A stretch of DNA of 64,000 bases, taken from the NCBI RefSeq assembly GCF_049060185.1, contig NZ_JBMEQO010000002.1, one strand, 5' to 3'. Below are positions 1-64,000 of the stretch, in pieces (within the stretch, counting starts at the first letter, position 1; each line of letters begins with the position of its first letter). Origin of the DNA: Nannocystis pusilla (lineage in GTDB: Bacteria; Myxococcota_A; Polyangia; Nannocystales; Nannocystaceae). The notes beneath the pieces were generated by a model. The model was not told the origin of the DNA and ran no database searches. It saw nothing but the letters and a program-made list of their open reading frames with translations. The translations under genes were made by a program, and so were the position numbers.

Positions 1-1298
1 GGGCGAGCCGAGCAGCTGCTCGAGCGCGCGGGCGAGGCACCAGGCGCCGCGAGTGTCGTGGGCGTCGCGGGCGATGATGAACAGCGGCTCGACGCCGTGC
101 AGGGCGAGGCCGGCGCGGGTGATCACGTGATCGAGGGCGAGGCGGGCGGCGCGGGCGTTGCCGTCGACGAAGGGGTGGAAGAAGCAGACGTCGAGGTAGA
201 CGCGGGCGGCGCGGACGGTCAACGGCTCCGCGGAAGCGGCCTCGGCGAGGCAGGCGGTGAAGCGCTCGAAGGTGTCGGCGGCGAGGCCGTAGCGGTCGTG
301 GCCGCCGCGGGCGAAGGCCTCGGTGGTGCGGAAGCGGGGCGCGTCGATGCCGAGGACCTGCGCCTGCCAGGAGGCGAGGACGTCGAAGGTCAGCGGGTCA
401 CCGGAGCGGGCGTGGGCCCGGCAGGCCGTCAGAGCGGCGAGCATGCGATCGGCGCGGACCGGGTCGCGGGGCCGATCGCGCTGTTCGATGAAGAGGCGGT
501 GACCGTCGCGGTGGAGCAGGTTTCGCCGCCGCGAGCGCGGGGGTCGCGGAAGGCAGCGACGCGGGTCTCGAGCCAGGCGGCGAGGGCGTCGGGGCGCGGG
601 GCGGAGTCAGAGTCGCGGGCGGCGTCGGCGACGGCGAGACCGAGCCGGGCACAGGCCTCCTGGGCAGTGGCAGGATCGGGCGCGCACCAGCTCGAGAAGT
701 GGCCGCCGACGACGTGCTCCACGGCGAGCTGGACGTCGCTACCGGCGCGGCCGAACGACTCGAGGCACCACAGGAGCGCGCGGGTGAAGGTGTGGTACCA
801 GGCGTCCTCGGCGCCGGTGCGCTCGACGACGAGCGGCAAGAGGCGGGCCGCGGCGCGCTCGACCTGATCGGCGAGCGGGAGGTCGGCTGTCTCTTGGTAC
901 AGGTCGGCGAAGGTCGCGGCGAGGTCGACGAGGTATTGTTGCCACTCGGCGAGCGCCGCGACGACGCGCTCGACCGTGGCCTGCGGGTCGGGGTCGTCGC
1001 GGCGGAACAAGCTGTCGCGTGAGCAGCACCAGCCGCGCACCGGACCGCCGCCGCCGGGCTCGCTGGCGGCCCAGTGCCAGCCGGAGGCCCACGCGCCGTA
1101 CTCGCCGACGAACTCGCGGTCGAACTGCTCGATGAGGGTGTCCCGGACCTTCTGCGGGACCGCGCGCCAGCTCGCGCCGCGATCGGCGACTGTCGCCTGC
1201 ACGAGCCGCTCGACGATCCGCCGCGCCGGCTCGAGATCGAACTCGTGCCCGGCCGGGTCGACGTCGGACCAGCGCGAGCAGGACACGGTCATGAGCAT
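1..1298 (-). CDS. Fic/Doc family protein; 3' end runs off the window start; apparent frameshift near 545
   Basis: My minus-strand translation of 100-300 gives ...LDVCFFHPFVDGNARAARLALDHVITRAGLALHGVEPLFIIARDAHD..., a Fic-type motif HPFx(D/E)GNxR. The upstream part lies in the 429..1394 ORF frame, so two frames must be joined near 545. Confidence 0.6.
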
Positions 1299-1444
1299 GG
1301 CGGGCAGGGTATCACGCTGCGGCCGAGGCGGCCCGCGGACGAGACGACTCGGTGCTCGGTGAGGCGGACTGCGGCCGCGGCGGGTGCGTTCCACGGGCGA
1401 GATGGTGGCGTCCGGCGCGGCCGCGGGTGTTAGACTGGGCGCCC

Positions 1445-1798
1445 ATGGCTCGTCCGCGCGCGCGCAAGCTCGTGATCGCAGTCGTCGTCGGGCTCGCGGC
1501 GGCGGCGTACTTCGTCTACCCGTATGCGGTGGTGGCCTGGCTGGCGCGCTCGATCGCGGCGGCGACCACCGCGAGCGAGGAGACGGAGGCGCTGTGCCGG
1601 GCCAATCAGTGGTTTCATTCGGGCTGGGCGCCGACGTATTCGGTGGCCACGCGCGACCGCGACGGCGCGGAGCTGCGGCCGGGGCAAGACGGCTCGTACG
1701 AGCGCGTGGCCGCGGTCACGCTGACGTGGATGACGGGTCAATCGGTGTCGCGGGAGCTGCTGACGCGCGACGGGCTTTCGTGCGTGTTCGGTGAATGA
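1445..1798 (+). CDS. small hypothetical membrane-anchored protein
   Basis: Internal start MARPRARKLVIAVVVGLAAAAYFVYPYAVVAWLA has one hydrophobic helix. No family was recognised. Confidence 0.35.
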   Translation: MARPRARKLVIAVVVGLAAAAYFVYPYAVVAWLARSIAAATTASEETEALCRANQWFHSGWAPTYSVATRDRDGAELRPGQDGSYERVAAVTLTWMTGQSVSRELLTRDGLSCVFGE

Positions 1799-2041
1799 GG
1801 GGCGCGAGCCGCGGGAGCGTGGATTGTAGGGATGGCCTTGGGGACAGATTATTGGTCGATTAGATTGTCGTGGGTGAATAACGACGAGCGGCGAGGCGCG
1901 GGCGCGCGAAGAGCCCGAGCGGCGGCGCCCGGGCTTGATGGTGATCCCGGCGGGCTCGTGGCTGGAGCCCGCGCAGGCATCGTCGTTGCGGCGACTTGGG
2001 TCAAGAGCCCGCGAGGAAAATCGTCGGTGTGAGGATCGCGG

Positions 2042-2560
2042 TCATGCGGCGCCGCGCTCTTCCTCTTCGCCTTCTTCGACTTCTTCGCCCTCTTCGACGG
2101 CGGTCATGGCTTGCATGGCCTCGTCGCGGGCCTGCTCGTACTCCTGGGCGACCTGGGCGGCTTCGCGGTCGGAGAGCACTGCGCGGGCCATGGGGAACAG
2201 CTCGCCCTCCTCCTCGTCGACGTGGTGGCCGACCATGTCGGCGAGCACGTGGACCTTGGCCGACCACTCCTCGTCGCGCGGGGACATGGTGGCCAGCTCC
2301 TCGAGCAGGACGTCGACCTGGCGGTGCTCCTCGAGGCTGACGCGGATCTTCTCGGAGGCGCTCCGCTCGCCCAGCAGCCGCGAATAGACGGTCGTCTCCT
2401 CGCCGCGGGAGTGCGGCACGAGCTTGAGCTGGATCTCGGCGAACAGCTTCAGCGCGGCGTTGCCCTTGGCTTCCTTGAGCTGGTGCAGCAGCTCGCTCAC
2501 TTCCTCGTGTTCGCGCTTCAGGATGTCGTAGATCTGGATCTGAGGCTGGGTCTTGGGCAT
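2042..2560 (-). CDS. hemerythrin HHE cation-binding domain protein
   Basis: ILKREHEEVSELLHQL, LEEHRQVDVLLEEL and HHVDEEEGELFP are H/E motifs typical of hemerythrin-like proteins. The tail is acidic. The ORF is intact. Confidence 0.75.
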   Translation of the reverse strand: MPKTQPQIQIYDILKREHEEVSELLHQLKEAKGNAALKLFAEIQLKLVPHSRGEETTVYSRLLGERSASEKIRVSLEEHRQVDVLLEELATMSPRDEEWSAKVHVLADMVGHHVDEEEGELFPMARAVLSDREAAQVAQEYEQARDEAMQAMTAVEEGEEVEEGEEEERGAA

Positions 2561-3093
2561 GGTCGTGTTCCTTGCGGTTGGGGGTCAGTGGATCGGCCTG
2601 CGTCCGGTCCCGGTCGCCGATCCGAAGGGTTTGGGGGACTGACGGTCAGGCTGCTGAGATCGCCGTGCAAGCGAGCGCGCTCGGCCGCGAAGCAGGCGCC
2701 GAGGCCGGTCGCCTCGCGGTCGCTGAGCGCGACCCTCGCCGTCGAGAACAGGCCGCGCTCCTCGTCACGCAAATGCCGGGCCAGCTCCTCGCACAGCGAG
2801 GCGATCGTGGGACGCCAGAGATCGTCGTCGGCGAGGACGCGCTCGGCGTCGAGGAGGCGCACTTCGAGGCGCTTGTGCTCCTCGAGGCCCTGGAGGGCCC
2901 GCTGCTGGGTGGTCTTGACGTGGATCAGGTAGCTGTAGAGGACGCCCGCGGCGGCGCGCGTAGGCGACGTACTGGCTGCGCAGCTGGTTGAACGGCTGCA
3001 GTCGGTCAGCCCCGGCTCGACGCCGCGGAGGCGGACGATCGAGCGCTGGAGCCGCTCGTGCTCCTCGCGCAGGTGCTGGAAGATCGAGGCCAT
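2518..3093 (-). CDS. hemerythrin-like protein, paralog of the 2042-2560 gene, with a local frame anomaly near 2945-3010
   Basis: N-term MASIFQHLREEHERLQ and C-term EEHKRLEVRLLDAE...RHLRDEERGLF align to the neighbouring hemerythrin. The best-aligning middle segment, RLQPFNQLRSQYVAYARR, lies in a different frame. Two compensating 1-nt shifts would be needed. Confidence 0.5.
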   Translation of the reverse strand: MASIFQHLREEHERLQRSIVRLRGVEPGLTDCSRSTSCAASTSPTRAAAGVLYSYLIHVKTTQQRALQGLEEHKRLEVRLLDAERVLADDDLWRPTIASLCEELARHLRDEERGLFSTARVALSDREATGLGACFAAERARLHGDLSSLTVSPPNPSDRRPGPDAGRSTDPQPQGTRPCPRPSLRSRSTTS

Positions 3094-3469
3094 GATGACG
3101 CTCCTCCGGCCTCCGCGAGCTCGGCGATACCGATCCGGCGGCCTGAAACGAGGGTGCGCAGATTTGTTGCATGGGCAAGAGTCGGCGGCCGAACGACGTC
3201 GCGGTCGCGTGCAGCGGCGGTCGATCGCTCGACGTAGCGAAGCCGCGGCAGAGTGAGGCAGAAGAGTCCGCCGCCGCAGTCGCTACGACGAAGGTCACTG
3301 GGGCCACGGTCGAGCTTCGCGCGCAGGACGCGACCTCGGACAATCCATTGGAATGGCCGCTGCCGCGTCGGCTACTTGCTGTGGTTCGCTGCAGCGATCG
3401 CCGGTAGGCTCGCCGAAGGTCGCGTACGGCGAACGAGGGGCTGCAGCCGCTGGGCGTGATTGGGCTGCC

Positions 3470-4240
3470 GGTGATGCGAATGCGGGAGAGATCCAAGGTT
3501 GGCGGGGCGAGGGCGCGGAGCGGCGGCTGCTGGTGAGGAGAATGCGAGCCGTGTCCCGACGCCGGGGATGTCGCTATTCGGCGGAACTGCGGGGGCGGCG
3601 TCGGCTGCCGGCCAGGTCCGAACGGCTCGGGTTCCGACGAGGATACGGTGATTCAGCAGCGCTGCGGGGCGGGCGCCGGCTGCCGTGGGATCCGCATGCG
3701 CGCCCGCCGACGTGCGGGACACGGACCGGCGATTTGTCCGATCGCGGGGGCGTCGGAGCGGTGATGAGAATGCGCGTTCCGCTCGACGTGCGGGATGGAG
3801 GCCGGTGATTCGCCCGATCGCGGGGGGCGTCGGGGGCGGTGATGAGAATGTTGGCCGCGTCCGCGGCTCGGGACGGGGAGCGTGATTCGCCGGGGCCGCG
3901 GGGGCGCGCGCGAGGGGACGGTGCACCTGCAGCCGCGGGCGTGAGTGCGGAGCGGAGACCGGTAATTCGCCCGATCGCGGGGGGCGGTGATGGGAGGCTC
4001 GGGACGGGGAGCGGTGATTCGCCGGAGCCGCCGGGGGTCGTGCGCGAGGGGCCGCTGCGCCTGCAGCTGCGGGCGTGAGTGCGTGACGGAGACCGGCGGT
4101 TCGTCCGATCGCGGGGCGTCGGGGGCGGTGATGGGAATGGGAGCGGCGTTCGACGGACGAGGGCGGTGATTGGTCGGAGCCGCGGGCGGCCGTGCGCGAG
4201 GGGCCGGTGCGCCTGCAGCCGCGGTGTGGTTCGTCGCAGA
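3470..4240. repeat. imperfect intergenic tandem repeat; 3 full units of about 136-150 bp plus shorter partial units
   Basis: Recurring landmarks are gatcgcgggg(g)gcg, ggtgatg(a/g)gaatg and gcgcgaggggccgNtgcgcctgcagcYgcgg, spaced 86, 147, 136 and 150 bp apart. No coherent ORF crosses it. Confidence 0.7.
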
Positions 4241-4359
4241 CGGCGACGCAGCGCAGCGTCGTGACGAGGAAGCTCGCGCTGGGGCGCTCGGCTGGCGTGA
4301 ATCGGCCGGCCGACGCGCGATGGCATCGGCCGGCCTCGTAAACCCGCGGAGGCGGGCTG

Positions 4360-4677
4360 CTAGTGCGCCTTGGTCGGGGCGGGCTCGCCGGCGGGCTTGT
4401 CGGGCGAGGTGGCGCCCGCGGCTCCGCCGGGTGGCTCGTGGCCGGGGTCGGGGGTGTGGACGTTGCTCGGGTTGGCGGCGCCGGCGGAGGGCCCGGGGTG
4501 CCGCTGTTCGCGGGCTGGGCCGTGGGATGGGGGTTGGTGCGGGTGTCGGCCGGCGCCGGGGTCCCGGGCCCTGGGTTGCGATTCGCAGGCGGGGGCTCTT
4601 TGGTGCGGTCGCCGCAGGCCGCGAGCGCGATCAGGCAGGCGAGGCCGAGCCGGAGGGGAAGCTTGATGGGAGCGCAT
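4360..4677 (-). CDS. putative small Pro-rich lipoprotein; signal peptide lies +1 out of frame with the ATG
   Basis: ATG at 4677 is followed, after a 1-nt shift in a CCC run, by RSIKLPLRLGLACLIALAACGD, a lipobox, then a Pro/Thr-rich tail. This is a weak call. Confidence 0.3.
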   Translation of the reverse strand: MRSHQASPPARPRLPDRARGLRRPHQRAPACESQPRARDPGAGRHPHQPPSHGPAREQRHPGPSAGAANPSNVHTPDPGHEPPGGAAGATSPDKPAGEPAPTKAH

Positions 4678-4726
4678 GGTCAGTTCCTTTCTCGTGCGCG
4701 TCCCGATGGCACGACCGGTGGCGGCG

Positions 4727-5250
4727 TCATGGGGGCGCGGGGTCGATTTCGCTTTCGCGGGGGTAGCGATGGTGCGAGTCGAGCGCGCGGGCAAGGCGGA
4801 CCTGCTCCAGCGGTTCGCCTGTCAATGCCAGCAGTTCCTCCTCGGTCGGGGCGCGTCCGTGGAGGGTGGTGAATGCGCGCAGGTGGTGCGCAGCTCGGCC
4901 CGCGGGCGAGGTCCGGGCGCCGGCGGCGGGGCGAGGTGGCGACGGATCATGCGCCGGATCCACCACTCGGCGAACCGGTCGAAGCGGACGCCGCGGCGGG
5001 GATCGTAGCGCCCCACGGCCCACTGCAGCCCCTGGCTGGCGACGACGACCAGCTCGGCGCAGCCGCGCCCGGGCGGCCGCAAGGCGCGGACGAGGCGGCC
5101 GATCTGCTCGTCGCGGGCGCGCAGGAGGTTCAGGGCGGCGTCCAGGGCCGCCTGGCGCCGCTCGAGGATGTCGCACCAGCGGCCGAGGGCGGGCTCGGCG
5201 AGGGGGACCGAGCGACGGGCGAGGATGTCGCCGACGAGGCGGCGGACCAG
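4727..5250 (-). pseudogene. sigma-70 family fragment covering region 2 to region 3, frameshifted and lacking region 4
   Basis: One frame reads ...AELVVVASQGLQWAVGRYDPRRGVRFDRFAEWWIRRMIRRHL, i.e. regions 2.1-2.3. The adjacent frame reads RAAHHLRAFTTLHGRAPTEEELLALTGEPLEQVRLARAL, i.e. region 3. No region 4 appears in any frame downstream. Confidence 0.45.
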
Positions 5251-5949
5251 GCAGCGGTCGGGATCGGCGGGCCCCAGGGCGTCGGAGGCGGCCCGGCGCG
5301 CGGCTTCGTAGGCCAGGCGCGCGCCGAGGTCGTCGCCGCGGCCGAGGACCTGGGCGGCGGCTTCGAGGCGGCGCAGGGGCCGTCCGGGCGCAGCTCGGGG
5401 TGCAGGGCCCGGTGCGCGAGTTCGGCGATCGAGGCGAGCGCGGCGGGCTGGCCGAGCAGCGCGCGCCACAGGTCGGCGCGCAGCTCGAAGCAGCGGACGG
5501 CCGCGCCGCTGGACGGGTGGCGCGAGACGGGCAGCGCGTCGAGGGGCGGTCCCGTCCCGCCGGGGCCAGCGCGCGCGAGAGGGAGCCGAGGAGCGAGCGG
5601 GGTCATGACGGCGCTGAAGACCAGCGTGTTCGGGAGCGCACGAGGTCGCAAGTCGCGGGTCGGACGAATCATTGTTCGTCGACCGCGAGACTGCTGCGAG
5701 ACGCTGGTGCGAGTGAAGGAGGAATTGCGGGTCGGTCGGGGCTCTCGGCCATGCGCGAGGCGCGGTCGAGCAGTGACGGCGGGCGCCTGTACTTCGGGAC
5801 AGCTCTCGACCTATCTGCCCTCTGTCGACCGAGCGACCGCAGCTCGCTGCGACTTTGACGAGGCGACGTCGCCCCACTCACCGCCCATCGCAGCGCGCCG
5901 ATCCGAGACCTCCTCACGCTGGGGTTATTCCGGGCGAGCGCATGAAAGG

Positions 5950-6215
5950 GGCACCCGCGAGGTTCTGCTTCGCGGTCGGTGATTCGCCCGGCGAGCGCAA
6001 GAGAGGGACAAGGAGGAGCGCGGGGCTCTTCGCGGACCGTGGGTGTTTCCCGGCGAGCGCAGGCGCGGGGAAGGAGGGAGCGCGGGGCTCTTCGCGGACA
6101 GTGGCGTTTCTGGGCGAGCGCAGGCGAGGGGGAAGGAGGGAGCGCGGGGCTCTTCGCGGACAGTGGGTGCTTTCCCGCGAGCGCAGGAGAGGGGCGGAGG
6201 AGAGAGCGCGCGGCG
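5950..6215. repeat. tandem repeat of about 62 bp, 3 near-identical and 2 degenerate copies
   Basis: gggagcgcggggctcttcgcggac begins at 6015, 6077 and 6139. The first copy contains ggtgattcgcc, also found in the 3470-4240 array. Confidence 0.7.
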
Positions 6216-7392
6216 GTTCGTCGAAGGGGTCGAAGGTCGGCGTCTTCAGAGCTGCGGGTCAGGGCGGCGCGGCGCCTTCGTACCTGGTCTTTCGGGCAGG
6301 TCGAGGATGGCCGGTCGCTCGGCGGCGGAGCGAGACGAGGCGCCGACGGTGCGAGTCGCACTCGCGTCGAAGTCTCGCCGCTCGCAGTCGTCGGCCTGCG
6401 CCTGCTCGCTCCGCAGCGGGTACGCATAGGCCGACGACTGCGGCGGAATCTTGGGAGAGGGCGCCCGGGTGCAAGGCGCGGTGATTTCAGCGACGCGGGC
6501 GGGCGGCGCACTCGGGGCAATCGCTCCGGGGCTCGCTCGAGCCGCGAGCGTCGGGGCGTCGCTCGACGCGAATCGCGCCATCTCTGGTAAGAACCCTGGC
6601 AATGCGGGCCTGTGATGAAGGCTCCAACTTTGCTCTCAGCGGACGAAAAGCGCCCCGCATCCCCATTTCACACGGCGCCGAGCGGTTGCCGCCCCGGGCG
6701 ACCCGACCAACGTTGGCACGACGACGATGCGCGAAATCGCTACCGCCATGCAGCTCCCGAGTCCGCAGGGAGCGGACACGAGCCGGGAAAATCGGCGCAA
6801 GGCCCGCGAGCGGGCTCGCGTAGCGAATGTCCATTCGGCTGGCGCCTCGCGGCGCGTCCTGTCGAGTCCGCGCAGTACGGTCTCCCTGGCACCCTCCCCG
6901 GCGGCGCGGCCGCAGCGGGCGGCGTCTGTGAGTCCCGCGAATCGGGCTCAGCTCCGACGGAGTGGCCGAGACCGCCGGGCGCGAGCTGCGGTGAAATCTC
7001 GTTTGTGCTCACTCCAGGCGGCGCCCGCGACAGGGCGCGCATCTGCGGTTTCGACGAGTCCGCGGATGACTCGAGGGCGGGCGAGGCGTCGACCGGTGCG
7101 GCATTTGACCGCGAGCACACCGAGGACGTGGTCGGCGCCGAGAGCGGGGTGACCCCGACGGCTCTCGCGAGCCCTTCGGGCGATCGGTGGTCGTCCACGC
7201 CGAGCCCGACGTCGATGATGCGCCGCATCGAGCCCTGAACTGCAGTGCGTCCCTCGCCTGCAGGGCGGGTGATCCCCGCGGCGAGCGGCGCGACTGGACC
7301 AGTCCACAAAGTGAGCTCGAGGTCAGGGGTTTTTCCGTGCTGAACGCCGTTGAGGTGTTTGTTAACTTCCAGGCGACGCCTTCGGAGCTGGG

Positions 7393-8078
7393 GTGAACGA
7401 GGACGCAGCCAGTCAAGCGGACGTCGGCGCGGACGCATCGCCCTCGCGGGCGCGTCCGCGAGTGTTGTTGGCCGACGATCACACGCTGGTCCGCGAGGGC
7501 CTGGTGCGCTTGCTGGCGGCCGAGCTCGAGATCGTGGGGGCGGTGGCCGACGGCCGCGCGCTCGTCTCGGCGGCCGAACAATGTCAACCCGACGTGGTGC
7601 TCGTCGACGTGACGATGCCGCTGCTCAACGGTTTCGACGCGGCGCGCCAACTGCAGCGAGTGTGCCCGCGAGGGCGGATCATCTTCGTCACGGTCCACGC
7701 GGAGCCGGATTACGTGCAGGAGGCGTTTCGCGCGGGAGCGCACGGTTATGTGGTGAAGACGGCCGCGTCGTCGGAGCTGTTGCTGGCGGTGCGTCGGGTG
7801 CTGGCCGGCGGCACCTTCGTGTCGCCGGGGCTGGTCTACGAGCCGCGGCCCGGCGCGCTCGAAGAGGGGCTGGTGGGGGCGAGCTGTCGTCGCGTCAACG
7901 CGAGGTGCTGCAGCTCGTCGCCGAGGGTCGGCCGGCTCGCGAGATCGGCGACATCCTCGGCATCTCGCGCAAGACGGTCGAGTTTCACAAGGCGCGACTC
8001 ATGCGAGTGCTGGGCCTGCGCACGGTCGCCGAGCTGACTCGCTATGCGGTCGAACACGGGCTGCTTCCGGGTCGCTGA
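7393..8078 (+). CDS. NarL/LuxR-family response regulator (REC + HTH_LuxR); 1-nt frameshift in a G6 run near 7875
   Basis: REC: RVLLADDHTLVREGLVRLL...VVLVDVTMPLLNGFDAARQL. HTH, in the adjacent frame: LSSRQREVLQLVAEGRPAREIGDILGISRKTVEFHKARLM. The start codon is GTG. Confidence 0.7.
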
Positions 8079-8154
8079 GGACCCATGCCATGGAGAGGAG
8101 CGGACACGTGCTTGAACTTCATGCTCAATCGGGTACGGTGTTCATGGATGGTTG

Positions 8155-8797
8155 CATGCGACCGCGAGTGATTCTCGTCGACGACCAGACGATGGTGCTC
8201 GAGTGCCTGAGCGTGTTGCTCGGCGGCGAGTTCGAGGTCGTCGGGGCGTTCACCGACGGGGCGAAGGCGCTGGCGGCCGCGCGCGAGCTGCAGCCCGACG
8301 TGGTGGCGCTCGAGCTCGAGCTGCCGACGCTGGGCGGGCTCGAACTGCTGCGCGCGCTGCAGACGAGCTCGGCGAGCCGCGCGGTGGTCGTCACGCGCCA
8401 CGCGGACCCGCAGTGGGCCCACTCGGCCCTGGCCGCGGGAGCCCGCGGGTACGTGCTCAAGGACGCGTCGCCGGAGGAGCTGGTCGCCGGGGTGCGCACG
8501 GTCGCCGCGGGCGGCAGCCACGTCAGCCCGGCGATCGAGGCGCTGCTCAAGGGGACGAGCGAGACGGCGCCGCGGCGACGCGGGGGCAACCTGCTCACCA
8601 CGCGTCAACGCGAGATCCTGGTCCGCGTCGCGTCGGGCATGGCGGGCAAGGAGATCGCCGGCGACCTGGGCATCGCGCTCAAGACGGTCGAGTTCCACAA
8701 GGCGCGGATCTCCCAGCAGCTCGGGCTGCGCTCGCGGGCGGCGATGACCCGCTACGCGCTCGAGCACGGGCTGGCGCCGCTGCGCAAGCGCGACTGA
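8155..8797 (+). CDS. NarL/LuxR-family response regulator (REC + HTH_LuxR), intact
   Basis: RVILVDDQTMVLECLSVLL...DVVALELELPTLGG is the REC domain. LTTRQREILVRVASGMAGKEIAGDLGIALKTVEFHKARI is the LuxR HTH. Confidence 0.85.
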
Positions 8798-9001
8798 CGA
8801 GCCGCGGGTGCCGTGACTGGCGGGATTGCAGCTCGACGCGCGGTAGGTGGGTCATGGGACGGGATGACCGTCGGCGAGCGGGATATGCAGCGCGAGACGA
8901 GTGACGGTCCGCTCTCGGAAAGCGGGATGTGCAACGCGACGCGGTTGCTTGTGACGGTCCGCTCTCGGCGAGCGGGATGGGCAGCGCGACGCGGTTGACG
9001 C

Positions 9002-13626
<4,625 letters not shown>

Positions 13627-13682
13627 GGTGGGCGTGCAGCCCAGTCGAGCGGCACGGGCAGAGGAACTCGGGTCCTCGATCG

Positions 13683-14765
13683 TCAATCGTCGGGCGCTCC
13701 GGCCAGGTCGATGGAGGGCAGGTCGGGCTGCGGCAGGTCGGGCGGCGGCGCGGTCGGGGTCGGCGGCGTCAGTTGCACGGAGGTGCGGTTCAGCAGCGGC
13801 CGCAGCGTGGTGGCGTACTCCTCGATCTCGACGGCGTTCTGCTCGTACTGCCGCGACAGCGCGAGCAACCCGGCCGAGCCGGTGCGCTCGGCCTGCCGAC
13901 GGTACAGCGCGGCGTTCTCCTCGAGCGCCCGCAGGGCGCCCCACAAGGCACCCTCGAGCTTGGAGCCCTGCTCGGCCAGCAGCACCTCGGCGGTGAAGCC
14001 GTGGCCGACGTGACAGCGGAAGCGCAGCAGCTTGTCGCCGTCGGCCAGCTCCCACAGCGCGCCGCCGCATTCAGGGCAGGTGAACGGCGAGCGCGGGCCG
14101 GGCGGCTCGCTGTGCTGGAGCGCGGTGCCGTATTCGGCGGTGTCCTCGGTCTGGGCGGCCGGCGCCTGGGTGTCGGCCACGTGCTGCCGGATGAGCTGGC
14201 TCAAGACCTCGGGGATCGCGGCGGCCCGCAGGACGCTGTGGACCTCGACGGTCTGGATCGCCGACAGCGGCATGCTGGGGATCGTGGCTTCGGCCGGGTC
14301 CTGGGCGATCGCCAGGCCGCCGGCCTCGGTGATGCGCAGCAGACCCTCGGTGCCGTCGTTGAGGCCGCCCGAGAGGATGACGCCGATGACGCGCGCGCCG
14401 TAGGCGGAGGCGGCGCTGCGGAACAGCGGGTCGACCGCCGGGCGGAAGCCGTTCTCCTTGGGCCCGCGGGTGACTCGCACGTAGGCGCGCTTGACGAGCA
14501 AGTGATGATCGGGGCGGGCGACGTAGATCCGGCCGCGCTCGATGGCCTGGCGGTCCTCGGCGAGGGCGGCCGGCAGGACCGTGGCCCGCCCCAGCAGGGT
14601 CGACAGCATCCCGGGGTTGTCGGGCGACATGTGCATCGCCACGAACACCGCGGCCGGGAAATCGCTCGGCAGCCCGCGCACGATGTCGAGCAACGCGGTG
14701 AGGCCGCCGGCGGATGCCCCCATCACGACGATGTCACGCGGTGCGGTGGGGTTCGCTTTCGGCAA
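13683..14765 (-). CDS. stand-alone CheB-type methylesterase (no receiver) with C-terminal Cys/His-containing domain
   Basis: IVVMGASAGGLTAL...AVFVAMHMSPD...GVILSGGLNDGTEGL...QDPAEATIPSMP, then FTCPECGGAL...RFRCHVGHGF. The ORF is intact. Confidence 0.8.
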   Translation of the reverse strand: MPKANPTAPRDIVVMGASAGGLTALLDIVRGLPSDFPAAVFVAMHMSPDNPGMLSTLLGRATVLPAALAEDRQAIERGRIYVARPDHHLLVKRAYVRVTRGPKENGFRPAVDPLFRSAASAYGARVIGVILSGGLNDGTEGLLRITEAGGLAIAQDPAEATIPSMPLSAIQTVEVHSVLRAAAIPEVLSQLIRQHVADTQAPAAQTEDTAEYGTALQHSEPPGPRSPFTCPECGGALWELADGDKLLRFRCHVGHGFTAEVLLAEQGSKLEGALWGALRALEENAALYRRQAERTGSAGLLALSRQYEQNAVEIEEYATTLRPLLNRTSVQLTPPTPTAPPPDLPQPDLPSIDLAGAPDD

Positions 14766-14869
14766 GGTGCCATGGATGTTTCATTCCCCGCCGGTCGCAG
14801 GCAAGCCAAATCGTCGGGACGAGGGAATATGGGCTCCGACGTTTGTAATTCGGTTCACACGTTCGTCAG

Positions 14870-15491
14870 TCAATGATGAGTCTGCCGTCTGCATGAGCGC
14901 GCCCGGCGCTCGGGCGAAATGCATGCAGACGGTCCAGTCCGCTGGCGACGCATCCTAGCGGGGTTCCGCTGGCCGCGTCGCTCGGTCGACTCGCCCTGCA
15001 TCGACTCACGGGGGTTCTCGCCCTGGGTCATGCCGCTGCCGCCGCCCATGCCGCCCTGGCCGCTCGTCTGGCCCATGCGGCCCTGGCTGCCCTCGCCCTG
15101 GTTCATGCCGCCCATGCGGCCCTGGCTGGCGGCCTGGCTGGTACCTGCGCCGCCCCGCTCGCCCTGGCTCGTGCCTGCGCGACCGCCCTGGCTGCTCGTC
15201 TGGCCCATGCGACCGGCCTCGCCCTGGCCGGTCTGGCTCTCGCCCTGGGTGCGGCCCATCCGGCCGCTGCGCAGGACCTCCATGAGGTGGCGAGAGGCCT
15301 GCTCGATGTGCCGGGCGTCCTGCTCGTAGATCTGCTGCAAGAGCTCGACGCACTCGGGCGAGTTCGCCTGCTGCGCGTCCTGAATGTACTGCTCGTAGGC
15401 GCGGAGGGCCTCCGATTTGTGCTGGACGATGGTGACCCAATCGTAGGCGAGGTTGCTCAGGGGCTCTTGATTGCGCTTGTTCTCGTTCATG
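14870..15491 (-). CDS. hypothetical stress-like protein with helical N-domain and Gly/Gln-rich repeats
   Basis: MNENKRNQEPLSNLAYDWVTIVQHKSEALRAYEQYIQDA... is followed by GRMGQTS/GQGG low-complexity repeats. No family was securely recognised. Confidence 0.45.
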
Positions 15492-15959
15492 ATGAAATCT
15501 CCGGTCGCGCAGGTCTTTGATCGAATCGCCCGCGCGGGCCACCATTCGTTCGACTCGATCGGAGCCGCGGCGCGCGAGCCACGGGCCGCGTGCATGGCTT
15601 CGCTGGCTGCGAAGGCCTCGGCGTAGGCGGCGCACGAACGCGACGTCGGGTTCGGCACGCCTTGAGACGCAGCGGGGCGAGCCACCCTCGAGCGGACGAG
15701 CGCGCCGCGCTGGACCTCGAACCGGCGGCTGCTACGGTGAATGGTTTTCGGGCCCGGCGACACGGCGGTGGGCGTGGAACGGACGGGCCCGCCAGGGAAT
15801 GACGCAAGCGGCCGCGCGTGGTCGGCAGGCGACCGCGCGTCGCTTGCAGGTGCAGTTACTCGCCAGCGAGCGGCTGCGCCTGGTCAGGCGATCCGAGCAG
15901 GCGGCCGCGCGTCGCCCTCGGCGGCTGCGCCTGGTGAGCAGGCAACATCGCCAAAAGAC

Positions 15960-16560
15960 CGCGCAATGCCAGCGGGCGGAACGGTAATGCGAGCAGGTGA
16001 ACGGCAATGGGAGCAGGCGGAGCGGCGAGGCGAGCAGGTGCCAGCAGTGCGCAGCAGACGAACGACAATGCGGACAGGCGCCGGCGATGCGAGCAGGCGG
16101 AACGGCGACGCGGGCAGGTGCCAGCGATGCGAGCAGGCGGAGCGGCAATGCGAGCAGGGTCCGGCGATGTGAGCAGGCGGAGCGGCGAGGCGAGCAGGGG
16201 CCGGCGATGTGAGCAGACGGAGCGGCGATGCGAGCAGGCGGAGCGGCAATGCGAGCAGGCGGAACGGCGAGGCGAGCAGGTACCAGCGAAGCGAGCAGGC
16301 GGAGCGGCGATGCGAGCAGGCGGAGCGGCAATGCAAGCAGGCGGCCCGGCGATGCGAGCAGGCGGCCCGGCAACGCGAGCAGGCGGCCCGGCAACGCGAG
16401 CAGGCGCCAGCAATGCGAGCAGGCGGTCGCGTCACGCATCGCGGAGGGGCAGTGCGCAACGCGAGCAGGCGCCAGCAATGCGAGCAGGCGGTCGCGTCAT
16501 GCATCGCGAGCGACTGCGCAATGCGATCAGGCGGCCCGGTAATGCGAGCAGGCGGCTGCG
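15960..16560. repeat. array of about 30 copies of 9-bp core GCGAGCAGG separated by 10- or 12-nt variable spacers
   Basis: Read directly, e.g. gcgagcagg cggagcggcaat gcgagcagg gtccggcgat gtgagcagg cggagcggcgag. Units of 19 and 21 bp are interleaved, so it cannot keep a reading frame. It lies upstream of the 14870-15491 gene and downstream of the GT1 gene. Confidence 0.8.
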
Positions 16561-16674
16561 CGCTGCGCGGCGGGACGGGCGGCTGTGTGTCGCGAGCGAG
16601 CGACCGCGCGGGTTCGGCTCGCCGCGCGGCGAACTGGAGCCCGGGCGGCCGGAAGAGCGCGCAGGCGACGCCGC

Positions 16675-17820
16675 TCAGGGGTTGGCGACGGGCGGGGCGA
16701 CGAGGCGCGTCAGGACGGCCTCCATGACGCCCCAGGTGTCGTCCCACGAGCTGCCGCGCAGGCAGGTGTCGACGCGCTGCAGCCAGCGGCGACGGTCGGC
16801 GCGGTGGAGCTCGCACTGAACGGCGATCACGAAGTCCTCGGCGCCCTCGGCGATCGAGACCATGCCCTGGATGGCGTACGGGTTGATGACGTCGCGCAGC
16901 GGGGTGGCCACCACCGGCTTGCCGGCGGCCAGGTACTCGAGGGTCTGGGACGGCTTGGCGCGGCGGAGGGCGGCCTCGTGGTTGAAGGGCAGGAGGGCGA
17001 TGTCCCAGCCGGCGAGGTAGGCGGGCAGCTCGGCGTAGGACTTGGGCCCGAGCTCGTGGATGTTGGGCCGGGCGGGCAAGCGGGGCCGGTCGGAGCCGCC
17101 CTCGTGGTCGATGAGGACGATGTGGAAGTCGGTCCGCAGGTCGGCGACGGCGACCAGGAGGTCGATGTCGACGTCGCGGTCGAGGGCGCCGTAGAAGCCG
17201 AGGCGGGGGTGGGGGATGTCGCGCTGATCGGCCGGGTCGGGGCCGCCGGCGCGGGCGCGGGCGAAGTGCGCCAGGTCGACGCCGCGCGGCAGGAGGTGGG
17301 TGGCCGGGCCGAACTCGGGGCCGAGCGGGTCGTGGCCGGCGTCGACGAACACGGCGTCCGCCCGGCGCAGGGCCTCGTCCCGCAGGGCCTCGTCGCCCTC
17401 GAGCGGCGACCGCGGCCCGCCCGGGCAATCGTAGTAGATGGTGGCGACCGGCTTGAGGCGGCAGGCGGCCATGGCCCGCGGCGAATCGTGGCACAGGACG
17501 AAGCCGCCGAGGCCGAGGTCGCGGACGACGCCGTCGAGCAGGCCGCGCAGGAGGGCGGTCGCCTCGTCGCCGGTCAGGCCGCGCGGTACGAAGGGAGTGG
17601 CGACCACGAGACCCTCGCGGTGGTCGAAGTCCATCCGCGGCGGGCCGGCGGTCGGCACCACGGCCTCGACGAAGACGACGCGCCGTTGCCGCGCGCCGCG
17701 AGACAGGAGATGCCGCAGACGCCGGGGTATGGCCTCCCAGGCGAGCTGCGAGACCCACAGGACCGGATGGCCGCCGGCGCTCGCCTGCGCCGGCGGAGGC
17801 CGATCCATGTCGTTCAACAT
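16675..17820 (-). CDS. GT1/GT4-type glycosyltransferase
   Basis: HPVLWVSQLAW..., LGFYGALDRDVDIDLLVAVAD, ELGPKSYAELPAYLAGWDIALLPF and AAGKPVVATP match the retaining GT-B family layout. The longer upstream ORF extension is low-complexity. Confidence 0.7.
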   Translation of the reverse strand: MLNDMDRPPPAQASAGGHPVLWVSQLAWEAIPRRLRHLLSRGARQRRVVFVEAVVPTAGPPRMDFDHREGLVVATPFVPRGLTGDEATALLRGLLDGVVRDLGLGGFVLCHDSPRAMAACRLKPVATIYYDCPGGPRSPLEGDEALRDEALRRADAVFVDAGHDPLGPEFGPATHLLPRGVDLAHFARARAGGPDPADQRDIPHPRLGFYGALDRDVDIDLLVAVADLRTDFHIVLIDHEGGSDRPRLPARPNIHELGPKSYAELPAYLAGWDIALLPFNHEAALRRAKPSQTLEYLAAGKPVVATPLRDVINPYAIQGMVSIAEGAEDFVIAVQCELHRADRRRWLQRVDTCLRGSSWDDTWGVMEAVLTRLVAPPVANP

Positions 17821-18113
17821 ACCTTCGAGACCGGCTCTCATGTCCCAGGTATGGTCGGGTCCGCACGCTCGGCAACCCTCGGATTTTCCCTCGGTCGCCA
17901 GCCCCCGCCGGAGCCGGCGCCTGCGGTCCACCGCCCTCGGCCTGGGCAAATCGGGCGAACTGGGGAGTACTATCATTCGCCGCGTCCGGCAAATCGTCAT
18001 AGTCGAGCTTGTCCCGGCGCGGTAGCGCGCCATACTCCACCCCGCAATGCGGTCGCGGCGGGTCCCCGATGTCCGGAGGCCGGCGCGCCCGCGCCAGGAA
18101 ATACGAGGACGTC

Positions 18114-18518
18114 ATGCCTACCAGGGACGACAACCGCAACGAGAACAAGGGCGAGAACAAGGGCCAGCGCGGCGGTGGGCGCGGCTTCGCCGGGATGGAC
18201 GAGGACAAACAACGCGAGATCGCCAGCAAGGGCGGTCACGCCGCCCACGAGAAAGGCACCGCGCACGAATTCACGTCCGAGGAGGCGCGCGAGGCCGGAC
18301 GCAAGGGCGGCGAGGCGGTCAGCCAGGACCGCGAGCACATGGCCGAGATCGGCGCAAAGGGCGGTCACGCTTCGCACGGCGGCCGCCGCACCGGCGAGGG
18401 CCGCGGCGAGGAGGGCCGCGGCACGGACGAGGAGCGGGAGCGCCGTTCGTCGCAGTCGCAGCAACGCGGCGGGCAGGGCGGCGGACAGGGCGGGGGCATC
18501 GCCAGCGCTGAGGAGTGA
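18114..18518 (+). CDS. KGG-repeat stress-induced protein (YciG-like)
   Basis: Repeated IASKGGHAAHEKG, AGRKGGEAV and IGAKGGHASHGG motifs; small and highly charged. Confidence 0.7.
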   Translation: MPTRDDNRNENKGENKGQRGGGRGFAGMDEDKQREIASKGGHAAHEKGTAHEFTSEEAREAGRKGGEAVSQDREHMAEIGAKGGHASHGGRRTGEGRGEEGRGTDEERERRSSQSQQRGGQGGGQGGGIASAEE

Positions 18519-18564
18519 CTCGGCGGACCTCCATCGCGCGAGAGCCGGCTTCCTTTCGCGCGGT

Positions 18565-18975
18565 GCCGGGGCCGCTTGTTTGCATTGCCGGCCGGTCGCG
18601 CGGGCGGCGGGCCGCGAGGTGGTGAAGGGCGGCGGCGTCGGCATCGCGGGTCACCTGTTTTGCATTGCGGCGCGGGCGGGCGCGGGCGGCCGGCTACGAG
18701 TGATGAATTGCGGCATGATCGGCATCGCGGGTCGCCTGTTTGCATTGAGTCGCGGGCCGGGGCGGGCGGTCGGCTGGGAGTGATGAATCGTGGCGGGGTC
18801 GGCATCGCGGGTCGCCTGTTTGCATTGAGTCGCGGGCCGGGCCGGGGCGGGCGGTCGGCTGCGAGTGATGAATCGCGGCGGGTCGGCATCGCGGGCCGCC
18901 TGTTTGCATTGCAGCGCGGGGTGGCCGCGCGGTCGGCTGCGAGGCGAGGAATCGTGGCGTCGGGGCGGCGAATCG
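18565..18975. repeat. intergenic tandem repeat of about 81 bp, 4-5 copies
   Basis: cggcatcgcgggtcgcctgtttgcattg...gggcgggcggtcggctgNgagtgatgaatcg recurs at 18641, 18721, 18800 and 18884. Confidence 0.7.
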
Positions 18976-20325
18976 TCGCAATGGCCATGCGCATCATCGC
19001 GTTGCCGCGAGCGGGGAATCAGACGGGCGCAAGGAATCCTCGCCTCGACTCGCGGTGAGCCAGCATCGGTGCACGCGGATGGCCGTATCGTCCCGCTCGT
19101 CACGCGGACGCGGAGCGGCGGGGAGCCCCGTAGCGAGTCGCCGCAAGCAAATCGCATGAGGTGGATCTGGCGCGTCAGTTCGAGCGTCGAAATCGCCGTA
19201 TCGTCACGCTCGGTGGACCGGCTCGTGCAGTGAGTATTCGGCGACGCGGGGGCGCACTTCGAGGCGCGAATCACCGCCATGGCGAGAGCCGCGCGCCGGC
19301 GTGCATGGCTCCGATTCGTCGTAGGGTCTCGAGCGGTCGGGGCGATTGTTCCTCGCGCCGCATCGATCGTTTCAGGGGATCACCACGGAGAGGGCCCGGG
19401 CCGGCGTCGTCGGCGGCGCGACCGGCGGGCGCGAGGGCGCCGGCGGCGAAGCGGCCCAGGAGGCACGCGGCCAGCTCGTCGGGGTCGCGTCGCGCGTGCT
19501 CGGCGGCGGCGCGGACGCGGGCCAGGGCGGCGGCATCGGGGAAGTGGATCTCGAGCCGGCGCGGGTCGGGGCGCGGCGAGACCGGCCGCAGGTGCTCGCA
19601 CGCTGTTCCCTCGGTGGGGGAACGCCGAGCGTGCTGGCAGGGCCGGGCAGGACGCGATTCGGGAGCCCGCCGGCGCCGGGGCCGGCGGAATAGCGGACTC
19701 TGCGGAGGAGAATGTGCGTCGGGAGGCTGCGACGGCGATTCGGGGGCGAATGCCGGCAAAGACGGCCGTGGCGGGCCCGCGCGCCCCATGACGTGAGATC
19801 GCGGAGATTGGCGCTGGTGCATGCTCGGGGCGGCGAGGCTGCGACCGATTGTCGCGACCCGTGAGAGGGTCGGTCATTCGCAGACGTAGGCCGATCGGCG
19901 AGAGCGCTATGATCATAGTCGGCGTGGGGCGCGGCGCTCGCTCCGCCGGCGGAGCCGCCGCCGCTGCGATTCACGGGTGGCGGCGGCGGACGGCCGTCTG
20001 TTATAGTGAGCCGCCTCTGCTGTTGCGAGCGATCGTCGGAGGACGCCCTCGCTCGCCTTCACTGGACTCTACGCATTTTGACGCCCTTGCACCGACGTTC
20101 ATTCCTCATGATCACGCCGACGCGCCGTCCCTGCCCGAGAACCTCCTCCTCCGCGCACGATCGTTCGTTGCGAACCTCGTGGAGCTGCGGGGCTGAACGC
20201 CCCTTCGACCCGGTCCTCCGGCGCCGATTGGTGATCATGCACGCACTCGCTCGTTCCTCTCGCCGTGGTCCTGGGCCGGCGTCGGCCCGCGCGAACAGGC
20301 CGGGCCGGCGCGGCCGCTGCCGCCC

Positions 20326-22071
20326 GTGCGCGGGCTGGCGCCGCTGCTGCGGGCCGCGTGGGTGGCCCTGGCGCCCAGCCGGTCGCGGTTCTGGGCGTTC
20401 GTCGCCCTGTTCATCGCCGCCAACACTGCCGAGCTGCTGGTCCCGTGGGCCATCGGCTACACGGTCGGCGTGTTCGTCGAGCACGGCTTCTCGCAGGTCG
20501 CCTACGAGGGGGCGCTGCTCGGCATCGGCGCCTACCTCGGGCTGCGCTTCGTCAACATCCTGCTGCACCACCTGGGGCGCTACCTGCAGAGCGGGGTGGC
20601 CTACCAGGCGCGCATGACGACGATGACGGGGGTGTTCCAGGCGCTGCTCGGCTACGGGCTGCACTGGCACGTCGAGCGCCACACGGGCGAGAACCTGGCC
20701 AAGCTCAACCGCTCGGCGCTCGCGGTGGGCAACGTGGTCGGCCAGTATTCGTGGCAGGTGCTGGAGGGCAGCGTCAAGGTGGTGCTCGCCAGCGCGGCGC
20801 TGTGGGCCCTCGACGTGCGCGTGGCCGCCAACGTGGTGGTCATGGGCGGGGTCACGATCGCGGCGATGCTGTACTTCAACCGCCGCATGGTCGACAACAT
20901 CCGCCTGGTCAATCAATTCGACAACAAGGTCGGCCGGGTGTGCGTCGATTACCTGACGAACGTCGTCACGGTGAAGACGCTGAACCTCGAGGCGCTGGCC
21001 TGCGCCGACCTCGGGCGCCAGCGGGCCGAGGGCGGCGAGCTGGTGCGCCGGGTGTCGCGCTTCAGCGAGCTCAAGTGGGGCGCGGTGAGCTGCGGCTACG
21101 CGCTGGTGATGGCGACGTCGCTGCTGTGGTACTTCCACGGCGCCGGCCTGAAGGGCACCGCGCTCGACGTGGCGCAGGTCTACGTGCTCATCGCCTACCT
21201 CGACAAGATCTTCGGGGCGATCAGCTCCTTCTCGGCCTACTACGGCAACATCGTCGAGGCCTGCACGGCCTACGAGGACGCGAGCGAGCTGCTGCGCGGG
21301 TCGCCGACGGCGATGCCGGCGCCGACGGCCGCGCCGCGCTGGCGCGAGCTGCGGCTCGACGCGCTGGGGTTCAGCTACGCAGACGATGCGCGGGCCCTCC
21401 GCTGCGAGTCGCTGACGATCCGCCGCGGCGAGAAGATCGCGGTGGTCGGCACGAGCGGCGGCGGCAAGTCGACGCTGCTCAAGTTGTTGGCGGGGATGCT
21501 GCGCCCGGAGGCGGGCGAGGTGGCGTTCGACGGCCGCCGCAGCTCGTTCGAGGCGCTGGCCCAGCGCACGCTGCTGATCCCGCAGGAGCCGCAGATCTTC
21601 TCGGAGACGCTGCGCTACAACGTGACGCTCGGCGAGACCGTGCCGGAGGAGGTGCTGGCGCAGGTGATCCGCCTGGCGCGCCTGGGGCCGGTGATCGCCA
21701 AGCTGTCGGCGGGCTGGGACACGCACCTGGCCCAGAGCGGCCTCAACCTGTCCGGCGGGGAGCGCCAGCGGATCGCGCTGGCCCGCGGGCTGCTGCGGGC
21801 GCATTCGCGGGACCTGCTGCTGCTCGACGAGCCGACCGCGGCCCTGGACCCGCCGACCGAGCGCGAGGTGCTGGCGGCGATCTTCCAATCGTCGCCCGAG
21901 GCGACGGTGCTGGCCGCGTGCCACCGCTGGAGCTTGCTGTCGCTGTTCGACCGGGTGCTGTTCGTCGAGGACGGAGCAGTGCACGAGCTGTCGCCGTCGC
22001 AGCACCCGCGCGAGCGGCCGCTGTTCGCGCTGCCCGACGAGCGCCCGCACATGGCCTGCGAGCTGGCCTGA
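20326..22071 (+). CDS. ABC transporter, fused permease/ATP-binding exporter
   Basis: N-terminal 6-TM region, then Walker A GTSGGGKST, signature LSGGERQRIALARGLL and Walker B LLLLDEPTAALD. GTG start. Intact. Confidence 0.85.
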   Translation: MRGLAPLLRAAWVALAPSRSRFWAFVALFIAANTAELLVPWAIGYTVGVFVEHGFSQVAYEGALLGIGAYLGLRFVNILLHHLGRYLQSGVAYQARMTTMTGVFQALLGYGLHWHVERHTGENLAKLNRSALAVGNVVGQYSWQVLEGSVKVVLASAALWALDVRVAANVVVMGGVTIAAMLYFNRRMVDNIRLVNQFDNKVGRVCVDYLTNVVTVKTLNLEALACADLGRQRAEGGELVRRVSRFSELKWGAVSCGYALVMATSLLWYFHGAGLKGTALDVAQVYVLIAYLDKIFGAISSFSAYYGNIVEACTAYEDASELLRGSPTAMPAPTAAPRWRELRLDALGFSYADDARALRCESLTIRRGEKIAVVGTSGGGKSTLLKLLAGMLRPEAGEVAFDGRRSSFEALAQRTLLIPQEPQIFSETLRYNVTLGETVPEEVLAQVIRLARLGPVIAKLSAGWDTHLAQSGLNLSGGERQRIALARGLLRAHSRDLLLLDEPTAALDPPTEREVLAAIFQSSPEATVLAACHRWSLLSLFDRVLFVEDGAVHELSPSQHPRERPLFALPDERPHMACELA

Positions 22072-22143
22072 GCGCCGGCGGGTCTCGGGGCGCCGAGAGG
22101 GGCGCGTCGCTCGATGGCGATGCGCCCCTCCCTGCGTCGCCGC

Positions 22144-23231
22144 TCACAGGGCCGGGAGGAGCTTGTCCGTCAGCAGCTTGGCGGTGAGGCGATGCGGCTG
22201 CGGGCGATCGAAGTTGGTGGTGGTGATGACGACGACGACTTTCTGGGCCGGGAACACCTGCACTGTGTTGCCGCCGCTGCCGTTCATGGCCCACGACTCC
22301 CAGGTCCGGTCGCCGACCGGGAACCGCATCAGCCACCACAGGTAGCCGTACTCGACGCCGTCGTCGACGTGGGCGTGCGGCTGGACGGAGCGCGCGACCC
22401 ACTCGGCGGGCACGAGCTGCTGGCCGGCATGGCGGCCGCCGTCGAGGTAGAGCTGGCCGAGCGCCAGGAGGTCGCGGCTGCGCAGGCCGAGGCCGCCGCC
22501 GGCCTGCGGCAGACCCAGCGGCGAGTATTGCCATTTGGGATCGGCGATGCCGAGCGGCGTGAGCAACCTGCGCTGGGCGTATGCGTCGAGGCGCTCGCCG
22601 GTCGCGGCCTGCAGCACGGCGCCGAGCGTGGTCACGCCGGCGGTGCAGTAGCGGAAGTTGCGGCCGTGCGGCGAATCGGCCGGTTTCGGCATCCAGGCCG
22701 GGAAGCCCTGGATCGGCAGGTCGAGGTAGAACTTGACCCAATCCTCGACGAGGTACATGCGCTCCTCGTGGCCGCGCGAGAATTGATTCTCGTCGTGACA
22801 TTCGAGCAGCGACGACATGGTCAGCAGGTCCTCGACGGTGATATCCGCCTTGCGCGGATCGGGGTGCTCGGGGGCCCGTATTGCGCGAGGTAATCGAGGA
22901 TCGGGACCTGCGGGCCGGGCAGCTTGCCGTCGGCGATGGCCTGGCCGACCAGGATGCCGGCGAGGGTCTTGGTGGCGGACCGGGTGTTGCGCGGGGCCTC
23001 GCGTCCGCCGTCGTCGAAGTAATGCTCGTAGAGCAGCTCGCCGTCGCGCGCGACGAGGATGCTGGTGATCTGGCCGAACTCGCCGGCCTCGACGGCGCTC
23101 GTGAGGTCCTCGAGGCGGGCGGCGCGGGCGAGGCGAGCGGGGCCGGTGCGTCGGGTGCGCAGGAGGACGCGGCGTCTAGGAGCAGCAGGAGGGCGAGGGG
23201 GCAGGCGGCGAACAGCTTGAAGGTGGGCATC
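22144..23231 (-). CDS. serine hydrolase of the beta-lactamase (class C-related) family, secreted lipoprotein; 2 frame breaks
   Basis: Signal [18 protein letters not shown]; SxxK motif [16 protein letters not shown]; C-terminal part [13 protein letters not shown]...[19 protein letters not shown]. Three frames must be joined near 23130 and 22868, the latter in a G5 run. Confidence 0.6.
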
Positions 23232-23297
23232 GGCCGGGTCGGGAGAGGCGCGAGGCTAGCCGCGCGGCGGGGCCCGGTCTTGTACGCCGTGAACGTG

Positions 23298-24108
23298 TCA
23301 GGCCGGCCGCACGAGCCGGCGGAAGGCGGCGGGGGTGAGGCGGTAGGCGCGGTGAAAGGCGCGGCTGAAGTGGCTCTGGTCGACGTAGCCGCACTGGGCC
23401 GCGATGTCGGACAGGGGCGTGCGGTGGTCCCGCAGCAAGGCGCTGGCGCGCTCGAGGCGACAGTGACGCAGGTACTCGCCCGGGGAGCGGCCGTAGCGGG
23501 CCCGGAAGGCGCGCGAGAAGTGGACGGGGTGGACGTCGGCGGCGGCGGCGAGCTCGGACAGGCGCGGGGTGACTGCGCAGGTGTCGTGCAAGTGATCGCG
23601 GGCGCGCGCCAGCCAGGGCGGTCCGGACGAGCGCCGCTCGCGGGCGTCGAGCGCGGCCTCGGCGAGCAGCAGGTGGTACTCGGACTCGACGACGAGCGCG
23701 GAGGCGTCGTCCCAGCGGGGCATTCGTAGCACAGGCGATAGGCCGCGAGCAGAGCTGACGTCCCCAGCCGTACGGGGTGGTCGGGGAGCGGGCAGGTGGT
23801 GGTGGCGGCTCGCCAATTGTCGGTGGGGACGGACAGGGTGAAGAAGCGGCCGTCGAGGCCGCGGAAGCGATCGTGGTGGGTGGTGCCCGGCGGGTTGAGG
23901 ACGAGCGCAGGGTGGTCGCAGACGTCCGGCATGCCGCGCGCGCTGCTGAGATAGCGACCGGTGAGCAAGAGCAGGAAGTGGGCGTCCTCGTGGGTGTGCC
24001 GGTGAACCTCGTGCTCGGGCACGGTCGGCCGCAGATCGGCGAGCGCCAGGCCGTGAGCCGTCCGCCGCCGCTCGAAGAGGCCGAGGAAGTGTCCGGGACC
24101 GAACCGCA
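23298..24108 (-). CDS. AraC-family transcriptional regulator (cupin N-domain + HTH_AraC); 1 frame break near 23720
   Basis: N: EHEVHRHTHEDAHFLLLLTGRY...HPALVLNPPGTTHH. C: DVHPVHFSRAFRARYGRSPGEYLRHCRLERA...SHFSRAFHRAYRLTPAAFRR. Confidence 0.65.
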
Positions 24109-24449
24109 TGGCAGGGCCATGATGCCGCAGAACGGGACGGGACGGCGGGCTCTGCGGCGGGTGGGGTGGCGCCTGGGGGCGAGAGCTTGCGCGGGACGTC
24201 TCGCGCACGCTGCGTCAGCCGGCGCCGAGGTGCTGGGTATCCCGCGGCGAGCTGCGTCAGGCAAGCGCCGAAGCGACGCTCTCAGCAGTCGCGCGGGCTT
24301 CAGCCCGGGCGGCAATCACTCCTCGGGGCGAGGGCCATGATTGATATCAGCGGTACGAGCGGTGCCCGGCGGTGAGCAAGTCTGGGTGATGTAAGGATAA
24401 TGGGTAGCGCGGGTGGTCCGTGGGGCGGCCCCGGACTGCGCGGATCGGC

Positions 24450-24641
24450 CTACTGATCTTCGGGCAATTCCTCGATGTCGTCCGGAGACAGCTCCTCCTC
24501 GTCCTCGCCCTCGCCCTCGTACAGGGCTTCGAGGCTGGCCTCGGCCGCGACGAGAAAGTCGTCCTCGTCGAGGTTGCTCCACGGCTCCACGGTCGCGCCG
24601 TGGTGCTGTTCCGATCGGGTCTCGACTCGTTCGAGATGCAT
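24450..24641 (-). CDS. small acidic hypothetical protein of about 63 aa
   Basis: MHLERVETRSEQHHGATVEPWSNLDEDDFLVAAEASLEALYEGEGEDEEELSPDDIEELPEDQ. No family recognised. Confidence 0.3.
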   Translation of the reverse strand: MHLERVETRSEQHHGATVEPWSNLDEDDFLVAAEASLEALYEGEGEDEEELSPDDIEELPEDQ

Positions 24642-24945
24642 GGCGAGTGTTCCCTCCTCGGTGAGAGTTTGTTGGCAGTTGCCTGCGCGGCGGTTCTCAC
24701 TAATCGCCGGAGATGGGGCGTAGCAGGGCGTGCGGGGCGCTCGGCTGGGGTTCCCGTTTGCGCCCGCTGCAGAGTCGCAAGCCATCGCGCACGGTGCGCG
24801 GCGATCGAATCGATCCGTGTGCCTCGGGCTGCGGGGCGGGTGGCGGACGGTCTCAGCTGCAGACTCGCACGCCGGTACATCAGGCCGCTGCGGCAGACTC
24901 AGGAACTGTCAATGATGCTTGCCGCGACGGGCTCACCGGTTCTGG

Positions 24946-25796
24946 TCACCGGAGCTGCACCGAAGCAGGCAGGCGCTCCGGTTCGCACGCGGCGATCGCC
25001 GCCGACCAGGCGCGCAGCAGCGCGGCCTCGGAGAAGCGCCACCCCTGGGCGCGGTCTCGCGGCCCACCACGGCGCCGATCCTGCGGGCCTCGGCGAGCGG
25101 CATGCGAGCGGCCTCGGTCATGTCGAAGCCCGTCGGATAGGTGGTCGAGGCCGGGCTTTCGATGAGCTCGACGTCCTTCCCCTCCGCACGAGCCCCAGAA
25201 CGACACCACCCAGTTCTCGCGAACCGACGCCAGCAGGTCGTGGCGGAGGGCGAGCCCCTCGTTGCCCACGGGGAGCCGCTCGAGGGCGATAGCTCGCAGC
25301 AGATCGATGGGAGCGAGGGAAGCGCGATCACGCGCCCGTCGACCACCGCATGCACCGCCACGCCGTCGTCTCCGGCGATCAGGTGGAGCTCGAGGTGCTC
25401 GACCTCTCGGCTCGTCGAAAGCTCGCTCGCCGTCCAGTCCCAGTGCGTGTCGATCGAGACCGGCGGGCCCGCGAAGCGAACGCGGGACCATCGATCGAGG
25501 CTGCGGCGTACGCGATCGTCGGCGAGCTCGCCGACGCGGATCTCGTCGTCACCGCCGACCTGCCAGAGCGCGCCGAGGCGCACCTCCACGTCGAAGACAC
25601 ACTCGTCGATCAGCACGCCCACCGGGGCACCACAACGGCAGTGGAGGTTGGCGCTCCCGTCCTCGGAGAAGACGCCGCAGCACCCGTGGCCGCTGGTCTC
25701 CACCTGGAGGACGATGAGATCGTGGGGATGGATCGAGACGGGGAATGGGTGCGTCGGTACGCCCTGCGACAGCTCCCCGGCTCCGCCCGGCGCCAA
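24946..25796 (-). CDS. hypothetical protein with N-terminal Cys-rich segment; frame uncertain
   Basis: LQVETSGHGCCGVFSEDGSANLHCRCGAPVGVLIDECVFDVEV... continues into a second frame near 25320. No family recognised. Confidence 0.25.
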
Positions 25797-26175
25797 AAGC
25801 CCTGGGTCGCCCGGAGCCCCTGCCGACGGATCGCAGGTGGCGGAGCGAACAGTCGCGGATCGGGGACGGCACGAAGCGGAGCCGTCAGCGACGCATCACA
25901 CGCGGGGCAGACCAGGACAGCGCGTCTCGACGGTTCGTCTCGGGTCGTGCCCATTCGTGTGCGCCGAGTCTAGTGCAGCCCGGTCCGCGATGCGACCGCA
26001 CGCCGCTCGCGTGGCTGTCGACGTGGGCCGCCCGCAGTCCCCGCTCTGCAGCGACGCGCGCAGCGTCTCGACGGGCGAAGCCGGCTCGGGAGGGACATGA
26101 TCGCAGGGTGCCGGTCCCGGGGCTCGAGTGAGTCACGAAGAATAGGTCGCGCTTGACGCGCGGAGCGCCGCCGGG

Positions 26176-26583
26176 TCAGGGAGCGCGCTCGACCGTCAGG
26201 ACGCACGTGGTGGGCGGGTTGTAGGCGGCGACGGTCTCGAGCTCGAAGCGCCAGCCGAGCGCGACCTGCGGCGCGGGGGCGTCGTCGCGTTCGAGCGACA
26301 GGGTCGCGCGCTCCGCCCCGCGGCGGACCTCGACCCGGCAGTCCTGCCTGTTGCGGTCGTCCTTGCCGTGCGCGTAGCCGCCGGAGATGACCTCGAGCTC
26401 TGTCCCATCGGACAGGCGGGTCGGCTCGTGCGCGACGACCTTCAGCTCGAGCGGTCCGGCGGGTGGGGCCGCGACGGCGGGTGGAGCCGCGGCGGCGGTC
26501 GGAGGGACGGGAGCGGGGCGGGCGACGGCGGCGCGGAGGAGTTGCACGCGAGCAGCAGCGACAGGGCGAGCGCGTCACGCATC
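26176..26583 (-). CDS. small lipoprotein; lipobox signal is in the adjacent frame
   Basis: MRDALALSLLLACNSSAP (lipobox LLAC), then in the neighbouring frame ...PLELKVVAHEPTRLSDGTELEVISGGYAHGKDDRNRQDCRVEV... Confidence 0.35.
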
Positions 26584-26780
26584 GCTCGAGTGTACGGAGC
26601 GCACGGCCGGCGATCCAGCGCGTCGTGGACCTCCTGGACGTCGTCCGGCGTGATCTCGTCCATCCGCCGGGCGCGCCGGATCGGCGACTTCATCGTCGCG
26701 TCGGGCACACCGCCGCCGCGGCGGCTGCTGCGTCGCTCTCACGTCACGCGCACGAGCACTCGCCGCACGTGGACCGGGCT

Positions 26781-27973
26781 TCAGGTGCGCACGGCGGTCT
26801 CGGCGAGGAGCGAGAGGCCGGCGGCGAGGACCTCGGCGGGGGCCAGGGCCAGGCACTCGTGGCCGGTCGGGCAGGCGAAGCGATAGCAGGGGTGCAGGCG
26901 GTGGGGCGGCGCAGCAGGCGGTGGGGGAGGTGCGGGGCATCCACTGGCTGTCGCGGTCGGTGCCGGCGTAGGTGACGAGCTGGGGCACCGCGAGGGCGTC
27001 GGCGAGGTGGAGGGCGGCGGTGTTGTTGGTGAGGACGAGGCGGGCGCCGGCGAGGAGGGCGGCGAACTCGGGCAGATCTGTCTCTCCGACCAGGTCGAGG
27101 GCGCGCGGGCCGAGCAGGGAGGAGCTCGCGGGCGCGCTCGCGGTCGCGGGCGGCGCCGCAGACGAGCAGGCGCAGGTCGGCGTACTCGGCCAGGGCGCGG
27201 GCGGCGAGGGCGTGGCGCAGGGGGTCGTAGGTGCGCGCGGCGCAGCTGGCGAAGGGGTTCCACACGAGGTAGTCGCTGGCGATGTGGTGGGCGGCCAGGC
27301 GGGCCTGGGCGGCGGTCCAGGCGGGCCGCGGGAGGCGGATCTCGAGCCGGCGATCGACGACGGGCACGCCGAGGCGCTCGACGAGCTGGAGGTTGCGCTC
27401 GCACTGGTGGAGGCCGTCGTCGGCGTGCGGGAGGGCGATGGTGAGGGCCCGCCCGCGCTCGCGTGACTCGCCGATCCGCATCGGGATGCCTGCCAGGGCG
27501 CAGGCGAGGGCGGCTGGGTGCGGGCTCTGGCTGAAGCTGGTGAGGATGAGGGCGAGGTCGTACTCGCCGCGCCGCAGGGTGGCGATGAGCTCGCGCTCTC
27601 GCGCGGGATCGAAGGCGAGGCGGCCCAGGTCCTGCCACAGGGCGCGGCAGGGCTCGACGTCGTCGACCCAGGGCAGCAGGGCGGCCGCCGGGGCGCCGCC
27701 GGGGCTGGCGAGCAGGGTGAGGTGGAGGTGCGGGAGGTGGGCCTTGAGCGCGCGCAGGGCCGGGCCGGTGAGGATGATGTCGCCGAGGTTGTCGAGCCGG
27801 ACGACGAGGATCCGTCGCACGCGCGACCAGTCGAGGGGACGCGCGCGATCGAGAGACGCGGCGGGGTCGCGCGCGGTCACCCGCGAGTAGTCGCGGCCGA
27901 GCCTGGGCCGGGGATCGAGGGCGAGCGGGGCGACGGCGGGGAGCAGGTCGTTGCGTGGAGGCATGGGGCTCAC
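26781..27973 (-). CDS. GT9 family glycosyltransferase (ADP-heptose:LPS heptosyltransferase-like); several frame breaks
   Basis: N-domain RILVVRLDNLGDIILTGPALRALKAHLP; C-terminal PCYRFACPTGHECLALAPAEVLAAGLSLL in another frame; TYAGTDRDSQWMP in a third. Confidence 0.65.
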
Positions 27974-27974
27974 G

Positions 27975-28310
27975 GGCGGGTCATGACATTGCGGCGGCGA
28001 TGGTGCGCGGGCGGATCCATGATATTACGAGGGGCGGGCGCCAGCGCGGATCGGATTCATGACATTGAGGGGCGAGCGATTCGGAGTGGTCGGGGGTCGA
28101 GGCATCGGCTCATGACATTGAGGGGCGAGCGATTCGGAGCGGTCGGGTCGAGGCATCGGCTCATGACATTGAGGGGCGAGCGATTCGGAGCGGTCGGGTC
28201 GAGGCATCGGCTCATGACATTGAGGGGGAGCGATTCGGAGTGGTCGGCGATCGAGGCATCGGCTCATGACATTGAGGGGGAGCGATTCGGAGTGTCGGCG
28301 GTCGAGGCGA
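27975..28310. repeat. intergenic tandem repeat of about 51 bp, 5 near-identical and 2 degenerate copies, between two GT9 genes
   Basis: tcatgacattgaggggcgagcgattcggagcggtcgggtcgaggcatcggc repeats from about 28047 to 28310. Its catgacat(t/a)tga start resembles the dispersed CATGTCC palindrome. Confidence 0.75.
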
Positions 28311-28314
28311 CGCG

Positions 28315-29417
28315 TCACGAGAGGGCGAGGGGGACCGGTGCGGGGGTGGGGGCTTCGCGGGCATCGGGGCGCAGCAGCTCGAGGGCGGCGGCGACGACCG
28401 TGGCAGGGAGACGCCGCGCAGGCACAGGTGATGGCCTTCGGGACAGGTCGAGCGGTAGCAGGGGGCACACGGGACGGGGTGGTTCAGGACCCGCGCGGGG
28501 ACGGCCCAGGGGGTGTGCTGCGGGTTGGTGAGGGCGTAGAGGTCGACGACGGGGGTGCCCATGGCGGCGGCGACGTGGGCGGGGCCGGTGTTGTTGCTGA
28601 TGAGCACGCCGGCGCGGGCGATGACGGCCGCGAGGGCGCCGAGCGAGAGGCGGCCGGCGAGCGAGTGGGTGGGGACGCCGGCGGCGCCGCGGATCTGCTC
28701 GACCAGGGAGACCTCGTCGGCGGCGCCGGTGAACACGAGGCCGAGGCCGTGGTCGCGCACGAGGGCGCGGGCGACCACTGCGAAGGCGGCGGGCGGGTAG
28801 CGGCGCGAGCTGGCGGTGGCGCCGGGGTGGACGACGGCCCAGCGCCGACCGAGGGGCAGGCGGCGGAGCTCGGCCTCGGCCGAGAGGTGGTCTTCGGGAC
28901 ATGGCCGGAGGGACAGTCGGTGATGCGAGGGGCGCAGGCCGACGGCGGCGACGAGGTCGAGCTGGCGAGTGACCTCGTGCCGCACGCCGCGCTCGGGCTC
29001 GGTCTCGGAGACCCAGTGGGTGAGGAGCTGGTAGGGGTTCTCGCGGCAGTGGGCCAGGCGCAGCGGGATGTCGGCGAGCCAGGCGAGGAGGGCGGCGGGC
29101 AGCGGGTTCTGGCTGTAGACGGTGAAGACGACGGCGGCGTCGAAGCGGCCGGCGCGGAGGCGATCGATCACGCCGCGGTCGAGGCTGGCGTCGCGGCGCG
29201 CGGGGCTGGCCTTGAGCCAGGCGGCGTCGTAGGTCCAGACGTCGTCGACCTCGGGCACCAGGCGGCCGACGACCGCGCCGGGGCTCGAGGTGAGCAGGGT
29301 GAGGTGGCGCTGCGGGTGGCCTTCTTCAGGGCGCGCAGGGCGGGAGTGGTCATGAGCACGTCGCCGACGGTGTCGAGGCGGACGCACAGGACGCGGCGGG
29401 TGGACGACCAGCTCATC
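28315..29417 (-). CDS. GT9 family glycosyltransferase (heptosyltransferase-like); 2 frame breaks
   Basis: N: RVLCVRLDTVGDVLMTTPALRALKKA. Middle: AVVFTVYSQNPLPAALLAWLADIPLRLAHC...LISNNTGPAHVAAAMGTPVVDLYALTNP. C: PCAPCYRSTCPEGHHLCLRGV. Confidence 0.65.
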
Positions 29418-30876
29418 CGGGGCCTCGATCTCCGAGCCGCGCGAGCAGGCCGGTGGTGCTGAAGTCGTCGAGGTACGGCATGAAGCAGACCTCGCCGCCG
29501 AGGCGCGACACGAGCGGGGCCTCGGGCAGCTTGTCGAGGCTGTAGTCGCCGCCCTTGACGTAGACGTCGGGCCGCGCGAGCTCGATGAGGCGGGTCGGGG
29601 TGTCGTCGGCGAACTCGACGATGTGATCGACGCACGAGAGGGCGGCCAGCACCTGGGCCCGATCTGCGGCGCAGTTGATCGGGCGGGTGGCGCCCTTGAG
29701 CCGGCGGACGCTGGCGTCGGCGTTGAGGCCGACGATCAGGACGTCGCCGAGCGCCTTGGCGCGGCTGAGGCAGGTGATGTGGCCGCGGTGGAGGATGTCG
29801 AAGCAGCCGTTGGTGAAGACGAGGCGCTTGCCGGCGCGGTGCAGGCAGTCGGCGAGCAGGGCGAGGTCGTCGTGGCCGAGCAGCTTGTCCTGCGAGGCGA
29901 GGTGGACCCGCAGCTCGGCGGCGCTGCAGGCGGTGGTGCCGTCGCGCGCGACCACCAGGCTGGCGGCGCTGGAGGCCAGGTCGGCGCAGGCGTGGGTCGG
30001 GGCGCCGGCGGCGAGGGCGAGGGCGAGGGCGCTGACGAAGGTGTCGCCGGCGCCGGTGGCGTTGGCGTCGGACGAGGGCCGGGCGTAGGTGCGGTAGGCG
30101 GGGTGACCTGTCTCGAAGACCAGGGCGCCGGCGCAGTCGAGGGTGACCGCGGCGATCCGCGCGCCGGTGATCTGCAGGAACTCGGCCTCGTGGGCGGCGA
30201 TCTGCTCGACGCGGCCGTCGCCGTGGCCGCCCGTGAGGCCGAGCAGGCGCGCGGCCTCGCAGTAGTTGGGCTTGACCGCGGTGGGTCGGGCGCGCGCGAG
30301 CCGGCGCAGGTCCTTGGCGTCGGCGACGAGGACGCGCGCGCGGGCGGCCTGCAGGGCGGCGATCTCGTCGATCACGCCGTCGGTGAGGACGCCGTAGCCG
30401 TAGTCGGAGACGATGACCGCGTCGACGTCGCCCCAGGCGGCCCGCAGGCGCTCGCACAGGCGCGCCTCGGTGACGGGGTCGAGGTCGTCGCGGCTGCCGG
30501 CGTCGAGGCGCAGGAGGATCTGGCCGCCGGCGAGGACGCGCTGCTTGACGAGGGTGCGGCGCCCGCCGGCGCGCACGAGGCCGTGGGCGGGGACGCCGAG
30601 GGCGGCGAGCGAGCGCGCCAGACGGTCGGCCTCGTCGTCGCCGCCGACGACGGAGAGGAAGGTGACCCGGGCCCGAGCGCGGCCGCGTTGACGGCCGTGT
30701 TGGCGCCGCCGCCGGGGACGTCGCGGCGCGCGTCGACGTCGACGACGGGCACCGGGGCCTCGCGGCACAGCCGCTCGCTGTGGCCGTCGAGGTAGGTGTC
30801 GAGCATGGCCTCGCCGATCACGAGGGTCCGCAGGTCGGCGAAGGCGTCGAGCACGGGGAGCAGGACGTGAGTCATC
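29413..30876 (-). CDS. hldE: bifunctional D-beta-D-heptose 7-phosphate kinase / D-beta-D-heptose 1-phosphate adenylyltransferase; 1 frame break near 30680
   Basis: Kinase: LVIGEAMLDTYLDGHSERLCREAPVPVVDV...GGGANTAVNAAALG and GAGDTFVSALALALAAG. Adenylyltransferase: LVFTNGCFDILHRGHITCLSRAKALGDVLIVGLNADASV and VYVKGGDY. Confidence 0.8.
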   Translation of the reverse strand, partial: DDSRPAPRARRLRRPADPRDRRGHARHLPRRPQRAAVPRGPGARRRRRRAPRRPRRRRQHGRQRGRARARVTFLSVVGGDDEADRLARSLAALGVPAHGLVRAGGRRTLVKQRVLAGGQILLRLDAGSRDDLDPVTEARLCERLRAAWGDVDAVIVSDYGYGVLTDGVIDEIAALQAARARVLVADAKDLRRLARARPTAVKPNYCEAARLLGLTGGHGDGRVEQIAAHEAEFLQITGARIAAVTLDCAGALVFETGHPAYRTYARPSSDANATGAGDTFVSALALALAAGAPTHACADLASSAASLVVARDGTTACSAAELRVHLASQDKLLGHDDLALLADCLHRAGKRLVFTNGCFDILHRGHITCLSRAKALGDVLIVGLNADASVRRLKGATRPINCAADRAQVLAALSCVDHIVEFADDTPTRLIELARPDVYVKGGDYSLDKLPEAPLVSRLGGEVCFMPYLDDFSTTGLLARLGDRGPG

Positions 30877-30892
30877 GCGGGCGCTCCGGGTG

Positions 30893-31192
30893 AAGAGGTG
30901 TGTTGGGACATGCTGCAAAGGGCATGTCTGAAGGGGCATGTCGTGGCGTGCCGAGGTGCGGACCGGAGGCGGCGCGAGCGAGCGGGGGCCGACCCGGCGG
31001 CGAGCCTCGGAGCAGGACATGCGACGAGGGACATGTCCGAATGGAAAGATTCTGGCGGGCGCGCGGGAGGTCCGGCGGCGAGCGTCGGATCGGTGCAGGC
31101 GGAGAGTGACATGTCCGAATGGACAGCTTCGTGATCGCCGGTCGGGATCGCGCCGGAGCATGTCGAGAGGAACATGTCCGAACAGACATGCA
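30893..31192. promoter_or_regulatory. cluster of 4 copies of palindromic element CATGTCC-N4-GGACATG between gmhB and hldE
   Basis: gggacatgctgcaaagggcatgtctgaaggggcatgtcg; gggacatgtccgaatggaaag; tgacatgtccgaatggacagc; aacatgtccgaacagacatgc. Confidence 0.6.
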
Positions 31193-31235
31193 TCGCGGAG
31201 CGTGCGGTGAGGCGCGGAGAGGGCATCGCGGGCGC

Positions 31236-31820
31236 TCAGGCGAGGGGCGCAGGGTGCTCGTCGTGGTCGCTGCGGGCGGGGTCGCCGACGATCCGGCGGG
31301 CGGCGTCGGCGAGGTCGGCGGCGACGAGGGTGGGCGCGGGGCGGAGCGTCGGGGGCGGCGAGGCGGCGAGCAGGGCGGTGCGGCAACCGGCGCGGCGGCC
31401 GGCCTCGACGTCGCTGGCGATGTCGCCGACCATCCACGAGCGCGCGAGGTCGAGGCCGAGCTCGGCGGCGGCGCGGGTCAGCAGGCCGGGGGCGGGCTTG
31501 CGGCAGCCGCAGACGATCGCGTACTCGGCGACGACGCCGGCGGGCAGGTGCGGGCACCAGTAGAAGCCGTCGAGCTCGAGGCCGAGCAGGTCTTCGATGC
31601 GGGCCTGGACGCCGAGCAGGTCGTGGGCGCCGAACAGGCCGCGGGCGACGCCGGACTGGTTGGTGACGACGACGAGGGCGTAGCCGGCGGCCCGCAGCGA
31701 CCAGGCGCCGTCGCGGGCGCCGCGGGTGAGGCGGACGTGGGCGGGGTCGACGTTGTAGGGGACGTCGTCGATGAGGGTGCCGTCCTTGTCGAGGAAGGCG
31801 GCGGGGCGGAGGCGGGTCAT
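31236..31820 (-). CDS. gmhB: D,D-heptose 1,7-bisphosphate phosphatase (HAD superfamily)
   Basis: AFLDKDGTLIDD is HAD motif I; then VVVTNQSG and CGCRKPAPGLL...WMVGDIASDVEAGRRAGC. Intact. Confidence 0.8.
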   Translation of the reverse strand: MTRLRPAAFLDKDGTLIDDVPYNVDPAHVRLTRGARDGAWSLRAAGYALVVVTNQSGVARGLFGAHDLLGVQARIEDLLGLELDGFYWCPHLPAGVVAEYAIVCGCRKPAPGLLTRAAAELGLDLARSWMVGDIASDVEAGRRAGCRTALLAASPPPTLRPAPTLVAADLADAARRIVGDPARSDHDEHPAPLA

Positions 31821-32554
31821 GGCCAGCTCGTCTCGCGCATCGGCACGACCATCAGCTCGGGGATGACCGACTCGCCGGGCATGGCGAGGAGGAAGCGGAT
31901 GGTCTCGGCGACGTTGCGCGGGTCCTGGAGGTTGGTGATCGGGGTGTCGGGGAAGCGGTCGAGGATGAAGGGGTGCGCATGCCGCCGGCCAGCAGGGCGG
32001 TGACCTTGATGCCGAACGGGCGGCCCTCGACGTGCAGGGCGTGCGACAGGCCCAAAAGGCCCCACTTGCTGGCGTGGTAGGCGCTGGCGTTCTGCCAGGC
32101 CCGCTTGGCGGCGGTCGAGACGATGTTGACGATGTAGCCTCCCCTGGGCGCGCAGGCGCGGGAAGGCGGCGCGGCTGAGGACGAACGGGCCGCGCAGGTT
32201 GACGGCGAGGACGCGGTCGATGTCGTCGACGCTGAGCTCGTCGACCGCGAGCGTCTTGTCGGTGCCGGCGTTGTTGACGAGGACGTCGAGCCGGCCGTGG
32301 CGGGCGACGATGGCGTCGATCAAGGACTGCCCGGCCTCGGCGTCGCGCACGTCGAGCTCGGCGGCCTCGATGCGGCCGCCGAGGTCGCGCACCTCGGCGA
32401 CGAGGCGGGCGAGCGGACCGGACTGGATGTCGGCGGCGATCACGTGCGCGCCGGCGGCCGCGAGGGTGCGACCGATCTCGGCGCCGAGGCCCGAGCCGCC
32501 GCCGGTGACGAGCACGATCTTGTCCGCGAGGGGTGATTCGATCACGAGGGTCAT
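31817..32554 (-). CDS. SDR-family oxidoreductase inside the heptose cluster; 2 frame breaks
   Basis: VLVTGGGSGLGAEIG Rossmann fold; DVLVNNAG; catalytic region HALHVEGRPFGIKVTALLAGGM in the adjacent frame; C-terminal HPFILDRFPDTP. Confidence 0.6.
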   Translation of the reverse strand: MTLVIESPLADKIVLVTGGGSGLGAEIGRTLAAAGAHVIAADIQSGPLARLVAEVRDLGGRIEAAELDVRDAEAGQSLIDAIVARHGRLDVLVNNAGTDKTLAVDELSVDDIDRVLAVNLRGPFVLSRAAFPRLRAQGRLHRQHRLDRRQAGLAERQRLPRQQVGPFGPVARPARRGPPVRHQGHRPAGRRHAHPFILDRFPDTPITNLQDPRNVAETIRFLLAMPGESVIPELMVVPMRETSWP

Positions 32555-32649
32555 CGGTCCTCCGAGTGCGATGATTCGATGCAGGGCCGGAGCCGGTGAG
32601 GCGGGGTGATGCGAACGCGAGGGTCATCGGTCCTCCGAGTGCGATGATT

Positions 32650-33230
32650 TCAGGGCAGCGGGGCCACCCGCGCTTCGACCAGTTCGCAGATCAGGTGCAG
32701 GGCCAATGTGTGGACCTCCTGAATGCGCTGAGTGTCGGGCGAGGGCACGATGAGGGCGCAGTCGGCGAGGTCGCCGGCCTCGCCGCCGGTGCCGCCGAGC
32801 AAGGCGAAGGTGCGCAGGCCGCAGTCGCGCGCGGTCTTGAGGGCGGCGACGACGTTGGCAGAGCGGCCGCTGGTCGAGATGCCGAACACCACGTCGCCGG
32901 GGCGGCCGTAGGCGCGGACCTGGCGGGCGAACACGTCGGCGTAGCCGACGTCGTTGGCCCACGCGGTCAGGACCGCGGTGTCGGCGTTGAGGGCGATGAC
33001 CGGCAAGGCGGCGCGGTCGGGGGCGAGGAAGCGGCCGACGAGCTCGGCGGCGAAGTGCTGGGCGTCGGTGGCGCTGCCACCGTTGCCGCACACGAGGACC
33101 TTGCCGCCGCGGGCGAAGGCGCCGCTGACGAGGTCGGCGGCGCGGACGATGTCGTCGCGCAGACAGGTCTTGGCGCGCGAGAGCACCGCGAGCAGGTCGT
33201 CGAAGCCGCGGTCGACCGCGGCGAAGGCGG
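32650..33230 (-). CDS. gmhA: phosphoheptose isomerase (SIS domain)
   Basis: GGKVLVCGNGGSATDAQHFAAELVGRF, GDVVFGISTSGRSANVV and QEVHTLALHLICELVE. The start is unclear: upstream in this frame there is no ATG, and it may read through from the GT4 gene. Confidence 0.7.
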
Positions 33231-33239
33231 CGGTGGGGG

Positions 33240-34519
33240 CCTGGGCGGGCGCCGGCCGGCGGCCGCGGCGAAGGCGTCGGCCAGGCGGGCGGCGACCTTC
33301 TCCCAGGTGAACAGGGCGTGGACGCGCTGCAGGCCGAGCTGGGCCAGGCGCCGGGCCAGGCGCGGCTGCGACAGCACCAGGGCGAGCTTGTCGGCCAGGG
33401 CGTCGGGGTCGCTCGGCGGGACGAGGTAGCCGGTCTCGCCGTGGGCGACGGTGTGGGCGATGCCGCCGACGTTGGCGCCGATGACCGGGACGCCGCAGGC
33501 CATGGCCTCGAGCGGGGTGATGCCGAACGGCTCGTACCAGGGGGTGCTGACGAACACGTCGGCGGCGACGTAGTAGTCGCGCAGCTCGCCGCGGCCGCGG
33601 CTGCCGACGAAGGTGACGCGGCCCTCGACGCCCTCGTCGCGGGCGACTGCCATCAATCGGCCGATCTCGGGGGTGAGGGCAGGATCGGGCCGGCGCGACT
33701 CGCCGCCGACGACGACGAGCCGCGCCCGCAGCTCGCCCGGGAGCCGCGCGAGCGCGCGGATGACGTTGTCGACGCCCTTGCGCGGGACCATGCGCCCGAG
33801 CTGCAAGACGATGCGGTCGCCGTCGGCGAGGCCGAGCGCGGCGCGGGCCTCGGCGCGACCGCCGGGCCAGAACTCCTCGGGGTCGAAGCCGCACGGGACC
33901 ATGACCAGCTTCTCAGGGTCGGCCGCGTAGAGGGTCATGAGGTCGACCTCGTCCTGCGGGCACTCGGCGACGATCAGGTCGGCCTCGCCGACGACCCGCG
34001 CCTCGATGGCGAAGCGCTCGTCGGGGAAGCCGTCGGCCTGGCCCTGGTGCTGCCGCCGGACCTTGCCGAGCGCGTGGAAGGTGACCGCGAACGGGACGCC
34101 GAGCTCGCGCTTGAGGTCGGCGGCGACGAGGCCGCTCATGAAGAAGTTGGCGTGGGCGAGGTCGTAGCGCTCGCGCCGGGCGTGGGCCGCGACCTCGCGG
34201 GTGAAGGCGGGCATGAGCGGCAATAGCGACTCCTTGGCCAGCGGCGCGGCGGGCCGGCGTCGACCGGGAGCACGCGCACGCCGTCGGCCAGCTCGACGAC
34301 CGGCGGCAAGGTCGGGCTGTCGCGGCGGGTGAACACGTCGACGCGGTGGCCGAGGCGGCCGAGGTGGCGCGCGACCTGGGCGACGTAGACGTTCTGGCCG
34401 CCGCTGTCGCGCCCGCCGAGCGGGGCGAGCGGCGAGGCGTGCTCGCTGATCATGGCGATCCGCAGCGGGCTCTGCGAGTGGCCGACGCCGGCGCCGGTCT
34501 CGAACGGCAGCGGCTTCAC
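33240..34519 (-). CDS. GT4 glycosyltransferase (MshA/SPS-like); 1 frame break near 34250
   Basis: N: RIAMISEHASPLAPLGG...GGQNVYVAQVARHLGRLGHRVDVFTRR. C: YDLAHANFFMSGLVAADL...FVSTPWYEPFGITPLEAMACGVPVIGANVGGIAHTV. GTG start preceded by GGAGG. Confidence 0.65.
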
Positions 34520-34559
34520 GCGGTCCTCCGGGCCGGCTCGGGGCCTGTCCCGCGGGACA

Positions 34560-35575
34560 GGTGGTGACGGGCGGGAGGAGCTGGTCTTCGGGACATCCGG
34601 TGAGCGGCGGTATGACCTGTCCCTCGGGACATCCGGTGACCTCGCCCAGGACCCGCGACCAGTCGGCGGCGAAGCGGCCGATGCCGAACCGCTGGCGGGC
34701 GATCCGGCGGGCGCCGGCGGCCAGCTCGGCGGCCTCGGCGGGGTCGGCGAGCAGGCGCCGCATGTGCGCGATCAGGCGGTCGAGGTCGGTCTCGACGTAG
34801 CCGTTGACGCCGCTCTGCACGGCGGTGCTCATCTCGGTGGTGGCGAGGCCGAGGATCGGCAGGCCGATCATCATCGCCTCGCACACCGCCAGGCCGAGGC
34901 TGGTGTAGCGGATCGGGTTGAAGAAGAAGCGGTAGCGGCCGAGGCGGGCGTGGAGCTCGCGCAGCGGCAGGTCGCCGAGGCCGCCGAGCGCGGCCGAGTC
35001 CATGCCGGCCAGGTCGAGCGGGACGTGGGCGCGCACGCGGTCGAACACGTCGCGGCCGAGCCGACGCCCGCGCCGCGCGAGGTCGTTGACGACGACGATG
35101 CCGCGCGCGAGCTCGCCGCTGTAGGTGGTGTCGTCGGGGACGACGACGCCGTGCTCGACGACCCGCACGGGGTGCGCCCGGCGTCCCACATGAGGGCGTT
35201 GAACGGGGTGACGTGGACGAGCAGGACGTCGGGGTCGTCGACCGGGTGGCGGGTGTCGGTCGGCGACTCGCGCGGCGGATCGTGCTCGAGGTAGACGCGC
35301 GGCAGGCGGCGCTGGGCGGCGCCGAGGATCTCGAACTGGTCGCACTCGTAGTTGCGGCGCGACTGGAACAGGACGACGTCGAACGGCTGCTGCGCGAGGA
35401 GCTCGACCGGGACCTCGTGGACGTTGGCGCCCCAGGCGAAGCTGCCGCTGCGCCCGCCGTAGCCCTCGGGTCGACCTGGCTTTACGGGCAGGTAGAATTC
35501 GTGCGGCGCCTGGGTGAGGTAGTAGAGGTAGCTGCCGTGAACGTGCCAGGTCAGGACGCGGAGTCGTCGCACGAG
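34560..35575 (-). CDS. GT4/GT1 glycosyltransferase; 1 frame break near 35190; stop not identified
   Basis: N: RVLTWHVHGSYLYYLT...FDVVLFQSRRNY...LLVHVTPFNALMW. C: GIVVVNDLARRG...FFFNPIRYTSLGLAVCEAMMIGLPILGLATTEMS...GYVETDLDRLIAH. Probable GTG start. Confidence 0.5.
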
Positions 35576-36049
35576 GGCCTCGCTTTCGCGCTCACAGGGG
35601 CGAGCGCCGCGCTCAGGTCGAGCGCGTCGAGCAGGAGAGGTGACGCCCCGGACCGATGACGCGGGCCGAGGGGGCGGGACGGCCGGGGCGAGCACGCCGC
35701 CGCCGAACTCGCCGGCGAAGCCGGCGCGCACCGGGATGCCGGCGAGATAGGCGAGGTAGGCGACCTCGAAGGCGGTCTCGCCGACGGCCGTAAACACCAG
35801 GGCGGCGTCGAGGCGCGCCGCGGCCAGCCGCTCGACCAGGGTCGAGAGGTGCGGGGCGTCGCACCGCGTCAGGGCGCCGGCAGGCACGACCTGGTCGACG
35901 AAGGCGGCGACGCGACCGGCCGCGCGCGCGTCGGCCAACAGGATCACCATCGCCTGCGGCACCGCGACGCGCAGGCGCACCAGCGCCGGCCCGAGCTCGT
36001 CGCAGCCGGCCGCGGGCAGGACCACGAGCAGCCGGCGAGCGCGGCGGAG

Positions 36050-37146
36050 GGCAAGCCGCGGGTCAAGCACGATCGACCCCGCGAGGAACAGGGCGGCGTC
36101 GGCCTCGGCGAGGATCGCCGCGGCCGTCGGCGGGACCACGCGGGCGTCGACGACGCGGTGACGCACGCGATCGAGGGGCGCCCAGCGGCCCGGCGCGGTG
36201 CTGCGGAAGACGACGACGCTCGGGGTCTGCAGCGCGCTGGCGAGGTGCGAGACGCCGGTGTCGCCGGCGACGACGAGGCGAGCGCGCTCGACCAGGGCGC
36301 CGAGCGAGCCGAGGCCGGTGCGGCCGACCAGATCGACGAGGTCGCGCTCGGCGTGGCGGCGGACCGCGGCGGCGAGGTCGGCCTCGTGGGCGGCGCCGGT
36401 GAGGATCACCGCGAGGCCGCGCGTCACGAGGCCGTCGGCGACTTGCGCGAGGACGCCGGGGTCGACGCGGCGGTGCGGCTCGGCGGCGCCGGGGTGGACG
36501 ACCGCGAACGCGGCGTCGGGCGCGAGGCCGGCGGCCCGCAGCAATGCGTCGCGCTGGTGCGCGTCGCCCGGCGCGAGCGGGAACTCGAGCCGCTCGCCGC
36601 GCGCCTCGATGCCGAGAGCGGCGAGCAAGGCGAGGAGGATCCGCGGCTCCGCGAAGTCATTCGGGTAGAGCACGAAGGTCGCGGGATCGGGGCACGGCTG
36701 CGGCGGGGCGTAGAAGCCGGCGCTGGCGCGCGCGCCAGCAGCTGGACGAAGATGTTGCTGACGAGGCCGTCGCCGTGCATCTGCAGGGCGAGGTCGAAGC
36801 GGCCCTGGACGGCGCGCAGGAAGTCCGGGAGGGCGCGCACGTCGGCGGGGGTCTCGGGCAGGCCGGGGAAGCCGGGGAACTCGAGCAGGTCGTCGACGAG
36901 GTGCGGGTAGCGGGCGACGAGCTCGCGGGCCCGCGCGAGGCCCAGGAGGGTGATCCTGGCCCGCGGCAGCGCGGCTCTCAGGGCCCGCAGCGCCGGAGTG
37001 GCGCACAGGAAGTCGCCGAGGCCCGGCAGGGCGCGCATGACCACGACCTCGCGCGGCGGGCGGAGCTGTCCGCCGATCCGCGCGCGCAGGTCCGGCTCCC
37101 TCGCCGACGAGGCGAGCGCGAACTCCGGTGATACGACTCCGCTCAT
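36050..37146 (-). CDS. GT9 family glycosyltransferase (heptosyltransferase-like); 1 frame break near 36420
   Basis: N: [29 protein letters not shown]: [25 protein letters not shown]...[22 protein letters not shown]. Confidence 0.6.
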
Positions 37147-37191
37147 TGGCGACCTCTGCCCGGCGAACCGCGAATCATCACAGTCGGACGA

Positions 37192-37674
37192 TCACGCGGC
37201 GGCCTCGGGTTCGACCCGTGATTCGAGCGCCTCGAAGGTCTCGGCGAGGGTGCGCGCCTGATCGTCGTCGAGGATGGCCTCGACGGCGGCGAAGATGGTG
37301 CTCTCCTCGAACGCGACGTGATCGGTGACGCTGCGGGTGAGGGCCTCGACCTTCGTCGCCCATTTCGCGTCGTCGGCCCGCATCGCCTCGAGCTCGGCGA
37401 GCTGCTGCCGGACCTGAGCGTGGTCCCGCTCGGCGTCCTTGACCAGCGCCTTGCCCTGCGCGTCCTGCTGGGCGAGGATGTCGTAGAACACGGCCTCCTC
37501 GGCCCGCGCGTGGCGCTCGAGCGCGTCGCGGACCTGGCCGAACAGCTGCTGCCCGCGCGCGACGTCCCGCTCGCGCGACAGCGCGGCGAGCAGCTCCGCG
37601 ACGGCGCGGTGCTGCTCGCGGATCACCTGGTAGATGGTGGGGTCTTGAGCGGTTTCGATCATCGGGCCGTTCAT
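37192..37674 (-). CDS. hemerythrin HHE domain protein (third copy in window)
   Basis: IYQVIREQHRAVAELL, HARAEEAVFYDIL and DHVAFEESTIFAAVE are the H/E metal-binding pattern. Confidence 0.7.
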   Translation of the reverse strand: MNGPMIETAQDPTIYQVIREQHRAVAELLAALSRERDVARGQQLFGQVRDALERHARAEEAVFYDILAQQDAQGKALVKDAERDHAQVRQQLAELEAMRADDAKWATKVEALTRSVTDHVAFEESTIFAAVEAILDDDQARTLAETFEALESRVEPEAAA

Positions 37675-37765
37675 GACACGGTCGATCGGATGGGGCCAGT
37701 CGAATCCCGTCCGATCGGTGCATATCGCGGGGTCGTGTGATTGTCGCCGGCTGCGCCGATTGGGG

Positions 37766-38572
37766 TCAGCGGGGCGGCGACGGGCGAAAACCCTGGTCCG
37801 TCGATTCGGTGACGTCCGCCCGCTCGTCGCCGCTCGCGAGCCGCGCGAGCAGGCCGGCGTGATCGGAGGCCCGGCGCTCGCCGGGCCCGTCGAGGACGAG
37901 CGAGACGTCGCAGAGCCGCGCGGCGAGGTGACGATCGAGCAGCAGATAATCGATGCGTCTGCGCAGGGCGCCGTGCTCGTAAAAGGTGTGGCCCGGGAGG
38001 TCGGGGCGCAGCGCGGCCCAGGCGTCGACGAGGCCGGCGCCCAGCAGGCGGGCGAGCGCGTCGCTGGTGGGGGTCTGGTTGAAGTCGCCGAGGAGGAGCG
38101 TGGGACCGGGGACGGCGGCGAGGTACGCGAGGACCTCGTCGACGTTGTCGCGCGCCTGCGCCTCGGTCCACGACAAATGGGCGCACACGACGTGCAGCGG
38201 GCCGCGCGGCCACGCGAAGACGCCGTGCAGCAGGACGCGGCCCGTCGGGTCGTCGGCGCCGCCGCGGCGGGTCAGCGGGCGGACGTGTACGGCGATCGCG
38301 GGCGCCCGCGAGAGCAAGGCGAGGCCGAGCTCACGGCCGTCTGCGTCCGCCGCGGCGGGGCAGTAGACGACCTCGTAGCCGCCGACGGCGCGCGCGAGCT
38401 GGCTCGCCTGGTCGCTGCCGCCTTCGATCGCCGGGTCGCGCGCGACGGCCTGCAAGGCGACGAGGTCGGGCCGCTGCTCGGCGAGCACGGCGGCGACGAG
38501 CGGCCGGCGTGCGCTCCACGGGCCGTGCCGATCGCCGTGGCCGCCGATGTTGAGGGACAGGATCCGCGTCAT
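37766..38572 (-). CDS. endonuclease/exonuclease/phosphatase (EEP) family protein
   Basis: RILSLNIGGHG, DLVALQAV, LLGDFNQTP and ASDHAGLLARL. Intact. Confidence 0.75.
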   Translation of the reverse strand: MTRILSLNIGGHGDRHGPWSARRPLVAAVLAEQRPDLVALQAVARDPAIEGGSDQASQLARAVGGYEVVYCPAAADADGRELGLALLSRAPAIAVHVRPLTRRGGADDPTGRVLLHGVFAWPRGPLHVVCAHLSWTEAQARDNVDEVLAYLAAVPGPTLLLGDFNQTPTSDALARLLGAGLVDAWAALRPDLPGHTFYEHGALRRRIDYLLLDRHLAARLCDVSLVLDGPGERRASDHAGLLARLASGDERADVTESTDQGFRPSPPR

Positions 38573-38590
38573 GCCCGACAGGGTGATCGA

Positions 38591-40017
38591 TCACGCGAAC
38601 ACCCGCGCGAGCACGCTGCGCGCGCAGGCGTGGCCGCACATCCCGTGGACGCCGCCGCCGGGCGGGGTGGACGAGGAGCAGAGGAAGATGTCGGGTGCGG
38701 GGGTGGTGTACGGATCGGCGCGGACGAGCGGGCGAAAGAACAACTGGCGCACATCGGCGAGGCCGCCGTTGATGTCGCCGCCGACGTAGTTGGGGTTGTA
38801 GCGGGCCATGTCGACGGCGGTGCGGGCCGAGCGGGCGACGATGACGTCGCGGAAGCCGGGGGCGAAGCGCTCGATGTGGGCCTCGATCTGCGCGCCGACG
38901 TCGATGGCCGAGCCGTGCGGCACGTGACAGTAGGCCCAGGCGATGTGCATGCCCGGCGGTGCGCGGCCGGCGTCGAACAGGGTCGGCTGGGCGAGCAAGA
39001 CGAACGGCTCGGCCGCGACGGTGCCGCGGTGGACGTGGACGAGGGTGTCGGCGACGGCCTCGAGGGAGCCCGAGAGGTGGACGGTGCCGGCGCGGGCGCA
39101 GGCCGGATCGCGCCAGGGGATCGGCGCCTGCAAGGCCCAGTCGAGCTTGTAGACGCCGGGGCCATAGCGGAAGCGGCCGAGCCGGCGCAGGTAGGCGGAG
39201 GGCAGGCGGCCGGCGGTGATGGTGGCGAGGCGCCGCGGCGAGACGTCGAACAAATAGGCGCGGGCCGGCGGCAGCTCGGAGACGTGGGCGACGTCGTGGT
39301 TCAGCTCGAGCTCGCCGCCGAGCTCGCGCAGGTGGGCGACGAGGGCGTCGGCGATCGCCTGCGAGCCGCCGCGGGCGAGCGGCCAGCCCACCGCGTGCGC
39401 AGCGACCGTCAGCACGAGGGCGAAGGCGGCGGTGGCAGGGGCGTCCAGCGGGACCATGGCGTGGGCGGCGATGCCGGCCAGCAAGGCGCGCGCGGGCGCT
39501 TCGGTGAACCGCCGCGCGAGGCCCTGCATCGAGCGCAGGCCGTACGCGCCGAAGCGGGCCAGGAGCAGCGGATCTGCGGGCCAGCGCAGCGGGCCGAGGA
39601 TCATCGGCAGCAGGGCGTCGAAGCGCTCGGCGAACGGCGCGACGAGGTCGCTGTAAGGCTGGGCGTCGGCGCCGAACTGCTCGGCGGTGGCGGCGATCGA
39701 CCGCTCGAGGCGGACCGCCCGGCCGTCGCTCAGGAGGTGGACGAGCGGGGTCGGCGGCTCGATCCACGCCAGGCCGTGACGCGCGAGCGGCAAACTGCGG
39801 AAGTACGGCGAGGCGACGCCGAGCGGGTGGATCGAGGCGCAGGGATCGTGGACGAAGCCGGGCAGGGTGAGCTCGGCCGAGCGACAGCCGCCGCCCGGGG
39901 TCGCGCCGGCCTCGACGACGAGGGTCGAGTGGCCCGCGCTGGCCAGGGTGATGGCGGCGGCCAGGCCGTTGGGCCCGGCGCCGACGATCACCGCGTCGTA
40001 CGCGTCACGTACCATGT
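38591..40017 (-). CDS. FAD-dependent oxidoreductase, phytoene desaturase (CrtI-like) family
   Basis: YDAVIVGAGPNGLAAAITLASAGHSTLVVEAGATPGGGCRS is the dinucleotide-binding motif; about 475 aa; intact. Confidence 0.75.
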
Positions 40018-40983
40018 TTGAAGGCGGTGGCGGGCGGCGTCGAGTTCGATGCGCAGCAGCTCGCGCGCGGTCCAGGCGAGGAACGCCGGGGTGCCGAGCC
40101 GCGGCGGGCGATGGCCGCGGACCGCGGCGTGCTCGCCGGTGGGGCGGAACAGGTTGCCCTCGACGGGCGGCTCGGGTGCGCCGAGGTGAAACCGTCCGAG
40201 CGCGCGGTAGAGCAGCCGCTCCATGGTGCGCGGGAAGACACGGTGGATCACGAGGCCGAGCTCGGCGATCCGCGGCACGAAGCGCTGGCGCCGGGGGTGT
40301 TCGACGAGGTCGACCACGGCGCACGCGACCTGGTCGGGCGACTGCACCGGCGGCATGGCGTTGACGTGGCGACCGAGGTCGTTGGCCGCGACCTGGAAGT
40401 GTGGCGTGTCGATCGCGTAGGGGAAGACGGTGCACACGTGGATGTCGGGGCACTCGGCCAGCTCGACGCGCAGCGCCTCGGACAGGCCGTGCAGCGCGAA
40501 CTTGCTGATCACGTAGGACGGCACGAAGGCGTGGCCGATCTTGCTGAGCACCGAGCCGATGTTGATCAGCGTGCCGCGGCCCTGCCGGCGGAACACCGGG
40601 ACCACCGCGCGCGCGCCGTGCAGGGCGCCGTGGAGGTTGGTCTCGATCACCTGGCGGTGATCCGCGAGCGAGCCGCCCTCGAGCGGGGCGAACAGGGTCA
40701 CGCCGGCGTTGTTGATCCACGCGTCGATGCGGCCCCAGCTCGACAGGGTCGCCTCGGCCAGGTGCATCACCGCGTCCTCGTGGGTGACGTCGGTCGGGAC
40801 CACCAGCGCCTCGCCGCCGCGCTCGCGGCAGCCCGCGGCGGTGCGCTCGAGCTCGCCCTCGCGGCGCGCCGCCAGAGCGACCCGCCAGCCGCGCTCCGCC
40901 AGGCCGTACGCGGTGGCCCGCCCGAGCCCGCTCGACGCGCCGGTGACGACCGCGACCCTCGATTCGCCCGCGCGCCTCATCCC
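39988..40983 (-). CDS. SDR-family oxidoreductase
   Basis: VAVVTGASSGLGRATAYGLAERG, INNAGV and YVISKFALHGLSEALRVEL (YxxxK). The stop overlaps the CrtI-like start. Confidence 0.75.
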   Translation of the reverse strand, partial: GMRRAGESRVAVVTGASSGLGRATAYGLAERGWRVALAARREGELERTAAGCRERGGEALVVPTDVTHEDAVMHLAEATLSSWGRIDAWINNAGVTLFAPLEGGSLADHRQVIETNLHGALHGARAVVPVFRRQGRGTLINIGSVLSKIGHAFVPSYVISKFALHGLSEALRVELAECPDIHVCTVFPYAIDTPHFQVAANDLGRHVNAMPPVQSPDQVACAVVDLVEHPRRQRFVPRIAELGLVIHRVFPRTMERLLYRALGRFHLGAPEPPVEGNLFRPTGEHAAVRGHRPPRLGTPAFLAWTARELLRIELDAARHRLQTWYVTRTTR

Positions 40984-41340
40984 GCGCAGTATGCGGGTGA
41001 TTCGTGGGCGCGCCAGCGCGGGCTGGCGGGCTCGGCCATGCATGATATGGCCGATCGGACATGTCCTCGAGGCAATCACAACAGGGGGCCGGCGCGGCCG
41101 GGGCGCGCGGGGTTCGATCGGCTCGGCGGAGCAGCCTGCCCGCGGCGCCGGCTCGGGAGGGGTTTTCCCGGCGGTGGCGCAGGCGGCGGACGGGGCGTCT
41201 CCTGCGCCCGGGCCCCCGCATTCCCGGGATGATTCGGCGGGCGGAGTTCCTCCCCGCGCCCGCTGGGCGCCGGGTCGCGCGGCTCGCCATCCGCCGGGGT
41301 CGGCCCCACGGTCAGGCCTGCACGAGGCCCGTGCGCCGCA

Positions 41341-42677
41341 TGAGCGAACAGCCCGACACTGCCCCCGGTGAGCGCGCGCCCGAACCGCCGCTGTTCGTGG
41401 CGCTGACGCGGCTGCTAGCGACGCCGGTCACGTCGGTCCGCGAGACCCTCGTCGCGGCCTGCGAGGTCGTGGCCTCGGTGGTCGAGACCGACAAGGTGGA
41501 CGCGTTCCTTCACGACGCCGCCCACGATTCGCTGGTGGCGATCGGGACCTCGGATTCGCCGATGTCCCGCCGCCAGCGCGCGCTCGGCCTCGATCGCTTG
41601 CCGCTGAGCAACGGGGGCCGCGCCGTCGAGGTGTTCCAGACGGGCAAGCGCTACCTGTGCGACGACGTGCAGGCCGACGCCGGCGAGCTGCAGGGGATCC
41701 GGGAGGGGCTCAAGGCGCAGTCGACGATCGCCGTGCCGATCGAGGTGCAAGGCAAGCGCCGCGGGGTGCTGATGGTGACGGCCGCGAGCAGGAACCAGTA
41801 CCGCTGGAGCGACCTCGAGTTCCTGACCGCCGTCGCCCACTGGATCGGGGTGGTGACGCACCGCGCCGAGCTGGTCGAGGAGGCGACCCGGGTGGCCGCC
41901 GAACGCGCGCGCCAGCGGACGGCCGAAGAGCTGGTTTCGGTCGTGGCGCACGACCTGCGTAACCTGATCGCGCCGCTGGCCGCGCGGCTGAACGTGCTGA
42001 CGGTGCGAGCGGATGCGGAGGCGCGCGCGGCGGACCTCGAAGAGCTGAGCAAGGCGAGCCGCGGGGTCGAGCGGCTGGGACGGGTGCTGTCCAACCTCCT
42101 CAGCGTGGAGCGGATCGAGCGCGGCCTGTTCGACCTCCGGCTGCAGGTGGTCGACCTCGTCGAGCTCACCCGCAGCACGGCCGCGCTGTTCGCCGCCGGC
42201 GGGCAAGCGCTCGAGATCGAGGCGCCGCCGCAGGTGCTGGCGTGGGCCGACCCCGACGCGCTGCGACAGGCGCTGGAGAACTTGGTGCACAACGCGATCA
42301 CCCACTCCCCGGAAGGGGCGGCGCTGTCGCTGACGATCCGCCGCGACCGGTTCGACGGCGCCAACTGGAGCCTCGTTCGCGTCCGCGACTTCGGGCCCGG
42401 CATCCCCGCGGAGCTCCTGCCGACGCTGTTCGACCGCTTCGCCCTCGGACCGAAGTCGTTCGGCCTCGGCCTCGGCCTCTACCTGGCGCGCAGCATCGTC
42501 CAGGCGCACGGCGGCTCGCTGGTGGTCGAAGATGCGGACGGGCCCGGCGCCTGCTTTCGCCTGGCGCTGCCGATGTACGAGCCGCCCGCCGGCGAGGCCG
42601 GCGAGGTCCGCGAAGCGAAGTGCGGCGGGAGCGAGAGCCGGCGCGAGGGCGACGGCGGGCCGGCGTCACATACCTGA
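41341..42677 (+). CDS. GAF-domain sensor histidine kinase (HisKA + HATPase_c)
   Basis: GAF: RYLCDDVQAD...STIAVPIEVQGKRRGVLMV. H-box: VVAHDLRNLIAPL. ATPase: LVHNAITHSPEGAALSL...DFGPGIP...GLGLGLYLARSIVQAHGG. Confidence 0.8.
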
Positions 42678-42689
42678 GGTCCTGTCGAT

Positions 42690-42735
42690 GAGGACATGCC
42701 CTCGGAGGCATGTTCGAATGGACATGCCCGAAGGT
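42690..42735. repeat. palindromic CATGYYC/GGACATG stem-loop element in a convergent intergenic region
   Basis: gaggacatgccctcggaggcatgttcgaatggacatgccc. Confidence 0.6.
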
Positions 42736-42747
42736 CACGCGCGCGGA

Positions 42748-43917
42748 TCACGGCCTCAGCACGACCTTGATGCAGCCTTCCTTCTTGTGCTGGAAGATGT
42801 CGTAGCCCTTCGGCGCCTCCTCGAGGTGGAGGCGGTGGGTGATGATGAAGGACGGGTCGATCTCGCCGGCGGCGATCCGCTGCAGCAGGGCCGGGGCGTA
42901 GCGGTGGGTGTGGGTCTGGCCCATCTTGAGCGTCAGCCCCTTGTTGAAGGCGGCGCCGAACGGGAAGTGGTCGATGGGGCCGCCGTAGACGCCGGGGACC
43001 GAGACGGTGCCGCCCTTGCGGCAGGCCATGACGGCCTGGCGCAGCGCGGTCGGGCGGTCGGGCTGAAGGCCGACCGCCTGCTTGACCCGGTCGTACCAGA
43101 ACTCGAGGCCGTGGCCGTGCGCCTCCATGCCGACGGCGTCGATGCAGATGTCGGGCCCGCGCCCGCTGGTCAGCTCCTTGAGGACCTCGATGACGTCGGA
43201 CTTCTCGTAGTCGATCGGGGTGGCGTCGCACTTGGTCCGCGCCAGCTCGAGCCGCTCGGGGAAGCGGTCGATGGCGATGACCCGCTTGGCGCCCAGCATG
43301 TGGGCGCTCTTCAGCGCGAACAGGCCGACCGGCCCGCAACCCCACACCGCGACGACGTCGCCCTCCTGGACGTCGCAGACGTCGACCGCCATGAAGCCGG
43401 TGGAGAAGATGTCGCCGATGAAGAGCACCTGCTCGTCGCTGAGGTCGGTCTCGACCTTGACGTGGTTGATGTCGGCGAACGGCACCCGCACGTACTCGGC
43501 CTGGCCGCCCGGATAGCCGCCGAACATGTGCGAAAAGCCGAACAGGCCGGCCGGCGCGGCGCCGAACTGCTTGGTCGCCAGGGCGGCGTTGGGGTTGCTG
43601 CGATCGCACAGCGACCACAGCTGGCGCTTGCAGAAGAAGCAGTCGCCGCAGCTGATGTTGAACGGCACGACCACGCGGTCGCCCTTCTGCACGTCGCGCA
43701 CCTCGCGGCCGACCTCGAGCACTTCGCCCATGAACTCGTGGCCGAGGATGTCGCCCTTCTGCAGCGTCGGAATCAGGCCGTCGTAGAGGTGGAGGTCCGA
43801 GCCGCAGATCGCGCAAGCCGTGACCTTGACGATCATGTCCTTGCCGTCTGCCAGCTGCGGATCGGGGACGGTCTCGACCCGCACATCGCGGGCCCCGTGG
43901 TAGCGCAGTGCTTTCAT
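42748..43917 (-). CDS. zinc-dependent alcohol dehydrogenase family, formaldehyde-dehydrogenase-like
   Basis: [17 protein letters not shown], structural Zn motif [15 protein letters not shown], and [12 protein letters not shown] motif. Intact. Confidence 0.85.
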
Positions 43918-44064
43918 GGGCCGAAGGCATGACTCGAGCGCGGCCTGGACGGTAGGACATCCGGGAATTATCCCATGGCGGACTCGACAGTGAATGCGCA
44001 CCTCCGGGCAACAGGGATGAGTCCGGCGATTCGACGCCGTGCGGGCGAGTGCTATGAGGCGAGC

Positions 44065-44586
44065 ATGTCGCGCGACAACGTCGCAAGGATCCCGGCGTTC
44101 GTCGAAGGCGATGTCCACGCAGTGATCGAGTCGCCGGCCGGCAGTCGCAGCAAGTTCAAGTGGGACCCGGCGCTCGAGACCTTCACCCTTCACAAGGTGC
44201 TGCCGGCCGGGATGGCGTTCCCGCTCGAGTTCGGGTTCATCCCCGGCACCAGGGGCGGCGACGGCGACCCGCTCGACGCGCTCGTGCTCACCGACGAGCC
44301 GACGTTCGCCGGCTGCCTGGTGCGGGCGCGCTTGCTCGGGGTGATGACGGCCGAGCAATCGACCGCCGGCGAGGAGCCGGTCCGCAACGACCGCTTCCTC
44401 GCGGTCAGCGCGGCGTCCCGCACCTACGAGCAATTGCGGCGCGTGCAGGACATCAGCCCGCGCGCGCTGGCCGACCTCGAGCAATTCTTCGTCCATTACA
44501 ACGAGCTCGAGGGCAAGCGCTTCCGCGTGCTCGGCATGCTCGGCCCCGAGGCGGCCCGCTCGCTCGTCGAGGCGGGGCAGAAGTAG
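44065..44586 (+). CDS. ppa: inorganic pyrophosphatase
   Basis: [16 protein letters not shown]..., [10 protein letters not shown]... and [11 protein letters not shown]; about 174 aa. Confidence 0.85.
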
Positions 44587-44590
44587 CGCG

Positions 44591-46062
44591 TCAGGGCGAG
44601 CGGACCAGGCGCGCGGCGGTGTCGAGCAGGCGCCCGAGCTTGACCGGCTTGGGGATCAGGATCGTGCCGGCGGGGGCGCGGGCGGGATCGGAGGTCGACA
44701 CGATCACGGGGATCCGCGCCAGCTCGGGGACGGCCTGCATGGCCTGATAGACCTGACCGCCCTCGAGCAGCGGCATCACCAGGTCGAGGATGACGAGGTC
44801 GGGCTTGACCCGCGCGTGCAGCAATTGGTCGAGCGCGTCGCGCCCGTTGGCCGCGGTCATGGTCGCGTAGCCCTCGCCGGCGAAGGCCTCCCGCAGGCTC
44901 TCGCGGGTCGCGTCGTCGTCGTCGGCGATGAGCACGGTGTGGCCGCGCGACGGGCGATCGGCGCGCGTGGGCTCGGGCGTGGCGCGCGGCAGGCGGAGGG
45001 TGAACACGGTGTCGGTCTCGTCGCTCGAGATCACCGAGACCGTGCCGCCGTGGGCCTGGGCGATCTGCTGGGCGATGTAGAGGCCGAGGCCGAGGCCGCG
45101 GGCGTTGGTGCGCGAGGGCGAGTGGTCGCGGCCGCGGAACGGGTCGAACAGCACCGGCACGAGCTCGGGCGGGATGACGCCGCGGTTGCGGATCTCGACC
45201 GCGATCTGGTGGCCGTCGTCGAACACCCGGATGCCGATCGGGCCGTCCGCGTGGCCGTGCTGGATCGCGTTGCCGATCAGGTTCGACAGCGCCTGGACCA
45301 CGCGGTCGGGATCGCCGGCGGTGACGGTGTCGCCGAGGGTCTCGACCCGGACCTCGCGCTGCGAATGCGTGGTGCGCAGCTCGTCGACGGCGCGCTGCAC
45401 CAGCTCGACGACGTCGACCCGCTGGCGCGCGCGCGAAGCCGAGGCCGCCGGCCAGCCGCGCGCGCGTCAGGTCGAGCAGCTGCTCGATCATCTCGTTCAT
45501 GCGGTGGCTCGAGACGAACATGCGCCGCAAGATGCCGCGCTGGTCGTCGTCGATCACCAGCTGCTCGAGGATCTCGGTGCCGGTCTGGATCGCCGACAGC
45601 GGGGTGCGCAGGTCGTGGCCGAGGATCCCGACGAACATCTCGTTGAGGCGCAGGGCGTGGGTGCAGTCGCGCCGCTGCCGCGACAGCTCGAAGAACACGT
45701 CGGCCTTGCTCCGCAGCACCCGCGGGTCGATCGGCTTGTGCAGGAAGTCGACCGCGCCGGACTCGTAGCCCTGGAACACCCGCTCGCTGTCGCGCGCGCC
45801 GGCGGTGATGAAGATGATCGGCACGTTCTTGGTGCGCTCGGTGCCTCGCATCAATTCGGCCAGCTCGAAGCCGTCCATCCCCGGCATCTGCACGTCGAGG
45901 AAGGCCAGGGCGACGTCGTGGACGAGCAGCAGCTCGAGCGCCTCGAAGCCGCTGCGCGCGGTGAGGATGTTGAGGCCGTCGCGCCGCAGGAGCGCCTCGA
46001 GGGCGATGAGGTTCTGCTCGGTGTCGTCGACGAGGAGGAAGTTGATCGGTTCGAGGTTCATG
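44591..46062 (-). CDS. hybrid histidine kinase REC-HisKA-HATPase_c-REC; 1 frame break near 45420
   Basis: REC1: [18 protein letters not shown]...[14 protein letters not shown]-box: [15 protein letters not shown]. ATPase: [12 protein letters not shown]...[21 protein letters not shown]2: [14 protein letters not shown]...[10 protein letters not shown]. Confidence 0.75.
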
Positions 46063-46074
46063 TCGCCTCCCCGG

Positions 46075-46652
46075 AGCGCGTGGGCGCGGCGAGCCGCGCG
46101 AGCAAGGTGCCGATGGCGGCCGCCGGCACGGCGTGGTCGATGGCGACCTGCCGCAGCGCGGCCGCCGGCATGGTCGGGACCGCGGCGGTGGCCGGCGATT
46201 CGACGATCGTGAGGCCGCCGGCCTCGGCGATGCGCGAAAGGCCGCGGGCGCCGTCCTCGTTGGCGCCGCTGAGCAGGACGCCGGCGAGGTGCGGCCGAAG
46301 GCGTCGGCGGCCGACTCGAACAGCACGTCGATCGAGGGCCGCGAGAACAGCACGGGGCGGTCGACCGAGAGCGAGAAGCTGCGCCCGCGCTCGACGAGCA
46401 GGTGGTAGTTCGGCGGGGCGACGTAGACGGTGCCGGGCACGATGGGCTCCTTGTCGTCGGGCTCCCGCGTCGGCAGCGAGGCCTTCGTGCGCAGGACCTC
46501 GACGAGGTGGCTGGGCTGGGTCGGCGGCAGGTGCAGGACCACGGCCAGCGGCAGCGGATAGCCCGCCGGCAGCGCCGGCAGCAAGGCGGCGAGGCGTCGA
46601 GCGCCCCCGACGAGCCGCCGATCACGATCATGTGAATGTCGCGCGTCGCCAT
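46075..46652 (-). CDS. CheB-type methylesterase catalytic domain; 2 or more frame breaks
   Basis: IVIGGSSGALDA, then in the adjacent frame LPAGYPLPLAVVLHLPPTQPSHLVEVL...PNYHLLVERG...DVLFESAADAFG. Confidence 0.55.
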
Positions 46653-46655
46653 GGT

Positions 46656-47470
46656 CTACCGCCGTTGATAGATCCGGTCCTCGGGGACGAGCTCGGTGAA
46701 CGCCTCGGCGTGCGACGAGAACCGCAGGGTCTCCTTGGCGCCCAGGCCGAGGAAGCCCTTGCGCCGCACCGAGTCGCGCAAGACGCCGATCGCCCGGTTC
46801 TGCAGCGGGCGGTCGAAGTAGATCAGGACGTTGCGACACGACACCAGCTCGACCTCGGCGAAGGCGACGTCGGTGGCGAGGCTGTGATCGGAGAACAGGA
46901 TCGACTGCTTGAGCCGACGGTCGAGGATCGCCGAGGCGTACTGCGCGGTGTAGAAGTCGGACAGCGAGCCGCGTCCGCCGGCCTGGCGGTAGCTGTCGGA
47001 GAAGCGGGCGAAGCGCTCGAGGTCGTAGACGCCGGCCTCGGCGGCGCGCAGGCTCTCGGGGTGGATGTCGGTGGCGTAGATCAGGGTGCGGTCGAGCAGG
47101 CCCTCCTCGGCGAACACGATGGCGAGCGAGTAGGCCTCCTCGCCGGTGGCGCAGCCGGCGACCCACACCTTGAGCGAGGGATAAGTGCGCAGGTACGGCA
47201 CGACGCGCTCGCGGATCGATCGATAATACGAGGGTCGCGGAACAGGTCGCTGACCTGGACGGTGAGGAAGCGGAGCAGCTCGCTGAAGCCGCGCGGCTCG
47301 GCGAGCACGCGCTCGCGCAGCTCGCCGAGCGAGGGGCAGCGGAGGTGGGTCAGGGCGGCGCCGATCCGCCGGCGCAGCGAGGCCTCGGCGTAGCCGCGGA
47401 AGTCGTAGTGATAGCGGTGGTAGACCGCGTCGAGCAGCGCGCTCAACTCGGGGTCGGGCGCAGTCGTCAT
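46656..47470 (-). CDS. CheR-type methyltransferase; 1 frame break near 47220
   Basis: N: LLDAVYHRYHYDFRGYAEASLRRRI...FLTVQVSDLFRDP. C: LKVWVAGCATGEEAYSLAIVFAE...LVSCRNVLIYFD. Confidence 0.7.
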
Positions 47471-50400
47471 TTGGGCATCCACACCCGCGCCAGCGACAGC
47501 AGCTTGTCGACGTCGAGCGGCTTGGCGATGTAGTCGTTGGCGCCGGCGGCGAGGCAGCTGGCGCGATCGTCGGCCATGGCCTTGGCGGTGAGGGCGATGA
47601 TCGGGATCTTGGCGGTCGCCGGGTCGGCGCGGATCGCCCGCGTGGCGGTGAGGCCGTCCATCTCCGGCATCATCAGGTCCATCAAGATCAAGTCGACGCC
47701 CGGCTTGAGTTTCAGGTGCTGCAGCGCCTCCTTGCCGTTGCGCGCGATCTCCACCTTGGCCCCGCGCGGCTCGAGCACGCTGGTCAAGGCGAACACGTTG
47801 CGGACGTCGTCCTCGACGACGAGCACGCGCCGACCCTCGAACACGGCGTCGCGGTGGCGAGCGTCCCGCAGCATGCGCTGTCGCTCTGGCGGGAGGCTGG
47901 TCTCGACCTGGTGGAGGAACAGGGTGACCTCGTCGAGCAGCCGCTCCGGCGAGCGCGCGCCCTTGATGATGATGGACTGCGAGAAGCGCCCGAGCTCCTG
48001 CTCCTCGGCCCGGCTGATCGCCCGGCCGGTGTAGACGATGACGGGCGGGAACCCGTACTGGTCGCCCTGGGCCATCTCCCGCAAGAGTTCAGAACCTGAC
48101 CTGTCGGGCAGGCTGAGGTCGAGGACCATGCAGTCGAAGGTGGTGGTGCGCAACGCGCGGAGAGCGTCGGCGGCGGTGCCGACCGGCACTGTCTCGACGT
48201 CGTCGGCCGCGAGCAGCTTGCAGGTGCTCTCGCGGTGGACGACGTCGTCCTCGACGACGAGGACGCGCCGCAGCGACTGGGTGGCCTTCGACTCGAGCCG
48301 CCGCAGGGCCGCGACCAACTGATCGCGGACGACGGGCTTGATGGCGTAGGCGACCGCGCCCATCTCGAGCGCGGTGCGGGTGTGGTCGCTGGCGGAGATG
48401 ACGTGGACCGGGATGTGCCGGGTCGCGGGGTCGTGCTTGAGCGCGTCGAGGACGCTGAGGCCGGAGCGGTCGGGCAGGAGACGTCGAGGACGATGGCGCT
48501 CGGCCGCTGCTGACGCGCGAGCGCCAGGCCCTCCTCGGCGGTGTCGGCCAGGAGGGGTGGAAGTCGAGCTCGCGCGCGAGGCCGGCGAGGATGCCGGCGA
48601 ACGCAGGGTCGTCCTCGACGACGAGGATCGAGCGCGCGGCGGCCGGCGGCTGGGGCGGGGGCGGCGGCGCGGGGAGGCGACGCAAGGGGGGATGGGCGCC
48701 GGCGGTGGCAAGGGCGCGAGGGTCGGCGCCGGGTCCGAGCCGCGGGCGACGAGCTGCGCGGGGATGGTGAGGGTGAAGGTGCTTCCGCGGCCGACGACGC
48801 TGGCGACGGTGAGGTCGCCGCCGAGCAGGCGCGCGAGGTCGCGTGAGATCGAGAGACCGAGGCCGGTGCCGCCGTACTTGCGGTTGGTCGTGCCGTCGGC
48901 CTGGCGGAACGCTTCGAAGATCAGCTCCTGCTGATCGGGCGGGATGCCGATGCCGGTGTCGGTGACGTCGAAGGCGACCGCGCCGGCCCCGGCGGCGCGC
49001 ACCGTGAGCTTGACGCCGCCCTGCTCGGTGAACTTGAGCGCGTTCGACAGCAGGTTGCGCAGGATCTGCGACAGCCGCGTCGGATCGGTCTGGAGCGCGC
49101 CCGGGACGTCGCGCTGGACGTCGAGGTCGAGGGCGAGCCGGCGATCGCGGGCGACCGGGCGGAAGGTCGACATCATCTGGTCGGTGACGCGCGCCAGCGA
49201 GATGGTCTCGGGCCGGACGTCGAGCATGCCGGCCTCGATCTTCGACAGGTCGAGGATGTCGTTGATGAGGGTGAGGAGGTCGTTGCCGGCGGAGTAGATG
49301 GTCTCGGCGAACTTGACCTGCTCGGCGTCGAGGTTGCCCGGGCGGTTGTCGGCCAGCAGCCGGGCGAGGATCAGCGAGCTGTTGAGCGGGGTGCGCAGCT
49401 CGTGGGACATGTTGGCGAGGAACTCGGACTTGAAGGTGGAGGTCCGCTTGAGCTGGATCTGCGCCTGCGTGAGGGTGTCGCGCTCGGCCTGCAGCGCCTG
49501 CGTCTGCTCCTCGAGGTGGGCGTTGATCTGCTCGAGCTCGGCCTGCTGATTGCCGAGGCGCGCCCGCGACTCCTCGAGCGCGCGGGTCTGCTGCTCGAGC
49601 TCCTCGTTCTGCACCCGCAGCTCTTCTTGTTGGGTCTGCAACTCCTCGGCCTGACGCTGGGTCTCCTCCAGCAGGGCGGCGAGCCGCTCCTTCTGCTCGG
49701 AGCTGCGGACCGCGAGCGCGACGGTCTCGCCGATCCGCTCGAGCAAGGCGCGCACGCGCGGCTCGGCCGGGCGCAGGAAGCCGAGCTCGAGCACTGCGAT
49801 GGTGACGCCGTCGACCCGCGCGGGCAGCACGAGCACGTGGGCGGGGAGGCGCTCGCTGGTGCCGGTGCGCAGGGGCAGCTCGTCGGCGTCGCGCAGCTCG
49901 ACGACCTGGCCGCCGGCGGCGGCGCGGCCGATGACGCCCTCGCCGGCGGCGAACGTCTCCGGCCCGGCGACCCGCGAGTCGAGCGCGAGGCCGACGCGCC
50001 GCACCCAGTCGCCGCCGTCGCGCACGAAGAAGGCGCCGACGTCGGCGCCGGCGTGGGCGGCGAGCGCGGCCAGGCAGTCGTGGCCGACCTGCACGGTGCT
50101 CTTCTCGCCCTGCACGACCTCGGCGACGCGCGTGTGACCCTCGCGGATCCAGGCCTCGGCCTCGAGCGCGGCGCGGGCCTGCTGCTCGGCGTCGAGGGCG
50201 GTGCCGAAGGTGCTGGCGATCGAGGCGAGCTGGCGCCGCGAGAGGAAGGCGAGCAGGAGGGCGACGCCGGCGAGCAGCGCGACGAAGGCGGTCCGCGCGA
50301 TCGCGGTCGAGCGCTCCGAGGCGACGGCGCGCGCGCAGCAGGTCCTTCTCGATGTCGGTGGCCACGGCCATGGCGTCGCGGATGTCGTCCATCCGGGCCT

Positions 50401-50844
50401 TGCGCGCGAGCATGGCGGCGGGGCTGCGCGCCTGGTCGAGGTCGTGACCGGTCAGCGCGGCCTCGCAGGTGGCGTACCACTCGCGGTAGTGCTGGTGGGC
50501 CTGATCGAACTGAGCCTGCTGCGAGGGGCTGTCGGCGACGAGCTCGTGCAGGCGCTCGAACTTGCCGTCCGGGTGCGCCCGCTCGAACGGCCCCAGGTAC
50601 TGGCGATCGCCGGTGAGCAGGAAGCCGCGCAGCGCGGTCTCCTGATCGACGATCTCGAGCATCGTCGCGTTGGCCTGCGACAGGACCTCGTTGCTGTGGT
50701 TGACCCAGGCGGCGTCGTCCGCCATCAGGAGGATCTGCCGGCCGAGGACGACGCCGAGCAGCAACAGGAGGGCGATCGGCGTGGCGATGGCGACGGTGAG
50801 CCGCTTGGTGAGCGACGTGCGCTGCTCGTCCCTGGTGAGGTTCA
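47467..50844 (-). CDS. hybrid sensor kinase CHASE3 - coiled coil/GAF - HisKA - HATPase_c - REC x3, about 1125 aa; 3 or more frame breaks
   Basis: TM + CHASE3: [19 protein letters not shown]...[28 protein letters not shown] heptad coiled coil: [21 protein letters not shown]-box: [11 protein letters not shown]. ATPase: [11 protein letters not shown]...[10 protein letters not shown]. Three D-containing receivers, the last DLMMPEMDG. Confidence 0.75.
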
Positions 50845-51345
50845 CCCGATGCTCCTTGTGTCCGCGGTGTCCGAGGCGCCCCCGCCGGCCGATGGCCGCT
50901 GCGCGGCGAACCCCGACGAGCGTGTGGCCGGGCCCGGCCGCCCCAGCCCGTGAGGTCCCATGATTCGCACGAATGGTGATTCGTGGCGGGGCGCGCAGGG
51001 GGCCGAGCAGGTCGCGGCGGGTGATCTTTCGCATGACGCGTATCAGGGGTCGCTGCGACGATCGATGTCTCCCCTGCGGGCCAGGCGATACCCCCGTCTC
51101 CACGCCCGCGTCCCCGGCAGAACGGCGCCGAGGCCGAGGGGAGAAGGTCGATACGGCCGAGCCCGCTGCGGCGTGATTCGTACGAGCGGGCTGCGTCATG
51201 CGCGCAAGCGGTGGGAATGGCGAACGAGCCGCCGAAATCGACGGCGCGACGAGGGCCGTCAGCGAGCACCTGCGCCGTTTCGTGGCGCTAGTCGGGCGAG
51301 CGCGCGGTGCAACCACGATCAAACTGGTGGGCGGAGAAACCGACC

Positions 51346-51552
51346 ATGAACCGCGATCAAATTCAGGGGAAGTGGGAGCAGCTCAAGGGCAAGGCGAAGC
51401 AGTTCTGGGGGAACCTGACCGACGACGATTTCCTCAAGGCCGAAGGCAACGCCGACAAGCTGTGCGGGATCATTCAGGAGCGCTCGGGCGAGCGCCGCGA
51501 AGAGATCGAGCGCAAGCTGGGCTACAAGGCCGAAAACAACAGCAACCTGTGA
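51346..51552 (+). CDS. CsbD-family general stress protein of about 68 aa
   Basis: [58 protein letters not shown]. Confidence 0.75.
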
Positions 51553-51899
51553 CGAATGTCGGCGCTCCGCGCCGCTCTGCGATGCGATTCGGCGCGCCTG
51601 CAGGTCCGTGACCTGCAGGCGCGCCGAACCCTTTGCGCCGCGAACGATCCTCCGGCGCTGCGGCCGCCCCGCCCGCCGCGTGCGTGACCCGCAGCGGGTG
51701 ACGCGAATGCGCGGGCGGTTCAGGGCGCCGCCCATTCATGCTACCGCCCGGAGGTCCTGGCGGTGGTCGAGGCATTTCGGGGCGCGCGTCACCGGTCGAC
51801 GGCGCTCGATCGACAGCGAGCCGATGGGCCGCACGAGCGAGCGCGCGTCGGTACGAGGCGCATGTTCCATGGGGCATGTTGCGAAGGACAGGTCCGCGC

Positions 51900-53376
51900 T
51901 GCGGCGGGCTCGTCGTTCAGGTGCCCGGAGGCACATCATCGCCGGGTCGAGGTGTTCGGGGCTGTACTCGCCCTGGCAGAACTCGCCGTAGTGCTCCCAC
52001 TGCATGTTCTCGTCGTCGATGTAGACGGTGTTGGCGGGGTCGAACGAGAAGGGGCACAGGTCGACCACGTCGCCGAGGCCGTCGAAGTCCTGGTCCGACT
52101 GCGGCATCAGGCAGGCGCTCGCCCACAAGGTGGCGAGGTCGACGGTGCCGTTCAGCGGCTGGCCCTCCTGGGCGCAGCCGGGCGGGAGTTGGACGACGCC
52201 CGGTTGGGCGAGGACCTTGGGGGTCAGTGGCACCGTGGCGCCGTCGGGATCGAGGGTGGTGCCGGCGGGGTGGAGGCGGACGCAGCAATAGCCGTTGGCG
52301 CTGAGGTCGTAGAAGCCGATCCGGCGCGGGTCGGGGACGAGGTCGGCGTCCGGCGTGGTCTCGCAGTTGAAGCCGACGAAGTCGGCGTCCTGGTCGTTGT
52401 CCTCCGATTGGCCCATCTGGACCTGCTGCGGGTTGCCGACGAAGGGGCAGGTGTCGCAGATGTCGCCGACGGTGTCGCCGTCGTGGTCGGCGTGGCCGCA
52501 CTGGCCCTGGACGCACGTGCTGGCCGCAGGGCAGTCGGCGTCGACGTCGCACGCCTGCGGGGGCACGGGCTGGCGCGGGCAGCCGTCGTCCCCGTTGCGC
52601 AGGCCGTCCTGGTCGAAATCGTCGTCGAGGCCGAAGCCGACCGGGCCGGCGGCGCCCGGCAGCATGGTGCCGGCGCAGGCGTCGCCGACGAGGTCCTTGT
52701 CGGCGTCGATCTGGCAGTCGTCGCCGTCGAAGGCGATCGGGTCGCCGAGCTCGTAGGGGTCGAGGCCCTCGCCGTAGTCGCCGCAATTGGGGGTGCGCAC
52801 GCAATTGTCGCAGGCGTCGCCGATGCCGTCGCGATCGCTGTCGGCGGTGCTCGGGATGTTGCGCACCTTCAGGCGCTCGGGGATCGGAGCGTCGGTGTCG
52901 TTGTAGTGCGCGGCCGCCTTTGCGCACAGGTCGCAGGCGTTGCCGATGCCGTCCTTGTCGCTGTCGGCCTTGGGCTCGCCGACCGGGAGGGTGGGGCACA
53001 GGTCGGCGACGTCGCCGAAGCCGTCGCCGTCGACGTCCGACTGGTCAGGGTTGAAGTAATCGGGGGCGTTGTCGCAGTGCCACATCACGCCGTCGCGATC
53101 CAGGTCCAGCTTGCAGTCGGTGACCGGACCGTCGCAGCTCGGCAGCGGCTCGTCGCCGGTGGTGTCGGTGGTGGTCAGGTCGGTGGTCGTGCTCGCGCCG
53201 GAGGTCGATTCGGCGGGGCCGGTGTCGGCGCCGGTGCTGCCGGGATCGACGGTGCCGCCAGGGTCGGTGGCGCCGTCGGTGTCGAAGGGGTCGAGCTCGG
53301 CGGGCTTGCAAGCGCCCAGGACGAGGAGCACGGCGCCGAGCAGGTGGCGCGGTTGGCGGAGGTGAGGGCGAATCAT
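51900..53376 (-). CDS. secreted lipoprotein with multiple thrombospondin type-3-like Ca-binding repeats; true 3' end uncertain
   Basis: Lipobox signal MIRPHLRQPRHLLGAVLLVLGACKP, a T/S/G-rich linker, then repeated DxDxDGxxDxCD units. The ORF reads on to 51736 through a CATG palindrome. Confidence 0.55.
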
Positions 53377-53665
53377 GATGCTGCAGTCGTGTGAGCCGAT
53401 CGCGACGGCTCACCGATCTTGCGGCCGTGCGCGCGAACGATCGGACGGGCTTCGGACACGGCGGGGCGAGCGAGCGGGAAGCCGGCCGGCGAGGAACTCC
53501 CGCTCGCGGCGCGATCCGAGGAGGTGCGTGGGGCCTCGGGCGCTCGCGGGTGCGGGCGCTCGGAAACTCACGATCGCCGGAGGGCTGATATGGGGCTTCG
53601 AGGACCCGATCGAGTCGAGCCCGCGGCCCGCGGCGTCGCTGCGCGGACCGAAGATCGGATTGATA

Positions 53666-53692
53666 GGACATGCCTGAACGGACATGTTCAAA
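53666..53692. promoter_or_regulatory. palindromic GGACATG element in a divergent promoter region
   Basis: taggacatgcctgaacggacatgttcaaa lies between the TSP3 lipoprotein start and the (AAEPAK)6 lipoprotein start. Confidence 0.5.
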
Positions 53693-53809
53693 ATCGCGAG
53701 CTCGCGGACCCCGTGCGGGGTGACTCGGCGCGCAGTTTCGTCGTAGGCTCCGCGGCCTCGCGGCGGAAACGACCCGCCCGGGCCCGCGGCCTCCCAGGCA
53801 GACAAGTCC

Positions 53810-54371
53810 ATGCAACGCTCGCACCTCTTCGCCACTCTCCTCTCTCTCCGCGCTCGTCGCCTGCGACAAGCCGAAGGCGGCCGAGCCGGCCAAGGCGGCC
53901 GAGCCGGCCAAGGCGGCCGAGCCGGTCAAGGCGGCCGAGCCGGCCAAGGCGGCCGAGCCGATCAAGGCGGCCGAGCCGGTCAAGGCGACTGAGCCGGCTG
54001 GAGCGGTCAGCCAAAACGATCGCAGCAAGGATCCCGCGTTTGCGCTCAAGACCGAGGGCCACAACTACGTCGGCCTGGTGGTCGATCGTTGCCCCGAGGG
54101 CTTCCGGATCGCCAGCTCTCTGCACGAGGCCGAGCCCAAGATCGAGGGCGACAAGCTGCTCCTCAAGCTGCACTACGGCGGGTGCCCGCTGTGGACCGGC
54201 TTTGCAGTGGTCCCCGGACAGGGCTCGCCGCTGCCGTTCTATCTGTGCGAGGACATCGAGCACGACCGTTGTGAGCTGGCCGGCCACAAGACGTGGGAGT
54301 TCGCTATCGGCGAGGCGCTCAAGAAGAGCGGCGCGACCGCGGTGACCTACGCGACGCCGCCGGCCCAGTGA
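53810..54371 (+). CDS. lipoprotein with six AKAAEP tandem repeats and a conserved C-terminal domain; frame break in ctctctctc near 53845
   Basis: MQRSHLFATLLSL, then after a shift SALVACDKPK (lipobox), then (AAEPAK)x6 encoded by 18-bp repeats gccaaggcggccgagccg, then ...VVDRCPEGFRIASSLHEAEPKIEGDKLLLKLHYGGCPLWTGFAVVPG... Confidence 0.55.
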
Positions 54372-54452
54372 CCGGGTCGTGGCGCGGCGGTCGCTTCGGA
54401 GCGGTCTAAATGCTCGCGGTGCGCTGCAGTCGGTGAGCGCTCGGCCGGCGGC

Positions 54453-55319
54453 TCAGGCCTGCGGGTCGAAGTCGGTGGCGCGGGCCAGCGCTTCGGCGTG
54501 GTCGACGTCTGCGGCGATCTTGGCCAGCTTGGCGCGGATCTGGTCGACCGCGTCGCCGCCGAGCGGGAGGCGCAGCGGGACGGCGGAGCGGCCGACGACG
54601 TCGACGATCGCGCGCGCGGCCTTGGCTGGATCGCCGCCCTGCTCGCCGTGGGTCTGCGTCACCCACGAGCGCATCGCCCCGACGGTGTCGGCGTAGGCGT
54701 CCATGGCCGGCATGTGGCGGAAGGCGGAGCCGAACAGGGCGGTGCGGAAGGCGCCCGGCTCGACCACGAGGACGCGGACGCCGTGCGGCTCGACCTCGGC
54801 GGCGAGGCTCTCGGACACCGCCTCGAGCGCGTGCTTGGCCGCGCAGTAGGCCCCGAACCCGGGCGCGGTGGTGATGCCGCCGACGCTGGTGATCTGGACG
54901 ATCGTGCCGCTCCGGCGCGCGCGCATGTGCGGCAGGACCTCGCGGGTGGTGGCGACCGCGGCGAAGAACATCAGCTCCATCGTCGCTCGCAGCGCGTCGT
55001 CGTCGGTCTCCTCGAGCGCGCCGAGGATGCTAAAGCCGGCGTTGTTGACGAGGACGTCGATGCGGCCGAAGCGGGCCACGGCGGCGGCGACGGCGGCGCG
55101 CACCTGCTCGGGGCGGGTGACGTCGAGCTCGGCGAGCTGGACGCGATCGGGGGCGCGGGCGGCCAGGTCGGCGAGGGCATCGGGTCGGCGCGCGGTGGCG
55201 ACGACGCTGTCGCCGCGGGCGAGGACCTCCTCGACGAGGGCGCGGCCGAAGCCGGAGGACGAGCCGGTGACGAACCAGACCTTGGCGGTCTCGGAGGTGG
55301 GGGCGGGGCGGGTGCTCAT
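54453..55319 (-). CDS. SDR-family oxidoreductase
   Basis: VWFVTGSSSGFGRALVEEVL, VLVNNAG and YCAAKHALEAV (YxxxK). Intact. Confidence 0.8.
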   Translation of the reverse strand: MSTRPAPTSETAKVWFVTGSSSGFGRALVEEVLARGDSVVATARRPDALADLAARAPDRVQLAELDVTRPEQVRAAVAAAVARFGRIDVLVNNAGFSILGALEETDDDALRATMELMFFAAVATTREVLPHMRARRSGTIVQITSVGGITTAPGFGAYCAAKHALEAVSESLAAEVEPHGVRVLVVEPGAFRTALFGSAFRHMPAMDAYADTVGAMRSWVTQTHGEQGGDPAKAARAIVDVVGRSAVPLRLPLGGDAVDQIRAKLAKIAADVDHAEALARATDFDPQA

Positions 55320-55406
55320 GGCGGTCTCCTGGCGGAAGAAGCTAGGCGCCCGCGCCGCGGCCGAGAAGCGCGCGAATTGCCGCTCGCTTTTCAGTTCTGC
55401 TAACAA

Positions 55407-56340
55407 GTGGCGGCGATGCACGATCTCTCGGGTCTGACGGCGCTTCTGGTGGTGGCAGACAAGCGCAGCTTCACGGCCGCGGCGGCGGAGCTGCGCGTGA
55501 CCCCGTCGGCGGTGAGCCAGAGCGTCCGCGCGCTCGAGGAGCGGGTGGGGGTGCGGCTGCTCCAGCGCACGACCCGGAGCGTGGGGCTGACCGAGGCGGG
55601 GGAGCGCTTCGTCGGCCAACTGCGGCCGGCGATGGCGGGGGTCGAGGCGGCGTTCGAAGCGCTCGATCAGGTGCGCGGGCGGCCGACGGGGACGCTGCGC
55701 CTGAACGTGCCGCGAGTGGCCAGCCGCTGGGTGCTGGAGCCGATCCTGGCCCCGTTCCTGGCGGCGCACCCGGAGATCCGCCTCGAGATCACGACCGACG
55801 ACGGGTTCGCCGACATCGTCGCGCAGGGCTTCGACGCGGGCGTCCGGATCGGCGAGATGCTCGACAAGGACGTGGTCGCGGTCCGCCTGACGGGCGACAT
55901 GCGCTCGGCGGTGGTCGGCTCGCCGGCGTACTTCGCCGCGCACCCGAAGCCGAAGCACCCGCGCGAGCTGCTCGAGCACGAATGCATCAACTACCGCCGG
56001 GTCTCCAGCGGGGCGGTGTACCGCTGGGAGTTCACCGAGAAGGGCGCGACATCAGCCTGGCGGTCGAGGGTCGGCTGGTCACCAACGAGTACGACGTGAT
56101 GGTGCGCGCGGCCCTCGACGGGGTCGGGCTGGCGTACCTGCTCGAGAACTCGGTGACGGAGGCGCTGGCCGAGAAGCGCCTGGTCCGGGTGCTGACGACG
56201 TACTGCCCGCCGTTCCCGGGGCTGTTCTTGTATTACCCGAGCCGCACGCAGGTGCGCCGAAGCTGCGCGCGCTGGTCGAGTTCCTGCGGGCGCGGCGGCG
56301 CGGGGCGACGGGCACGCTCCGACGGAGCGCGACCTGACAG
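55407..56340 (+). CDS. LysR-family transcriptional regulator; C-terminal frame breaks
   Basis: HTH: LLVVADKRSFTAAAAELRVTPSAVSQSVRALEERVGVRLLQR. Substrate domain: LRLNVPRVAS...; C-terminal VRAALDGVGLAYLLE is in another frame. Divergent from the SDR gene, the classic LysR layout. Confidence 0.7.
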
Positions 56341-56450
56341 CAGAGGACGACCGCAGGTGCGGCCAGATTCGCTTCGGGGCGGATTATGATTCGAGAGAGG
56401 AACTTCGATGACCGACACACGACGCCACCGGCGCCGCCTCGAACGACTCC

Positions 56451-57388
56451 GTGGAGGACATCGTAGTCGTCCAGGAGACCGGCGGCATGGTGTATTTCCT
56501 GTTGATCACCTACGCGCCGGGCGATTCGGGCAACGCTTCCGGGTATGTCTTCCGGCGTCCAGTCGGCAGCGACGGGCCTGCCGAGAACATCCTGGCCACC
56601 AACGACACGCTCCGCGAGCTGTGGTGTTCGCCGGGCGGCCATGTGTGGACGACGAGCAGCACCGGCCTGGTCTGGACCAGCGCCCCCGTCGCGTGGTCGG
56701 AGGACATGCCGCCAGATCTGGAATTCGACACGCCGGAGGGCGGAGTGTCCTGGCACCACGTCGCGCTGCCGACACAGGAGCACAACCGTGCGCGACCGAA
56801 TCCGATGGCGATCTGGGGCACCTCGGACGACGACGTGCACGTCGCCACGTTCGGCGGCGTGCTTTATCACTGGAACGGCCGCGACTGGACGCAATTCTAT
56901 CCCGGCATCGGCAAGCCGATCGGTGCCATCCGCGGCCGTGCCGCCAATGACGTCTACGCGGCCGGTTACGGCAGCTCGCTGCTGCACTTCGACGGCGACA
57001 GGTGGACACGGATCGCCGATCCCGACGGCCCCGACGCGAACGACGTGCTGACGGGCATCGTCTTCGACGAGGCGGGGGAGGTGTACGTCTCCGGCAAGTC
57101 TCGGGGACGCGTGCTGCGCGGGTCCGCGACGCAGGGCTTCTCGGTGCTGGGCGCTACGACGCGCCCATCATCGGCATGGGTCGGGTCGATGGCCGGCTGT
57201 TCTTCGCCGCGACGAAACAGGGCGTCCTCGAATGGACGGCGGAGGGCCTGAAGACGCTGCGCGACGACATCATCCCGTGGTCGATCGCCGAGGGCGAGGG
57301 CCGCATTTATGTGACGGAGACCCCGGGCGAGGCCGCGTACTCGGAGCTCGACCTCGCCAGCGGACAGTGGCACCGGCGGTTCTACTGA
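56451..57388 (+). CDS. hypothetical repeat protein, beta-propeller-like; 1 frame break near 57130
   Basis: Recurring blocks VWTTSSTGLVWT, VHVATFGGVLYHWNGRDW, VYAAGYGSSLLHFDGDRW and VYVSGKSRGRVLRG; C-terminal IYVTETPGEAAYSELD in the adjacent frame. Confidence 0.4.
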
Positions 57389-57476
57389 ATCGAGGCGAAC
57401 TCCGCTACGGACGCCTGGCGAGGTGTGTCTGCGAAATCGGCGGGTACCGAGCCCCCGCCGGCTGCGATGGTCGTGA

Positions 57477-58131
57477 TCAGCGGATGTCCGCGACGGTCAC
57501 GCCGAGCCGCTCCGCGTAGCGCTCGAGCGTCCGCTGCCAGGCAGGGCGCGCCTGAGTCCGCTCGAAATACGCGCGCAGCCGCGGGTAGTCGGCGAGGAGG
57601 TCGGTCCGACGGATCTCGCGCAGGACGCTCGTGAGGAGGATGTCGGCGACCGTGAAGTCGTCGGCGGCGATCCAGGTCCGTCCGTTGAGCCGGCGCTCGA
57701 TCCCGTCGAGGACGCGGTGGGACCAGCGGGCCAGCGCGGCCCTCTGTTCGACGGTGCTCGGCAGGCCGCCGGCGTCGGACAGCTGGATCATCGCGATCGG
57801 TGGCTCGACCGTGGTGAGCGCGGCGAAGCACCACTGGTTCACCGCGGCCCGACCGACGGCGTCGGCCGGCAACGCGCCGGCCTTCTCCGCCAGGTAGAGC
57901 AGGATGGCGCCCGTCTCGGCGATGACGACGCCGTCGTCGTCGATCACCGGCGCCTGGTGGAACGGGCTGATCGCCGCGAACGCCGGGCCGTCGAACTCGC
58001 CGCCGGTGTGGTCGAGCGGATGGACGCGGTACGGCAGCCCGAGCTCTTCGAGCGCCCACTGGACCCGCAGGTCGCGGGTCTCGCCGATGACCTTTCGATG
58101 GACTCGGCCGAAGCCGTAGAGCGTGATCATG
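57477..58131 (-). CDS. glutathione S-transferase
   Basis: MITLYGFGRVHRKVIGETRDLRVQWALEELGLPY is the thioredoxin-like N-domain; helical C-domain follows. Intact. Confidence 0.85.
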
Positions 58132-58517
58132 CGATCCTCCTCGCCCGGGCCGTTGCGGCGTGTTGCCATCTGTGCCCGTGCAGCAGCAGTTTGAGCGAGA
58201 TCGCTCGCCGCGTCAATACATCCGGGCTCGCCTGGCAGGCGCGCAAACAAAGTTCGAACTTTTGGATCGCAACAGGAGGGTCCCGGCGCTTCACCTGGGC
58301 GAGCGGACCCATCCACACTCGAGGCCGAACCATGCATGCACCTGCGGGACTCTTTGGTTGGGTCTCTCTGTTGGCCATCACCGAGCAGATGCTCGGTGAC
58401 TGCTCCGACGAGCGCATGGCCGAGGACGTTCCCTGCTTGTGACGCATCGGCGCTGCTGGCGGTCGCCCGACGAATCTGACATCCTCGGCGCATGACGCCC
58501 CCGAATCGGCGGTTCAG

Positions 58518-64000: not shown

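Follow-up and report, generated by a model that had tools for sequence, protein, structure and literature searches.

A probable lineage-restricted, non-coding minisatellite flanked by genes for a glycosyltransferase and a G/Q-rich protein in Nannocystis

Introduction

Intergenic VNTRs, or minisatellites, are bacterial tandem-repeat loci used in MLVA typing. REP and MIRU elements are repeats that are dispersed at tens to hundreds of loci. Tandem repeats can also lie in promoters, as in Mycobacterium tuberculosis, where changes in copy number are reported to alter promoter strength and to occur within isogenic populations (PMC12817950).

The locus described here is an array of short direct repeats in a 64-kb window (the whole stretch of DNA analysed, 64,000 nucleotides). 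The window is 72–73% GC and its proteins are nearest to those of Nannocystis (Myxococcota). An earlier note on this DNA proposed either an iteron-like array of protein-binding sites or a hypermutable minisatellite controlling the adjacent G/Q-rich gene, and held that neither belongs to a standard class of annotated feature. Such a class does exist for tandem repeats, VNTRs and minisatellites, and the array belongs to this known class of bacterial VNTR/minisatellite. It is best explained as a non-coding, lineage-restricted, fast-evolving minisatellite produced by slippage or unequal exchange, a reading to which we assign a probability of roughly 60%.

Structure of the array

Tandem Repeats Finder places the array at 15963..16555, without a strand, and reports periods of 21, 40 and 65. 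Positions 15963-16426 are read as 22.8 copies at period 21 or as 11.4 copies at period 40, which has the top score of 478, and period 65 covers 16391-16555. The match rate is 76–79% over ~23 copies. The 9-bp core GCGAGCAGG occurs 18 times exactly, on the + strand between 15989 and 16544, and near-exact copies with one mismatch (five) or two mismatches (four) bring the total to ~27–28 cores. The ~600-bp array of about 30 regularly placed cores first noticed from the sequence is thus present within 15963-16555. Distances from core to core are 21 bp in 14 cases, 19 bp in seven and 20 bp in one, in keeping with the two unit lengths given earlier, and a few long units of 30, 43, 46 and 48 bp also occur. 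When the 18-mer GGCAATGCGAGCAGGCGG is searched at up to 3 mismatches, the array holds 22 matches against 0.39 expected for the whole window, which is far above chance expectation. The following parts can be distinguished:

15800..15962, no strand: left-hand degenerate long units, with spacings of 24–41 bp and cores GCTTGCAGG, CCGAGCAGG and GTGAGCAGG
15989..16433, no strand: short-unit block of 21-bp A units and 19-bp B units, not alignable with relatives
16415..16565, no strand: right-hand long units of 46 and 43 bp with the imperfect palindrome GGTCGCGTCAYGCATCGCGAGCGACTGCGCAAT, interleaved with short units

The degenerate longer units carry the repeat outward to ~15800 on the left and ~16600 on the right. 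The right-hand part, 16415..16565, can be aligned with Nannocystis sp. RBIL2, whose array consists mainly of such long units.

The 21-bp A unit can be written as GCGAGCAGG-CGG(A/C)(G/A/C)CGG(C/T)(A/G)A(T/G/C) and the 19-bp B unit as GCGAGCAGG-NNCC(A/G)GC(G/A)AT. Along the array the units follow in the order AbA..BABABABAAABAAAAAB[46]B[43]A. Four A+B pairs stand in succession in the short-unit block and form a 40-bp higher-order unit, and it is this pairing that makes the 40-bp period score highest. The 19-bp units are a separate sequence class and not 21-mers with errors.

The core was initially described as an invariant 9-mer that alternates with variable spacers, a division that the units do not bear out. 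The 9-mer is exact in just 18 of ~28 copies, and across the 14 units of 21 bp the positions C10 G11 G12, C15 G16 G17 and A20, which lie outside it, are equally invariant. Variation in these units falls at core positions 2 and 3 and at positions 13, 14, 18, 19 and 21. Conserved and variable positions are therefore spread over the entire 21-mer, with no division into core and spacer. Invariant positions in the supposed spacer, together with varying positions 2 and 3 in the supposed core, are what an ordinary degenerate 21/19-bp tandem repeat displays. The + strand of the array is G- and purine-rich, with 44.7% G, 27.2% C, 21.8% A and 6.4% T.

Genomic neighbourhood

The array occupies an intergenic region of 1184 bp, with the following features on either side:

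14870..15490, - strand: G/Q-rich protein gene, 206 aa, with a helical conserved N-terminal domain of ~80 aa and a G/Q/M/S-rich low-complexity tail
15491..15770, - strand: leader/promoter region of the G/Q-rich gene, which separates the array from the ATG, from an alignment of eight orthologous upstream regions
16566..16674, - strand: GC-rich inverted repeats directly 3' of the glycosyltransferase stop codon, e.g. 16610-16641, conserved in relatives
16675..17820, - strand: glycosyltransferase gene, group 1, 381 aa, with an open frame up to 18033

Further left of the array lies a CheB gene on the - strand, and further right a gene for a KGG-repeat stress protein on the + strand. The G/Q-rich protein matched no family in Pfam or NCBIfam. 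Its identity is 72% to the N. punicea ortholog and 82–89% to proteins from public sequencing-run assemblies. No exact protein match turned up for the G/Q-rich and KGG proteins of the window, nor for the N. exedens glycosyltransferase. Source-database labels on its orthologs read 'Rubrerythrin' or 'Ferritin-like diiron domain-containing protein'.

The position of the array relative to both genes bears on its possible roles. In the eight aligned upstream regions, the proximal ~190 nt before the ATG of the G/Q-rich gene are kept genus-wide, and a second block ~255–275 bp upstream is common to N. bainbridge. Farther upstream of the ATG come the first degenerate unit, at 352 bp, and the regular array, at 473 bp. 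As the array is distal to the conserved leader (~190–270 bp), the promoter-proximal region is not occupied by it, and the view that it occupies the promoter of the gene at 14870-15490 finds no support, given a start at least 352 bp upstream and past the leader. The array is equally well placed in the 3' region of the glycosyltransferase gene, being 3' of its stop codon at a distance of 120 bp. The inverted repeats at 16566..16674, in which no T-run is present, are a possible terminator of that gene.

Coding status

Long ORFs span the array on both strands, and units of 21 bp correspond to 7 aa. On these grounds the array might encode a heptad-repeat protein, or else be an artefact of assembly. 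Long stop-free frames are nevertheless expected by chance in a genome of 72% GC. The GC3 frame plot gives a coding signal of 0.9–1.0 in the flanking genes, at 14900-15490 and from ~16680 on, and no GC3 periodicity was found in 15500-16650. No frame survives across units of 19, 20, 43 and 46 bp, and the length differences between orthologous arrays are not multiples of 3. The 19-bp units are a distinct class rather than 21-mers with sequencing errors. A pure artefact is also opposed by the related array found at the same site in independent assemblies, which supports the presence of the array and not its exact copy number. The array is non-coding DNA, and the ORFs across it are artefacts, as had been suspected from the unit lengths. 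The heptad-protein or artefact explanation is already largely refuted, and we regard it as very improbable indeed.

Variation at the same site in relatives

The gene order glycosyltransferase, intergenic region, G/Q-rich gene and CheB is kept in every relative recovered. The contents of the intergenic region differ as follows, with unit numbers from short-read or metagenome assemblies to be taken as lower bounds:

This window: 1184-bp intergenic region; ~28 units, mainly short
Nannocystis sp. RBIL2 (L016): flanks ~95% identical; ~12 units, of which ~7 are long (43–62 bp, hairpin GCGTCGCTCACGAGCGACTGCGC) and 3–4 short
L001: flanks ~94% identical; ~8 short degenerate units (GCGAGGAGG, GCGAGCAAT)
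L130: glycosyltransferase 94% identical; ~5 units, namely three short, one long and one terminal
L125 and L126: contigs stop within arrays of further long-unit variants
L131: contig stops 73 bp past the glycosyltransferase stop codon
N. punicea (L002) and L127, a metagenomic contig from JGI: array absent from the site
N. bainbridge (L003): this intergenic region holds a tandem array of 51/100 bp that is unrelated

Copy number and unit make-up thus vary between lineages at a single site. Against ~28 units here there are ~12 in RBIL2, ~8 in L001 and ~5 in L130, with flanks ~94–95% identical, although three of the arrays compared across relatives were taken from short-read or metagenome assemblies, in which repeats may be collapsed or broken, and their counts are lower bounds. 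The interval that cannot be aligned is 665 bp in the window vs 278 bp in RBIL2. The window array has 5, 0, 0 and 0 21-mers in common with the four related arrays, and the 9-mer decays in relatives to GCGAGCGAG, GCGAGGAGG or GCGAGCAAT. Despite this near-total turnover, the junction GGCAAT-GCGAGC(A/G)(A/G)G-CGG survives in the arrays of all five relatives. In these comparisons the array is confined to one lineage and turns over much faster than its flanks. Of the two original proposals, the hypermutable minisatellite fits such strong differences between relatives with closely similar flanks.

Distribution of the repeat unit

Within the sequence searched, the array is confined to a single locus. 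Neither the unit nor the palindrome of the long units has a further copy in the 64-kb window, and no isolated single copies of the unit occur in the window outside the array. A search of the metagenome contigs for the full unit pattern yielded no arrays, and its two single matches lie in coding sequence and are put down to chance.

The bare 9-mer is more common. Outside the array the window holds ten + strand copies and 2 on the other strand. This 10-to-2 strand bias raised the possibility of a polar motif like KOPS or Chi, which was rejected because coding sequence explains the bias. All ten of the extra + strand copies lie in coding sequence and none has the flanking bases of the unit; those on minus-strand genes are mainly in the phase CTG-CTC-GCx, i.e. 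Leu-Leu-Ala codons.

A wider scan covered 185,579 genomes, one per species, with three cores 10–12 nt apart as the query. It returned more than 120 matches in unrelated phyla, each with a different 19–21-bp unit, and at least some of them look like coding sequence. A family defined by the 9-mer core was rejected for this reason: matches that each carry their own unit indicate that the 9-mer is not a family marker. Among the matches listed, RBIL2 is the only true ortholog. Archangium (L079) and Citreicoccus (L025) carry arrays of 21-bp units in which this core has a GGCA(A) flank, a likeness compatible with chance because the matches were selected on the core.

Binding-site and promoter readings

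The regularity of the array invites comparison with binding platforms. It might provide sites for a sequence-specific protein, whether iteron-like, as an enhancer for a sigma-54 activator, or as a nucleoid- or partition-type platform. Its ~28 same-strand copies of a conserved motif of ~12–18 bp lie 19–21 bp, or about two helical turns, apart, and the junction motif is kept in the arrays of relatives. Iterons are direct repeats of 17–22 bp at helical-turn spacing, and units of 19 or 21 bp correspond to this. The rest of an iteron-based origin is lacking: there is no rep gene among the neighbours (glycosyltransferase, G/Q-rich protein, KGG protein and CheB), no DnaA box at up to 2 mismatches in 14000-19000, and no AT-rich stretch, the minimum GC over 40 bp in the same interval being 40%, at 14842 and outside the array.

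Evidence for an enhancer is similarly lacking. The window and 6 orthologs (7 sequences scanned) were searched upstream of the gene for a sigma-54 promoter (TGGCACG-N4-TTGCW), with a match required at both the GG and GC dinucleotides and at no fewer than 9 of 12 specified positions, and none was found. The Myxococcus activator Nla28, an EBP, recognises half-sites of consensus CT[C/G]CG[C/G]AG (PMC9765219). Such half-sites, at up to 2 mismatches, are not enriched in the array, with 60 per kb vs 63 per kb in the window, Nla28 being the only EBP scored. Isolated copies of the motif do not occur elsewhere in the sequence searched. Relatives have 5–12 units of another type, in which the 9-mer has decayed, and N. 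punicea has none while retaining the gene and its leader. The iteron-like array of the earlier note is accordingly not upheld, and a binding platform of any of these kinds is judged improbable.

A second possibility is that the array is a copy-number-dependent cis-regulatory repeat, or contingency locus, whose expansion and contraction would tune how strongly the G/Q-rich, stress-like gene is transcribed. The array is placed upstream of this gene and on the path of transcription toward it, copy number differs ~5-fold or more among relatives, and the neighbours are of stress type (the KGG-repeat protein here and CsbD near the N. bainbridge ortholog). Against this, at least 350 bp separate the ATG from the start of the array, which is beyond the conserved leader, and N. 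punicea retains gene and leader without an array. Both observations argue against a necessary promoter role. The units also have no promoter-like hexamers, with no sigma-70-like sites in 14700-18200. Tandem repeats that act within promoters overlap or duplicate promoter elements, and here predicted sigma-70 and sigma-54 sites are absent and the array is at least 352 bp away. Similar arrays in the window sit between convergent genes. Tuning of the G/Q-rich gene by copy number would therefore seem unlikely from the analysis of this locus.

RNA-level readings

Transcription through the array on the minus strand would give an RNA with 44.7% C and 27.2% G, a C/G ratio of 1.65 compared with a window median of 1.26. 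Compared with dinucleotide shuffles, RNA of the array is significantly less structured on both strands (z = +5.5 minus strand, +3.0 plus strand). A structured RNA was rejected as an explanation, as the array folds worse than shuffled controls on either strand. A rut site is expected 3' of a gene, in RNA that is rich in C, low in G and poorly structured over ~80 nt or more, and the array, directly 3' of the glycosyltransferase gene, would supply such RNA. It may be that ~600 nt of C-rich read-through RNA loads Rho and so insulates the downstream gene, or that a + strand transcript acts as a sponge. The hypothetical + strand sponge transcript would be rich in GGA and AGG.

These features are less telling than they appear. 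The ratio of 1.65 is below the 90th percentile of the window (1.81), and the whole window has a GC skew of ~+0.12 whichever strand codes, so that C-rich minus-strand RNA is the local norm. Because of this skew, C-rich unstructured RNA has little discriminating power for Rho, and low structure follows automatically from a skewed direct repeat. Relatives have ~5 units or none, and Rfam gave no match for 14500-19500 at E values up to 1, sponge RNAs included. An RNA-level element is judged improbable.

Other tandem arrays in the window

The array is one of at least eight in the 64-kb window. The further intergenic tandem arrays, at least seven in number, lie at:

3696-4116
5987-6214
8871-9042
18569-18959, no strand: unrelated to the main array, ~80-bp units, on the far side of the glycosyltransferase and KGG gene pair
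28005-28308
32534-32649
34544-34641

All of them are G-rich on the + strand, with a pooled GC skew of 0.25 vs ~0.10 elsewhere. Three lie between convergent genes, where no promoter role is possible, so that the arrays as a class are not promoter elements. The second array, at 18569-18959, has CAATGCAAACAGGCG on the opposite strand where the main array has CAATGCGAGCAGGCG, an identity of 15/18 that is about chance level. It is the only other array that can be compared with RBIL2, with ~5–6 units here vs ~2 in that genome. No intergenic arrays were present in the 12.5 kb of N. punicea examined.

Proposed origin and significance

A plausible history can be put together from the long and short units of the relatives. 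The starting point may have been a small cluster of intergenic repeats between the end of the glycosyltransferase gene and the conserved leader of the G/Q-rich gene. This cluster would have consisted of long units of 43–65 bp with an imperfect palindrome and of short derivatives of ~20 bp without it, and each lineage would have reshaped it on its own. The 21- and 19-bp short units, often as the 40-bp pair, were then probably amplified to ~27 copies in this genome. Slipped-strand mispairing in replication, unequal homologous exchange or both would be the likely mechanism, with point mutations later arising at a few positions. In all likelihood the array serves no sequence-specific function. If it affects its neighbours, it would do so as a length-variable, poorly structured spacer between the terminator of the upstream gene and the promoter region of the downstream gene.

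Some features sit less easily with neutrality. The persistent junction motif could reflect selection rather than concerted evolution. Spacing of 19–21 bp, about two helical turns, would align the repeats along a single face of the helix. That 600–800 bp of inserted sequence should be kept in a bacterial intergenic region also invites a functional explanation. A bolder proposal goes further: the array may belong to an undescribed, genome-wide Nannocystis class of strand-polar, fast-expanding intergenic minisatellites, those of this window being G-rich on one strand that is probably the leading one. Copy number here would then be an evolvable dial for a stress-protein gene, by way of either Rho-type insulation or a dedicated binding protein. 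This is a speculative proposal and a rather unlikely one.

As it stands, the minisatellite reading matters mainly as a correction to annotation, in that ORFs across the array are spurious, and as a caveat on assembly. Short-read assemblies break or collapse at the array, and the contigs of three relatives end in or beside it. Strain typing within this Nannocystis clade is a potential use of the locus. The array would carry greater weight if copy number did tune the adjacent stress-type gene, or if same-polarity minisatellites proved as dense throughout these very large myxobacterial genomes as they are in the window, which has at least 8 of them in its 64 kb. In the latter case it would inform how long intergenic regions arise and are tolerated.

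Comparison with known systems

The array resembles a CRISPR in the regular alternation of a more conserved with a more variable segment. It differs in that its 'repeat' measures 9 bp and its 'spacers' 10–12 bp, the latter drawn from few variants, whereas CRISPR repeats are ~23–55 bp with unique spacers. The 'spacers' share invariant positions and are thus part of the repeat unit, and no cas gene was found among the four neighbouring genes scanned. The earlier dismissal of a CRISPR is sound. Plasmid iterons are similar as ~19–22 bp direct repeats about two helical turns apart. Unlike them, the array is chromosomal, 73% GC, not conserved among relatives and made of ~28 copies where iterons number 3–7, and it is not accompanied by a rep gene, DnaA box or AT-rich unwinding element.

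The promoter tandem repeats of M. tuberculosis are alike in having a high-GC host, a position upstream of stress-related genes and a copy number that varies by lineage (PMC12817950). The array here differs in being distal to a conserved leader and in repeating no promoter motif. The long units partly resemble REP/BIME and MIRU elements: they lie in tandem between co-directional genes and, here, in RBIL2 and in L125, contain an imperfect palindrome such as GCGTCGCTCACGAGCGACTGCGC. The dominant short units have lost the palindrome, the array overall folds less well than shuffled controls, and unlike REP or MIRU the unit is found at one locus only in the window and the metagenome scan.

The closest likeness is to the intergenic VNTR. 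The array departs from the usual VNTR in its restriction to a single locus in one Nannocystis sub-clade as far as tested, in the interleaving of 19- and 21-bp unit classes, and in that the variation is seen between species-level relatives. VNTRs consist of non-coding, head-to-tail units of ~10–100 bp whose copy number or make-up differs at the same locus among related strains, and each of these properties is found here. The array has head-to-tail units of ~20–65 bp, is non-coding and intergenic, and shares with VNTRs its degenerate copies, higher-order periodicity and strain differences.

Intergenic arrays around the glycosyltransferase gene

The main array, a 21/19-bp tandem repeat, lies between the glycosyltransferase gene and the G/Q-rich gene and is accompanied in the window by further tandem repeats, most of them intergenic. 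These and an array from a relative are as follows.

Tandem repeats in the window and in Nannocystis bainbridge
18569-18959: second tandem array, intergenic, units of ~80 bp (GGCATCGCGGGTCGCCTGTTTGCATTGAG...)
3696-4116, 5987-6214, 8871-9042, 28005-28308, 32534-32649, 34544-34641: six further intergenic tandem arrays, units differing, 36-134 bp
11355-11572: periodic repeat of 21/42/84 bp inside a large CheB/CheR/PAS-type gene
53874-53998: 18-bp tandem repeat, 6.9 copies, 92% matches (AAGGCGGCCGAGCCGGCC)
L003 (N. bainbridge contig) 5379-5705: 51/100-bp units repeated in tandem, 91-95% matches over 6.3 copies; unrelated to the main array

The second array has the KGG stress gene on one side and a minus-strand ORF on the other, and its copy number is ~5-6 in the window, whereas Nannocystis sp. 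RBIL2 has only ~2 units. The minus strand of this array contains CAATGCAAACAGGCG, similar to CAATGCGAGCAGGCG of the main array (15/18 match), and the two arrays therefore flank the glycosyltransferase/KGG gene pair in opposite orientation. The N. bainbridge array occupies the glycosyltransferase-to-G/Q-gene intergenic region, matching the site of the main array. Array formation appears to have a recurrent hotspot here.

Intergenic tandem arrays reach an unusually high density in the window, at least eight per 64 kb. The + strand is G-rich in all six further arrays (pooled GC skew 0.25; GCGAG exceeds CTCGC by 47 to 3), several of which share GATTCG or TGATTCGCC-like motifs. Across the window (1-64000) the + strand has a very strong GC skew, with a mean of ~+0.12, falling to ~0 only beyond 60 kb. 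The skew is positive in + strand coding (0.076), minus-strand coding (0.126), and non-coding sequence (0.097), although the minus strand holds most predicted genes.

Within genes, the 11355-11572 repeat is presumably a coding heptad repeat, and the counterpart gene of N. punicea has a similar 21/42-bp repeat (L002 9949-10123). The 53874-53998 repeat probably encodes a hexapeptide repeat.

Stress-type genes and the conserved leader

Two genes near the main array make up a small cluster; both encode stress-type proteins of low complexity.

14870-15490 (-): G/Q-rich protein, uncharacterised; helical conserved N-terminal domain of ~80 aa, then a G/Q/M/S-rich tail; no match in Pfam or NCBIfam
18114-18518 (+): KGG-repeat stress protein

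In N. bainbridge, a gene for CsbD is found near the ortholog of the G/Q-rich gene. When the window was compared with seven orthologs (L001, L002, L003, L016, L125-L127), ~190 nt upstream of the G/Q-rich gene (15491-15700, minus strand) proved conserved genus-wide, with blocks GCGCCGCCTACGCCG, CCAGCGAGGCCATGCA, GGTGGCC, and GATCAA. This conservation exceeds what would be expected of a simple promoter. RNAalifold gave a consensus fold that lacks covariation support, and Rfam returned no match for the leader.

Similar arrays in other myxobacteria

Tandem arrays of 21-bp units that contain the 9-mer of the main array and a GGCA(A) flank also occur in two other myxobacteria.

L079 4373-4549 (Archangium gephyra MAG): GCGAGCAGGCACTCGGCAACT, ~15 or more copies
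L025 5791-5841 (Citreicoccus inhibens): GCGAGCAGGAGCCTGTCGGCA, 4 copies

As these matches were selected on the 9-mer, chance suffices to explain their likeness to the main array.

Follow-up and report, generated by a model that had tools for sequence, protein, structure and literature searches.

Arrays of a 14-bp-phased palindromic core at gene ends in Nannocystis

Nannocystis genomes (72% GC, 11-13 Mb) carry an abundant, apparently undescribed and Nannocystis-specific family of extragenic arrays in which a 10-bp palindromic core with the consensus GGACATGTCC recurs at a strict 14-bp step, preferentially just downstream of stop codons. We analyzed these arrays in a 64,000-nt stretch of Nannocystis pusilla DNA (hereafter, the window) and in related Nannocystis loci. 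Our preferred, still tentative reading is that they are REP/TRIT-like gene-end elements that would be transcribed, fold into 3'-UTR hairpins in vivo, terminate transcription or stabilize the upstream mRNA, and act together with a partner factor. In bacteria with few hairpin-plus-U terminators, the way in which transcription units end is an open problem, one that the mycobacterial TRITs raised in 2011. The Nannocystis motif makes it tractable, being short, invariant, easily mutated, and present at about 44% of convergent junctions; its strict register implies a specific reader.

Anatomy of the repeat unit and its sites in the window

The repeat unit consists of the core, RRRCATGYYY, and a free 4-nt spacer, and such units are joined head to tail at exactly 14 bp, with two to seven units per array. 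The central CATG is the sole invariant tetranucleotide of the core; the flanking positions are graded, G/A- or C/T-rich, and GCATGC cores are depleted (55 observed vs 90 expected). The 0.98 Mb of Nannocystis loci contain 585 CATG pairs spaced 14 bp apart, 345 at 28 bp, 211 at 42 bp, and 91 at 56 bp, against about 15 at any other spacing (12 for 13 bp and 18 for 15 bp), with the 14-bp step outnumbering the 13- or 15-bp step about 30-fold. The register is exact across up to seven units (98 bp), and even unit numbers are not favored among the arrays of these loci. Spacers are unrelated from unit to unit and from locus to locus: adjacent spacers are identical in 3.5% of cases vs 1% expected, and no 32-mers are common to non-orthologous loci. 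Considering that the spacers are independent and that loci have no 32-mer in common, the family has no master copy and did not spread by copy-and-paste. The MITE assignment was rejected on the same grounds, as the arrays have neither a defined length nor terminal inverted repeats distinct from the cores.

The sequence-only reading had described a dispersed GGACATG-based palindrome in the window, and this motif is real: GGACATG occurs 21 times vs 5.9 +/- 2.1 expected, a count reached in 0 of 100 shuffles. The proposed unit, an 18-mer inverted repeat of the form CATGTCC-N4-GGACATG, turned out to be a by-product of the 10-bp core recurring with a 14-bp period. CATG-to-CATG spacing of exactly 14 bp is found nine times in the window vs about once for any other spacing, and RRCATGYY-N6-RRCATGYY has six matches vs 0.00 expected, with no two-unit matches in 100 shuffles. 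Eight sites in the window are true members of the family (coordinates are given without strand). They cover the four places noted previously between gmhB and hldE and those in the 41057, 42690, 51860, and 53666 areas; a pair at 34590-34640 and a 51-bp tandem unit, listed as further members, do not belong.

Four of the sites, arrays A-D, sit in a 351-bp insert between gmhB and hldE. Array A (30906-30943) comprises three phased cores, GGACATGCTG, GGGCATGTCT, and GGGCATGTCG, identified from the sequence, the 14-bp CATG spacing, and position weight matrix (PWM) hits; the start codon of hldE (30875, minus strand) follows 31 bp downstream of its end. Array B (31015-31052; CATG spacing and PWM hits) contains the intact cores GGACATGCGA and GGACATGTCC and a degenerate in-register core, GGAAAGATTC, and array C (31107-31130; sequence and PWM hits) combines one intact core, TGACATGTCC, with the degenerate in-register GGACAGCTTC. 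Array D (31156-31193; CATG spacing and PWM hits), with the three phased cores GAGCATGTCG, GAACATGTCC, and AGACATGCAT, starts 42 bp past the gmhB stop codon (31236, minus strand). The insert is bracketed by a 14-bp direct repeat, GAGCGCCCGCGATG in the sense orientation, of which the left-hand copy (31224-31237) abuts the gmhB stop codon and the right-hand copy (30873-30886) carries the hldE start codon. This sole 14-bp flanking direct repeat brackets the composite insert, not an array. The two genes overlap in N. pusilla L129, which lacks the insert; in N. punicea L128, the insert is 524 bp long and is bracketed by its own version of the repeat, GAGCGACCGCGATG. N. punicea also has a higher-order repeat of about 100 bp with arrays within it.

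The site at 41043-41080 (PWM hits) has one perfect GGACATGTCC core at 41057-41066 and two degenerate in-register neighbors, TGATATGGCC and GGCAATCACA. An SDR gene on the minus strand and a GAF histidine kinase gene on the plus strand diverge from this site, and the core and its flanks are kept in L001, L002, and L003, that is, together with the window, in four genomes of three species. Both its promoter-region position and its lone core are atypical of the family. Array G (42678-42729; CATG spacing and phased-pair matches), with a degenerate GGTCCTGTCG plus the intact GGACATGCCC, AGGCATGTTC, and GGACATGCCC, fills the 70-bp interval on which the histidine kinase gene (stop codon at 42677) and a Zn-ADH gene (stop codon at 42748) converge; the orthologous site in L001, L002, and L003 holds an array of two to four units with diverged spacers. 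Array H (51858-51895; CATG spacing) consists of the intact GCGCATGTTC and GGGCATGTTG and the degenerate GGACAGGTCC and occupies the convergent region between the gene for a 492-aa TSP_3-repeat protein and CsbD. Its apparent position inside an open reading frame is an artifact of a homopolymer indel in the window (CCC to CC), and the array lies downstream of the corrected stop codon at 51918, at a distance of 22 nt for the outer core, which is degenerate, and of 36 nt for the intact cores. Array I (53666-53689; CATG spacing and phased-pair matches), composed of GGACATGCCT and GGACATGTTC, is located in a divergent region upstream of the TSP_3-repeat protein gene, with an identical junction in L002. 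The GAA spacers, which are all on the plus strand, were considered as a mark of element orientation, and this was rejected because they follow the local GC skew.

The discarded pair at 34590-34640 is part of a 36-bp repeat (34544-34641) that lacks CATG and matches L001 positions 19243-19340, within an annotated glycosyltransferase gene. The CCTG/CAGG palindrome of this repeat resembles a variant core of the family. The 51-bp tandem repeat (28057-28308) has only CATG in common with the arrays, keeps a 51-bp period, and has no copies elsewhere.

Distribution, position relative to genes, and evolution

Of the 120 stretches recovered by scanning the genomes of 185,579 species, 109 are from Nannocystis or Nannocystaceae. 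The motif extends beyond the window and lies far above background frequency. The sequence-only reading knew of no matching family, and neither Rfam (at the gathering threshold) nor the papers searched yielded one. The 19 arrays counted in 148 kb of unselected sequence extrapolate to some 1,400 or more in each genome.

Gene positions were assigned with a purpose-built codon-usage gene caller that was checked against L001 only. In about 1 Mb of Nannocystis DNA, 104 arrays fall between convergent genes, 105 between tandem genes, 12 between divergent genes, and 25 within genes. After removal of the ascertained regions, the share of intergenic regions with an array is 44% where genes converge, 14% where they are in tandem, and 7% where they diverge; the densities per kb are 2.6 (convergent), 0.63 (tandem), 0.19 (divergent), and 0.026 (coding), so that convergent intergenic DNA is about 100-fold richer in arrays than coding DNA and 14-fold richer than divergent regions. 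In tandem regions, a median of 24 nt separates the stop codon of the preceding gene from the start of the array, and a median of 202 nt separates the end of the array from the start codon of the following gene; the mode of the stop-to-array distance is 0-20 nt. These positions bear out the part of the earlier proposal that favored a REP-like dispersed structural element over a single promoter motif, the family being abundant, extragenic, palindromic, and located at gene ends genus-wide; the MITE-like part fell with the structural points given above. A phased pair occurs in only 20 of 795 genes, and DNA uptake sequences, over-represented 9-12-mers that are common in coding DNA as well as in terminators, were rejected given this count and the coding density of phased pairs. 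In practice, the arrays are useful for annotating Nannocystis genomes, where they point to gene ends and genuine stop codons, and they flag indel errors in long-read assemblies.

The same distribution bears on the widely used operator that had been offered as an alternative, that is, a site through which a global transcription factor would act from the promoters of the flanking genes. The conserved lone core between the SDR and histidine kinase genes and the presence of array I in a divergent region agree with such a role, but the poverty of divergent regions, the placement of arrays immediately past stop codons and far upstream of the next start, and a copy number far too large for a regulon make it highly improbable.

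Orthologous arrays retain their CATG tetranucleotides better than their spacers (identity 0.88 vs 0.60), and the spacers diverge about four times as much as third codon positions (identity 0.60 vs 0.89). Close strains differ by gain and loss of arrays; array H, for instance, occurs in L002 but not in L001, although the DNA of the strains is about 95% identical. Such presence/absence differences, the rapid spacer divergence, the placement of arrays A-D in an insert with direct repeats that is missing in L129, the higher-order repeat of N. punicea, and the same positional bias in REP and REPIN elements would all fit selfish or neutral DNA, generated by a repeat-forming or mobile process (template switching at palindromes or the action of a nuclease, be it RAYT-like or not) and tolerated at 3' ends, where it does the least harm. 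We regard this as a rather unlikely account: there is no master copy, the conservation of CATG over spacers reveals constraint on the cores, the sense-strand bias described below indicates selection, and no transposase-like family recurs beside the arrays among 785 predicted proteins (about 1% of each genome). The evolutionary mode differs from that of REP/REPIN populations in that only the core and the register are maintained.

RNA-level signals and the reading of the arrays

Under the preferred gene-end hairpin reading, the arrays would be transcribed as the first part of the 3' UTR, and adjacent cores would pair to form short hairpins whose stems reach at most 10 bp and enclose a 4-nt loop. 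As each core is its own reverse complement, the same structures could form on transcripts of either strand, so one array could punctuate both genes of a convergent pair. Punctuation might consist in halting read-through or in shielding the 3' end from exonucleases.

Several signals are tied to the sense strand. Among mismatches in the inter-core stems of tandem regions, G.U exceeds A.C on the sense strand (246 vs 146; per-array sign test, p = 0.006), and the convergent-region control for this bias is not significant. The sense G/U bias survives regression on local GC skew in the cores (core G-C t = 4.1, p = 8.6e-5) and is absent from the spacers in the same regression. Stem cells are paired in 80.9% of cases on the sense strand vs 76.8% on the antisense strand, and sense RNA folds are more stable than antisense ones (p = 0.011). 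The best junction of each array has 8.02 paired positions vs 7.54 +/- 0.06 in core-shuffled arrays, and 12.1% of the best junctions are perfectly complementary vs 3.4% after core shuffling. By approximate shuffles, the mean fold z-score is -3.5 at array 3' ends, -0.6 at array-less 3' ends, and +0.07 at promoter-side controls. The window's own arrays give modest z-scores of -4.75 to +0.4, the lowest of these coming from the sense RNA of the two intact cores of array B (-11.7 kcal/mol).

Other observations fit hairpins less well. Covariation between neighboring cores is weak: partner shuffling leaves 80.2 +/- 0.6% of positions paired, 53 of 500 shuffles reach the observed 80.9%, and 30 of 500 match the covariation score, so most of the pairing potential reflects the mere palindromic consensus. 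The CCTG/CAGG variant cores cluster in direct orientation as often as in inverted orientation. No preference for paired units is seen, and no U-tract follows the arrays (T fraction of at most 0.22 in the 30 nt downstream, sense orientation). Some arrays lie away from gene ends, including two of the eight window sites, which are in divergent regions, and array A, close to the hldE start. The strict spacing is not what folding would impose, as any loop of 3-8 nt should do equally well. Since hairpin energetics alone require neither an invariant CATG nor an exact register, these features point to an additional factor; the arrays are probably read by a sequence-specific factor, which would recognize each core.

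A possible but less likely explanation than transcribed hairpins is that the arrays are read as duplex DNA, each core binding a dimer of a putative Nannocystis protein, with the dimers touching at the fixed 14-bp step. Such a step corresponds to a rotation of 480 degrees, so that every third site faces the same side, three units amounting to 42 bp or four turns of the helix; the filament formed in this way at gene ends could serve as a transcription roadblock or insulator, as a site for gyrase or another topoisomerase, or as a chromosome-structuring site. The register maintained over up to seven units with almost no 13- or 15-bp steps, the resemblance of the core, with its invariant center and graded flanks, to a classic dimer site, the free spacers next to preserved cores, the weak covariation, the depletion of GCATGC (as if a binding-energy threshold applied), and the lone core kept in a promoter region across species are all compatible with this explanation. 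A symmetric dimer, however, predicts neither a transcription-tied, core-confined, skew-independent G/U bias nor more stable sense folds, nor does it predict the excess of perfectly complementary adjacent cores; no candidate protein was found, nor is any gene family enriched beside the arrays. A further scheme, which we consider speculative and less plausible still, is that Nannocystis has a dedicated system for punctuating gene ends, in which a lineage-specific protein reads the 14-bp-phased GGACATGTCC lattice on DNA or on the nascent RNA duplex and thereby terminates or insulates transcription bidirectionally, in place of the scarce canonical terminators; the arrays would be made and remodeled in place rather than copied. 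The arrays are also candidate insulator parts for engineered myxobacterial biosynthetic gene clusters.

Comparison with known systems

Canonical terminators (hairpin plus T-run) occur at chance level in the window, and the terminator scan reports none of its arrays. Like canonical intrinsic terminators, the arrays can form hairpins a few to tens of nucleotides past the stop codon and would be bidirectional between convergent genes; unlike them, they lack a U-tract, their stems are AT-richer than the genome (60% vs 74% GC), and the stem sequence itself is conserved.

A close likeness is to the Tuberculosis Rho-independent terminator (TRIT) of Mycobacterium, a genus-restricted, sequence-conserved bidirectional palindrome at gene ends for which the authors inferred a binding factor (Gardner et al. 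2011, PMC3152330). Both are conserved palindromes confined to one genus, located at gene termini in a high-GC genome poor in canonical terminators. TRIT, however, forms one longer stem-loop, of which a genome has about 147 copies; it is centered near -8 from the stop codon and overlaps the coding sequence (PMC3152330), whereas the Nannocystis element is a lattice of two to seven short cores beginning at +0 to +20, with an abundance roughly tenfold higher. The two appear to lack sequence similarity, and the arrays differ in anatomy and position from the published description of TRIT.

REP, BIME, and REPIN elements of Enterobacteria and Pseudomonas, which come with RAYT (Y1) transposases, are likewise abundant, strain-variable extragenic palindromes that form arrays between convergent genes or after stop codons. 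Their 3'-UTR hairpins attenuate read-through and stabilize the upstream mRNA, as we infer for the Nannocystis arrays, and E. coli REP325 acts both as a terminator and as an mRNA stabilizer (bioRxiv 10.64898/2026.03.23.713779). The E. coli REP/BIME elements provide a working precedent for punctuation of this kind, and the same mechanism is proposed for mycobacterial TRITs. The REPs are 20-40 nt long, have a conserved GTAG foot and defined BIME linker types, and resemble each other over whole copies derived from a master copy; by contrast, the Nannocystis arrays conserve only the 10-bp core, with random spacers in exact register, and no GTAG/CTAC hairpin-foot tetranucleotide was seen at the core flanks.

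The organization of the arrays recalls the met-boxes of MetJ, 8-bp palindromes in two to five tandem copies that are cooperatively bound by a small dimeric repressor. In both cases, a short palindrome is repeated head to tail in exact register and only the unit is conserved; met-boxes are found at the promoters of a small regulon and have no spacer, whereas the Nannocystis arrays follow a 14-bp period, occur in the thousands, and lie at gene 3' ends. To our knowledge, no p53-like DNA-binding domain exists in bacteria. All literature matches for GGACATGTCC concern p53, and we take the identity of the core consensus with the p53 response-element half-site, RRRCWWGYYY, to be a sequence coincidence.

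A phased lattice of palindromic cores

The sequence-only reading had described a dispersed inverted repeat, CATGTCC-N4-GGACATG, scattered over 30893-53692. The motif is present and much more frequent than expected by chance: the window has 21 copies of GGACATG (5.9 ± 2.1 expected from dinucleotide-preserving shuffles), the two-unit pattern RRCATGYY-N6-RRCATGYY has 6 matches where 0.00 are expected, and among the 207 CATG sites an exact centre-to-centre spacing of 14 bp is found 9 times compared with about once for any other spacing. The actual unit consists of a palindromic 10-bp core, RRRCATGYYY (consensus GGACATGTCC), and then a variable 4-base spacer, and it is repeated head-to-tail every 14 bp. 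The 18-bp inverted repeat is only a by-product of these phased cores and was rejected as the unit, because as many as 7 cores stand in phase and the spacers are neither paired nor conserved.

The family is represented at eight sites in the window. Arrays A to D (30906-30943, 31015-31052, 31107-31130, and 31156-31193) lie in the gmhB/hldE interval, a single perfect core GGACATGTCC in a divergent promoter region (41057-41066), array G (42678-42729) at a convergent histidine kinase/ADH junction, array H (51858-51895) 3' of a 492-aa gene, and array I at 53666-53689. Two previously assigned sites fall outside the family. The 51-bp tandem repeat (28057-28308) has only CATG in common with it and 0 copies elsewhere, and the site at 34590-34640 is part of a 36-bp repeat (34544-34641) that matches positions 19243-19340 of the syntenic locus L001 within an annotated glycosyltransferase gene. 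This repeat, 12 codons long and with a further counterpart at 19247-19354 in syntenic locus L002, is situated toward the 3' end of a gene for a GT1-family glycosyltransferase, whose annotated length varies among strains (328, 352, and 434 aa). It contains a CCTGTCC-N4-GGACAGG palindrome akin to the CCTG/CAGG variant cores of arrays elsewhere.

Core positions 1 to 3 are G/G/A(G) and positions 8 to 10 are T(C)/C/C; GCATGC cores are depleted (55 seen, 90 expected). The spacers are more AT-rich than the genome and do not pair with one another. Neighboring spacers are unrelated (3.5% identical versus 1% expected), so that an origin by slippage of 14- or 28-bp units was mostly rejected. No 32-mer spanning two spacers is common to non-orthologous loci; hence there is no master copy, and copy-and-paste between loci was discarded. 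All window spacers read GAA on the + strand because spacer purine bias tracks local GC skew; given this tracking and the strand symmetry of the spacers relative to transcription, GAA spacers were abandoned as an indicator of element orientation. The Nannocystis loci show strong local GC skew (±0.10-0.15), common to genes of both strands (r = 0.81). The C-rich strand has slightly more of the genes; at third codon positions, C exceeds G and T exceeds A.

Over 0.98 Mb of Nannocystis loci, the distance from CATG to CATG is 14, 28, 42, and 56 bp in 585, 345, 211, and 91 cases, respectively, against about 15 cases for each other spacing (12 for 13 bp and 18 for 15 bp). These loci contain 271 strict arrays of 2-7 units, most of the loci having been chosen for containing an array, a bias that is corrected in the intergenic and genic fractions and per-kb densities and not in every analysis; degenerate units are under-counted because arrays were defined by intact CATG chains. 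Unselected sequence (148 kb; the window and L001-L004) contains 19 strict arrays, which extrapolates to about 1,400 or more per genome. Being abundant in other Nannocystis loci and far above chance, the arrays are neither a background effect of composition nor a peculiarity of the window, the two outcomes that would have spoken against the sequence-only reading.

A three-unit pattern fixing only the cores and the register was scanned against a genome collection of 185,579 species and matched at least 120 stretches. Among the 120 matches listed, on which the necessarily approximate taxonomic boundary rests, 109 belong to Nannocystis (exedens, pusilla, punicea, bainbridge, radixulma, RBIL2, and MAGs) or to a Nannocystaceae MAG; of the 11 others, most are chance matches or simple microsatellites of 14-bp period in which the spacers are identical. 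Arrays were absent from the 21 kb and 12 kb examined in two relatives that are more distant (ADH identity 70-74%, GC 72-73%). Two high-GC MAGs labeled Actinomycetota each carry one 3-4-unit array with variable spacers (L039, 7252-7300; L092, 7139-7200). These arrays are much like the Nannocystis type; they may be due to mis-binning or chance, or the family may be more widely distributed.

Arrays at gene ends and comparison with known families

Genes were called with our own codon-usage model trained on Nannocystis loci, which reproduced the deposited annotation of L001. Arrays were placed in convergent (104), tandem (105), and divergent (12) intergenic regions and within genes (25). With the regions that prompted each locus fetch removed, a phased pair is present in 44% of the convergent intergenic regions, 14% of the tandem ones, and 7% of the divergent ones, and in 2.5% of genes; the corresponding densities are 2.6, 0.63, 0.19, and 0.026 arrays per kb. 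The positional enrichment at gene ends, a check named in the sequence-only reading, is apparent from the excess in convergent over divergent regions. In tandem regions, arrays start a median of 24 nt past the upstream stop codon and end a median of 202 nt short of the next start codon; the mode of the distance from the stop codon is 0-20 nt. The arrays are a gene-end element, not a promoter element. Their position contradicts the notion that the core is the operator of a global promoter regulator, which we consider very improbable. Sigma-54, ECF promoter, Spo0A-box, and CRP-like readings were dropped on spacing and position. Canonical hairpin-plus-T terminators occur at chance level in the window, and no gene family, transposase-like ones included, was found to be enriched near arrays.

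The closest analogue is the mycobacterial TRIT, which is genus-restricted, sequence-conserved, palindromic, bidirectional, and gene-terminal, and for which a binding factor was likewise inferred (PMC3152330). Closest in function are the REP/BIME elements of Escherichia coli, among which REP325 is both a terminator and a stabilizer (bioRxiv 10.64898/2026.03.23.713779). Unlike REP, the Nannocystis arrays lack master-copy similarity and a GTAG foot and, unlike intrinsic terminators, they lack a U-tract. Rfam yielded no match to the arrays, and in the searchable literature the motif retrieves only p53 papers, and none of the papers found connects REP elements with myxobacteria. The earlier statement that no known family matches holds up for these two sources, neither of which provided a description of this family. 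The distinguishing feature of the Nannocystis family is its strictly phased lattice, with a 10-bp core and free spacers. The sole Rfam hit in the window is an nhaA-I RNA riboswitch (RF03057) at 61174-61224 (+), with a score of 51.6 bits (gathering threshold, 37).

Possible base pairing in RNA and a putative reader of the cores

We tentatively regard the arrays as a REP/TRIT-like gene-end element, a reading to which we give somewhat less than an even chance. The arrays would be transcribed into putative 3'-UTR hairpins acting in both directions, and an additional factor would read each core. Several results speak for pairing in the sense transcript. Within the stem that neighboring cores would form in tandem regions, non-Watson-Crick cells are G.U 246 times versus A.C 146 times (per-array sign test, p = 0.006); convergent regions, the control, show no such bias. 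The G-C bias of the cores remains after regression on local GC skew (t = 4.1, p = 8.6e-5), with no effect for spacers. A dedicated pair count gave 80.9% paired stem cells in sense and 76.8% in antisense, and the sense RNA fold is the more stable (p = 0.011). Complementarity at the best junction of each array exceeds that of arrays with shuffled cores (perfect in 12.1% versus 3.4%). Folds of the 70 nt past stop codons have a mean z of -3.5 with arrays, -0.6 at other 3' ends, and +0.07 in promoter-side controls, by approximate shuffles.

Other results speak against base pairing as the principal constraint. Covariation by partner shuffling is marginal (the observed score was reached in 30 of 500 shuffles), and the percentage paired is not significant. 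Folds of the window arrays show a modest gain over shuffles (z from -4.75 to +0.4). There is no U-tract 3' of arrays and no preference for even unit numbers. Among CCTG/CAGG variant cores, the direct arrangement is as common as the inverted one; compensatory CCTG...CAGG doubles were therefore discarded as clean hairpin evidence, direct CCTG...CCTG doubles being about as frequent, which indicates that variant cores simply cluster.

Hairpin loops would not require a register nearly as tight as the 14 bp observed, which likewise counts against pairing as the principal constraint, and the invariant CATG together with this exact register points to a putative sequence-specific reader. The register is best accounted for by the main rival, a lattice of dimer-binding sites in duplex DNA that would serve as a roadblock, insulator, or topology site; we consider it possible, if doubtful, as it leaves unexplained the bias tied to the direction of transcription.

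Array turnover and neighboring features of the window

The array G junction carries an array of 2-4 units in 4 of 4 genomes; its spacers are strongly diverged, and the adjoining ADH coding sequence is nearly identical. Across orthologous pairs, identity is 0.89 at third codon positions, 0.88 for CATG, 0.67 for core flanks, and 0.60 for spacers, so cores are kept while the remainder turns over fast; part of the apparent divergence is probably due to shifts in unit register. L001 lacks array H, which the window and L002 share. Arrays A to D lie within a 351-bp insert with the 14-bp direct repeat GAGCGCCCGCGATG at both edges (30873-30886 and 31224-31237), the copy at 30873-30886 supplying the hldE start codon. 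At the same junction, N. punicea has a 524-bp insert of ~100-bp repeats, with one array per repeat and its own version of the 14-mer, GAGCGACCGCGATG, on both sides; in an N. pusilla genome that is more distant, gmhB overlaps hldE and no insert is present. Arrays are thus gained, amplified, and lost over short time scales, like REP/BIME elements. A selfish or neutral origin, which we consider unlikely, would fit this turnover and fits poorly with core conservation and the absence of a master copy. The bracketing direct repeat has the same length as the array period; it may stem from target duplication, gene conversion, or coincidence.

By Pfam scans, the window contains a cluster of heptose/LPS genes and, after it, genes of two-component systems. 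The Zn-ADH (42748-43917) shares 98% identity with its counterpart in Nannocystis sp. ILAH1, 97% with that of N. pusilla, and 93% with that of N. punicea; an exact-protein lookup with the window gmhB gave no match. Several window genes are apparently frameshifted and are intact in the syntenic relatives L001-L003. At 51900-51925, a homopolymer has lost one base (CCC to CC), apparently through an error of long-read assembly; with this taken into account, the true stop codon of the 492-aa gene is at 51918, and array H therefore lies 3' of the gene, not within it. Also split between frames, and intact in relatives, are hldE (30372-30576) and the hybrid kinases (44591-46652 and 47467-51322), which makes ORF-based readings of the window unreliable.

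Numerous unrelated tandem repeats (period 21-164 bp) occupy long intergenic stretches without a called gene (3696-4116, 5987-6214, 8871-9042, 15963-16555, 18569-18959, 28057-28308, and 32534-32649). These repeats are all local: ~1 Mb of other Nannocystis loci contains no copy of any of them. A GATTCG motif, found also near 40985 and 41245, is present in several. In the convergent region that holds array H, a GC-rich inverted repeat, GGCGCGCCTGCAGGTC-CGT-GACCTGCAGGCGCGCC (51591-51626, +), lies ~40 nt past the CsbD stop codon, resembles a conventional hairpin, and is conserved in L001 and L002. Whereas the arrays evolve fast, the lone core at 41057-41066 and its flanks are conserved in L001, L002, and L003; this core might be a genuine operator for a core-reading factor.

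Follow-up and report, generated by a model that had tools for sequence, protein, structure and literature searches.

Introduction

A histidine kinase with its own methylation enzymes is a real and widespread design, which is already known from RsbK/RsbM and cfcABCD. In Bacillus cereus, the CheR-type enzyme RsbM, encoded next to RsbK (CHASE3-HAMP-GAF-S-helix-HK-REC), methylates the S-helix of this kinase, and 127 RsbK-like kinases from 10 phyla were reported (PMC4574943; PMC12848376). In the RsbK-RsbM-RsbY module, such a hybrid kinase with a 'methylatable signalling helix' controls sigma B (PMC4574943; PMC12848376). RsbM lacks a paired methylesterase, and the receiver domain of RsbK is an inhibitory element that acts together with the methylated helix and not a relay step (PMC4574943).

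In Pseudomonas putida, the cluster cfcABCD(E) encodes the CHASE3/GAF hybrid kinase CfcA (PP_3761), the CheR/CheB pair CfcB/CfcC and the REC-containing kinase CfcD (PMC4951495). The same cluster was found around BmsA in P. alkylphenolica and with the genes 3082-3079 in P. brassicacearum (PMC4951495; PMC8175716). His496 of CfcA, the counterpart of the Nannocystis H-box His, is required for function in P. putida, and mutants in the other cfc genes kept the CfcA-dependent phenotype (PMC4951495). Judging by the title of Tagua et al. (2022), the cue of the P. putida kinase is salt. In the literature we found neither a role for CheR/CheB of the Pseudomonas cluster nor biochemical evidence for any cassette that includes CheB.

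Results

The locus described here occupies positions 44591-50845 of the window, i.e. of the entire 64-kb stretch of DNA analyzed, and comprises four translationally coupled genes, which all point in the same direction on the minus strand (Table 1). They are arranged in the order hybrid kinase, CheR, CheB and REC-HisKA-HATPase-REC kinase. The start of cheR overlaps the stop codon of the kinase gene, while the start of the REC-HK-REC gene overlaps that of cheB, and both overlaps are also present in the intact locus of Nannocystis sp. RBIL2. Gene coordinates and Pfam agree with the first-pass annotation, which had placed CheB and CheR between two hybrid kinases in a co-directional arrangement, and domain HMMs run on the frame-corrected proteins recovered the claimed domains in all four genes. 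Merely the start of the kinase, a GTG at 50845, lies one base past the 50844 given before.

Table 1. Features of the Nannocystis cassette and of the related first locus of the window.
Feature	Position	Strand	Basis and remarks
Hybrid sensor kinase	50845->47467	-	~1126 aa after frame correction; Pfam
Kinase layout		-	TM1 - CHASE3 - TM2 - GAF - long coiled coil (S-helix) - HisKA - HATPase - REC1 - REC2 - REC3
TM1	50741-50800	-	Hydrophobic stretch, read directly; flanks CHASE3
CHASE3 extracytoplasmic sensor domain	50327..50710	-	Pfam 1.5e-25, residues 45-175
TM2	50242-50292	-	Hydrophobic stretch, read directly; flanks CHASE3
GAF domain	49759..50082	-	Pfam GAF_2, residues 256-379; 6.7e-07, 30 bits and thus barely above the cut-off of 28.6 bits; AF2 model confident there
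Four in-phase Glu-Glu-Leu heptads	49588..49674	-	Residues 392-420; putative methyl-accepting sites, proposed from sequence
H-box with phospho-accepting His (residue 482 in P0001)	49381..49431	-	Pfam HisKA; conservation 0.98
Three tandem receiver domains	47470..48628	-	Pfam Response_reg, 3 stretches
REC1	48292-48628	-	DD / D / T(S) / K set
REC2	47911-48270	-	DD / D / T(S) / K set
REC3	47470-47835	-	DD / D / T(S) / K set
CheR-type protein-glutamate methyltransferase	47470->46656	-	271 aa; Pfam CheR_N + CheR SAM domain
CheB methylesterase, catalytic domain only	46652->46058	-	198 aa; Pfam CheB_methylest 1.4e-51
REC-HisKA-HATPase-REC kinase	46061->44591	-	490 aa; Pfam
Related first locus	9058..14735	-	Translations + Pfam
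CheB-CheR-8×NEEL coil-PAS_10-PAS-PAS-HisKA_3-HATPase fusion kinase	9058-13575	-	Pfam
Stand-alone CheB with C-terminal extension	13704-14735	-	Pfam

As written, the genes of the cassette are not open, and this Nannocystis genome contains many indels of 1-2 nt. Compared to the intact RBIL2 genes, deletions of 1-2 nt break the kinase frame at 50335 (-2), 48712/48703/48688 (net -1), 48553 and 48476, two of these breaks being located in REC1. Further deletions affect cheR (47231), cheB (46593 and 46294) and the REC-HK-REC gene (45424). Since the RBIL2 locus, which is 96.7% identical, is intact, the frameshifts of the window copy look like assembly errors. Frame-stitched proteins were used for Pfam and gave, besides CHASE3, HisKA with 7.6e-19, HATPase_c with 2e-31 and Response_reg (1e-59) for the kinase, which is 97% identical to P0001, an intact protein of 1127 aa from RBIL2. 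In the alignment of homologues, the receiver residues D789, D911, D1058, K838, K963 and K1110 vary little or not at all. Among solved structures, B. subtilis CheR (5FTW) matched the cassette CheR best with 85 bits. The catalytic Ser, His and Asp of the cassette CheB align with 1CHD and 3SFT, leaving the triad intact, while Pfam detected no receiver domain on this protein.

In the signalling helix of the kinase, the EEL columns reach a conservation of 0.85-0.90, which is the level of the catalytic boxes, while the flanking coil amounts to 0.54-0.66. In 24 sequences of 49-84% identity, E401, E402, L403, Q404, Q406, Q407, E408, E409, L410, V412, N414, E415, E416, L417 and Q420 are invariant, and the EEL motif exceeds chance. 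The 26-residue coil string quoted in the first-pass annotation matches kinase residues 401-426 (window 49570-49647) exactly. The EE pairs, with E395, E402, E409 and E416 as second Glu, precede the phospho-His by 88, 81, 74 and 67 residues in a single heptad phase, and E416 itself sits 66 residues before it. Among 110 homologues, the distance from motif to phospho-His is 74, 81 or 88 residues, i.e. it changes in steps of one heptad, and of the 168 EE[LIM] triplets in kinases that have CheR next to them, 148 fall into a single phase.

The number of triplets follows the presence of CheR. At least three EE[LIM] triplets were found in the coil of 39 of the 41 kinases with an adjacent CheR, compared to 4/29 without, 25 of which have two or fewer (70 informative loci with a common H-box; Mann-Whitney p=1.5e-9, uncorrected for phylogeny). 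However, as four CheR-less kinases (L019, L026, L072 and L077) keep at least three triplets, EE heptads alone are not diagnostic. The AF2 monomer model does not confirm a continuous coil, since its pLDDT is <50 over residues 409-474 and the helix is broken there. When the coil was compared with EExx[AS][ST], the methylation consensus of MCPs, the kinase gave 0 matches, as did 112/117 homologues.

With regard to chemotaxis partners, tblastn (E<=0.01) detected no MCP signalling domain or CheW in the window. Neither was present in the genes that Pfam annotated at the syntenic RBIL2 locus or within ±8 kb in any of 82 related loci. Within this range, the absence of CheA, CheW and MCPs noted in the first-pass annotation was borne out. 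The four-gene cassette also occurs, with unrelated flanks, in another locus (L002) and is present in >10 phyla, the cassette CheRs of other phyla sharing 40-62% identity with that of Nannocystis. A REC-HK-REC gene directly follows CheB or CheR in 31 of 43 CheR-containing loci. One Paenibacillus-type locus (L029) encodes a three-receiver kinase, CheR and REC-HK-REC, in this order, inside a REC-PP2C / anti-sigma / sigma cluster. This combination ties the Nannocystis type to the RsbK type.

The window harbors a further, related locus, the fusion kinase of which carries a coil of eight xNEELxx heptads. The likeness between this NEEL coil and the EEL coil of the cassette, claimed before, is real, and the first locus is organized as described. 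However, the fusion coil matches EExx[AS][ST] four times, unlike that of the cassette kinase, and the cassette CheR is only 27% identical to the fused CheR. The design that was suggested to recur in this genome is not confined to it; the same cassette is found in >10 phyla.

Discussion

We read the cassette, with a probability of roughly 65%, as a self-contained two-component module that belongs to the RsbK/CfcA type and in which the adjacent CheR methylates the kinase coil. The earlier proposal of a methyl-modulated histidine kinase is supported by the RsbM/RsbK precedent (PMC4574943), by the EE heptads that track an adjacent CheR and by their fixed phase to the phospho-His. Methylation of an S-helix by a CheR-type enzyme was shown by others in a homologue and would apply to the Nannocystis kinase by analogy.

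In the mechanism that we infer, an extracytoplasmic cue would be sensed by the membrane kinase via CHASE3. From there, TM2 and GAF might relay the signal to a long parallel coiled coil, the heptad register of which would continue unbroken into the DHp helix with the phospho-His. Along this coil, four Glu-Glu pairs are predicted to occupy exposed b/c positions in consecutive heptads. Using SAM, the adjacent CheR could methylate the second Glu in each pair, while the adjacent REC-less CheB would strip the methyl groups. Charge neutralization may alter the packing of a marginally stable coil with Leu at every d and polar residues at a. Such a change might bias the kinase/phosphatase state, possibly, as in RsbK, via docking of one or more of the receivers that the kinase itself carries. 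The outcome would be a resettable gain or memory, similar to chemoreceptor adaptation but without CheA, CheW and MCP. Phosphoryl groups would subsequently move both to these receivers and to the REC-HisKA-HATPase-REC protein co-transcribed with the kinase, probably a downstream, CfcD-like partner. Since the RsbK receiver is inhibitory, an internal phosphorelay or phosphate sink formed by the three receivers is only one possibility.

Two other scenarios for the substrate of CheR and CheB could be envisioned. The enzymes might serve ordinary chemoreceptor adaptation and lie between two kinases by chance, with MCPs encoded elsewhere in the genome as substrates. Myxobacteria usually carry several che clusters, our MCP search in this genome covered the 64-kb window, and the catalytic domains of both enzymes are complete and can be aligned with CheR and CheB structures from chemotaxis; the misfit of the kinase coil to the MCP consensus points in the same direction. 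However, the order HK-CheR-CheB-REC-HK is kept across the >10 phyla between differing flanks and never with MCP or CheW nearby. The cassette CheRs resemble each other across phyla, but their scores against CheRs of chemotaxis with a solved structure are only 49-85 bits, and they differ from the other CheR of the window. Furthermore, CheB lacks the receiver domain that couples CheB to CheA, the CheR/CheB pair of the P. putida cassette has no role in chemotaxis (PMC4951495), and EE-heptad content follows CheR adjacency. We thus consider ordinary adaptation quite improbable. That the EEL coil is a structural signalling helix only, while CheR and CheB act on something else, e.g. on the REC-HK-REC partner, on one of the receiver domains or on an unlinked protein, appears unlikely to us as well. 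Such a role would fit the Q/E-rich xEL-heptad coils of related kinases without CheR nearby, including the four that retain EE triplets, and the AF2 model gives no information on the coil. Yet it is the EE pairs specifically, beyond the coil as such, that are invariant and enriched beside CheR, and no comparable EE array precedes the H-box of the REC-HK-REC partner (score 0). In addition, the fused CheB-CheR kinase of the first locus has the same kind of coil right after its CheR domain, and methylation of the RsbK S-helix by RsbM has been demonstrated (PMC4574943).

A different objection concerns the state of the cassette itself, which might be a decaying pseudogene cluster in this strain, since every gene is frameshifted and ten frame-breaking deletions compared to RBIL2 fall on 6.25 kb of coding sequence. 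However, nearly all genes of the 64-kb window show frame changes, not the cassette alone, and most of the indels remove one base from a short G/C run. The RBIL2 copy is intact, and with pN/pS against it, in the reference frame, amounting to 0.14-0.35, the cassette genes are under purifying selection. Decay is thus very improbable.

Among known systems, the proposed methylation module matches cfcABCD. Both share the gene order HK-CheR-CheB-REC-HK. In a P. putida-group locus (L007), the kinase shares 48% identity with the Nannocystis protein across residues 47-1127 as well as the EEL heptads, NEELQVQQEELKTANEELEEQ, and its phospho-His has the number reported for CfcA, 496 (PMC4951495). In contrast, the Nannocystis cassette resides in a myxobacterium, the window does not encode the known output CfcR (REC-GGDEF-EAL), and a counterpart of the fifth gene, cfcE, was not identified. 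Besides, the Nannocystis coil is one heptad shorter than that of many homologues (81 vs 88 residues from motif to His).

With RsbK, the Nannocystis protein shares the CHASE3 ... GAF - S-helix - HK - REC plan and the adjacent CheR-type gene. Chen et al. reportedly placed the methylation sites of RsbK at E439 and E446 in 2012. The phospho-His of RsbK is H505, and the 66 residues from E416 to the His in Nannocystis equal those from residue 439 to H505. In 30-33/47 RsbK-length relatives, the positions 66 and 59 residues ahead of the His are each occupied by the second Glu of an EEL triplet, so that, judged by these relatives, EEL heptads of RsbK-type kinases stand in the same phase to the phospho-His. 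However, RsbK contains HAMP and one receiver, while the Nannocystis kinase has no HAMP match and three receivers. The Nannocystis cassette also includes CheB, and its output is not of the REC-PP2C/partner-switch type.

The CheB-CheR-PAS-kinase fusions, presumably the type annotated in KEGG as 'CheB/CheR fusion protein', likewise tie CheB and CheR domains to a kinase and a run of xNEEL heptads without MCP. Yet they unite enzymes and coil in one polypeptide, which are separate genes in the cassette, and their coil leads into PAS_10 instead of DHp, with a kinase of the HisKA_3 type. Canonical chemosensory adaptation, finally, employs homologous CheR and CheB catalytic domains and the same substrate logic of Glu-Glu pairs seven residues apart on a coiled coil. 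The cassette differs by having no MCP, CheA or CheW, by a CheB without receiver domain, by a coil that misses the consensus and by its proposed substrate, which would be a two-stranded kinase coil instead of a four-helix bundle.

Gene content and reading frames

According to a GC3 frame plot and to a six-state Viterbi segmentation, the entire interval 44591-50860 codes on the minus strand, with nine frame changes within. Since the window has a G+C content of 72%, ORF lists are crowded with spurious frames. The four protein sequences were stitched from their frames by eye before Pfam annotation. The first-pass annotation had described this cassette as a CHASE3-GAF hybrid kinase with three receivers, CheR, CheB and a REC-HK-REC kinase. 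Its coordinates, its quoted coil and, according to Pfam on the stitched proteins, its domain calls hold, while it has to be added that the genes lie on the minus strand and that their frames are not open as written.

Features of the window; the last row is a related locus from another genome
Feature	Coordinates	Strand	Details
Hybrid kinase	50845 to 47467	-	~1125-1127 aa; CHASE3 (1.5e-25), GAF_2 (30 bits), HisKA, HATPase_c, three Response_reg (Pfam)
CheR	47470 to 46656	-	271 aa; CheR_N and SAM-binding domain (Pfam)
CheB	46652 to 46058	-	about 198-199 aa; CheB_methylest domain only, no receiver (Pfam)
REC-HisKA-HATPase-REC kinase	46061 to 44591	-	490 aa (Pfam)
Start of REC3 in hybrid kinase	47803-47832		30 nt
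Start of REC2 in hybrid kinase	48241-48270		30 nt
C-terminus of hybrid kinase	47470-47502	-	...LSL(L/A)RVWMPK
Inverted repeat	51588-51628		perfect, 19 nt, 3-nt loop; upstream of hybrid kinase gene
Soluble GAF-histidine kinase	41391-42653	+	2 kb away from the cassette
Fusion kinase	9058-13575	-	CheB-CheR-coil-PAS_10-PAS-PAS-HisKA_3-HATPase (Pfam)
Stand-alone CheB	13704-14735	-	~165-aa C-terminal extension
Two NarL/LuxR-type response-regulator genes	7462-8794	+	REC; REC+GerE
Hemerythrin-domain ORF	2096-3099	-
Hemerythrin-domain ORF	37225-37644	-
nhaA-I RNA (Rfam RF03057)	61174-61224	+	51.6 bits against a gathering score of 37
L029 (Bacillus/Paenibacillus)	7995-17197		REC-PP2C (RsbY-like), three-receiver kinase, CheR without CheB, REC-HK-REC, anti-sigma kinase, sigma factor

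The best database match of the hybrid kinase is an intact protein of 1127 aa from Nannocystis sp. RBIL2, at 97% identity; next come proteins of N. punicea, N. bainbridge and N. pusilla. In the RBIL2 genome none of the four cassette genes is broken, and their stop and start codons overlap. The window DNA matches this locus with 96.7% identity across 8.9 kb and 25 gap openings, most of which are losses of one base. Compared to RBIL2, the four genes carry deletions of 1-2 nt at 50335, 48712/48703/48688, 48553, 48476, 47231, 46593, 46294 and 45424, thus ten frame-breaking deletions, mostly within short G or C runs. Frame changes of the same kind are found in almost every gene of the 64-kb window (for example in 9058-14735, 22147-24091, 31254-37644 and 44591-50845), and pN/pS of the cassette genes against RBIL2 in the reference frame is 0.14-0.35. 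Consequently, we interpret the indels as errors of assembly and not as locus-specific decay; the whole window gives the impression of an indel-rich assembly.

A promoter and terminator scan of 44300-51700 delivered no signal exceeding shuffle expectation, Rfam gave no match within the cassette locus, and a repeat scan found paralogous receiver-domain motifs only. As side observations, the DNA of REC3 and REC2 agrees at 97% over the first 30 nt, far more than over the rest of these domains, and the two arms of the inverted repeat read TTCGGCGCGCCTGCAGGTC / GACCTGCAGGCGCGCCGAA.

In the hybrid kinase, CHASE3 is flanked by two hydrophobic transmembrane helices and no HAMP family was detected by Pfam at E<=0.01. 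A helical segment of ~50 residues joins the second transmembrane helix to GAF in the AlphaFold2 model, GAF is followed by a signalling helix with heptad-spaced Glu running into HisKA, and the acceptor residues of all three receivers are complete. NCBIfam holds no model for the family: all matches were below cut-off, the best being TorS and HrmK. The AlphaFold2 monomer has a mean pLDDT of 75 and confident globular domains. However, pLDDT falls below 50 at residues 409-474, where the helix is broken, and thus the model speaks neither for nor against a continuous coil. The family ends in a nearly invariant C-terminus with an invariant Trp (W1124), which is unusual in a last receiver helix. A role of this end as a CheR tether, comparable to the MCP pentapeptide, was considered and dropped, since it belongs to the last receiver helix and comes without a flexible linker.

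Signalling helix of the hybrid kinase

Conservation of the coil was assessed in 117 full-length kinase homologues of 49-97% identity. A stretch of ~30 residues with repeated EEL motifs reaches a per-column conservation of 0.85-0.90, equal to that of the H-box and G-boxes, against 0.54-0.66 in the remaining coil. Across 24 diverse sequences E401, E402, L403, Q404, Q406, Q407, E408, E409, L410, V412, N414, E415, E416, L417 and Q420 are invariant. In 110 homologues the first motif Glu precedes the phospho-His by 74, 81 or 88 residues, so that this distance varies by whole heptads only. Counted back from this His, which takes position f, Leu occupies each d for eleven heptads, position a is polar and four Glu-Glu pairs fall at b/c. 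At the sequence level, such a register corresponds to a parallel coil that would be continuous but of marginal stability.

The paired Glu residues co-vary with CheR. This was examined in 70 informative loci, all with the common H-box, by counting EE[LIM] triplets over the 120 residues that lead up to it. If CheR is encoded next to the kinase, 39 of 41 kinases have at least three triplets and none has fewer than two; among the 29 kinases without CheR, 25 have at most two, twelve of them none (Mann-Whitney p=1.5e-9, a value that ignores shared ancestry). In the kinases adjoining CheR, 148 of 168 triplets share one common phase. The typical coil of kinases without CheR is AELQAQQKELQQTNEQL, in which Glu is single and not paired. 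Four CheR-less kinases, two of them in Nostoc (L019 and L026, besides L072 and L077), comprise 3-6 triplets in their coil, and no CheR or CheB was found within ±8 kb of them even at E<=1. Either their CheR and CheB are encoded elsewhere or the EE heptads have another role in these kinases.

The consensus of MCP methylation sites is Glx-Glx-x-x-Ala-Ser/Thr. Neither EExx[AS][ST] nor the longer small-residue consensus has a match in the coil of the cassette kinase, and 112 of the 117 homologues are without a match as well. Thus, the alignment suggested for the proposed E/Q heptads yields no consensus match, but heptad-spaced Glu-Glu pairs are present, so the coil is not a linker devoid of such pairs; its likeness to MCP sites is confined to these pairs on a coiled coil. 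The standard pattern would not call this coil an MCP methylation site.

The fusion kinase, which together with a stand-alone CheB forms the first locus of this kind in the window, has four EExx[AS][ST] matches. Its heptads are ANEELQS, ANEEILS, SNEELQS, TNEELDT, AKEELQS, TNEELNT, VNEELHG and RNEELSR, and the likeness of the two coils, which had been proposed before, proved correct. The cassette CheR and the fused CheR are only 27% identical. Two response-regulator genes adjoin the fusion kinase on the opposite strand and are likely its cognate regulators. The C-terminal extension of the stand-alone CheB has no Pfam match; it contains CPECGG...FRCHVGHGF, zinc-ribbon-like in appearance.

For RsbK of Bacillus cereus, whose phospho-His is H505, Chen et al. 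in 2012 reportedly found E439 as the preferred methyl site and E446 as a minor one. If equivalence is defined by distance to the His, these sites lie at -66 and -59 (505 minus 66 and minus 59), positions that we examined in relatives of RsbK length. A search with the Paenibacillus-type kinase returned Paenibacillaceae only. The N-terminal 473 residues of this kinase, searched against a representative library, retrieved many relatives of RsbK length, none with the exact H505/D827 numbering. In 30-33 of 47 such relatives, -66 and -59 each hold the second Glu of an EEL triplet, the two triplets being consecutive and in the same phase as the EE triplets of the cassette kinase. The Nannocystis kinase has E416, the second Glu of NEEL, at -66 and Ala at -59, and its EE array continues N-terminally from E416 to E409, E402 and E395.

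Occurrence across genomes

A second genome holds the same four genes in wholly different flanks, with a kinase of 54% identity. Scanning one genome per species, we found 80 loci related to the cassette, in Pseudomonas, Stutzerimonas, Stenotrophomonas, Burkholderiales, Verrucomicrobiota, Nostoc/Microcoleus, Paenibacillus/Bacillus, Gemmatimonadota, Acidobacteriota, Planctomycetota and several Bacteroidota (among them Flavobacterium, Chryseobacterium, Pedobacter and Sediminibacterium). CheR adjoins the kinase in 43 loci; CheB follows directly in 33 of these, and then a receiver-first gene in 31. The full order of kinase, CheR, CheB and REC-containing kinase is shared by the window, RBIL2 and the Pseudomonas/Stutzerimonas loci L007, L010, L014, L016 and L064. 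Across phyla, the cassette CheRs share 40-62% identity, and they are far from the solved chemotaxis CheRs (85, 59 and 49 bits). The cassette CheB has retained its catalytic Ser, His and Asp.

The claim that CheA, CheW and MCPs are absent near the cassette is borne out, for CheA by the annotation of the RBIL2 locus. MCP, CheA and CheW are missing among the Pfam-annotated genes of the RBIL2 locus, which is flanked by a CsbD-like gene, a pyrophosphatase, dehydrogenases, a LysR regulator and a GAF kinase. Furthermore, tblastn with E. coli seeds gave no match to the MCP signalling domain or CheW in the window, and neither was found within ±8 kb in 82 related loci. Pfam annotation covered a part of the window; elsewhere in it, absence of MCP and CheW refers to this tblastn together with the RBIL2 annotation.

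Discussion

The earlier observation is real and, in outline, was rightly read: the cassette is the Nannocystis representative of the known and very widespread RsbK/CfcA-type kinases with a dedicated CheR, with or without CheB, and no new kind of system. Anatomy, conservation, heptad phase and EE/CheR co-variation are observed; from there we infer that the Nannocystis kinase is methylated, at which sites and to what effect, and that CheB makes this reversible. SAM-dependent methylation of such a kinase by its CheR-type enzyme has been published for B. cereus RsbK/RsbM only, where methylation of the signalling helix of this homologue was demonstrated by others (PMC4574943; PMC12848376). That methylation is one-way only, and in the literature we read we found no demonstration of the CheB-dependent reversible form. 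A literature search for the coil peptide motif, the CheB-CheR fusion and histidine-kinase methylation by such phrases delivered nothing relevant.

In the mechanism that we propose, CHASE3 would sense a cue and the signal would travel down the coil to the DHp domain. CheR would methylate the c-position Glu of the EE pairs, while CheB would take the methyl groups off. The change in charge would shift the packing of the coil, possibly receiver docking as well, and would thus set the kinase output; the receivers of the kinase itself and the REC-HK-REC partner would then take over the phosphoryl groups. As CheB comes without a receiver, any feedback would have to arise from conformation-dependent substrate choice, and that CheB obtains feedback in this way is speculation.

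We give somewhat less than an even chance, roughly 45%, to the following reading as a whole. The form with CheR and a REC-less CheB would provide reversible multi-site adaptation on a two-component kinase, with E395, E402, E409 and E416 as a graded methylation register that resets gain, and with feedback by conformation-dependent substrate selection instead of CheB phosphorylation. The fusion kinase 30 kb away would modify itself likewise, and EE at b/c, in phase with the phospho-His, would be a general signature of methyl-adapting kinases in more than ten phyla.

Adaptation enzymes of chemotaxis thus probably work for ordinary two-component kinases as well, and this wiring is widespread, spanning Myxococcota, Pseudomonadota, Bacillota, Cyanobacteria, Bacteroidota, Acidobacteriota, Gemmatimonadota, Verrucomicrobiota and others. 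In annotation, a cheR/cheB pair beside such a kinase should not be taken to indicate a chemotaxis pathway. The invariant EE heptads, their fixed phase to the phospho-His and their co-variation with CheR provide testable sites for the little-understood cfc and bms clusters and for CheB-containing variants; the residual value lies in the function of the CheB-containing form. For the window itself, the benefit is mainly a right classification and a warning of many indel errors.

Relation to known systems

A canonical chemosensory pathway combines MCP, CheA and CheW with CheR and CheB, whereas MCP and CheW were found neither in the window nor in the 82 related loci, and none of the three is among the Pfam-annotated genes of the RBIL2 locus. 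Canonical CheB carries an N-terminal receiver that is phosphorylated by CheA; the cassette CheB in contrast has about 198 aa and consists of CheB_methylest only.

Closer is the cfcABCDE cluster of P. putida, in which CfcA (PP_3761), a CHASE3/GAF hybrid kinase, depends on its His496 for activating the diguanylate cyclase CfcR, and cfcB/cfcC are a CheR/CheB pair without a chemotaxis role; mutants of cfc genes other than cfcA retain the phenotype (PMC4951495). The same context surrounds BmsA in P. alkylphenolica and genes 3082-3079 in P. brassicacearum (PMC8175716). Like the cassette, cfcABCD starts with a CHASE3/GAF hybrid kinase with a conserved phospho-His. In the P. putida group locus L007 this His is residue 496 from the first Met, matching CfcA, and the kinase shares 48% identity and the EEL motif with that of Nannocystis, thus orthology is direct. 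The cfc output is the orphan REC-GGDEF-EAL regulator CfcR, which controls c-di-GMP and biofilm; no GGDEF gene was seen near the RBIL2 cassette.

In RsbK of B. cereus (CHASE3-HAMP-GAF-S-helix-HK-REC), the signalling helix receives methyl groups from RsbM, a CheR-type enzyme whose gene adjoins that of the kinase, and methylation and the inhibitory receiver domain jointly keep sigma B off; 127 RsbK-like kinases were counted in 10 phyla (PMC4574943; PMC12848376). Both RsbK and the Nannocystis kinase possess CHASE3, GAF, an S-helix with heptad Glu, C-terminal receivers (one or more) and a CheR gene directly downstream, which in the cassette starts in overlap with the kinase stop. RsbK has HAMP and one receiver, whereas the Nannocystis kinase has no HAMP match and three receivers. 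RsbK signals through RsbY (REC-PP2C) to the RsbV/RsbW/sigma-B partner switch. PP2C, anti-sigma kinase and an adjacent sigma factor are missing in the window flanks and in the RBIL2 locus but present in L029. There, an RsbK-like kinase of 1237 aa is 41% identical to that of Nannocystis, and its RsbM-like CheR is likewise 41% identical to the cassette CheR. L029 is the same cassette on a sigma-B-type partner switch and bridges cfc-type and RsbK-type modules.
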